A stretch of 63,130 nt of DNA, the filler included, from Reclinomonas americana ATCC 50394 (taxonomy: Eukaryota), in the NCBI GenBank assembly GCA_048213135.1. It is 5 parts of 3 records of this genome, joined end to end, with 100 filler letters (N's around TTAATTAATTAA, not from the genome) between each part and the next. Parts side by side here need not be neighbours in the genome. Positions count along the whole stretch, not along the records: positions 32,762 to 59,969 come from PS015265.1; 4 more parts are not named here. The stretch is one strand, 5' to 3'. Under the pieces are notes generated by a model. That model was not told the origin of the DNA. It searched no databases and worked only from the letters and a program-made list of their open reading frames with translations. A program made the translations under genes and the position numbers. Positions 1 through 63,130 of this stretch are shown piece by piece. Position 1 is the stretch's first letter. Every line of letters starts with the position of its first letter.

Positions 1-39
1 GGAAGGGGGGATGGGGAGGGCACAGAGTGGTCAAGGATA

Positions 40-912
40 GATGGTGGAGAGGCAGCGATTGCACGCACAGCGGTCAAGGGTTTAGGGTGGAGAAACACTG
101 ATCGCACTCAGAGCGGTCAAGGGTTGAGGGTGGAGAGACAGCGATTGCACACGCATGTCAAGGGTTAAGGGTGGGGAGACAGCGATTGCACGCACAGCGG
201 TCAAGGGTTAAGGGTGGGGAGACAGCGATTGCACACAGCGGTCAAGGGTTGAGGGTGGAGAGATAGCGGTTGCACACACGGCGGTCAAGGGTTAAGGGTG
301 GAGAGACAGCGATTGCACACACAACGGCCAAGGGTTTAGGGTGGAGAGACAGCGATTGCACTCAGAGCGGTCAAGGGTTAAGGGTAAAGAGACGGCTATT
401 GCACGCACAGCGGTCAAGGGTTAAGGGTGGAGAGACAGCGATTGCACACGCAGCGGTCAAGGGTTCAGGGTGGGGAGACAGCGATTGCACACGCAGCGGT
501 CAAGGGTTAAGGATGGAGAGACAGCGATTGCACACAGCGGTCAAGGGTTGAGGGTGGAGAGATAGCGGTTGCACACACGGCGGTCAAGGGTTAAGGGTGG
601 AGAGACAGCGATTGCACACGCAGCCGTCAAGGGTTGAGGGCGAGGAGACAACGATTGCACACGTTGCGTTCAAGGGTTAAGGGTGGAGAGACAACGATTG
701 CACACGTAGTGGTCAAGGGTTGAGGGTGGGGAGACAGCGATTGCACACGCAGCGGTCAAGGGTTCAGGGTGGGGAGACAGCGATTGCACACGCAGCCGTC
801 AAGGGTTCAGGGTGGAGAGACAGCGATTGCACACGTAGCGGTCAAGGGTTAAGGGTGGGGAGACAGCGATTGCACTCAGAGCGGTCAAGGGTTAAGGGTG
901 GAGAGACAGCAA
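40..912. repeat. Intronic minisatellite, about 39-41 bp unit (GATTGCACACGCAGCGGTCAAGGGTTAAGGGTGGAGAGACAGC)
   Basis: About 20 imperfect tandem copies visible directly; followed by a pyrimidine tract and the AG acceptor at 1040. Confidence 0.95.
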
Positions 913-1040
913 TGGCTCTCTCGTCAGTTCTCGCAGCACTCCTGTCATTCATCCAAACGCACCTTTTCACCTTTCTTTGCCATACCTCTCTCTCCCTCTC
1001 CTTACCTTTCGTCTCTTCTCATCGTTCTCCCCTTTCGCAG

Positions 1041-1665
1041 AATGGCCTGGCCCTCCGCCCCGAGCGCACCTCCATGGACCGCGAGCGCAACGAGATTCGC
1101 CGCTCGATTACGACCCTGTTCCCGCGCCGCAACTGCTTCTGCATGGTGCTGCCGACGGCCGATGAGAGGACGTTGAACAATTTGTCGGCGGCCAAGGAGC
1201 GCGACTTGCGCCCCGAGTTCTTGCAGTCGGTGCGTCACAGAATCATGTCCCTTTCAAGCACCTTTCTTTTCAGTTCCTCACTCTCCTCTTTCACCCCAAC
1301 AGATGAACGACCTCAAGAAGCTCGTGTGGCGCATCACCCGCCCGATGCGTCAGCGCTCGCGCGACGTGACCGGTGAGACGTACCTGCGTCTGGCGCAGTG
1401 CTTTGTCGAGGCGGTCAACAGTGGTGGTTTGCCGAGCATTCGACCGAGCTGGAATGCCATTGTGTTGGTATGCTGGCGCTCGACGATTGGTGACGAGTCG
1501 GTGTAACTCACTGCCTCTTGCGTAGGTTCACAACAACGAAAAGTGCGAGGCCGTGATTCAGGAGTACCGACGACGGATTCAGGCGCTCTACGACCCGGAT
1601 GCGTCGCTGGAGAGCTTCTCGGCCGCGTGTGAAGTGTGAGTTCGCGGTGGCAGAAGATGGGGGAG

Positions 1666-1737
<72 letters not shown>

Positions 1738-4700
1738 GAGAGAGTAGTACGTTACGTACGTACGTAGTACGTACGTACGTACGTACGGTACGTACGGTAC
1801 GACGGACGGACGGACGGACGGTACGGACGGACGGNNNNNNNNNNNNNNNNNNNNNNNNNNNNNNNNNNNNNNNNNNNNNNNNNNNNNNNGAGAGAGAGAG
1901 AGAGACTGAAAGAGCGTGGCAGAAGGACGATTTGTTCCGTACAAGGAGAGTTCCCTTGTAACCGGGATAAGGGTCAAGCGGCAGGGCAAGGGTCAGAGGT
2001 CAAGGGCAATTGGTCAGAGAACCGACAGAGAGCAAAGGAGGGGTGGATGTGTGTGTTCTTTGCCGTCGACTCCACCTTCGACAAACTGGTTTTACTATTT
2101 TCGTTTGCTCTCCACTCTTCCCCCCATCCTTTATTTTCATGATCTCCTGCATCTCTACTGTGCTCTTTACCATAGACTCCTCATTTCGACAAACTGGTTT
2201 TACTATTTTCGTTCAGTCACCACTCTTCCCCCCGGTTCGCGTTCTGTTTTCCATCTGTTTCTCTTCATGGTATCCTGCACCTCTGATGTGCTCAATTTCT
2301 CGTCTTCACCATAGGCTCCTCGTTTGACAAACTGTTTAACTATTTTCGTTTGCTCTCCACTCTTCCCCCCTTTTCGCGTTCTGTTTGCATTTGTTTCTCT
2401 CCATTATCTCCTGCACTTTGCTGTGCTCAGTTTCTCGTCTCTCGTCTCTGACGTGCGCTTTTTATGTTCTCATTCTTGCAGCGATTGCGCTCGTCGTCTT
2501 CTACTGCGTCTCAGAATCAAGAATTTCTTTCTCAGCCTCATCTCTCACCACGTTTGCAGGCTGCGTGTCGAGGCCCTCGGCGTGTTCCATCAACGAGCCC
2601 TCAGCGACGACATTCAGCAGTACTTGGAGCGTCTCACAGTTGCGGCAAGTCACTCGCCTTTTGTGGTGATGCTGGCAACTGATGCTCCTTTGCAGAACGA
2701 GTTGAACATTACTCGCGACTCGCTGGCGCGTCAGTTGGAGCTGGAGATCTCGGAGCGATTCATGCGGCATGCGGATGATCTGGTGTCGGATATTGAGCGG
2801 GAGAAGTGCGAGTCGTTTGGTGATTTGGTGCGGGCCGTGAATGTCAGGATGGAAGGTAGGAGAGGGGAAGGGTGGAAGAGGGAAAGGGGGAGGGGGTAAG
2901 GGAAATGGGCAAAGGGAGAGGAGGGAGAAGATGAAGAATAAGGAAAATCGAAAGATGACCGTTTAGTGGGGGAGGATTGCAGTGGAGAAGGAAGAGAGGG
3001 GAACGGTTCGGGGAAGGGCCAGGACGCAAGAGGAGGAAGGTAATACAGAAGGAGCAGTGGAAGAATTAGAGAGAGGGGATATTACATTGAGAACTGGTGG
3101 ATGTGATAAGTTATTTGAAGGGACGCAATGTGGGGAAGGGAAAATGGGACAGTGGGGAAGGGGTATGGTTAGAGTTAGAGAGAAAGGTAAAAAAGATGTA
3201 ATTCAAGAGGACGGAAGGTAAATGGACGAAGGAGCTAGTGTCAAGGGAGACATGGAACGGAAGATCGGGAGTGTTGCAGGGGAGAATGAGGGGTGAGAAG
3301 TCAGAGGGGAAAGAGAGAGGCTGGAGAACTAGCATGGGAGGAAGGTAGAAGGAAACGTGAGTTGGACACGGTTTTGTTGGAGAGGGGGCTGTTAATCGAA
3401 GAGGGCACAAGGTGGACAGGTGCAGAGACAGAAAATTGTGAAGGGCAGAGGTGTGTTGAGTGAGGCAGTGAGAGGAAGAGCGTGCTGTGTGCACTGGGGA
3501 TGCGGCATGAATAAGTCAGTTTTCTTTCTGATTTGAGGATCTATCTCAGTTCATTCTCATTGCACCTCTGCTTGTTATGACGGTGATTGCCTCGTCTCTC
3601 ATTCCTGCTTGTCGCTTCAGAATTCTACAACCAACACGGCGAGCAACGTGCCTTCCAGCTGCGAAGCGCTCACATCTTCTCGCGCGTGCTGCGTGTGATG
3701 CTGAGTGGAGCTGAGCGTCTGGAAGATGCGCGGACGCGAGCGGAGCAGGTGTGGCAATGTTGTTGCTCTTTGTCTTGTGCTCTCCTTTTGTATTGACGAT
3801 TGTGCAGGCGATGGAGCGCGAGCTGTCGGATGCGCAGTTGACTGTTGAAGACATGCAGCGTCGACTGGAGGTGTCGCAGGTTGGAAAGGGGGCGGAAGGG
3901 GAGAGGGCAGAAGGGGAAGGGTGGGAGGGAGAGCAATAGAGAGAGTGAAAGAGAGGGAGTAAGAGAACGAGATTGAGAAGAGGAAGCACCAAGTGTTCCT
4001 GTCATTCGAAGTGGTCGACGACAGCGCGCTCGACTGTACTGAGTCAATAGACTGCTGAAGATAGGAAGTGGGGGATTGAGGCAAAGAGAGCTTGTGTTTC
4101 TCGAGCGGACGATCAAGAGTTGAGATTGCACACACACCGATTATGTACAATGGGTGGGGAAACTGTGCTGGAGAGATAGTGAGAGATCGATTCCGCAAGC
4201 ACGCACTCGCTTACGCATACCAACGACAAGAAGAGTGTATGTATGTGCAAGAGAGAAAGTGGCAGATGTGCATCGACACGTTCAGGAGGGAAAAGAAAAG
4301 CGAGAAATATCACAAGGCTTGACACGTGCCGGCGCCCGCGCACACTGACAAGTAGACAGAGAGAGATTTAGCAGAAGTGAATGAGTGCCAGTATTTCCAC
4401 TCAGACACACGGGGAGAGGTCAAGGAGAGAGAGAGAGAGAGAGAGGTAGAGAAAGTTGCAGATATGCATTGAGTTCAGGATGGGAAAGAAAAGCGAGAGA
4501 AACGTGAGGGAGAGCACGCCGCACTTGACACGCACAGGCACCCACGCACACAAAAGAGAGGTGAAAAAGAGATGGAGGAAGAGAGAGTGCATCAGTGTCC
4601 GCGATTGAGAGAGTGAGCAAATGAGTGACAGCACGCACTCGTACAGGGTCATTTGTTTAGAGACGATGCTGTCAAACACCATGAGCTTGGAGCCCACTGT

Positions 4701-7222
4701 GATTCTCACTCGCCCTCCTCCCCCCACAGCAAGAAATCGAGGCACTGCGTCAGGAGGCGCAGGACTTTGCCGACACGGAAGGCAGCATGCAGCGGGAGTT
4801 GCAGCGCTTGCGCTCACAGGCGTCGGTTTGTTAGCGTCCTTCTTGGTAATTGCAGCTCCTCCCACTCATCTTTTTGCTCCACAGGCTGGAGACAGTGAAC
4901 TGGGTGTCCTGCAAGCCGACTATCATCGCCTGGAGCAGCAGTACCAGGAGTTGGAGGTTTGCTGCTCTGTGTTGAGATGGGTGTTGCGAGTCGTGGCTCA
5001 TGTTTGTGACATTTGCAGCGTGCCTCGCGTGCGCAAGTCGACCAGAGCCGGACCAGCGAGTCGCGATACGAGGATCGCTTGCATCGTGTGCAGCGTGACG
5101 CATCGGAGAAGGTGTGTGGTCATCTGCAATTAAGGTTAATCTCTCGCCGCCTCACCTCCGCCTCAGATCGACCAGTTGACGCAGCAGATTGCGATGTACG
5201 AGGAGGAGATTGCGGTCTGTCGCGCGCACAGGCGTTGATGTCCCGCTGCAAGAATTTCACTCATTCTTTGGTGATAGGGTCTTCGCAACTCTTGTGCCGA
5301 GCTGGAGTCGCAGCTGTTGGAGCAGGGTGGTCGCGGGTCGGCTGCTGCCGGTCGCGGTGGGGATACGGACTATTGGCGCGAGAGGTACGAGCGGTTGTTG
5401 GAGGATTACAACATTCTGGCGGATGAGAGTACGGTGAGTGTGGAGAGTGGGAGAGGATGTTGGGAGAGTGACTGATGTGGGAGACGTGTGTGTGTGCAGG
5501 CTGCGGATCAGGTGGTGGCGCAGGTGGCGTTGGAGGTGAGGTGGGGGAAGAGGGGAAGGGAGGAGCGAGGGGAAAGAGAGAGAGATGAGGGGGAATGGTG
5601 AGGAGAGAAGACGACATGGTAACAGAAGGGAAAGAGAGGCGAAGATGAGAGAGGAGAGTGGGAAACTACGAAATATGAAATATGTGCAATGGGTGAGGAT
5701 AGGAGAGAGGAAGGAGTGAGCGGGTGACAAGGGAGAGGAGTGTTGACGGATGAGACATGGAAGGGAGGGGAAGGGTGAATGTGTATGCTTGTGAAGAGAG
5801 ACGAAGATGAGAGAGGAGAGGGGGGAAGAGCTACGAAATATGTGCAAATGGGTGAGGATAGGAGAGAGGAAGGAGTGAGCGGGTGACAAGGGAGAGGAGT
5901 GTGAAAAGGGAGAATGAGAGACAAGTTGAGAGGAAAGAACCTTGATATTTATCGTCATCCACTTCACAACCACCCGCTTGTGCTCCTATTCTCATCTCTC
6001 GTCGTATCCTCGCGCAGCGCCGACAAGAGGACAGCGAAGTTGCGCCTGATTCCCTCTTTGCAACCCTTCTCGTCCTCCTTTCTCATTCTCCTCTCCCACC
6101 GCAGATGCAGGAGGTCGACGACTCGACGCCGCGCAAGAGCGCTGCTGCCGCACGTGGCACGCCGTCGAGCTCACGCCGGCGTGGACGGCAGAGCGAGGTC
6201 GACATGGACGGCATCAATCAGTTCATTGCGTCGACTGTGAAGGTTCGGCTCCACGTGCGACTCTTCTTCTGCAGTTGTCTGTCACACTGAGCGTGTGTAT
6301 TGTGAGCAGAAGGAGAAGGGCACGCCGAAGCGTGCTCCCGAGGACGAGGGAGCCGGTCAGCCGGCGTCGAAACGTCGTGTGGTGCGTGGCAGTTGCACTC
6401 GCGGTTCTCTGTTGCAGTGGCTCACTCGCCGTTTCGCAGTCGATTGGTGAACCGTTGAAAGATTCGGGTAGCCTGTCGGTGCCGTTCCTGAAGAACTTCC
6501 TGTCAGAGAACTTCCCCACCGAGTATGCCAGTGCGGGGTGAGTGTCATTGGTGTGCGCGAGGGTGAGCGGGATGCTGAAAAAAATGGGTGTGCAGTGGCA
6601 GCAAGATGACCAAGCCCAAGTTGGTGGAGTTGTACGATCGGTTGAATGGTGGTGGTGGTGACGATGAGGATGGTGGGGAGGATGACGAGGTGATGGAGCG
6701 GGCGTCGGTGAGTGGGGAGGAGAAGGGCAAAGGGGGGAGGGGGTAGAGGGAGAGGAAGGGAAAGGGAGAGGGGGAGAGGGAAAGGGAGAGAGAGAGGGAG
6801 AGAGAAGGAAGTGGCAGCACGCACCAGTTGGCACTGCTTGTCCTCCTCACTTATCGTACAGTTGGCTGTGATGATTTGTGCGACAGTAAAGGTGGTAGGG
6901 GTTGCATTTGTGTGTGGCGAGTAAGCGCGAAGTAGATTGGACTGAGTCGTTGCGCGCTGAAGTGGAAGGGAGGAAGTGAGAAGCAGTGTGGCAAACTTTC
7001 AGTGTTGGTGATCTGTGTGAGAGTGAGGTTTGTGTTTGGGAGAGAATGGCCTATTTTTTCGGTGTGCGCAGTGGATTGTATTCGTCTCTCCATGTGCGTG
7101 ACAAGTGTCAGATTGACCCTTGACCCCTTGACCCTTGGATCTGCGTTCGCTTGCAGTGACTGATGGACAGTGCGGCGACAAGTGCAGTAGACTGAGAGTG
7201 CGAATGTGTGTGTGAGGTTGTG

Positions 7223-7287
<65 letters not shown>

Positions 7288-8535
7288 GAGGAGGAGGAGG
7301 ANNNNNNNNNNNNNNNNNNNNNNNNNNNNNNNNNNNNNNNNNNNNNNNNNNNNNNNNNNNNNNNNNNNNNNNNNNNNNNNNNNNNNNNNNNNNNNNNNNN
7401 NNNNNNNNNNNNNNNNNNNNNNNNNNNNNNNNNNNNNNNNNNNNNNNNNNNNNNNNNNNNNNNNNNNNNNNNNNNNNNNNNNNNNNNNNNNNNNNNNNNN
7501 NNNNNNNNNNNNNNNNNNNNNNNNNNNNNNNNNNNNNNNNNNNNNNNNNNNNNNNNNNNNNNNNNNNNNNNNNNNNNNNNNNNNNNNNNNNNNNNNNNNN
7601 NNNNNNNNNNNNNNNNNNNNNNNNNNNNNNNNNNNNNNNNNNNNNNNNNNNNNNNNNNNNNNNNNNNNNNNNNNNNNNNNNNNNNNNNNNNNNNNNNNNN
7701 NNNNNNNNNNNNNNNNNNNNNNNNNNNNNNNNNNNNNNNNNNNNNNNNNNNNNNNNNNNNNNNNNNNNNNNNNNNNNNNNNNNNNNNNNNNNNNNNNNNN
7801 NNNNNNNNNNNNNNNNNNNNNNNNNNNNNNNNNNNNNNNNNNNNNNNNNNNNNNNNNNNNNNNNNNNNNNNNNNNNNNNNNNNNNNNNNNNNNNNNNNNN
7901 NNNNNNNNNNNNNNNNNNNNNNNNNNNNNNNNNNNNNNNNNNNNNNNNNNNNNNNNNNNNNNNNNNNNNNNNNNNNNNNNNNNNNNNNNNNNNNNNNNNN
8001 NNNNNNNNNNNNNNNNNNNNNNNNNNNNNNNNNNNNNNNNNNNNNNNNNNNNNNNNNNNNNNNNNNNNNNNNNNNNNNNNNNNNNNNNGCCGCGAAGGTG
8101 AAAGAAGGTAGGAGATGTGTGCGTTAGGGAGAGAGAGAGAGAGAGACTCTGTACATCAGAGCGATGCCTGTACTGTATGCTAGACTCTCTCACACATGTG
8201 TGCGATGCATTACAGGTCTCGCAACGCAGCGCCTCGTCCTCAGCCGCCGCCCCGTCCGGGAGCGGTCTGCCCGACCCCGAGTCGCTGACGGCACCGTTCA
8301 TGAAGAACCACTTGTCGGAGCAGTTGCGTGTGCAATCTTCTTGATTGTGCCTGATCTGGTTGTTGATCGGCGGCGTGCATTTCAATGCAGCTTCCCGGTC
8401 GAGTTCGAGAAGGCCAACGGCCGTGCCATGAAGAAGCAGGCATTGGTCACGCTGGTGAGTAGCTGTGTGTCTGCGTGTGTCCTTGTCGGTCGCTGACTGG
8501 ATGTGCCGTTGCAGTGGAAGCGACTGTACAAGTGA
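1041..8535 (+). CDS. Guanylate-binding protein (GBP)-family GTPase, 5' partial, multi-exon, with coiled coil, bipartite NLS and two C-terminal HeH/LEM-like domains
   Basis: Spliced exons give ERNEIRRSITTLFPRRNCF...LRPEF...VTGETYLRLAQCFVEAVNSGGLPSI, matching the end of the GBP GTPase domain and start of the helical domain. Then coiled coil, KRAPEDEGAGQPASKRRV, and repeats SLSVPFLKNFLSENFP...KPKLVELYDRL and DPESLTAPFMKNHLSEHFP...KKQALVTLWKRL. Stop TGA at 8533-8535. Confidence 0.8.
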
Positions 8536-8625
8536 GAGGCGCAGTAGCACAGATAGGTGATGAGAGGCGTGGAGGCTGAGTCACGAATGAAAGAGGGCAT
8601 CGACCACAGCAATCACCATAAACAA

Positions 8626-9439
8626 GCAACAGCTGTCTCGGGTGACCAAGTTCAACCGTATCCAAAACATCAACACAGACACCAGTCTTGAGGCAGCAGC
8701 GAGCTCCGAACAAGTCGAGAACTGCGATCTTCACCGCATAAGCGTGGTTGACCAGTGGATTTGACGCACTTGCGTAGACGCATAGCGTTTCCTGCGATCG
8801 TACACGGCACATCGAATTCGGGAAAAGGCCATAGCCAGGCAAACATGCAAAGCCGGGTCCGGATCCGTGGAGTAAGCAAGCAAAGCATCTCATGCGTGCA
8901 AGCGCGTTGTCTTCTATACACTGGTGTTTGGCTCCGGTGGCATCGTCCCGAAACGGACTGGTGACAACGTGGCCGAACTGGTGTATGGCCGTTCACGTTA
9001 CACGGATCGCTGCTGTCGAAACTGTGCAGTTGCGCTGCACGCCACGACCATTGCATCTGGTCGGCGCATTGCGGTGCCGTTGCGCATGCCGGGATCAACA
9101 GGCGGCAGTGACATCTCTCGTGAGCAACTCCATCAGCGACGACCACTCAACAACACCTCAGCTGCTTCCCGGACTTACTTGTATGTGTTCTGACACCAAC
9201 AACTCGTGCTATCTCTCTCGTTTCCTTGGTGGAATTCGGCGTCAAATCCGTGCTTGTCATGAGCCGTGGTTTCTCTTGCAGAAACGCCAGCATTACCCTT
9301 CTCGACTTTTTCTCGCCTTTCTCGTGATGTCTGAGTTTTTGGTGCTCACTCAAGATGGTGATCATCATTCAGCTGTGTTGCTGTTTGGGTTAGTAAAGTT
9401 GTTGTTATTGCTTGCTCGTGGCCTTTTCCCGAATTCGAT
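8626..9439. repeat. Degenerate interspersed repeat of unknown identity, with a 21-bp inverted repeat
   Basis: 8626-8700 resembles the reverse complement of 62441-62523; GGATTTGACGCACTTGC occurs at 8757 and 62561; ATCGAATTCGGGAAAAGGCCA (8811-8831) is inverted at 9419-9439. Confidence 0.55.
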
Positions 9440-9606
9440 ATCGATGACCGGCAAAAACAGTACTNNNNNNNNNNNNNNNNNNNNNNNNNNNNNNNNNNNN
9501 NNNNNNNNNNNNNNNNNNNNNNNNNNNNNNNNNNNNNNNNNNNNNNNNNNNNNNNNNNNNNNNNNNNNNNCCTCTCACACACCCCATCTGACACTCTCTC
9601 GCACAG

Positions 9607-12132
9607 GCATCCAACGCATCCGCAAGGTCTCTCACACACAAGCAGCACGCAATCTTCCTCTCTCTTTCTCTCTCACACGTGTCTGCATGCAGGACTACAA
9701 GAGCGGCTCAGGCACAGATCGCTCCATCACTCTACACCTCATCCTCCGTCACGTCTACAACACCATCATCCGTGTTGTTCCACGATCCATTGCGTTGCGC
9801 TCTTTCTGCACAACAATCAGTTGTCCATCAGTCTCACTCCCGTACAGTCCGAACGTGATCACGCTGACCGGCTTCCTCTGTGTGGCACTCTTCGTGGCCA
9901 CTGGTGTCTATTATGCCCCGCAGCTGCTTGGCGAGTGCCCGCGATGGGTCTACCTGCTCTCCGCAGTGTGCATGCTGGCCTATCAGACGTGCGACAACCT
10001 CGACGGGAAGCAGGCGGTGCGCACCAAGTCGTCGTCGGCACTGGGCGAGCTGTTTGATCACGGAGTTGATGCGTTGGCGGTGCCGGTGAGCCCCTTGCGT
10101 TGAGAGAGAAAGGCTTGCCAGCTGACGCAGCTTCTCTCTCGTTTGTTAGTTGGGCACTGTCGGCGTCTGTGTGTCGTTGTCGTTGGGGATTTCGTGGGGC
10201 GCGGTGCTGTACTTGTGGACGGCCACGCTGCCGTTTGGGTGTGCCACGTGGGAGGAGTTGCGACGCGCGCGGTGAAGAGTGGGTGCGGTGTTTCTCTCTC
10301 TCACGCGCTGAGATGGTGCAGATATCATCGCGGTTTCCTGCACTTTCCCGTCATCAATGGCGCGATTGAGGGCTTGATCCTGATTGCCGGCTTGCATCTC
10401 ATCTCGTTCTTCAATGGTGCGCACGGGGGAATGGGCAGAGAGGGAGAGAGGGAGGGAGAGAGGGGGGGAGGGAGAGAGGGAAGGAGGGAGGGAGGGAGGG
10501 AGAGAGAGGAGGGAGGAGAGACATGCTCTTCGTCTTCCTCCTCTCCTTCCCTTCTTCTGCTTCTTGTTGTTGGTGGTGGAGTTTTTCTTCTTTTCCTTCT
10601 TTTATTCTTCTCATCCTCCTCATCCTTCTTCTCTCCTTTCTTTTCTTCTCTTTCTGATTTTTCTTGAGGAGAAGAAGGAAGTGGAGGAAGAAGAAGGAAG
10701 TGGGTGAGGGAGGAGAAGAAGAAAAGGAACAACAACAACAGCAATAACTACAACAATAAGAACGAGAAGGAGATGAGGATGGAGATGGAGAAGCACAGCA
10801 AGAATGTAAGAAATAAACTGTGACGGCGAGAAGAGAAGTTCTTCCACCTCTCCTCCTCTTCTTCTTCCTCCTCCTCCCCGTCTTTTTTCTCATTTATTGT
10901 TCAGTTCATCGTCAACTCTCCCGTTTGCTTCCTCCTCCTCCTCCTCGTCCTCTCCCTCCCTTCTTCTTCTTCTTTTCTTCTCCTCATGATTTCTTATCTT
11001 CTTGCCGTCGCTGTTCATACCTTCCGTTCTTGCTGTGCTTCTCCTTCTCAATCCTCATCTCCTTCGCGTTCTTATTGTTGTAGTTGTTGCTGTTGTTATT
11101 GTTCTTTCCTTCTTCTTATCCTCCTCCCCAGTCTTCTTCTTCTTCGTCTTCTTCCTCTTGCTCTTCTCTTTGCCTCCTCCTCCTGCCTCTTCTTTTCCTC
11201 ATTTATTGTTCTGTTCATTGTCTTCTTCTTCTTCTTCTTCTTCCTCCTCCTCCTCCCCCTCCTCCGCCTCGTCCCTCACCGTTCCTGCTTCCCCTCTCTC
11301 TTCCCTTACCACTCCTTCCCCTTAATTGCAGGTTCCGGCATCTGGCACCAGGACCTCGCCACCATCTTCCCCAACTCCTCCCTGACCAAGTTGCCGCTGC
11401 TGCACGGCATTCCACTGTACCAATACGCACTGTCCATTGGCCTCGCGCAGGTCACTCTCACGTCGGTGCAAAAGTTGAGTCAATCGCTCCTCTCCCTCTC
11501 TTCTGCATCATGCCCTCACTTACCACGCCCCGCGCAGCCTGATCCGAGTGGCCAACAACGAGTCACGCCACGTGAGTCGTGAAGGCACCTTCCGCTCCCT
11601 GCTGCCACTGGCCGTGTGGGCCGTATGCATGTTCGCGTGGCGGGCCTTCGCCCCCGACTTGCCGGCCATGGAGCGCCTGCCCGTGCTCTACTTTGCCGCC
11701 GTCGGCTGCTCCTTTGCCAAGCTGTCGGTGAGCCAAAAGACATAGACAGCAAGGCGATGTTGCGCACTCAACCACACCTGCTTACACAGACCAACCTCAC
11801 CGTGTGCCACGTCTCGTACGACCCGTATCCGCTGCTGCACTGGAACCTCCTTCCGGTCATGGTGCCGGCCGTGCACGCCTGCATCGCCTTCTTCACCGGG
11901 TACAACTCGCACCACACCGCCTTCCTATTCTTCACCCCCTCGTAAACACTCACTTGCGCCTTTGCACAGTCACGTTTTCATTGACGAAACCACGCTCCTG
12001 TACCTCTCGGCACTAACGTCGACCGCCCTCTACGTCGGCTACATTGTGCGCGTCGTGCGTGAGATCTCCACACGTGCCGGCATTCCCGTGTTTACATTAC
12101 CGCCACTGGAGGTCGTCGCCAAGGCACAGTAA
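9607..12132 (+). CDS. Choline/ethanolamine phosphotransferase (CDP-alcohol phosphatidyltransferase), start probably in the gap
   Basis: APNVITL and the CDP-alcohol motif DNLDGKQAVRTKSSSALGELFDHGVD; ATWEEYHRGFLHFPVINGAIEG; several hydrophobic segments; stop TAA at 12130-12132. Confidence 0.92.
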
Positions 12133-12205
12133 AGCAAGCAAGCGACGTTGAGCGCAACAAGAATGTACAGGACTTTTCCACAGTTGTCTCTTTGTGTTGT
12201 GCGCA

Positions 12206-15200
12206 ATGAGTGCCACCAGTCTGCTGGTTGCTCTCTCGCACCGGCTGCCCAGTGCCAAACGAGCAATCAAGCAGCTGAGAAGAGAGCTGCAGACGCAGAG
12301 TGCACTGCTCGCTGATATCTGGTGTGTGCACACTCAATCAAGTGTCTCTCTCTTTCGCTCACATAGTGCGCAGTGTGGATGTCTGCTCACGACACACCAG
12401 CAGTCAAGCCGCATACGAGGAGATCGCCAGCAGGTGCTGCAGGAAAAAGACACACTTAGTTGTCATCTTTTTCCCGCTCTCACACTCAGACACACAGATT
12501 CGGCGTTCTTCGCTCTCGCGACGCTCTTCACAGCATTCTGCACGTGTGGCGACACGCGTCTATGAACGACTTGTCGCCTCTGGTGGGACACGCACGCAGA
12601 GCGATGAATCACTCACAGCATGGGAAACGCAAGACATCAACAACTGGAGTGAGCGATCAGCAGCGATCATTGATGCATCGTGTCAAGGGCGTATGTGAGC
12701 GACTGTTCACGGCCAATGCATGCACAGTGGACGTGAAGAGCGTGCGTTCTCTCTCTCACTTCACCCACTGCTCGCTGGCTGCTTACAATGGTAAGTGCAG
12801 TATCTGTTGCATGCGGCATTGGACGATGTGCAAGAGGCGGCAGCTGAGGGGCGACGCAAACCGTGGAAGCACGTGTATTCGCCGTGGGATAAGGCGCTGC
12901 ATGTGGCGTTCAGTCGCATGTATGCGCATGTGGTGGCGCATGAGTATTGTCGATTGCGGGAGCAGCGTGTGGCGTGGTTGGTGTGGAGGAGGCGGTTTCG
13001 CGTGGAGTGGGAGAAGCGGCGCAAGGTGTTGGAGGTCAGGCAGTTGATTCGTGCGGCGTTGCACTGGAAGGCGGCGTTGTTGAGGTGCGGGGATCGTCGT
13101 GCCGTTGGTGGACGTAGGTTTTTGCTCATGGCGGTGTCGGGTGACAGGCGGTTGTTGTTGGGTTGGAAGAGTGTGGTTCGGCGGCGGCATCGTGTGACGG
13201 ACTTGAGTCAGACGATGCAGCTGGCCAGTCGCACACCGCAGTGCGAGTCCAAGTTTCGTCAGCGGTGGATGGTGCAGGCGGCGTTTCGGCGGTGGAAGGA
13301 GGCGTACAGGCTGTTGCGTCTGAAGAAGGGGGAAGGGGGAGGGAGAGAGGGAGAGAGAGAGAGGAGGGAGGGACGGAGAAGAGAGAGAGAGGAGGAAGGT
13401 TTGAGGCACAAGAAAGAGTGAGCAACAGAGAGAGGAGAGAGAGAGAGAGCGAGCGAGCGTTTCTCTGGCAGTGAGGGGAATGAGTGGAGAGGGAGTTTTG
13501 CGATCTTGTTGATGACACAACGAAGGGTTTGGAGGAATGTGACTGCAGAGAAAAAAGTCGTACAGCAGAGAGTTATTCTTGGGTTTACTTCCGTCACCTC
13601 ACTCGCTCGTGATCACCAGAGAGCGAGTGCGATACCAGCGCGTGGTGTATGTGGCGCACCGCTGTCTGGTGGCCTGGCGACATTTGGTGCGCCAGGCGGA
13701 CACGCTGCATCGGCGGCAGGAGCGCTTTCAGATTGCACTCGAGGTTTGAGTATCTTTCTGCTGCATTTTTTGTGGGTGCTGCAAGTCTGACTGGCAAAAT
13801 GCAGGAGAGGCGTCTGCGCAGGTGTTGGAGCCACTGGTCCATGCTCTTCCGCGTGCACTCCGTGCGACGGAACGGCGTGGTTCGTCGTTTCTTTCGTCGG
13901 TGGCGGCTGGAGACGTGGCTCGCCACCAATTTGCGGCTGGCTGGCGAGTACTATCGGCGCTCGTTGTGTGCGCGTGCACTGTGTGGGTTGTTGGAGACGG
14001 CACGAATTCGACGCTTTCGCCGGCAAAGTGATGAACGGCGTGTGCGGAGTGTGTGGCAAAGGTGCGGAAGGCGAGGCAGGGTACACGAGGTCTTGGTTAT
14101 TCGTTCACGGACAGTCGTGGCGCAGATGGTGTGACCGAAAACAACGTCGTGTGGATGTCCGCGAGCTGGATGATTCCCGGGTGGCGTCCGTGGAGGGACC
14201 GCGCCGACTGCGTATGCTGCGCGCGGCATTCCACCGCTGGTGAGTCTCCTGTTTCGGCGAGCAAGATCATCGCTGCTCCGCAACTGTGTGTTGGTACTTG
14301 TTGTCAAGTGCTGTGCTGTTGTCACTTGGTTTTCAAGTGCTGTGTTGTTGGATTTGAGGGCGTCGTGCTGACTGTCGTGCGTGCAGGGCCACGCGGTACA
14401 CGGCACGGCGAGAGCATCGCGAGAAGAGTGTGATGGCCCGGTACTACTTCGAGGCCAAGCATCGGCACGAGATCCTCCTTCGACACTTTCGCGGCTGGTG
14501 TCTGTTTTCGGCGCGGCATCGGCAGCAACGGGCCAATCGTACGCGGGCCGCGGGATTCCGACGACAGCACCAGTTGGCCGACACGTTTTACCTTTGGCGG
14601 CGACGTCTCCAGGCACAGGAGGCCACGCGGGTGAGTGGCATGGTGGTGTGTGGGTTGCAGGCGATTGCTAATTATTATGGACCTCTTGCGTAGATTCATG
14701 CGCAGATTGTCAGCACCTTTGAAGTGATTCGGGCGCATCGGTTCCTCTTGCGTCACTTTGTGGTGTGGCGCGACTGGACGCGTGCGCAGCTGGCGCAGGA
14801 GCTGGCGATGGCGGATACCGTGTGGCACCTCAGCACGCAACGCTCGTATTTCCGTCGCTGGCGAGAGCAGCATGCTCGGCGCCAGGTGACCGCTGCCATG
14901 AGCGCTCTCGCCACACGGTTCCACGCACGCAAGTTGCAGCGTGCGGTGTTTGAGGAGTGGAGGGTTCGCCATTTGTCACTGTTTCTTTTGAATTCCCGTC
15001 TGTTAGCTGACGTTTCACTCAGCGCACGAGCCGCATACTCGCCGAATACAAGGGCGACGCGGATGTTTTCGCCCGTCAGCTTCTGCTGCGGCGGTACGTA
15101 CGCGAGTGGCGATGGCAGTATCAAATCAGGATTGCGTGCCGTGTGATGGCTGCCGCCCGAGTTGCGTGAGAGGATTTTTCCCCTCTTGACGAAGTTTCTC

Positions 15201-15479
15201 GATGTCATCTGAATCGCCCAGCGCAGGATCAACGGTGGTTCCGCCGGTGTTTCGGGGCGTGGGTGAGTTTTGCATCGAAGCGGGTGTTTCGAGGATATCA
15301 GCGACGCAAGGCGGAAAAGTTTGCCAGACTCCGCCTGTGCAAACGTGTGCTCTTGGCGGTGAGTGCACAGGCGGTGTGGCGTCTGTGGTTGTCGTTGTGG
15401 GTGGCTGATGGTTCCACGACAGTGGTTTCGACAAGCGCGGGTGGAGAGGACGATTCGCGAGGGAGAGGAGAGGCGGTGA
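12206..15479 (+). CDS. Sfi1-like centrin-binding repeat protein, multi-exon
   Basis: Recurrent A-x-(F/Y/H)...L...F-x-x-W units, e.g. AAGFRRQHQLADTFYLWRRR, LATRFHARKLQRAVFEEW, HLSTQRSYFRRWREQH; Arg/Trp rich. Some exon boundaries are approximate. Confidence 0.75.
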
Positions 15480-16432
15480 CGGTCAATGGGAAGGCGACCG
15501 GGCGGTGGGAGAAGAGAGGGAGGGAGAAGGGGTTGGAACGAGAGTGCAAGCGCTTGCGTGTCCTTTTGTCCTCACTTCGCGCTCTCGCTTGCCAGCGTTG
15601 AGTTCAAGATAGTCAGCAGTGCACAAAGAATATCATGGGCGATGAAAACAGCAGTAGCGCCAACTTTACATGCAACTCAAAACCAAAAAAACGACGATGT
15701 CTCCTTCAGTCTCTGTCTCTCTGTCAATTACCGCGCCTCACAGACACAGCTGAGGGTCGCAGAGGCAGTGATACAAGACGACTTCTGCCTCCTCGACAAT
15801 GAAGCACCGCAGCACCGGCAGACTGTGAGAACCGCGACCGAGCTCTCCTCCCCTCGAGCTCCCTCCCCTCCCTCCNNNNNNNNNNNNNNNNNNNNNNNNN
15901 NNNNNNNNNNNNNNNNNNNNNNNNNNNNNNNNNNNNNNNNNNNNNNNNNNNNNNNNNNNNNNNNNNNNNNNNNNNNNNNNNNNNNNNNNNNNNNNNNNNN
16001 NNNNNNNNNNNNNNNNNNNNNNNNNNNNNNNNNNNNNNNNNNNNNNNNNNNNNNNNNNTCCTCCTCCTCCTCCTCCTCCTCCTCCTCCTCCTCCTCCTCC
16101 TCCTCCTCCTCCTCCTCCTCCTCCTCCTCCTCCTCCTCCGTGGCCCTGCAAGCAATGGACTTCTTATGCGCAGATATCGATTCAAATGCTCTGCCAACAG
16201 CGTGCTGCCCATTCATCAGGTGCTACATAGACGCACGGCACACCTCTGAAGTAGCACGCATAGGCTTTGCGCAGACGAGCTTAGGTGGCATGGTAGGCAA
16301 TCAACGGCGGTATACGCGTACATTGTTGTATTTACAAATGCTAGCCCATTCATGAAACCCGAAAAAGAGACGCAGACAACCGGGAGACAATGAATAAAAA
16401 GTCACCGGGTCTGCACCTCCGACGCCTCTCGA

Positions 16433-17058
16433 TTACAACGCAAGCGCCACCGCCAGCAGAGCGGCAATGGACATCAGCACCACAGTCCACAGCGACGACG
16501 TCGCCGCGAAACCGGCACCACCAACCGTCGATAGCCGCAGACTGGCCGACGGGATCGACTGGCCAAACGAGTTGATGGCGCGCACGTTCACCACGTACGG
16601 CGTGCCAGGCTGCAGGTTCGACTGAGTGAACGTGTAGTTGGCGCGCGACGACGACGTCGAGTCGGTGGCGTTCTTGTAGCCAACAAGCACATTGCCGCCG
16701 TTTTCAGGCACCGTCTGAATCACGTACGTCGTAATCGGTGCCAGACCAGTGTACGCAGGCGTTGAGAAGCTGATGCTCATCGAAGTGTACGTGGTCGAAC
16801 CTTGAGTCGGAGCCGACGGCGGCGCGGGCTGAGCAGTCTGCGACAGCGCACCGTGAGTCGGCGTGCCAACGTTGTTGTCCACTGCGCCGTGTGAGCCCTG
16901 CCCGAGGCCCACTGCATTGCCACCGATCAGCACCATGCGGTAGCGCGACGACGGCTTGATGGTCTGGAACAGCTGCACGCAAGTGCCGGCAATGGCCGGG
17001 TTGGTGCCGCTGCCGAGCACAGCAGTGTTCATGCCCAGGCCGTCAGCAGCGGCCGGGN
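16433..17058 (-). CDS. Fibronectin type III surface protein, C-terminal part, with GPI-signal-like hydrophobic tail
   Basis: FN3 pattern SISFSTP...PITTYVI...NLQPGTPYVVNVRAINSFGQS followed by LWTVVLMSIAALLAVALAL-stop; 5' end cut by the gap. Confidence 0.8.
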
Positions 17059-17101
17059 NNNNNNNNNNNNNNNNNNNNNNNNNNNNNNNNNNNNNNNNNN
17101 N

Positions 17102-17113
17102 TTAATTAATTAA
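17102..17113. other. Artificial join linker TTAATTAATTAA within N-run (also 32706-32717, 60014-60025, 61713-61724)
   Basis: Identical 12-mer with stops in all six frames, centred in N-padding at four sites. Confidence 0.95.
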
Positions 17114-17831
17114 NNNNNNNNNNNNNNNNNNNNNNNNNNNNNNNNNNNNNNNNNNNNTCCTCCTTCCTCCTCCTCCTCCTCCTCCTCCTCCTCCTCCTCC
17201 TCCTCCTCCTCCTCCTCCTCCTCCTCCTCCTTGTTCCTCCTTCCCACTCTCAATCTCTCCAGCACTCTTTGACAACCGGTTTGATCGTACAAGAAAACCT
17301 GATCGTTCAATTCCCGTTGGCAAGCCTCTCTCTTTGCGCTGTCACGCTCTCACTCCCTCTGTCCTCCTCCTCCACCTGTTCCTCTTTCTCCTCCTGTTCC
17401 TCCCCCTCTCCTCCTCCAGACACCCTGTTGCTGTCTGATTATCATTCAGGAAGACCTGTTCATTCAGATTCTACCACTGTCTGTTTGCTTGCAAGGCCCT
17501 GTCCCTGTCTCTTATCACTCGTAACTGCCTCTCTCCTCCCCGCTCCCGGCCCCTCCTCCGCCCTCCTCATCCTTTCCTCCTCCCTCTCCAGCTCTTGCAT
17601 GATCACCCCGATTTCCGACAACTGGCTGTTCATTCTTGTCCCTTTGGCAAGCCTCTCTGCTTGCACTCTCTCTTGCGCTCTCAAGCTCCCTGTCCCTCAA
17701 ACACTCACTCCCGCACACTCCGACCTTCATTTTTGGACAACTATTCCTTTTTATCGCATTCGCGTCACACTCTCATCGCCTTCACACAAATCGGACTTCA
17801 TCCACCTTGTTTTTCTGTGTCGCGTTGAGCC

Positions 17832-20066
17832 ATGACCACCATGCACCGACTATCACTTCTCCTGCTGTCTCTCGTCGTGCTCTTCGCTGTATCTGTGCAC
17901 GCTGGCGCCGGCACGTGCGGTGCTCGCTTGCGCGGTTCCCGCATCGAGCCGCAACAGCGTCCTCATCGTCCCATGATGCCGCTGGCATTCAACACCACAG
18001 TGCAGTACACTGGCGAGCTGGGCGGCATGGTGACCACCAGAGTCTTTTACAATAAGGCACTGAGGTCCACTTGGGTTGCACGAAATAGAGAATCGTCTAA
18101 TTTGTGTTGCGTGGCGCTTACTTGGGCGCTTGCGCGCAGTCGGTACCGCTTGGACTCGTATGGCATCCCCACGCCGCCGATGCTGGGCTTGTCGCGCCTG
18201 CCGGAGTCTGTCACGCAGCGATTGTTGAAGGCGAACAGTGGCGACGAGGACGGCCCGTACCCGCCGCTCGGTCTGTACACTTTCTTCTTCCACTACGACA
18301 AGGTGAGTCTCTTTGCTGAAACGGTGGCGAGTGTATGGGAAGCTCACACTGCTTCTGAACAGGGCCAGATGCTGTCGATCTGGCCGGTGCGTTGTGCGTG
18401 TTTGTCTCTCTCTTGGTCGGCTGTTGCTCACGGCGGTGGTGATGCAGGGTAACGGAAAGGCCACGTGCCTCATTACCGATGTTGCGTGCTGGTATCAAGG
18501 GTGGAAGCCATGTTCATTCGGTGACTCAATTCCATGTCACGCGCAGATCAACCCGGCCACGCCACCCCCGCTCGCGCTCTCAAAGTGCGTGATTTTCGAC
18601 GAGGAGAACTTGCCCTTTGATTCCTCCCTCATCTCTCTCGCCCACAGCAACGCCTACTTTGTCGGCAACATGGACATCAACAACCGCACGTGCTCTCACT
18701 GGCGCGACGAGTATCTCTTCCTCACCACCGACATGTTCTTCGACAATGAGACGAATAATCCGGCAATGTGCGTCACTTACTCAGGGGGAAAGGGGGAGAG
18801 GGGTGAGAGGGAGAGAGTAAGGAGAGGGCGAGGGGAGGATCACGTTCGTTTGTGTCGCGGTCATTATCGGCAATGTGCGTCACAGTCAGGAGAAGGAGGA
18901 AAGGGGGAGTGAGAGACTGAGTGAGCAAGTAATGAGTGCAATAAGGAGAGGGTGAGGGGAACATCACGTTCGTTTGTGTCGCGGTCATTATATCTTGTTT
19001 TATTTTGTGTGTGAGTGATAGTGAGTGTGTGAGCGGGAGAGAAAGGTAGATGCCTGACCTGCCACGGTCCAGCTTTGGGCTCTCTTATGTCGCGCGATAT
19101 TACTTGTTGTGTCATACTCCAAGTTTCTTTTCCGATTGTTGCTTCCGGTAGAACTGTTGCATGCTCGTTGACATCAAGATCACCTTTGATTGTGTCGCGG
19201 TCATTATCGGCAAGCAATCTTGTTTTATTTTGTGTGTGAGCGGGAGAGAAAGGTAGATGCCTGTCTTGTACTGGCGGTTTCTGCCACCGTCCAGCTTTGT
19301 GCTCTCCATCGCATGATGTTGCTTGTTGTGTCATACTCCATGCTTCTTTTCCTATTGTTGCTTCCAGTAGAACTGTTGCATGCTCGTTGACATCAAGATC
19401 ACCTTTGTTTGTGTCGCGGTTATTATCGGCATGCTGTCTAGTTTATTTTGTGTGTGAGTGACAGTGAGTGTGTGAGCGCACCGTCCAGCTTTGGGCTCTG
19501 TATGTCATCGCATGATGTTACTTGTTGTGTCATACTCCATGCTTTTTGCTTCCGGTAGACCTGTTGCATGCTCGTAGACATCAGTTTTCCTCTTTATATT
19601 TCTGTCTGCTGCTTCGCCGTCCCGTTCGTGTCTCATTATTTCTCGCACGCCGAAGTGTGGTTTGTGCAGTGTCTCTCCTGCTCTCTCTCTCTCTCTCTCG
19701 TGTCTGTCTGCCATTTGCCTGTCTGCCAGTCTCGTTAACTTTCCCCGTGTAACTCGATAGTCAGGTGTCAGTGACTCTTTTTCTCTCTTTCGCCTTCTTC
19801 GTCTTGTGGATGTGTTTATTCTCTCTCTCTACCTGTCTGTCTCGCTCTCCAATGTCAGCCGCGTGTGACACTCACTTCTCAACTCTGTGCAGGTTGACTT
19901 TCGGCACCGACGTCTACACCTTTATCGATTTCATGGCCGGCCCGCAAGACATTACGTTCTTTGATGTTGCGTAACTGCGGTGCTCTGCTCTGTCTCCTGC
20001 CTTCTCACCGCCTGCTGTTGTTGCGCGCTGCAGCCGCCGGGCGACATTCAATGTAAGCACGAGTAA
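17832..20066 (+). CDS. Secreted/lysosomal ependymin-related (EPDR-like) protein
   Basis: Signal peptide; spliced protein has PLAF...FYNKALR-RYRLD...C...YFVGNMDINNRTCSHW...NPAM-LTFGTDVYTFIDFMAGPQDITFFDPPGDIQC, the ependymin-like layout ending in F-x-x-P-x(n)-C. Confidence 0.6.
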
Positions 20067-20120
20067 CGACGTCGTGGCGGATAGCAGAGAGAGAGAAAAC
20101 ACCAAAAATTGTTGTACTAT

Positions 20121-22758
20121 TCATTGTACTTTTCTGGTTTGCTTGCTTTCGTCGGCGGCGACAAGGGGTTTGGCGGTGTAGTGGCCGCCCGTGTTGTGCA
20201 TGAATGGGGCGTCGAGGAGGCCGAGGAGGCCGAAGTTGTAGTTGAAGCTGATTGGGGGAAGACGGAAGAGGGGAAGGGAGATTAGGGGAAGGCGGAGGGG
20301 GGGGAAGGAGGTGCAAAAGGGCAGAGAGAGAAGACAAGGGAGAGAGAGTGCAAGTGGGAGAGAAAACAAGCGGGAGAGACGCAGATATGCAACGGGACTT
20401 CGAGAAGAACAAATTTAAGTGCATGGGGACGACGAGGGGAGCGGTGAAGGGGAGAGCAAACGAGTTAAGGGGAGAGGGAGCATGTGGGAAAGAACAGAGT
20501 GAGAGAAAGAGCAAGCGAGAAAGCAAGCGAGAAAGCAAGCGAGAGAGAGAAAGAACAGATATTCGAAGAAAGGAGAGAGCACGCGAGAGAGAAGTAATTG
20601 AAGAGGGATGTGGAGAAGGAACGGGTTGAAGAGAAGGGGGATGGAAAGGAAATGGCGGAGCAGGAAAGCGCGGGGGAAGGGGAGAGGTGCACAGGGGAGA
20701 GACAGAGACAGCAAGAAAGAGGGCAAGCGAGAGAGAGAGGAGAGTAAGTCGGAGAGAGAACGCGAGAATACAAGCGAGACTTGAGAAAGGACGCGCTGAA
20801 GAGATGGGAGACAAGGAGAGGAGAGAGAAGAGAGGAGAGAGAGAAGAGAAGTCGGGGCGAGTGCAAGCAAGCGGGATAGACGAAGAATGTAAGGGGATTC
20901 GGAGAAGAACGAATTGAAGAGAACGGGGACGACGAGGTGAGCGGTGGAGCAGGAAAGCAGATGCGGGAAGGAGAGAGCACGCGATAGGCGAAACAGAGAA
21001 AGAGAGCAACTAAGGGAACCATGTCTTCCACTCACCTGTAATGGTGGTAATCGTGGAAGAGCGGCGAGTACGAGCCCACCATCCACGGGCTGCTCGAGAG
21101 AGAGAGTCAGTAGATGCAAATGGCTCAACACAGCGAGATGGACGCAACAACTGGTACCCGCAGTGATGCGCACACGTGCCCGTGACCGCGATGACGGTCC
21201 AGATCCACACCGTCGACATGTGCGCTCCGACGAGCATCGGGCCAGCGGCCAGCGGAAGCATGTTGCCGCACACGAATTCGATGGGATGCGCGTATTCGCT
21301 GAAAGACGAAAGAGGTGAGAAACAGTGAGACGCCCTTGTGTGTTTTCGACCCTGACTCACCTGGCGATCGCAATCGGCGCGGTGAATCTGTGAAAAGAGG
21401 GTGTCACGCTAAGATGCAAACGTGACGGGAAGTGCAGGCGCCGACACGCAACTCATGGTGGATCTTGTGGATTGGCCTGCGATAGAGACGATGAGCGACA
21501 ACGCAAACGCACAGCAACGGAGATTGCCACGCAACTCATAGAACCACACATGCAGCGCGCGATGCGAATAATAGAACAGAACCTCCAGCACCAGCACCGA
21601 AATCGCCAGGTGCCACAGCGAAACCCACCAAGAGGGGATATCGTCAGGGTCCACCGATACGCCCGAGGCACTGCGCGGGATACGGATTCGACCATGAGTC
21701 CGCCAAACAAACGATGAGAAGAACGAGACAGAGAGGAGGAAGAGGAGAAGGAGGAGAAGGAGAAGGATGTGGAGGAGAAGGAGGCGAAGGAGGAGAAGAA
21801 GGAGAAGGAGGAGAAGGAGGAGGAGAAGGGGGAGGAGGAGGAGGAGAAGGTGGAGGAGAAGGAGGACAAGGAAATGATGAGAAGAGCGAGGAGAGAAAAG
21901 AGGAGAGAAAGAGAAAAAAGGAGGAGAAGGAAGAGGAGGAGGAGAAGGAGAAGGGTGAGGAGGAGGACAAGGAAGAAGTGGAGAGAAAAGATAAAGGGAC
22001 GAAGATGCGCTTCTTCTCTTCCGGTCTCTCCCCGTTTTCTCTTTCATGTATCTGCGGCTTCTTGGTGTTCTTGTTGTTGCAGCTGGTGCTCACCTCCTCC
22101 GACTCTCTCTCTCTCTCTCTCTCTCAACCTGCTCACTTCCTCAGGTTTCTCCTTGAGTTTCTGTCCTCTCATCTCTNNNNNNNNNNNNNNNNNNNNNNNN
22201 NNNNNNNNNNNNNNNNNNNNNNNNNNNNNNNNNNNNNNNNNNNNNNNNNNNNNNNNNNNNNNNNNNNNNNNNNNNNNNNNNNNNNNNNNNNNNNNNNNNN
22301 NNNNNNNNNNNNNNNNNNNNNNNNNNNNNNNNNNNNNNNNNNNNNNNNNNNNNNNNNNNNNNNNNNNNNNNNNNNNNNNNNNNNNNNNNNNNNNNNNNNN
22401 NNNNNNNNNNNNNNNNNNNNNNNNNNNNNNNNNNNNNNNNNNNNNNNNNNNNNNNNNNNNNNNNNNNNNNNNNNNNNNNNNNNNNNNNNNNNNNNNNNNN
22501 NNNNNNNNNNNNNNNNNNNNNNNNNNNNNNNNNNNNNNNNNNNNNNNNNNNNNNNNNNNNNNNNNNNNNNNNNNNNNNNNNNNNNNNNNNNNNNNNNNNN
22601 NNNNNNNNNNNNNNNNNNNNNNNNNNNNNNNNNNNNNNNNNNNNNNNNNNNNNNNNNNNNNNNNNNNNNNNNNNNNNNNNNNNNNNNNNNNNNNNNNNNN
22701 NNNNNNNNNNNNNNNNNNNNNNNNNNNNNNNNNNNNNNNNNNNNNNNNNNNNNNNNNN

Positions 22759-22823
<65 letters not shown>

Positions 22824-23247
22824 AGTGTCCGTCTTCTTCTTCTTCTCGTCGTTGTTGTCGTCGTTGTTGTTGCTCTCCTCCTGCTCCCCTTCCTCCTCCC
22901 CTTCCCTCCTCTCTCTCTCTCTCTCCCCTTCCCTCTCTTTCTCTCCCTTCTCCCTACACTCACCGCATCGCCGCATCCAACACCACATGCACCGGAATCG
23001 CCACCACCGTCTGATTAAACACCACTCTCCGCACACACTTGCGCAGCTGCTCGCCCGTGACACTCACATTCGCCTGCACCTTGTGCGCGCGCACAGCGCG
23101 CGCGAACGACTCAACCAGGCAAAAGAGCACAAAGGGCGCGGAGAAGAGCCAGAAGGTGCCAGTGGCCACTGCCCAGTGCGCGAGGGGCCAGCGGAGGAAG
23201 TGCGGGAGAGGGATGGAGTCGATGGTGGCGACAATGGCGTTCCACAT
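20121..23247 (-). CDS. Fatty acid hydroxylase/sterol desaturase family protein (FAXDC2-like)
   Basis: His boxes after splicing: FYYSHRALH, IHKIHHEFTAP, YAHPIE, HHCGYQFPW, FHDYHH, NYNFG. Confidence 0.9.
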
Positions 23248-23473
23248 GATTGTGATTGATTGATAGTGTCCTGTGCGCGATATGCAAGGATGTTTAAGCT
23301 TTGTGTGGTGTGTAGTTGCGTTCTATGGTGATATGTAGCTGGCTGAACTGCGACCTGGAGACCTTCGCGACGAAGAACCGCGAAGTCCGCGACAATGCAT
23401 TTGTCCTGCACGTCGCCCCGCGGATTCACCAAAGTCATCTCAAGCCGCGTGCGAGAGCCAGAGAAAGCGAGCC

Positions 23474-26051
23474 ATGCTCCGTCTCACAGTAAGTCATCTA
23501 CACACGCTCACACACTCCTGCAACACATTCAAAGTGTTGTGCAGAAGTCGACATGTGCACCATCTCTCACTCTTTCTCTTTGCCTCCCTCTCTCAGACAC
23601 TTGCACAGCGCACGTTCGCTGTGGTGAGTCGCTCCTCGCCGTCACTGCACAGCGCGTCGACATCGACCGGCGTGTCGCGCGCGTACCCGATTATCGATCA
23701 CTCGTATGATGCGATTGTGGTGGGCGCGGGAGGTGCTGGATTGCGTGCGGCAAGTTGAGTGTGGAAGAGAGAGGGNNNNNNNNNNNNNNNNNNNNNNNNN
23801 NNNNNNNNNNNNNNNNNNNNNNNNNNNNNNNNNNNNNNNNNNNNNNNNNNNNNNNNNNNNNNNNNNNNNNNNNNNNNNNNNNNNNNNNNNNNNNNNNNNN
23901 NNNNNNNNNNNNNNNNNNNNNNNNNNNNNNNNNNNNNNNNNNNNNNNNNNNNNNNNNNNNNNNNNNNNNNNNNNNNNNNNNNNNNNNNNNNNNNNNNNNN
24001 NNNNNNNNNNNNNNNNNNNNNNNNNNNNNNNNNNNNNNNNNNNNNNNNNNNNNNNNNNNNNNNNNNNNNNNNNNNNNNNNNNNNNNNNNNNNNNNNNNNN
24101 NNNNNNNNNNNNNNNNNNNNNNNNNNNNNNNNNNNNNNNNNNNNNNNNNNNNNNNNNNNNNNNNNNNNNNNNNNNNNNNNNNNNNNNNNNNNNNNNNNNN
24201 NNNNNNNNNNNNNNNNNNNNNNNNNNNNNNNNNNNNNNNNNNNNNNNNNNNNNNNNNNNNNNNNNNNNNNNNNNNNNNNNNNNNNNNNNNNNNNNNNNNN
24301 NNNNNNNNNNNNNNNNNNNNNNNNNNNNNNNNNNNNNNNNNNNNNNNNNNNNNNNNNNNNNNNNNNNNNNNNNNNNNNNNNNNNNNNNNNNNNNNNNNNN
24401 NNNNNNNNNNNNNNNNNNNNNNNNNNNNNNNNNNNNNNNNNNNNNNNNNNNNNNNNNNNNNNNNNNNNNNNNNNNNNNNNNNNNNNNNNNNNNNNNNNNN
24501 NNNNNNNNNNNNNNNNNNNNNNNNNNNNNNNNNNNNNNNNNNNNNNNNNNNNNNNNNNNNNNNNNNNNNNNNNNNNNNNNNNNNNNNNNNNNNNNNNNNN
24601 NNNNNNNNNNNNNNNNNNNNNNNNNNNNNNNNNNNNNNNNNNNNNNNNNNNNNNNNNGAGAGAGAGAGTAGAGAGAGAGAGAGAGAGAGGGAGGAGGGAG
24701 AGTGGGAATGTTTGTGAATTTTTGTGAGGTGTTGGCGGCGCGGCGGAGAGATGCGATTATCTCCTTGGAGAGATGGGATAGTGAGGGTTAGGCGCGCGCT
24801 TTATCCGTTGCATACATGCTTGCTGTGCACGCAGAGGCACATACTCACTGCTCTCTCACTCACTAATGCACGGCCTGTGATATTCTCCTTGGAGTGGTCC
24901 ACAACTCTCTATGTCGTCTGCTTGTGCTGCGCACAGGAGACACACATGCAGTCGCACGTACTCTCTTTCTCTCTCCCCCTGTCTCTCTCTGTCTCTCTCT
25001 CTGACGCACACGCTGATTGTGATTATCTCCTTCAAGTGTTTTCCAAGAGATAAGAGTCGGAAAGAAGCAGCCCGCTTGTCTTCTACATGCATGTAGCGTA
25101 ATACACACGTATTGTGTTGTGTAGCGCCTTTGTTTTCTCTGCCCATATCGGAATAGCCGCACCCTCTCTCGCACAAGTTTCTCTGTTCACCGCGTTGATT
25201 GTCATCTTTGCCTTTCTCCTTCTGAAGCACCTCCTGCATTCGTTGAGGCACCTTACGTTCTTCGCTGAGCCCTGTTCACGGTGACACGTCAAAACACTCG
25301 GAGTTCCATCCGCATTCGCCTTATGTTCCTCTCATCTCACCCCCTCCCTTCCCCCCTTCACCCTTCCCACTTTTCCCCCTTCCCCCTTCCCCCTTCCCCC
25401 TCTCACCCCCCTTCCCCCCTTAGCCGGTCTCGCCGAAGCCGGCTACTCATGCGCCGCCATCACCAAGCTCTTCCCGACACGCTCGCACACGGTCGCCGCG
25501 CAGGGTGGCATCAACGCCGCCCTCGGCAACATGAGCAAGGACAAGTGGCAGTGGCACGCCTACGACACGGTCAAGGGCAGCGACTGGCTCGGCGATCAGG
25601 ACGCCATTCAGTACATGTGCCGCGAGGCACCACAGACGGTGATTGAGCTGGAGCACATGGGAGTGCCGTTCTCGCGTACCGAGGAGGGCAAGATCTACCA
25701 GCGTGCTTTTGGTGGTCAGAGTCTGGAGTTTGGAAAGGGTGCGTGGAGAGGGCAAGGGGTGGGAGAAGGGGAAGTAGTCTCTCTCTCGGGGTTGTCGTGT
25801 CTCGGGTTCTCGTTCTGTTTGTCTCTGTATTTTCTTTCATGATACCTATGCGCGTGTCTCTCTTTCCATCTCTCGGTTTCTCCATTCTCTTTGTCTCTGT
25901 GTTTTTACTTCCGCGACTCTTATGTGCGTGTCTTTCTTTCCGTGTCTTTGTTTCTTTCTCTTCTTGTCTCTCTCTCTCTCTCTCTCTCAGTTTCTTTCTT
26001 CTGCGACACTTCTGTGCGTGTCTCTCTTCTGTGTCTCGGTTTGTTTTCTCT

Positions 26052-26083
<32 letters not shown>

Positions 26084-39330: not shown

Positions 39331-39565
39331 TCGATCATCTCAGTTTCTGGCGCCCAAGCAGGATCCGGATATTGAGAATCACATAGTTATACAGCTCTTT
39401 GAATTAGCAAAGTTGCTTTGGCGTTGCCTTTCAAGGTCAACAAGTCAGTGAGTTGTCCTCCAAATGCGTCCCACTGTTGATTCGGACCAGCACTCCGAGA
39501 TCGGAATCTCTGCATCCTCTCTCTTTCTCTCTCCCTTTTCCTCTCCCTCTCACTTCTCTCTTACA

Positions 39566-39686
39566 ATGCCTCTTGCTTCCTGGATCGATTACGCGCCCGA
39601 ATCATGCGATTTCCCGCTGGAGAACGTGCCATTTGGTGTCTTCCGCTCACCGCGAACGGGAGAGCCGCATTGCGCAACAGCCATTG

Positions 39687-39727
<41 letters not shown>

Positions 39728-42700
39728 AGAGAGAGAGAGAAGAAGAGAAGGAAGGGGAGAGAGCTGAGAGAAGAGAGACAAGTTCAATGAGAGAATGCGA
39801 GTTTGTGAGAGAATGCAGTGAGCAAGTGTGTGAGAGTGTAAGAGCATGTAGTCACTCACTCTCTCACAGCACACGCTCTCACATTCTCTTCTGTGTATGT
39901 GTGCAAGAGCTCTCTCTCTCTCCTCTGTAAGAGAGAGAGAGAGCAAGTGCGCTCTCTCGTATGCACACTCATTTGCAACAGTGTGTGTGTGTGTGTTTGT
40001 GTGTGAGTATGTGCATGCAGTCACTCACTGTCTCACACTTGCACGCTTTCTCTTGTGTGCAGAGCGAGAGAGAATGTGAGACTGTGAGACTGTGAGAGAG
40101 AACAAACAAAGAAAGAGCATTCAGTCACTTGTTTCACGCTCTCTGTCACTTTCTCTTGTGTGCAAGTGTGTGCATGAGTGGGCATGAGTGATAGAGAGAA
40201 TACAGAGATTCTGTGTCTGTGTGTGCATGCAACAGTGTGACACTCTCTCCCACACACTCACTGTCTTTCTCTCCTTGTGTCTGTGGCAAAGTGTGACATG
40301 TCCACCCTCACTCTCTCTTTTTTCCGATGTTTTCTTTGCCCTTATTTTCATTCTTGTTTTTTCTTTTGCAGGCAACTTTGTGATTGATTTGCGTGTGCTT
40401 GCCGAGGCCGATTTGATTCCGAATCCCGACGGATGTTTCTTCAAGGTTTGTGTGTGTTTTTCTTGCAAGTCATCGCTCTCTCTTTGATCGTTGAGAGTGC
40501 ACTCCTTTGATGTTCCCCTTGCTCTTCCCTCTTGTCGTCGCCTCCCTCCGCCATTTTTCTCTCTCGCTCTTCGCCCTTATCTCTTGCCCTTGTCTCTCGC
40601 CCTTGTCTCTCACTCTTTGTCATTTCTCTTTGTCTTCCCCTTGTCTTCCCTTGTCTCTCACTCTTGTCTCTCGCCCATCCTTTTGCGCTTGTCTCTCGCT
40701 CTTGTCTCTCGCCCTTGTCTCTCGCCCTTGTCTCTCGCGCTTGTCCCTCGCGCTTGTCCCTCGCGCTTGTCTCTCGCGCTTGTCTCTCGCGCTTGTCTCT
40801 CGCCGTTGTCTCTCGCCCTTGTCTTGCACCCTTGTCGTGCACCCTTGTCTCTCGTCCTTGTCTCTCACTCTTTGTCTCTCGCCCTTGTCTCTCGCCCTTG
40901 TCTCTCGCCCTTGTCTCTCGCCCTTGTCTCTCGCCCTTGTCTCTCGCCCTTGTCTTCGCGCCTGTCTCGTCTCTCACTCTTGTCTCTCGCTCTTGTCTAT
41001 TGCCCTTCTCTCGCACCCTTATCTCTCTCTCGTCTCTCGACCATGTCTCCCTTTTCTTGTCGTCCACTCTTGCTTTCCCCCATTGCTTTCCCCCATTGCT
41101 TTNNNNNNNNNNNNNNNNNNNNNNNNNNNNNNNNNNNNNNNNNNNNNNNNNNNNNNNNNNNNNNNNNNNNNNNNNNNNNNNNNNNNNNNNNNNNNNNNNN
41201 NNNNNNNNNNNNNNNNNNNNNNNNNNNNNNNNNNNNNNNNNNNNNNNNNNNNNNNNNNNNNNNNNNNNNNNNNNNNNNNNNNNNNNNNNNNNNNNNNNNN
41301 NNNNNNNNNNNNNNNNNNNNNNNNNNNNNNNNNNNNNNNNNNNNNNNNNNNNNNNNNNNNNNNNNNNNNNNNNNNNNNNNNNNNNNNNNNNNNNNNNNNN
41401 NNNNNNNNNNNNNNNNNNNNNNNNNNNNNNNNNNNNNNNNNNNNNNNNNNNNNNNNNNNNNNNNNNNNNNNNNNNNNNNNNNNNNNNNNNNNNNNNNNNN
41501 NNNNNNNNNNNNNNNNNNNNNNNNNNNNNNNNNNNNNNNNNNNNNNNNNNNNNNNNNNNNNNNNNNNNNNNNNNNNNNNNNNNNNNNNNNNNNNNNNNNN
41601 NNNNNNNNNNNNNNNNNNNNNNNNNNNNNNNNNNNNNNNNNNNNNNNNNNNNNNNNNNNNNNNNNNNNNNNNNNNNNNNNNNNNNNNNNNNNNNNNNNNN
41701 NNNNNNNNNNNNNNNNNNNNNNNNNNNNNNNNNNNNNNNNNNNNNNNNNNNNNNNNNNNNNNNNNNNNNNNNNNNNNNNNNNNNNNNNNNNNNNNNNNNN
41801 NNNNNNNNNNNNNNNNNNNNNNNNNNNNNNNNNNNNNNNNNNNNNNNNNNNNNNNNNNNNNNNNNNNNNNNNNNNNNNNNNNNNNNNNNNNNNNNNNNNN
41901 NNNNNNNNNNNNNNNNNNNNNNNNNNNNNNNNNNNNNNNNNNNNNNNNNNNNNNNNNNNNNNCCCCCATTGCTCTCCCCCATTGCTCTCCCCCATTGCTC
42001 TCCCCCATTGCTCTCCCCCATTGCTCTCCCCCATTGCTCTCCCCCATTGCTCTTCCCCTCTCCCCCTTCTGCCTTCCCCCTTCCCCCTTCTCATTCCACC
42101 CTTCTCACCCCTTCTCCCTTCCCTCATCTCCCCCCTCCTCACCGCCCCTTCTCCACTTAGCCCACGTTGAACCACTTCGCCTCTCTCGGCTACGACGCCT
42201 GGAGCTCCGTGCGCCACCGCCTGCAGCGCCTCTTCTCCGCCGACGAGCCGGCACTGCGCGACGAGGGCGGCTTGCAGTCGACAGTGAGTGTCACCTACTT
42301 CTCACCACGCTCCTCCTTTGCGCTCATGCCTTTTCTCGTCATCAGTGCATGTACGAGATGGGCTCGGTGGAGATGCTGCTGCCGGTGGAGATTGGCGACT
42401 ACACCGATTTCTACGCCAGCAAGGAGCACGCCACCAACGTGGGCACGATGTTCCGAGGCGCCGCCAACGCCCTCATGCCCAACTGGTTGGTTACGGATGC
42501 ACGCTGATGATCACCAGCCTTTGTCCTCACTCTCCTTTCTGGCAGGACCTCTCTCCCGGTCGGCTACCACGGCCGCTCCAGCTCGGTGGTCGTGTCGGGC
42601 ACCGGCCTGCACCGCCCGCACGGCCAGCTGAAGCCGGTGGACGAGGAGCCGACGCAATTTGGCCCGAGTCGCCTGCTTGATTTTGAGTTGGAAATGGCCA

Positions 42701-43982
42701 CCATCATCGGGCCGGGCAACGCGCTCGGCTCGCCCATCAAGTCGGCCGACGCGCGGAATCACGTGTTTGGCCTGGTGCTGATGAACGACTGGAGCGGTGC
42801 GTGACGTGCACTCTCACTTTTTGCTCTGCCCGCCGTGCTCACCCTTTTTGTCGTACGTAGCTCGCGACATTCAAAAGTGGGAGTACGTGCCACTCGGCCC
42901 GTTTGGCGGCAAGAACTTCGGCACCACCATCAGCCCGTGGATTGTGACCCTGGACGCGTTGGAGCCGTTCCGTGTGGCGGGCCCCGTGCAGGATCCGGAG
43001 CCGCTCGAGTATCTGCGCGAGTCGGAGCCGTCGACGTACGACATTAAGTTGTCGGTGGCGATTCAGGGCGCCAAGATGGACGCGCCGCACTGCGTGTGCC
43101 ACTCCAATCTGCGGTATTTGTACTGGAGTGTGTTCCAGCAGGTGGTGCACCACACGGTGACGGTGAGTTGGGTGATGTTGGAGAGAGAGGGGAAATTGAT
43201 TGTAACTGGTGGATGTGTGTGTGTCGGCTAGGGTTGCAACTTGCGTTCGGGTGATTTGCTGGGCACGGGTACGATCTCAGGACCGGTGAGTGGAGGTGGG
43301 AGGGGGAAGAGAATGGGAGGGGGTGGAAGAAGAGGAAGAGAGCGCAGAAATGCAGAGAGTTGATAGTGTGGGTAGCGCGATTCCGCTTCACCCTCTGCTT
43401 CCTCTCTCTCTTTCTCTCATTCTCTTTCTGTTTTTTCTTTTCCCTCGCTCTCGATTCTTATCCTGTTTCCATGTTTCTCTCCTTGCTTCCTCTTTCTTCT
43501 CTCCATGTCCTTGTTGATGTGGTTCTGTCTCTCCCACCACATGCACTTTGTCTTTGTCATTTTTTCTGTCTTTGTGATTCTGCTGCGTTGTACTTTCCTT
43601 CTTTTGTCCTTCCCCTTTTCCTTTTCCTCCCCTCCTTTTCCTTCCCCTTTCCCTTCCCCCTCACCTCCTTCTCTTTTCCTTCCCCTTCTCTTTCCCTTTT
43701 CCTTCCCTCTTCAGACCGCCGAGGAATACGGCTCCATGCTCGAACTCAGCTGGCGCGGCACCAAACCCCTCCCCTTCCCCAACGGCGAGGAGCGCAAGTT
43801 CCTGCAGGTGCTCCTCACCTTCCACCCCCTTTGCCCTTTACCTTCCCTTCCCTTCGCCACTCATCACCCGTGCACAGGACGGCGACACCGTGTTCATCAA
43901 CGGCTTCTGCCAAGGCGAAGGCTACCGCGTCGGTTTCGGACCCTGCATCGGCCAGGTGCTGCCTGCGGTGCCCTACTTTTGA
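39566..43982 (+). CDS. FAH: Fumarylacetoacetase
   Basis: [86 protein letters not shown]. Confidence 0.97.
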
Positions 43983-44042
43983 ATCACACACACAACCGAG
44001 TGATGAGTGAAGGGCGATTGAGTGAGTGCTGGAAGTCGTTGC

Positions 44043-45185
44043 ATGCATTTATTATTTGTCATGCTCCTCTTGGTGTGCTGTTTACTGGGCGTGCCACAGC
44101 AACAAACGAAAAGCAAGGAATTTTCGTTTGATCTCCACTCGTCTTCTACTCAATACCAGAATCAAGTTCCTACTCAGAACCGACGATTTCGTGCAGATTA
44201 CATTGCCAGTTATGCCGACCACGGTGCCACATTCGTGCTCGATGGCCAGACGCCGCCGGTCGCTAGTCCTGGAGAGTGGAGGAGCACTTCGCTGACCAAG
44301 GCGTCGACGGCGGTGAGTGATTTCGAGGAGAGAAGACAGAGATGTGATCACCACAGTAGAGTACCGACCATGCGGCTTACTCTCCGAAGAGAAGCGAGTC
44401 GATAAGGAGAGGACACAGACTCTCCTCTTTTCCATTCTCCTTTTCTCACTTTTCTTATGGGGCAGTCGACATTGGTGCCCCACGTCTTCCCGTTCACTGG
44501 TCTGCCGTCCGTGGCTGCGTCGCTGCTTGGCGTGGCCACGATTTCCAATTCCGAGCTGCGCATGACGTTGCGCGACGACTGCCGCGTGCAGTTCATGACT
44601 GCGCGATATCTGGTGGCCGGCTCGCCGACGGACAATCGCTCTGGCCTAGCGGTGCTCTCAGGCGAAACGTCGCATGCGGCCGGGCAGCACGTGATTGTTT
44701 CACTGATGGTCAACGACAAGGCGCAGTTCGGGTTGCTGCAGAGCGATTTCAAGTACGCGGTGCTTTTGCGTGGGTGGAAGACGTCGAGTGTTGCGGCTGC
44801 AGGTGCTGTCTCGCCGTCGGTGTTGCATCAGAGTGGTATGCCGTCGCGCGGGTCGGCGGCGGTCGGGTCGTTTGGGCAGCTGGATATTGTGGTGGCGAGT
44901 GGAGCGGGAGTGGAGGAGACGTGTGGCGGTGGGGGTGCCGGCGGGGCAGTGAGGAAGGGGACATATAGCAGTGCTTTCATAAACGTCGATAACACTGCCC
45001 TGTCTCGCTCGTATTATGCATTCTCTGCGTCCTCCCAGCACTTGATGTCCGCACGGACGCAGGCAAGTGTCGCGAACACCGTCGCACCGACATCGCCGCC
45101 AGGTCGCGCAGCTAGTTCGCATACTGCTCGGCGATGGGACGACGAGCGCTTCGATGATCCACGCACCTGCGATCAACAAAAGAGT
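44043..45185 (+). CDS. Hypothetical secreted protein, 3' end uncertain
   Basis: Signal-like MHLLFVMLLLVCCLLG; in-phase intron (GTGAGT near 44313 to CAG near 44465) joins a long coding-like frame; no family recognised. Confidence 0.4.
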
Positions 45186-45297
45186 GAGTCTGTGGGAACA
45201 TGGCGAAGTCACCATCAGCCGCACACGTACCACAGACACAGGAGCAGGCAGCATACGACCCACACATGCATCTACTTGCATATCATCACCCTCCTGC

Positions 45298-48200
45298 TCA
45301 CTCTGATGGTCCAGCAGGTCCTGCTCCACCCACTGCCGCCTCGCTCAAGCGCCTCAGCTCGTCGAGCACATACGCTGCCGACACGCGTGTTGCTTGTGGC
45401 CTCTACATCACACACGCGCGATGAGCAGCCACCTCTCCGAACAACACGATCTACTTCATCAGAACGCAACCCAGCACTGCCGAATCAGATTGCGAACGTC
45501 CTCCGGCACGGCAGCCCGCGCACTCTCATCGTCAAGATCGGCGGGTGGAACGCCGGCTTTCATGAGATCTCCGATTTGCATCAACGCCACTCCATTGTAT
45601 GGCTCCTGACGAGTGGCGATGAACCAGAGCAGTGAACCAAGTCCATACACATCCGCCCTCTCATCATACTGCGAGTGGTGAACAAAGCATGTGTGAACGC
45701 CGCTCTCATCGTGCAAAGCGAGAGAAGAAAATGTCATCTCCGCACCTCCTGATCCAGCATGGCCTCGGGCGCAGCATACGCTGCCGTGCCGTGATTCGAC
45801 TGCATCTTGCCAAGAGTGCCGTGAATCCTGGCCTCACCAAAGTCGCACACCTTTGCCACGAGTCGGTCCTCGCTGATGAGGATGTCTGAGGGCATGCAGT
45901 GGGAACAGAGTCAGCGATGAAAGGAAGTATGGTGATTGATCTGGAAGATGTTCCACTGCCCTCTCTCTCACATCCACTCTCTTTCATCAACGTGCCATAA
46001 CACCACTCGACGAGAGTGCGCACAACCGCTGATGCCACTTGCACGAGCACATTGACCTCACACGCCTGGTTGTCTCTCCCTCCCTCTCACCTTCTCTTGC
46101 GTCAGCATCTCGTAAACCTCTTCTCTTGTAGTCTCGCTCTCTCCCATCAGCCACTCCAAACGAAACTCTGTGGCCTGAGATCACGATGCACCACTCGACG
46201 AGAGTGCGCACCACCGCTGATGCCACTTGCACGAGCAGACTGTCCTTACTCGCCTAGTTGTCTCTCCCTCGTTCTCACAATAACTCACTTTGCATCAACA
46301 TCTCATAATCCTCGTCTCTTGTCGTCTCATATTCTCGCATAACCCTCTCCAAAACGAAACACTGTGGCCTGAGATCACGATGCACCACTCGTCGCGAGTG
46401 CATGTGCACCACCGCCGACGCCACTTTCACGAGCAGACTGTCCTTACTCGCCTAGTTGTCTCTCCCTCCCTCTCATCTTCTCTTGCATCAACATCTCATA
46501 ATCCTCTTCTCTAGCAGTCTTGCTCTCTCCCATTGCGCTCTCCAAGACGCAACTCTGCGGCTTGAGATCACGATGCACCACTCGACGCGAGTGCATGTGC
46601 ACCACTGCCGACGCCACTTGCACGAGCAGACTGAGCAGATGTGGAGTCGTCATATGCTCGTCCTTCACCAAGTCATGCAGCGTCTCGGCAATGCCCTCCT
46701 CTTCATCCTCACGACCGACATATTCAAGAACAAGACCGAGACCACTCGGGTCGTCGTTGCACACGGCCATCAGTTTCACAATGTGTGGGTGACTGCGTGC
46801 AGGCACATGAGCGACAACGTCAGCATGCAAGTGCAAGGAGCACGAAAGCACGCAACTCGAGTTGCATCAGCAGAGAGTGCTCGTTCTCGAAGCACGCATG
46901 AACACTTTTCCAGTCCGTCGATTGTGCATCTCGAGCTTGCCTCCTGACCAAGTATCGCTTGTACGCCACGGTCTGCGACATACCGCCAAGGCGGAGAGCG
47001 GCATGGAAAACAGCATTTTGACCTGCAGTGGCAAACGGAGGAGATGAGTTTGTGCTCATTCACACAGAGATGCAGGCACGCGGAGGTGATTACACCAATA
47101 GCAAGTTGTCTTGAAGGCGTCAAGTCCGAGAACGACACAACAGGTGCGCGAATGGCGAATCGCGCTGCTCTCTCCGTCACCAGCTCAGCCGTCACATTGA
47201 TGCGACACACATCTGTGCTCAGAGAATGAGTAGGAGAGAATGAAGACACCAAGTGGCGATAAGCTGTCGCAACTCTCGTATGCTTGGAACAGCAGACGGA
47301 TACTCTCGTGCTGTCCGCCGGGGAACAGCGTATGGAGTGAGTCGCGAACCAGCCGCATGACGCTCACGTACTCTGCGTCTTCGAGTGCAGAGAGACGGGC
47401 CAGGTGAGACACACGATGGCGCACATCTCGCAAGTTCTCTACGGCTCGAATCTGCAAAGCAGGCTGGCCTTGAGAACACTCGTCAGTAATGATGGCACAA
47501 GCAGAGAGCGTACCTTGGCAGGGTCAGTGAGTAGTCGCACAGCCACACGGTCTTCGTTTGTAACAGGATCGAGGCGGACGAGGCTCTCCAGCAGATCCTC
47601 ATCACGGCAAGCGACGACAGGAACGAATGTTGTGTACAGCAGCAGCGTGCTCAGCAGCGACACATCCATGCCCGATGTCACTCCACTCTGCTTGAACTCT
47701 CGAATTGTCTCGTAGTTGGAGGGGAATAATTCGACGGAGCGCATACGAATGTTGCCGCGCTTGTCCAGAGACATTCGGCAGTATCTGTGAGGCAGAATGA
47801 GCGCATGAGACACAACACATTCAAGACTGTCCCTCCTCAGCACCTCGATGATGGAGCTGGAAGACAAAGTTGCTCAATGTCGAATTCGGCATGGAAGAAG
47901 CCAGCGATGAGTTGTTGCAGGAGAGACCCAAGAGCCAGGGGAATAATCTCATGCACGACTTCGGTAAGCATCAAGATGGGACGGCGGTCACTGTGCAACC
48001 AAGAGTGAGGTGCCTCACGGGCGAGAGCAAAACTGGGTGAATGAGTCATGATTTACCTGAGAAAGTCCATGTTGAAGAGAGCGCTCAGTTGGCCTTCCAT
48101 GTTGCGCACCCTTTGCCGTTCAGAGGTGAGATTGGTCTGCAGCTCCACGACTTGTTGCTGGCTCTGAGCTTGAGCTTGCTGCAGTTCATCGACTCGATGT

Positions 48201-49603
48201 TGCTGTTCAGCTAAGGTGTGACGATGCTCAGCATTGGCTCGCTGCAGCTGAGTGACAATGTCTTCGTGTTCTCGTCGCTGTCGATCCCATTCGTGCTGCT
48301 GTTGCTGTCGCTCCTCCTGCTTCTCGGCGTTGATATGCTGCAGCTCGGCATTGTCTCGTTGCAGCTGAGTGACAATGTCGTCGAACTCTCGTCGCTGTCG
48401 ATCCCATTCTCGCTGCTGTTGCTGTCGCTCCTGCTGCGATGTGGCGAGATCGCGCTGGAGCTGGGCGATGAGTGCGTCCTTGTCGGTGACGTCGTCGACC
48501 GCCTGCGCAGAGCAGAACAAGAGAGAGGGAGAGAGAGAGTGAGAGAGAGAGAGGAGGGAGAGAGGTGGGAGTCAGAGAACATGCACGATGAGACACAGAC
48601 ATGCGCAAGCGAGACGACACGGTCTCTCACCTGGCGTGATGGCGATGTATTATCTGCAAGACGAAAAGTAAGCGAAGCAAACAACGAGGAGAGTGTGAGA
48701 AAGGAGAAAAGCACACATCAACCATCTGTACAAGACGACACAAAGATCACACCTGCTGCTCGTGGTGGTGGTGGTGGTGGTGAAGAGGTAAGGGATATTT
48801 GTGGCTGCCGCTGTTGTGGACGTGCTGGCTCTGCGTGTTGTTGTGGGGTGAACACAAACAGAGAAAGATGAGCGTGTGCAACACGAAAATGAGATCTCAC
48901 CTGCTGGTGGCTGTGGTGGTGGAGGCGGAGAGGAAGGTTGTGGTTGTTGTTGGCGTGGTGGAGGTGCTCGTTGCTCCGTAGCGAGGCGGTCGAGCAACTC
49001 GGCAACTTGTTGCTTGCCATTATCGCGTGCGAACTGAGCCGCTGTCCTGCCATACTTGTCGACCATGGGAATGAGGTCGGGAAAGCGCGTGGCGAGGAGT
49101 CGCACGACGTCTTCGTGGCCATTCACAGCAGCGCAGTGCAGCGCAGTACACTGGTATGCTTTGGTGACCGCCCGCACCATCTCCGGCGGGCATCGTCGCT
49201 CATCGGCAAGCAACCGCTCCACCACTCGCAGATGCCCGCTGTCGGCAGCCCGCATCAGTGGCGTGTGGCCATTGTCGGTGACCATTTGTGCGAGTTCTGG
49301 ACCGACGCCACTCTTATCCCACAGATACTCCAACACAGAGAGATGGCCATAGCAAGCGGCATAATAAAATGCCGATCCACCGCCAAGCGTCTCCTCTCTC
49401 TTCAGCAGTGTCTGTGCGCCCTCACGCGCCACCAACTCGCGCAGTGCCTTCACATCGCCTTCCCACGCCATCGCATATGCTTTCAGCCTCCTCCGTTGTT
49501 GCCTGCCCAACGAGCAACAATTGTCAGAGAGAGTCAGCGAGGAGACGAGAAAGCCAGAAACAAACACACACACATACCTGTCACTGCCCTGTGCTGCACC
49601 CAT
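45298..49603 (-). CDS. Ankyrin repeat - Pro-rich - coiled coil - HEPN - protein kinase (TKL-like)
   Basis: Ankyrin repeats (GHTPLMRAA, TALHCAA); Gln-rich coiled coil; HEPN-like MDVSLLSTLLL and ENLRDVRHRVSH (47404-47421); kinase VAYK, FENE, LDHPHIV, HRDLKPQN, KVCDFG, YAAPE, DVYGLG, QCW. All exons can be joined in frame by GT-AG introns. Confidence 0.8.
45985..46445 (-). repeat. Three degenerate duplicates of the kinase HRD-exon 3' end within an intron
   Basis: VASAVV...RRVVHRDL-like copies at about 46440, 46240 and 46050 with substitutions, indels and altered donors. Confidence 0.8.
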
Positions 49604-49790
49604 CTCTGTCTGTCTGTCTGTCTGTCTGTGTGTGCGTGCTTTCGTGTGGCAACTCGCGATTCATGACACGCTCAGGACAACTCTCAGTCCGTCGTCACTG
49701 AGTGAGTGAGCGAGACACAGACGCACACTCGCGTAAGAGAGAGTACCTCTCTGTCTGCGCTCTCTCTATCTCTCTGCACAACAACGAAGA

Positions 49791-49853
49791 ATGGAGAGAT
49801 ACATCAAGAGCAAGATCCTTCTCGGCGAGGGAACTTATGGATATGTGTACAGG
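49791..49853 (+). pseudogene. Orphan CDK-like first exon (copy 1)
   Basis: MERYIKSKILLGEGTYGYVYR then GTACTG donor; resembles the CDK1/2 N-terminus; no downstream CDK exons found. Confidence 0.7.
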
Positions 49854-50185
49854 GTACTGTGTCACTCACACTCTCAAACACACACACTCACTCACGCACA
49901 TACACACACAGAGAGAGGGAGAGAGTGATTCAGAGACAACTCTCATGCATTCTGTGATCTCTCAATCAATCAGCGCAAGAGTCACTCTTTCTCTCTTTCT
50001 CTTTCTCTCACACACACACTCATTCCCTCACTGAATCCAACTCACTTGCTGACTTTCGCACATCTCCCATCTTTTTCGTCTCGCATTTCCACACCCCGTT
50101 CGTCTCTCACACTGATGATGCACTCGACATTCTCAATGCTGAGCTCTCACCCCCTCCCTCTCCTTTTTTGCAAGCTTGCTTTCAC

Positions 50186-61982: not shown

Positions 61983-63130
61983 GTGAGGAGAAGGGTGGAG
62001 GGGGGAAGGGGGGAAAGGGGGAAGGGGGAAGGGGGAAGGGGGAAAGGGGGAAAGGGAGGGGGAAGGAAGGGATTGTTTATCGCACACGAATTAAATGCTT
62101 GTTAATCGCTGTTTTGATTGAGGGGGATTGAGGGGAAAGAGCACCAAGTCGAGTACAAGCTGACTCTCCTTATCGCTGCGGTGTTCTTTTGTTGGATTCC
62201 GCTCCTCGGTGAGTAAGCCGCTCTATGGTGATTATCGGAAGTCGAAGACGAGGCTCGAGGAGTTCACCAACAAACCAGCAGCTGTTATGATGCCCTTGTC
62301 CAACAAAATCTGAGATAATCCACACAAACGCCAGTCTTGAAGGTAGCGGAAGCTTTTCTTGTGTGCGGATTCGCTCTCGGAGCTTTGGACAACTCGAGAT
62401 CGAATTGCGAAGTGCGTAGGGGCAACACACACAAGAAACCTGCTGCTACATCAGACTGGTGTTGTTTTGATGTTTCGGATCCTGTTGAATTTGGTTGTAC
62501 TTGGTCATCTAGACAGCTGTTGCATTTTGTTGGTGAATGAATTGTTGTTGTTGCTGCAGCGGATTTGACGCACTTGCACAGATGCTTCCAACAGAGATAC
62601 TTACAGCTAGGTGCAAGACGAAGGGCCGTTGGAGGTCACATACCTCTTTGCAGTGGAACGTCGCACAGGAACAATTCTCGACGTTCCTCGGGGTAGTCGC
62701 GTTGTCCTCGGCGCGTTGTGTGCGAGAAATGATCAACGAGGAAGATGACGCTCGCCGCTCTCTTCTCGCACACGCCACCTCCACAGTGTCCACACCCACG
62801 CACCTTCAGGCACCAGCATCGCCTTCTTCCGACCACTATGGATCCATGACATTCTCTGCTCCTCGACAACAACAGCAAGCGGCAGCTGGTCCTGTTGATC
62901 AGAGCGCGCCTGAGAATGTGTGCTTGGTGCGAAATCCGTTGCATCGAATGTTGATGATTGTGGCGAGGCAAGTGGAGACAGATGATGATGCAGACGATGA
63001 GGAGGAAGAGGAGGGCCATGTGAGAGGGCAGGCTTTGTCGGGCTTGATTCTCGAGGGCGAGCTCCCGGTGCAGTCGGTGCCGCAGTGGACGGTTAAGTGG
63101 GGGACAGGGAGGGGAGGGGGCGCAGGGAAA

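What the first reader, a model, noticed from the sequence alone, without database searches (positions are those of the whole stretch)
2639..47273. Abundant shifted 5' splice sites GTTG(C/A)G tied to non-G exon ends
Seen: 18 donors read GTTGCG or GTTGAG, i.e. the usual GTGCG/GTGAG with one extra T. Plus strand: 2639, 8323, 9794, 10257, 11474, 15161, 18481, 19966, 23754, 26457, 34079. Minus strand: 21148, 21452, 21535, 45470, 46553, 46856, 47273. Seventeen follow a non-G exon base. Conserved residues fix several junctions (kinase HRDLKPQ-N, SDHA ATG-GYG, HHE-FTAP). Established: rare mammalian GUUAAGU sites pair with U1 in a +1 shifted register. Inference: this organism uses shifted or bulged U1/U6 pairing, or a variant snRNA, as a major intron class. 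Ordinary GTG(A/C)G also occurs after non-G, so the rule is one-directional.
Basis: partly seen in the sequence, partly recalled or inferred. Interest (0 to 1): 0.75.

Follow-up and report, generated by a model that had tools for sequence, protein, structure and literature searches.

The report
Abundant one-base-shifted intron donor sites
In this unidentified protist about a quarter to a half of the introns begin with GTTGCGT instead of the usual GTGCGT/GTGAGT and almost never follow an exon-final G, which suggests that the splicing machinery routinely reads these sites one base out of register, something known only as a rarity in mammals.

Summary
All 18 sites read GTTG(C/A)G at the stated coordinates and 17 of 18 follow a non-G base (A13, T3, C1, G1). 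Nine of the 18 junctions are fixed by colinear alignment to homologues or an invariant kinase motif: SDHA, a choline/ethanolamine phosphotransferase, a methylsterol-oxidase-like gene and a kinase. The bare hexamer is not enriched (94 vs 84 expected), but AGTTGCGT is (10 vs 1.8). Of 26 anchored or hand-built introns, 12 are of this class. G at -1 occurs in 1 of 12 of them against 13 of 14 ordinary donors (p=2.7e-5). Only T serves as the extra base. Lengths, branch-like motifs and YAG ends match ordinary introns. There is no U12-type signature and no shared element sequence. A metagenome contig from a second, GC-richer organism shows the same donor at a homology-fixed junction. Best reading: normal GT-AG introns whose 5' consensus G|GUGMGU became |GUUGMGU and is read in a +1-shifted register. 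The A preference at -1 and the lack of G there argue against a simple bulge. A canonical U1 5' end pairs poorly with these sites, so a divergent or second U1 remains open. No RNA data and no snRNA genes were available.

The parts
2639..2695 (+). class B intron (aca|GTTGCGG...TTTGCAG), 57 nt, GBP-like gene
   Evidence: Motif; CTGAT branch-like motif and YAG. It is in frame and free of stops, so the ORF does not require its removal. Signals only.
8323..8390 (+). class B intron (gca|GTTGCGT), 68 nt, gene of unknown family
   Evidence: Predicted only; no CTSAY branch-like motif was found.
9794..9847 (+). class B intron (tgc|GTTGCGC), 54 nt, CDP-alcohol phosphotransferase gene
   Evidence: Homologues read RSIA|PNVITL without the 18-residue insert. 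The full spliced model aligns end to end.
10257..10321 (+). class B intron (gga|GTTGCGA), 65 nt, same gene
   Evidence: TWEE|YH..VNG..EG is colinear with homologues. The in-frame alternative donor at 10272 would add 5 residues.
11474..11537 (+). class B intron (aaa|GTTGAGT), 64 nt, same gene
   Evidence: The split codon AA|C gives the conserved N of the N-[VL]-[IL]-R motif, with no gap at the junction in P0122-P0125.
15161..15226 (+). class B intron (cga|GTTGCGT), 66 nt, gene of unknown family
   Evidence: (top-scoring frame-compatible solution). Predicted only.
18481..18546 (+). class B intron (gat|GTTGCGT), 66 nt, gene of unknown family
   Evidence: Predicted only.
19966..20033 (+). class B intron (gat|GTTGCGT), 68 nt, same gene
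   Evidence: Predicted only.
21090..21148 (-). class B intron (gtt|GTTGCGT), 59 nt, methylsterol-oxidase-like gene
   Evidence: HHCGYQf|PW aligns without gaps to P0146, P0147, P0151 and P0155.
21388..21452 (-). class B intron (tga|GTTGCGT), 65 nt, same gene
   Evidence: HKIHHe|FTAP aligns without gaps to the homologues.
21477..21535 (-). class B intron (tga|GTTGCGT), 59 nt, same gene
   Evidence: FYe|PIHKIHH keeps the Y-x-x-[IVF]-H-K spacing. A donor 5 nt downstream would break the frame.
23754..25423 (+). class B intron (caa|GTTGAGT), 1670 nt with an assembly gap, SDHA
   Evidence: GLRAAt|GLAEAGY is identical to P0001. A donor at 23745 would delete 3 residues.
26457..27289 (+). class B intron (gga|GTTGCGT), 833 nt, SDHA
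   Evidence: P0001 residues 215|216 are contiguous. ILATG|GYGRAYF aligns without gaps.
34079..34516 (+). class B donor (gaa|GTTGCGT); the acceptor is uncertain
   Evidence: Predicted only; several frame-compatible acceptors exist.
45403..45470 (-). class B intron (tgg|GTTGCGT), 68 nt, kinase gene; the one case after G
   Evidence: Read: LIRQCW|RPQ..., with CTCAT branch-like motif and TAG. Hand-built, no alignment.
45886..46553 (-). class B intron (aga|GTTGCGT), 668 nt, kinase gene
   Evidence: HRDLKPQ-a|ac-N-ILISEDRLVAKVCDFG is the only GT-AG solution that gives this reading. Pfam kinase hits lie on both flanking ORFs.
46793..46856 (-). class B intron (cga|GTTGCGT), 64 nt, kinase gene
   Evidence: Top frame-compatible solution. 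LMQLd|HPHIVKL; the spacing from the alpha-C Glu to HP matches a recalled kinase pattern. No alignment.
47213..47273 (-). class B intron (aga|GTTGCGA), 61 nt, kinase gene, N-terminal part
   Evidence: Read; signals. Hand-built; the region is not conserved.
   Evidence: Predicted only.
   Evidence: Predicted only.
42284..42345 (+). ordinary donor after a non-G base (aca|GTGAGT), FAH gene; shows the rule runs one way only
   Evidence: Exon ends map to residues 107|108 of chain 1hyo_A. Spliced reading.
25739..26172 (+). ordinary donor for comparison (agg|GTGCGT), SDHA
   Evidence: FGKg|GQAYR aligns without gaps to P0001.

Best explanation
These are ordinary U2-type GT-AG introns that carry a second, abundant form of the 5' splice site. 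The usual site here is G|GUG(A/C)GU, with the exon ending in G. In the second form the heptamer's second base is U instead of G, giving |GUUG(C>A)GU. The first GU, and therefore the cut, then lies one base further upstream, and the exon no longer needs to end in G. The most likely recognition mode is U1 pairing in a +1-shifted register. Intron G+1 takes the place that exon G-1 normally holds opposite U1 C9. U+2 sits as a mismatch opposite C8, and the UG(C)GU tail pairs as in ordinary sites. The exon's last base faces U10, which explains the preference for A. U6 would then also have to pair one base further from the cut. Shown: the sites are real junctions, the class is abundant, and it has its own extended consensus (G)A|GUUGCGU. 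It is almost exclusive of -1 G, it needs T as the extra base, its 3' halves look like those of ordinary introns, and it recurs in a second organism. Inferred: the register and the RNA that reads it.
For: (1) Real junctions. Nine of 18 are fixed by homology or an invariant motif. SDHA 23754 and 26457: the 621-aa spliced model is 78% identical to P0001 with 2 gap positions, none at a junction. Phosphotransferase 9794, 10257 and 11474. Methylsterol-oxidase-like 21535, 21452 and 21148. Kinase 46553. (2) Abundance. 12 of 26 anchored or hand-built introns and 17 of 62 with short predicted introns added, paralogues counted once. (3) Link to -1. G at -1 in 0 of 9 vs 11 of 12 for homology-anchored introns (p=3.4e-5). 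1 of 12 vs 13 of 14 with hand-built kinase introns added (p=2.7e-5). 1 of 17 vs 37 of 45 in the wider set (p=3.8e-8). Of 24 donors after a non-G base 16 are class B; of 38 after G, 1 is. (4) A at -1 in 13 of 18, as expected opposite U10. The published human 'Shifted +1' test oligo also has A before GU (PMC4856993, passage). (5) Only T works. GT-T-GMGT is followed by a branch-like motif plus YAG 45-100 nt downstream in 10 of 26 occurrences, against 7 of 73 for A, C or G at that place (p=0.0018). (6) Same spliceosome. Modal length is 54-68 nt vs 60-77. YAG in 18 of 18 vs 14 of 14. CTSAY branch-like motif in 14 of 18 vs 11 of 14. U12-type branch in 0 of 18 and 0 of 14. (7) Not one repeated element: an alignment of 14 short members conserves only GTTG(C)G and (C)AG. 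(8) Second organism. In metagenome contig L013 (GC 65%) the homologous gene has six short introns. One is cggct|GTTGCGT inside the HRL|FH histidine box and aligns without gaps to P0155. All 3 plus-strand GTTGCGT heptamers of that contig look like intron starts, each after T.
Against: No RNA evidence: no read, cDNA or transcript assembly of this organism was available. Nine of the 18 sites rest on signals and my own weak gene models; 2639 is in frame and need not be spliced for the ORF. With the canonical U1 5' end the shifted register is weak: mean best duplex -2.2 kcal/mol, and the +1 register is the minimum-energy one in only 5 of 18. C at the variable position is a mismatch to canonical U1, yet is preferred more strongly than in ordinary donors (16 of 18 vs 4 of 10 GTGMG donors; p=0.011). 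The base that would face U1 G11 (-2) is G in 11 of the 20 class-B rows (10 of the 18 listed sites by my count), not the expected C. These three points fit a U1 whose 5' end is not canonical, or a second U1, better than a plain shift on a canonical U1. The wider census used a donor bonus that I set equal for both classes, so its class proportions are model-dependent. An exonic A|GTTGCGTG at 55618, with paralogues at 59338 and 51984, lies inside an open coiled-coil reading frame, so the motif alone does not force splicing.
Confidence: 0.6

Rival explanations
1. A dedicated second U1-type snRNA, or a single strongly divergent U1, whose 5' end is directly complementary to (G)A|GUUGCGU reads this class, while a canonical-like U1 reads G|GUGAGU and its kin. 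The 'shift' would then be only apparent.
For: The class has a long, sharp consensus that includes two exon bases. GAGTTGCGT occurs 7 times, 6 of them at donors (ACGCAACTC rows). C is preferred at +5 in 16 of 18. G at -2 occurs in 11 of the 20 class-B rows (10 of the 18 listed sites by my count), where canonical U1 G11 would favour C (ordinary donors at the equivalent -3: C 6, G 2 of 14). Canonical U1 pairs at a mean of only -2.2 kcal/mol. A hypothetical fully complementary 5' end gives -12.0 in one register for 18 of 18, but then pairs worse with ordinary donors (-5.2), which would call for two RNAs. A hypothetical single U1 with G-C at positions 5-6 serves both classes (-7.5 shifted in 17 of 18; -8.9 canonical in 18 of 18). 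Expressed variant U1 genes exist in humans (PMC3561869 and PMC10870369; search-listing abstracts only).
Against: No snRNA gene was seen: Rfam found nothing in the window or in five related contigs, and no genome is held. The U1 5' end is among the most conserved RNA sequences known (recalled). Exon-base preferences may reflect codon use, since many sites lie in GA|N codons. The hypothetical U1 ends are my own constructs.
Confidence: 0.25
2. Bulged register: U1 pairs canonically with -1, +1 and +2. One of the two U's (+2/+3) bulges out and the rest pairs as in GUGCGU. This is the 'bulge +2/+3' register described in human cells.
For: The motif is formally GUGCGU plus one U. The register exists in human cells: 54-68 of 201,541 sites (PMC4856993, Table 3).
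Against: In this register -1 still faces C9 and should prefer G, as ordinary donors here do (13 of 14). Class members have G in 1 of 12. A bulge at +3 should tolerate other bases, but A, C or G at that place show no intron signal above background (7 of 73).
Confidence: 0.08
3. The shared GTTGCGT start is inherited from a mobile or recently multiplied intron family (introner-like), not from a recognition rule.
For: Short, uniform length. Intron positions differ between this organism and relatives: the metagenome protein P0146 and contig L013 have introns at other places in the same gene.
Against: Fourteen short members share nothing beyond the splice signals, with mean column identity 40%. Long members (438-1670 nt) have the same start. 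The same start occurs in a second organism with a different GC content.
Confidence: 0.03
4. Artefact: the true donors are nearby ordinary GTs, or the pattern is chance among degenerate donors.
For: The hexamer is not enriched. Frame constraints alone leave many alternative GT-AG pairs, 75 to 1962 per site. Nine sites lack homology support.
Against: Nine junctions are fixed to the base by alignments or an invariant motif. The 8-mer and 9-mer are 5-fold enriched and sit almost only at donors. The same holds at a homology-fixed junction in L013.
Confidence: 0.03
5. A divergent minor-spliceosome (U12-type) class.
For: A second class with a rigid 5' consensus and no need for -1 G is how U12-type introns first stood out (recalled).
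Against: The 5' end is not [AG]TATCCTT. No TCCTTRAY branch in 0 of 18. The 3' halves are like those of ordinary introns. The frequency, about a quarter or more, is far above the roughly 0.36% cited for mammals (PMC4856993, Introduction).
Confidence: 0.01

Closest known systems
Shifted-register 5' splice sites of mammals (Roca and Krainer 2009, as cited and re-tested in PMC4856993)
   Same: GT-AG introns cut at the true GU, whose intronic consensus lies one base further in. U1 pairs with all positions moved by one. The published test oligo has A before the GU, like 13 of 18 sites here.
   Different: A rarity in humans, where all curated noncanonical registers together are 2.1% of sites. Here the class is 12 of 26 to 17 of 62 introns. 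It has its own sharp consensus with C at +5. Pairing to a canonical U1 is much weaker than for the human examples (vs the table). The 2009 paper itself was not held.
Bulge +2/+3 register (Roca et al. 2012; Tan et al. 2016, PMC4856993)
   Same: Formally the ordinary site plus one U next to the GU.
   Different: It predicts a retained G preference at -1, which is not seen (1 of 12). In humans it covers 54-68 of 201,541 sites. The 2012 paper was not held.
U12-type (minor) introns
   Same: A parallel intron class defined by a rigid 5' splice-site motif that does not rely on exon G-1.
   Different: Different motif, no U12-type branch site, and two orders of magnitude more frequent.
Variant U1 snRNAs (human vU1; PMC3561869 and PMC10870369, abstracts in the search listing only)
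   Same: They would give a second 5' splice-site specificity within the major spliceosome.
   Different: No variant U1 is known to serve a large, separate class of constitutive introns. None could be looked for here.

Membership tests
U2-type GT-AG spliceosomal intron | GT at the 5' end and AG at the 3' end | tested here: met
   18 of 18 with the intron ends used (assertion); YAG in 18 of 18.
U2-type GT-AG spliceosomal intron | Branch-site-like motif shortly upstream of the 3' end | tested here: met
   CT[CG]A[CT] within -45..-9 in 14 of 18, against 11 of 14 ordinary introns. A motif match only; no branch was mapped.
U2-type GT-AG spliceosomal intron | Removal gives a reading frame colinear with homologues | tested here: met
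   9 of 18 tested and met. The other 9 have no usable homologue.
U2-type GT-AG spliceosomal intron | Excision seen in RNA | not testable with these tools
Shifted-register 5' splice site | No G at +5; the G-U of the consensus tail moved to +6/+7 | tested here: met
   +5 is C in 16 and A in 2; +6 is G in 18 of 18; +7 is T in 14 of 18.
Shifted-register 5' splice site | Pairing to U1 better in the +1 register than in the canonical one | tested here: inconclusive
   With the canonical 5' end the +1 register is the minimum-energy one in 5 of 18 and the canonical register in 1 of 18, all weak. With a hypothetical G5-C6 U1 it is 17 of 18. The organism's own U1 is unknown and pseudouridines are not modelled.
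Shifted-register 5' splice site | Exon base -1 complementary to U1 U10 (A); no need for G | tested here: met
   A in 13 of 18, G in 1 of 18.
Shifted-register 5' splice site | Rescue by compensatory U1 changes in the shifted register only | not testable with these tools
   Bench experiment.
Bulge +2/+3 register | Canonical pairing of -1 with C9, hence G preferred at -1 | tested here: not met
   G at -1 in 1 of 12, against 13 of 14 in ordinary donors.
U12-type intron | 5' [AG]TATCCTT and branch TCCTTRAY | tested here: not met
   The 5' end is GTTGMG. The branch motif occurs in 0 of 18.
Introner-like mobile intron family | Sequence similarity between copies beyond the splice signals | tested here: not met
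   Alignment of 14 of the 18 (the short ones): only GTTG.G and AG are invariant.

The most novel reading that the evidence does not exclude
A whole protist lineage (this genome and at least the organism behind contig L013) runs two parallel 5' splice-site codes inside the major spliceosome. G|GUGMGU would be read by a canonical-type U1, and (G)A|GUUGCGU by a second U1-type snRNA, or by a remodelled U1 5' end, with matching slack in U6 pairing. The exon's last base would then decide which code an intron must use.
Probability: 0.27. Interest if true: 0.85.

Novelty: new variant of a known kind. Interest (0 to 1): 0.72.

Why it matters
Shifted or bulged pairing between 5' splice sites and U1 is known from mutational work on a few human sites and is thought to cover about 2% of human donors in all its forms. 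Here one such form seems to be a routine solution. It is used wherever the exon does not end in G, at a quarter to a half of the introns sampled, and it recurs in a second organism. If RNA data confirm this, the organism is a natural system for three open questions. How is the cleavage position fixed when U1 binds out of register? How much slack does U6 pairing have? Is the near-universal U1 5' end really invariant? It also matters in practice. Gene finders trained on GTNNGT-type donors will mis-call a large share of this lineage's introns; my own motif-blind models did.

Tried and rejected
RNA evidence: the look-up of sequencing runs on window 9571-15875 listed no RNA holder. Whole genome: none is held. 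Rfam at gathering scores found nothing in the window or in L010, L013, L014, L015 and L017, so no U1, U6 or U5 could be read.

Motif-blind approaches were too noisy to use. A codon-usage dynamic-programming gene finder with no donor information mis-placed known SDHA junctions; the coding signal is only about 0.32 bit per codon. Three screens of all GTNNNN hexamers for intron-like surroundings did not recover even GTGAGT or GTGCGT as enriched. GTTGCG and GTTGAG did rank near the top, but I do not lean on that. Frame-only enumeration leaves 75 to 1962 alternative GT-AG pairs per site and is not decisive.

The gene finder with equal bonuses for GTGMG and GTTGMG over-predicts on antisense strands and merges genes. 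I dropped its plus-strand models at 48224-57781 and its minus-strand models at 25447-30188 and 33380-38984 as antisense to Pfam-supported genes. For the wider census I also dropped all predicted introns longer than 100 nt and 6 paralogous duplicates.

The kinase homologue search found nothing, so 45470, 46856 and 47273 remain hand-built. A PDB search on window 42288-42677 returned nothing because it was the wrong frame.

Organism identity is not resolved. The best named relatives are Cochliopodium minus for SDHA and Mastigamoeba-type, Andalucia and Naegleria entries at 41-45% identity (65% for Naegleria over 29% of the query) for the phosphotransferase.

Literature: searches for GTTGCG with intron and splice site, GUUGCG with splice, GTGCGT with donor, intron and consensus, noncanonical registers across species and unusual protist U1 or splice-site consensus gave no report of such a class. 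That is what these five searches show, not proof that none exists. Genome-paper supplements were not examined.

An apparent one-base offset between our HHE|F intron (GA|A) and the L013 intron (G|AG) has no simple mutational path that I could find. I treat it as coincidence or independent gain.

Full report
WHAT THE WINDOW IS

The window is 63 kb of a draft eukaryotic nuclear assembly with 18 runs of N, 5413 N in all. GC content is about 39-57% in 5-kb steps. Pfam on stop-to-stop ORFs gives these genes:
- a GBP-like gene on the plus strand, about 0.7-3 kb;
- a CDP-alcohol phosphotransferase on the plus strand, 9.6-12.1 kb;
- an fn3 protein on the minus strand, about 16.4-17.1 kb;
- a fatty-acid-hydroxylase or methylsterol-oxidase-like gene on the minus strand, about 20.9-21.7 kb;
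- SDHA on the plus strand, 23.6-31.2 kb;
- a TPR protein on the plus strand, 37.1-39.0 kb;
- fumarylacetoacetase (FAH) on the plus strand, 39.5-43.3 kb;
- a protein kinase on the minus strand, 45.4-47.4 kb;
- three tandem paralogues of an ankyrin/kinase gene on the minus strand, 48-59.5 kb.

The organism is not identified. The SDHA model is 78% identical to an unnamed assembled protein, P0001. The best named source among the SDHA hits is Cochliopodium minus. The best phosphotransferase relatives reach only 41-45% identity. No whole genome is held for the window.

THE OBSERVATION

All 18 sites read GTTGCG (16) or GTTGAG (2) at the stated coordinates. The exon base before them is A13, T3, C1, G1.

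The bare hexamer is no more frequent than in shuffles (94 vs 83.8 +/- 8.2), and the heptamer GTTGMGT only slightly so (26 vs 18.3 +/- 4.1). The signal lies in the longer form. AGTTGCGT occurs 10 times against 1.84 +/- 1.24, and RRGTTGCGT 9 times against 1.75 +/- 1.26. No shuffle out of 100 reached either count. Eight of the 10, and 8 of the 9, are listed donors.

ARE THEY REAL DONORS?

Nine of the 18 can be fixed to the base.
- SDHA. A spliced model with six introns gives 621 residues that align end to end with P0001 (78% identity, 2 gap positions, none near a junction). The junctions at 23754 (GLRAAt|GLAEAGY) and 26457 (ILATG|GYGRAYF) lie in identical or near-identical stretches.
- Phosphotransferase. 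A model with seven introns gives 412 residues to a stop codon and aligns over its whole length to several homologues. 9794 gives RSIA|PNVITL, where read-through adds 18 residues that no homologue has. 10257 gives TWEE|YH, where the competing in-frame donor adds five residues. 11474 supplies the conserved N of N-[VL]-[IL]-R.
- Methylsterol-oxidase-like gene. 21535, 21452 and 21148 give FYE|PIHKIHHE|FTAP and HHCGYQF|PW, all without gaps against P0146, P0147, P0151 and P0155.
- Kinase. 46553 joins HRDLKPQ-(A|AC)N-ILISEDRLVAKVCDFG. The flanking bases allow no other GT-AG placement with that reading. That HRDLKPxN and DFG are invariant kinase motifs is established knowledge, recalled.

The other nine are 2639, 8323, 15161, 18481, 19966, 34079, 45470, 46856 and 47273. 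They rest on intron-like signals and on my own models. 2639 is in frame and free of stops, so the ORF does not demand its removal.

HOW COMMON IS THE CLASS, AND HOW IS IT TIED TO -1?

I call GTTGMG donors class B.
- Among 21 homology-anchored introns (SDHA 6, phosphotransferase 7, oxidase 4, FAH 3, kinase 1), 9 are class B.
- With five hand-built kinase introns added, 12 of 26 are class B.
- Adding the 36 predicted introns of at most 100 nt on sense strands, with paralogous copies counted once, gives 17 of 62. That wider figure depends on a gene finder in which I gave both classes the same donor bonus. The finder did not look at -1.

G at -1:
- 0 of 9 class B against 11 of 12 ordinary donors in the anchored set (p=3.4e-5);
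- 1 of 12 against 13 of 14 with the kinase introns (p=2.7e-5);
- 1 of 17 against 37 of 45 in the wider set (p=3.8e-8).

Seen from the exon side, 16 of 24 donors after a non-G base are class B, and 1 of 38 after G.

The rule runs in one direction only. 42284 is aca|GTGAGT, and its two exon ends map to adjacent residues 107|108 of mouse FAH. In the same gene, 42486 (ctg|GTTGGT) maps to adjacent residues 155|156 of chain 9sqs_A.

In the 76 GTTGMG occurrences that are not listed donors, G at -1 is also uncommon (10 of 76). What stands out is that class B lacks the strong G requirement of ordinary donors. It prefers A instead (13 of 18 vs 25 of 76, p=0.003) and T at +7 (14 of 18 vs 12 of 76).

WHAT KIND OF INTRON IS IT?

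Class B introns and ordinary introns have the same build:
- lengths 54-68 nt against 60-77 nt, plus a few long ones in each class;
- YAG in 18 of 18 against 14 of 14;
- a CTSAY branch-like motif in 14 of 18 against 11 of 14;
- no U12-type branch in either.

They are not copies of one element. Fourteen short members share only GTTG(C)G and (C)AG.

The extra base must be T. GT-N-GMGT is followed by a branch-like motif plus YAG in 10 of 26 occurrences for T, against 3 of 10, 0 of 21 and 4 of 42 for A, C and G (p=0.0018). The three hits for A are antisense copies in the paralogue array.

Class B is not simply 'ordinary plus T'. C is preferred over A at the variable position in 16 of 18, against 4 of 10 anchored GTGMG donors (p=0.011).

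MECHANISM

If the two forms are written from exon -1, they differ at a single place: G-G-U-G-M-G-U against G-U-U-G-M-G-U. The cut lies before the first GU in each. That is what a +1-shifted U1 register predicts (described in the Introduction of PMC4856993; its test oligo has A before GU). G+1 takes the place of G-1 opposite C9, and -1 faces U10 and prefers A.

A bulge at +2/+3 would keep -1 opposite C9 and hence keep the G preference, which is not seen. It would also tolerate other bulged bases.

The fit to a canonical U1 5' end is poor, however. The best duplexes average -2.2 kcal/mol, against -8.2 for ordinary donors, all 18 of which fold in the canonical register. Only 5 of 18 class B sites choose the +1 register (pseudouridines not modelled). 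The C preference, and G at -2 in 11 of the 20 class-B rows (10 of the 18 listed sites by my count), also fit badly. Two hypothetical 5' ends do better:
- G-C at positions 5-6 pairs with class B in the shifted register in 17 of 18 (mean -7.5) and with all ordinary donors canonically (mean -8.9);
- a fully complementary end gives -12.0 for class B but only -5.2 for ordinary donors, so it would need to be a second RNA.

These are constructs of mine. They show what should be looked for, not what exists. U6 would also have to pair one base further from the cut, since +5 is never G. That is inference.

A SECOND ORGANISM

A metagenome contig, L013 (7.5 kb, GC 65%), carries a homologue of the oxidase gene. 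A model with six introns of 43-63 nt gives a complete, colinear protein. Five donors are GTGCG[CT]. One is cggct|GTTGCGT, inside the HRL|FH histidine box, and it aligns without gaps to P0155. The two other plus-strand GTTGCGT heptamers of the contig also open intron-like stretches after a T. The feature is therefore not peculiar to one assembly.

LITERATURE

- In human cells the bulge +2/+3 register is assigned to 54-68 of 201,541 sites, and all curated noncanonical registers to 2.1% (PMC4856993, section 18 with Table 3; abstract and Introduction also read; passages).
- PMC9311317 (passages) summarises the same registers.
- The original papers (Roca and Krainer 2009; Roca et al. 2012) were not held.
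- Five searches found no report of GTTGCG-type donors as a class in any organism.

LIMITS

- The sample is small: 26 to 62 introns from one window.
- The anchored genes were chosen because they have homologues.
- Half of the listed sites are not anchored.

Noticed in passing
window 46001-46633 (minus-strand kinase intron): A 193-nt unit is repeated 3.3 times at 83% identity. It duplicates the end of the HRDLKPQ exon together with the start of the intron. The first copy keeps GTTGCGT; the two downstream copies read GTTTCGT and have lost the K and P codons.
   Followed up: partly
window 25739-26172, 26457-27289, 27648-29811, 30214-30773, 13313 onward: Long introns have purine-rich (GGGGAAGGGG-type) 5' parts and pyrimidine-rich (CCCCTTCCCC-type) 3' parts that could pair with each other. 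Most assembly gaps of 600-900 N lie in such stretches.
   Followed up: no
window 55612-55619, 59332-59338, 51978-51984 (minus strand): A|GTTGCG(T/A)G occurs inside an open coiled-coil reading frame (..QQGSAELREAHAKDQQQ..) in all three ankyrin/kinase paralogues. The motif alone apparently does not trigger splicing.
   Followed up: partly
window 48000-59500 (minus strand): Three tandem paralogues of an ankyrin-repeat, coiled-coil and kinase gene. At one shared predicted intron position the donor is GTGCGS in two copies (50606, 54229) and GTTTGT in the third (57838).
   Followed up: no
L013:3789-3831 vs window 21388-21452: The relative has an ordinary intron (ccacg|GTGCGC) one nucleotide upstream of our class B intron in the same Glu codon of HHE (G|AG vs GA|A).
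   Followed up: partly
protein P0146 (metagenome), residues about 63-89: A 27-residue insert that starts with VR and ends with VVQ, absent from all other homologues. It looks like a GTGCG...CAG intron read through by the gene caller, at a position where this window has no intron.
   Followed up: no
window 100-760 (plus strand): A tandem array with the recurring unit ..AAGGGTTGAGGG..GAGACAACGATTGCACAC.. lies upstream of the GBP-like gene. It accounts for 5 of the 10 'G before GTTGMG' occurrences.
   Followed up: no
   Followed up: partly

Follow-up and report, generated by a model that had tools for sequence, protein, structure and literature searches.

The locus described here raises the question whether a protist, Reclinomonas americana ATCC 50394, has brought together ankyrin repeats, a coiled coil, a HEPN domain and a protein kinase in one gene and whether the encoded protein could operate in the manner of RNase L. 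RNase L is composed of ankyrin repeats, a pseudokinase and a KEN RNase, and IRE1 of a kinase and KEN. In both proteins, the RNase is the KEN domain placed after the kinase, and dimerization is the established switch. To our knowledge, these two are the only well-known cases in which a kinase fold gates a HEPN RNase. The window, i.e., the whole stretch of DNA that was analyzed, comprises 63,130 nucleotides including filler; the features of the gene and its neighbors are compiled in Table 1.

Table 1. Features of the ankyrin/coiled-coil/kinase gene of R. americana ATCC 50394 and of its neighbors (positions along the window).
Feature	Position	Strand	Basis
Whole gene, 14 exons, 919 aa	45298..49603	-	Spliced model, all introns GT..AG, phases consistent
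Exon 1, starts MGAAQGS	49578..49603	-	Gene model
Exon 2, ankyrin repeats at about aa 20-185 and beginning of proline-rich linker	48901..49502	-	Pfam
Exons 3 and 4 (48830-48753, 48653-48631), proline-rich linker	48631..48830	-	Gene model
Exon 5, predicted coiled coil aa 244-391	48057..48502	-	Heptad periodicity, tandem repeat
Exon 6, aa 392-440, beginning of middle helical domain	47844..47990	-	Gene model, coding score
Exon 7, middle domain aa 441-531, MDVSLLSTLLL and ESLVR	47514..47784	-	Gene model, motif scan
Exon 8, middle domain aa 532-598, R542-H-R-V-S-H547; possible end 47274	47250..47451	-	Gene model, motif scan
Exons 9 and 10 (47212-47096, 47022-46857), linker and kinase N-lobe, VAYK (K659), alpha-C Glu (E685)	46857..47212	-	Gene model, motif scan
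Exon 11, kinase from hinge to catalytic loop (HRDLKPQ)	46554..46792	-	Pfam Pkinase, PDB kinases
Intron 11, 668 nt, mostly filled by repeat	45886..46553	-	Tandem-repeat scan
Exons 12-14 (45885-45746, 45668-45471, 45402-45298), DFG, APE, C-lobe, stop	45298..45885	-	Pfam (exons 12, 13)
Three tandem ankyrin/coiled-coil/kinase paralogs	50189-53300, 53809-56797, 57422-59970	-	Same window

In agreement with the initial annotation, which had described an intact spliced ORF with ankyrin repeats, a coiled coil and a kinase carrying K, E, HRD-N, DFG and APE motifs, all of these elements were recovered. The genomic sequence predicts a single open frame of 2760 nt (minus strand, 49603-45298) that runs through 14 exons with GT..AG borders and consistent phases, and its start and stop coincide exactly with those annotated initially. 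Intron sizes lie between 59 and 128 nt in 12 of the 13 introns. An alternative donor in exon 8, GTTGCG, would extend the following intron from 37 to 61 nt and reduce the protein to 911 aa. When scored with a codon table trained on Pfam-supported stretches within the window, exons 6-8 reached -0.05 to +0.015 bits per codon in frame, compared with -0.44 to -0.82 for their off-frames and -0.09 to -1.23 for introns; the poor score of exons 3 and 4 is due to their low complexity. The architecture as a whole is more than chance.

The ankyrin repeats are documented by matches of exon 2 to Pfam families Ank_2 (E 6.9e-22, 78.3 bits with a gathering cut-off of 27.3) and Ank (E 6.9e-19). Its 113 matches in longer proteins were all generic ankyrin proteins with identities of 47% or less, and neither an ortholog nor a copy of the window's own protein was among them. 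The C-domain of an SDH flavoprotein, searched with a view to the lineage, reached a best identity of 63% and was uninformative in this respect. Judging from its residues, the MGAAQGS start looks like an N-myristoylation signal. The coiled coil is evident from a heptad periodicity over residues 244-391, with a hydrophobic periodicity power of 0.86 at 3.5 residues vs. 0.02 at 3.6 residues, while coiled-coil Pfam matches of exon 5 were weak only. This exon holds a 117-nt unit repeated 1.8 times in tandem (48226-48437).

At the other end of the protein, Pfam kinase matches were obtained for exon 11 (Pkinase, E 4.3e-12), exon 12 (Pkinase, E 2.2e-6) and exon 13 (PK_Tyr_Ser-Thr, E 0.0023), and exon 11 also matched kinases among PDB sequences (best E 3.6e-6). 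The motifs VAYK, HRDLKPQN, DFG and APE start at residues 656, 766, 787 and 811, respectively, K659 and E685 are present, and the catalytic-loop N of HRDLKPQN is completed across the exon 11/12 splice junction. By its sequence, the domain is a divergent kinase of the Ser/Thr type with intact catalytic motifs. In an alignment made by eye with the paralogs, its G-loop reads LAIGQN; of the three glycines of the canonical loop, no more than one is kept, such that it departs from the GxGxxG glycine-rich loop of eukaryotic protein kinases. The exon 9/10 junction falls within this loop. The frame stops about 30 residues past the last conserved kinase block, exon 14 is devoid of any Pfam family, and there is no domain C-terminal to the kinase.

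The origin of the gene can be traced by comparison with the three tandem paralogs. DNA identity with them amounts to 78-89% over the 5' flank, exons 1-4 and the beginning of exon 5, i.e., the ankyrin exon, the linker and the onset of the coiled coil, and exon 2 is 76-79% identical at the protein level. Paralog 2, the one in which the MG start was checked, begins with MGATQGK at 53201. Similarity detected by blastn is confined to 48227-49887 and ends inside exon 5, at 48227. From the middle of this exon on, the sequence is unique; it encodes the remainder of the coiled coil, an orphan domain of alpha-helical type with about 200 residues, and the kinase. In the paralogs, the coiled coil runs directly into a different kinase that has a GEGGQG G-loop and is about 40% identical to the kinase studied here over an aligned catalytic-loop stretch of 45 residues; the middle domain is lacking in all three. 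The gene is, as far as can be read from these alignments, a chimera of the tandem ankyrin/coiled-coil/kinase family. It probably arose via recombination in the repetitive coiled-coil exon, by which the family head would have been joined to a tail of helical domain plus kinase. With a DNA identity to the paralogs of no more than about 80% in the part they have in common, this rearrangement is not very recent.

The two motifs quoted initially for the middle domain were both located in the spliced protein, MDVSLLSTLLL at residue 480 and LRDVRHRVSH at residue 538, the latter including an Rx4H arrangement (R542..H547). When the 209-aa middle region was shuffled, Rx4H arose in 45% of the shuffles and was rejected as standalone evidence for HEPN. 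The same applies to Ex3[KR], the typical setting of the acidic residue in helix 2 of HEPN domains, here represented by ESLVR at residue 507, 35 residues before R542, and present in 83% of the shuffles. A stricter pattern with a polar residue after the arginine, R[NDH]x3H, occurred in 6.2%, and R542-H-R-V-S-H547, which fits the HEPN Rx4-6H motif in this form, therefore carries weak weight. According to Anantharaman et al. (2013; PMC3710099), the conserved arginine is followed by a residue that is "mostly N, D or H", so that RH is a normal form of the motif, and the initial reservation about RH is removed. The core of a HEPN domain is all-alpha and has four helices. In the same study, the motif is located where helix 3 of HEPN domains ends (PMC3710099). 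An AlphaFold2 model calculated for exon 8 as a fragment from its single sequence consisted of three helices (mean pLDDT 70.8), with the motif in the C-terminal half of the first helix, 4-9 residues before its end; a loop and the other two helices come after it. Exon 7 modeled alone reached a mean pLDDT of 38.7. The exon 8 fragment yielded generic helical matches only in Foldseek and VIA-align searches, and prediction of exons 6, 7 and 8 as a complex of three chains resulted in a score of 0.01, which is evidence neither for nor against their assembly into one domain.

Scanned singly, exons 6, 7 and 8 matched no Pfam family even at E ≤ 10, including the model for DZIP3/hRUL138-like HEPN (PF18738), and nothing in PADLOC and NCBIfam; against PHROGs, weak matches of unknown function were found (best E 0.046). 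For exon 7, phmmer against 1.84 billion representatives retrieved no sequence at E ≤ 0.001, and none of 247 candidates from a word-index search of longer proteins reached E ≤ 0.01. Exons 7 and 8 found no relevant match among PDB sequences, and none of 19 pattern matches for exon 8 in viral contigs was confirmed. Local blastp and phmmer searches of the spliced middle domain against a set of 234 proteins were likewise negative, and tblastn revealed no further copy elsewhere in the window (best E 0.18). The one locus obtained for exon 7 in metagenome contigs from 598 pattern matches encodes a bacterial-type amidohydrolase (Amidohydro_3, E 4.7e-106) that has a single 8-residue pattern in common with exon 7, and was dismissed as a chance match.

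A different kind of signal came from a language-model feature search of a protein atlas, for which a similarity level of 0.9, 170 shared features and a recognition value of 2300, reached by 91 out of 100 proteins of known family, serve as marks. Exon 8 attained a recognition value of 2337, and clusters of HEPN type (DZIP3, DUF4559, Swt1) appeared at similarities of 0.77-0.89: a DUF4559 cluster at 0.89 (183 of 256 features shared), a HEPN_DZIP3 cluster with the family on 10% of its members at 0.88 (185 features shared), another HEPN_DZIP3 cluster (55%) at 0.79 and a HEPN_Swt1 cluster (92%) at 0.77. DUF4559 is presumably the HEPN family of CXorf38. The top two clusters (0.91) were unnamed viral ones, only three of the ten best family-bearing matches agreed with each other, and all HEPN matches stayed below 0.9. 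Exon 7 was recognized at 1872, below the mark, and had no usable match. We treat the atlas neighborhood of exon 8 as a lead. With regard to the claim of a HEPN domain, the presence of R-H-x3-H and the HEPN-type neighbors of exon 8 speak in its favor, while the profile match that would anchor it is absent from exons 6-8; we rate the chance that the middle domain has a HEPN fold as only just short of even.

DZIP3/hRUL138-like HEPN domains (PF18738) are N-terminal effector domains of animal NLR-like proteins. Two PF18738-bearing clusters are among the atlas neighbors of exon 8, whereas the model itself is unmatched by exons 6-8, each scanned singly. In this family, the motif most often takes the form Rx4H, as in 131 out of 202 proteins of pearl oyster, and the residue after R is usually N, in contrast to the H found here (PMC9646362). 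Fusions of DZIP3-type HEPN domains to ankyrin repeats and an expansion of these domains in the protist Capsaspora are on record in Table 1 of Anantharaman et al. (PMC3710099). The literature searched, which comprised a single library, contained no description of a protein kinase fused to a HEPN domain of the DZIP3 type.

Our preferred reading, to which we assign a probability of about 0.38, is that of one gene encoding a dimeric signaling or defense protein of about 915 aa with a divergent DZIP3-type HEPN domain between coiled coil and kinase. Such a protein would be held at the membrane by a myristoylated MG start, its coiled coil would form a parallel dimer and its ankyrin repeats may recognize a ligand or a partner protein. 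In this view, the middle domain would be a very divergent DZIP3-type HEPN, and dimerization might join two R542-H-x3-H547 sites into an RNase or RNA-binding site that the adjacent kinase could control by nucleotide binding or autophosphorylation, or by which it could itself be controlled. Functionally, this would be a parallel to RNase L and IRE1. That the gene product follows an RNase L-like mechanism, in which a ligand bound by the ankyrins leads to dimerization and then to RNase activation, as suggested initially, seems rather unlikely to us, and we are similarly doubtful about the larger scenario in which a deep-branching protist independently built, by exon-level recombination in a tandem family, a kinase-coupled DZIP3-like, i.e., non-KEN, HEPN RNase under an ankyrin sensor, convergent with RNase L and IRE1.

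It is almost as probable as the preferred reading that the middle domain serves as a helical spacer or regulatory module specific to this lineage that either is not of HEPN ancestry or lacks RNase activity, that R-H-x3-H arose by chance and that the protein is another local ankyrin/coiled-coil kinase. The absence of any HMM, phmmer or PDB match for the exons tested, the chance rate of the motif, the failure of exon 7 to be recognized in the atlas and the existence of three paralogs that work without a middle domain all fit this explanation, as does the position of the exon 8 HEPN matches below 0.9, flagged with caution. It is harder to reconcile with the fact that the named atlas neighbors of exon 8 represent two HEPN families, or three if the presumed identity of DUF4559 is right, and no other named fold, that the number of features shared with these clusters exceeds the mark, and that the motif has a canonical polar residue after R and lies near a helix end. 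MLKL, which consists of a four-helix bundle, a brace and a pseudokinase, offers another precedent, and the helical domain could in principle be an MLKL/HeLo-like membrane-disrupting bundle in a necroptosis-type executioner rather than part of a nuclease. Here, the resemblance is one of layout only, namely a helical bundle immediately ahead of a kinase-like domain whose nucleotide-binding loop is impaired, together with a probable membrane anchor. Neither sequence nor profile nor atlas comparisons gave any signal to MLKL or HeLo families, ankyrins and coiled coil lie upstream, and the HRD catalytic loop and DFG are retained, such that we consider this highly improbable.

A further alternative is that the locus is not one functional gene. 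It might instead comprise two genes, one for ankyrins and coiled coil and one for helical domain plus kinase, or constitute a recent chimeric pseudogene derived from unequal crossing-over. On read-through, a TAA stop follows directly past exon 5 (AG|GTAA), and exon 6 contains an in-frame Met after seven codons, as the two-gene variant would have it; in more general terms, the break of paralog similarity inside exon 5, the 2.3 extra degenerate copies of the exon 11 HRD end in intron 11 and the loss of the G-loop glycines point in the same direction. Nevertheless, exons 5 and 6 are only 66 nt apart, separated by a GT..AG intron of typical size that keeps the frame, all 14 exons are open, exons 6-8 exhibit frame-specific codon usage, the catalytic motifs of the kinase are intact, and the degree of divergence from the paralogs speaks against a very recent rearrangement. 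A split or defunct locus is therefore unlikely.

Returning to a single gene with a candidate HEPN domain, the features shared with RNase L are the N-terminal ankyrin repeats, which in RNase L bind 2-5A, and a domain of kinase fold. If the HEPN lead holds, a module of the HEPN superfamily adjoining the kinase would be common to RNase L, IRE1 and the protein described here, and dimerization as a switch may be a further parallel. KEN has been classed as HEPN (PMC3710099); the candidate domain resembles HEPN domains of the DZIP3, CXorf38 and Swt1 type and not KEN. It also precedes the kinase, nothing follows the latter, the protein additionally has a long coiled coil and probably a myristoyl anchor, and the kinase has an intact catalytic loop combined with a G-loop that has lost its glycines. 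Because its kinase is not followed by a KEN domain, the gene is not a member of the RNase L/IRE1 family.

Should the middle domain prove to be HEPN, the gene would represent a second, independent solution that uses a different HEPN family, the opposite domain order and a coiled coil as dimerizer. The kinase would then join the partners listed in 2013 for HEPN domains of the DZIP3 type, and the pairing of kinase and HEPN would appear as a recurrent design instead of a single invention. If the domain is not HEPN, the gene is an ankyrin kinase in an ordinary variant specific to its lineage. In addition, the locus appears to document the making of a gene, presumably through a recombination event within a repetitive exon that encodes the coiled coil in a tandem family.

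Repeats are also present in the kinase part of the gene. A 193-nt tandem repeat with 3.3 copies (46001-46633) begins inside exon 11 and occupies most of intron 11, where its units reproduce, in degenerate form, the HRD end of this exon together with the beginning of the intron. Taken together, this repeat debris and the glycine-less G-loop could mean that the gene is recently rearranged and decaying.

The minus-strand gene proposed in the initial annotation as an RNase L-like ankyrin-HEPN-kinase protein proved to be an intact spliced reading frame with exactly the start and stop codons assigned to it there; its 14 exons join in frame, every intron is bounded by GT..AG and all phases are consistent. 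The DNA of the window is eukaryotic in character (50.8% G+C, short GT..AG introns, 5413 N in 18 runs). Introns of the gene measure 59-128 nt in 12 of 13 cases, the exception being intron 11, which owes its 668 nt to a 193-nt repeat. The intron after exon 8 can be drawn with 37 nt or, using a GTTGCG donor at 47273, with 61 nt, the latter yielding a protein of 911 aa; since introns 10, 11 and 13 use a GTTGCG donor too, the 61-nt form is somewhat more likely. A codon-usage table was trained on those parts of the window that Pfam supports. By this measure the in-frame scores of exons 6, 7 and 8 are -0.05, +0.015 and +0.010 bits per codon, vs. -0.44 to -0.82 out of frame and -0.09 to -1.23 for introns, so that the frames assigned to the middle exons appear to be coding.

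Ankyrin repeats, coiled coil and kinase were likewise recovered. Exon 2 matches Ank_2 in Pfam (E 6.9e-22), relatives of the ankyrin exon being generic ankyrin proteins only (<=47% identity), and residues 244-391 show heptad periodicity (power 0.86 at 3.5 residues vs. 0.02 at 3.6) together with weak coiled-coil rows in Pfam. The protein starts with MGAAQGS (MGATQGK in the second of three neighbouring paralogs) and may be N-myristoylated. Pkinase matches lie on exons 11 (E 4.3e-12) and 12 (E 2.2e-6) and a PK_Tyr_Ser-Thr match on exon 13 (E 0.0023); exon 11 also matches kinases among PDB sequences (best E 3.6e-6), and all predicted motifs are in place, i.e., VAYK with K659, the alpha-C glutamate E685, HRDLKPQN at 766, DFG at 787 and APE at 811. 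Where the paralogs have the G-loop GEGGQG, the target has LAIGQN (compared by eye), and the canonical G-loop glycines are thus gone. We read the kinase as atypical but probably catalytic rather than as a classical pseudokinase.

The three tandem paralogs have the same type of head. Each of them combines ankyrin repeats and a coiled coil with a Ser/Thr kinase that differs from the target's and whose juxta-kinase motif looks RLK/Pelle-like, and the coiled coil leads directly into the kinase with no middle domain between. Similarity to the target at the DNA level (78-89%) is confined to 48227-49887; this takes in the 5' flank and exons 1-4 as well as the opening portion of the coiled-coil exon. 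The kinases share ~40% identity over an alignable catalytic-loop stretch of 45 residues. The middle domain is absent from the paralogs and from the rest of the window (best tblastn row E 0.18). Inside the coiled-coil exon, a 117-nt unit is present 1.8 times (48226-48437), and the coincidence of its edge with the end of paralog similarity suggests recombination within this repeat. The target gene is probably a chimera, in which the ankyrin/coiled-coil head of the family was joined to a helical-domain-plus-kinase tail in the repetitive coiled-coil exon.

Positions of the target gene, its paralogs and further features in the window
Feature	Position	Strand	Description
Target gene	49603-45298	minus	ATG to TGA; 14 exons, single frame, 2760 nt, 919 aa
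Tandem paralog	~50189-53300	minus	tblastn, blastn
Tandem paralog	~53809-56797	minus	tblastn, blastn
Tandem paralog	~57422-59970	minus	tblastn, blastn
193-nt repeat	46001-46633	minus	3.3 copies, 83% match; intron 11 and end of exon 11
Short open exon	49792-49854	plus	ATG start, then GT
GBP-like GTPase fragment	681-1373	plus	guanylate-binding protein N-terminal GTPase domain, E 1.6e-9
Succinate dehydrogenase flavoprotein	25285-31183		SDH fragment, best identity 63%
648-aa uninterrupted ORF	37104-39047	plus	TPR_10/TPR_12 repeats (NPHP3-like) in last 200 residues
Fumarylacetoacetase	42161-43228		Pfam scan

The helical domain between coiled coil and kinase (exons 6-8, residues 392-600) had been taken for a HEPN RNase carrying two motifs, MDVSLLSTLLL and LRDVRHRVSH, both of which are present (residues 480 and 538), the former presumably resembling an N-terminal motif of DZIP3-type HEPN domains. 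Its hydrophobic periodicity is of the amphipathic-helix type (power 0.77 at 3.6 residues). Even at E<=10, no Pfam family was assigned to exon 6, 7 or 8 when each was scanned singly; PADLOC and NCBIfam returned no matches for the middle-domain exons and PHROGs only rows of unknown function at E>=0.046. PDB sequences held nothing relevant to exons 7 and 8, a viral collection no match to exon 8, and 1,835,955,588 representatives no relative of exon 7 at E<=0.001; none of the 247 word-sharing candidates for exon 7 reached E<=0.01. The sole metagenome locus returned for exon 7, an amidohydrolase with one 8-residue pattern in common, is a chance match. The sole positive HEPN signal stems from a protein-atlas feature search with exon 8 (recognition 2337), exon 7 giving no usable match (recognition 1872). 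Two unnamed viral clusters (0.91) were followed by DUF4559, which we take to be the CXorf38 family (0.89, 183 of 256 features shared), two HEPN_DZIP3 clusters (0.88 with 185 shared features and the family on 10% of members; 0.79 with 55%) and a HEPN_Swt1 cluster (0.77, 92% of members); by the tool's own standard scores below 0.9 are leads only, and just three of the ten best family-bearing matches agree. CXorf38 is classed as Swt1-like HEPN by Anantharaman et al. (PMC3710099).

The Rx4H signature itself reads R542-H-R-V-S-H547. The earlier reservation about RH in place of RN is unfounded, because the residue after the conserved R is "mostly N, D or H" according to Anantharaman et al. (2013, PMC3710099), who also locate the motif where helix 3 ends. 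Among DZIP3-type HEPN proteins of a pearl oyster, 194 of 202 carry Rx4-6H, 131 of those as Rx4H, with N usual after R (PMC9646362). Such a motif is cheap, i.e., easily reached by chance: shuffles of the 209-aa region contain Rx4H in 45% and R[NDH]x3H in 6.2% of cases, and an upstream Ex3[KR], here ESLVR at 507, in 83%. In folds predicted from unspliced single-exon translations, exon 8 alone forms three helices (exon residues 2-20, 25-42 and 49-64; mean pLDDT 70.8), the first of which bears the motif in its C-terminal half, and exon 7 alone yields no usable fold (mean pLDDT 38.7).

Our leading but tentative reading, with a probability of about 0.38, is that of one gene encoding a coiled-coil dimer with a very divergent DZIP3-type HEPN domain: the coiled coil would dimerise the protein and the candidate HEPN domain would adjoin the kinase. 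The parallel to RNase L and IRE1 would be one of function, the protein standing outside that family because no KEN domain follows its kinase. A reading of nearly equal probability makes the helical domain an orphan regulatory module and puts the motif down to chance. That the locus comprises two genes or a decaying chimera is unlikely; a stop directly after the exon 5 donor, an in-frame Met early in exon 6, repeat debris within intron 11 and a G-loop without its glycines point that way, but the 66-nt intron between exons 5 and 6 keeps the frame, all 14 exons are open, coding signal is present and DNA identity to the paralogs in the common part is only ~80%. An MLKL-like executioner bundle is a remote prospect. 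If the HEPN assignment is true, the protein constitutes a novel DZIP3-type HEPN plus kinase variant; no kinase figures among the partners tabulated for DZIP3-type domains in the available part of PMC3710099, and no description of such a fusion was found in the literature searched. If it is false, the target is a lineage-specific ankyrin-kinase family member.

Each copy of the 193-nt repeat joins the HRD-coding end of exon 11 to the beginning of the intron. An HRD-type frame remains open in copy 2, and a frameshift affects copy 3; the repeat is either genuine debris of duplication or an artefact of assembly. The short plus-strand exon encodes a kinase-type glycine loop, GEGTYG, and falls in the 5' flank common to the paralog units (similarity to 49887); plus-strand ORFs near it belong to no Pfam family and no downstream exons were identified. 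The Pfam scan of the window covered 273 of the 296 stop-to-stop ORFs of at least 90 aa, the 23 left out overlapping the target gene. The TPR ORF, the first ~450 residues of which match no family, may encode the sensor arm of a protein of NLR-like type. GBP-like GTPase, TPR gene and ankyrin kinases lend the window an immunity-like flavour. Four N-run pairs (17058-17157, 32662-32761, 59970-60069 and 61669-61768), each of 44 N, 12 bases and 44 N, look like regular masking or scaffolding rather than ordinary gaps.
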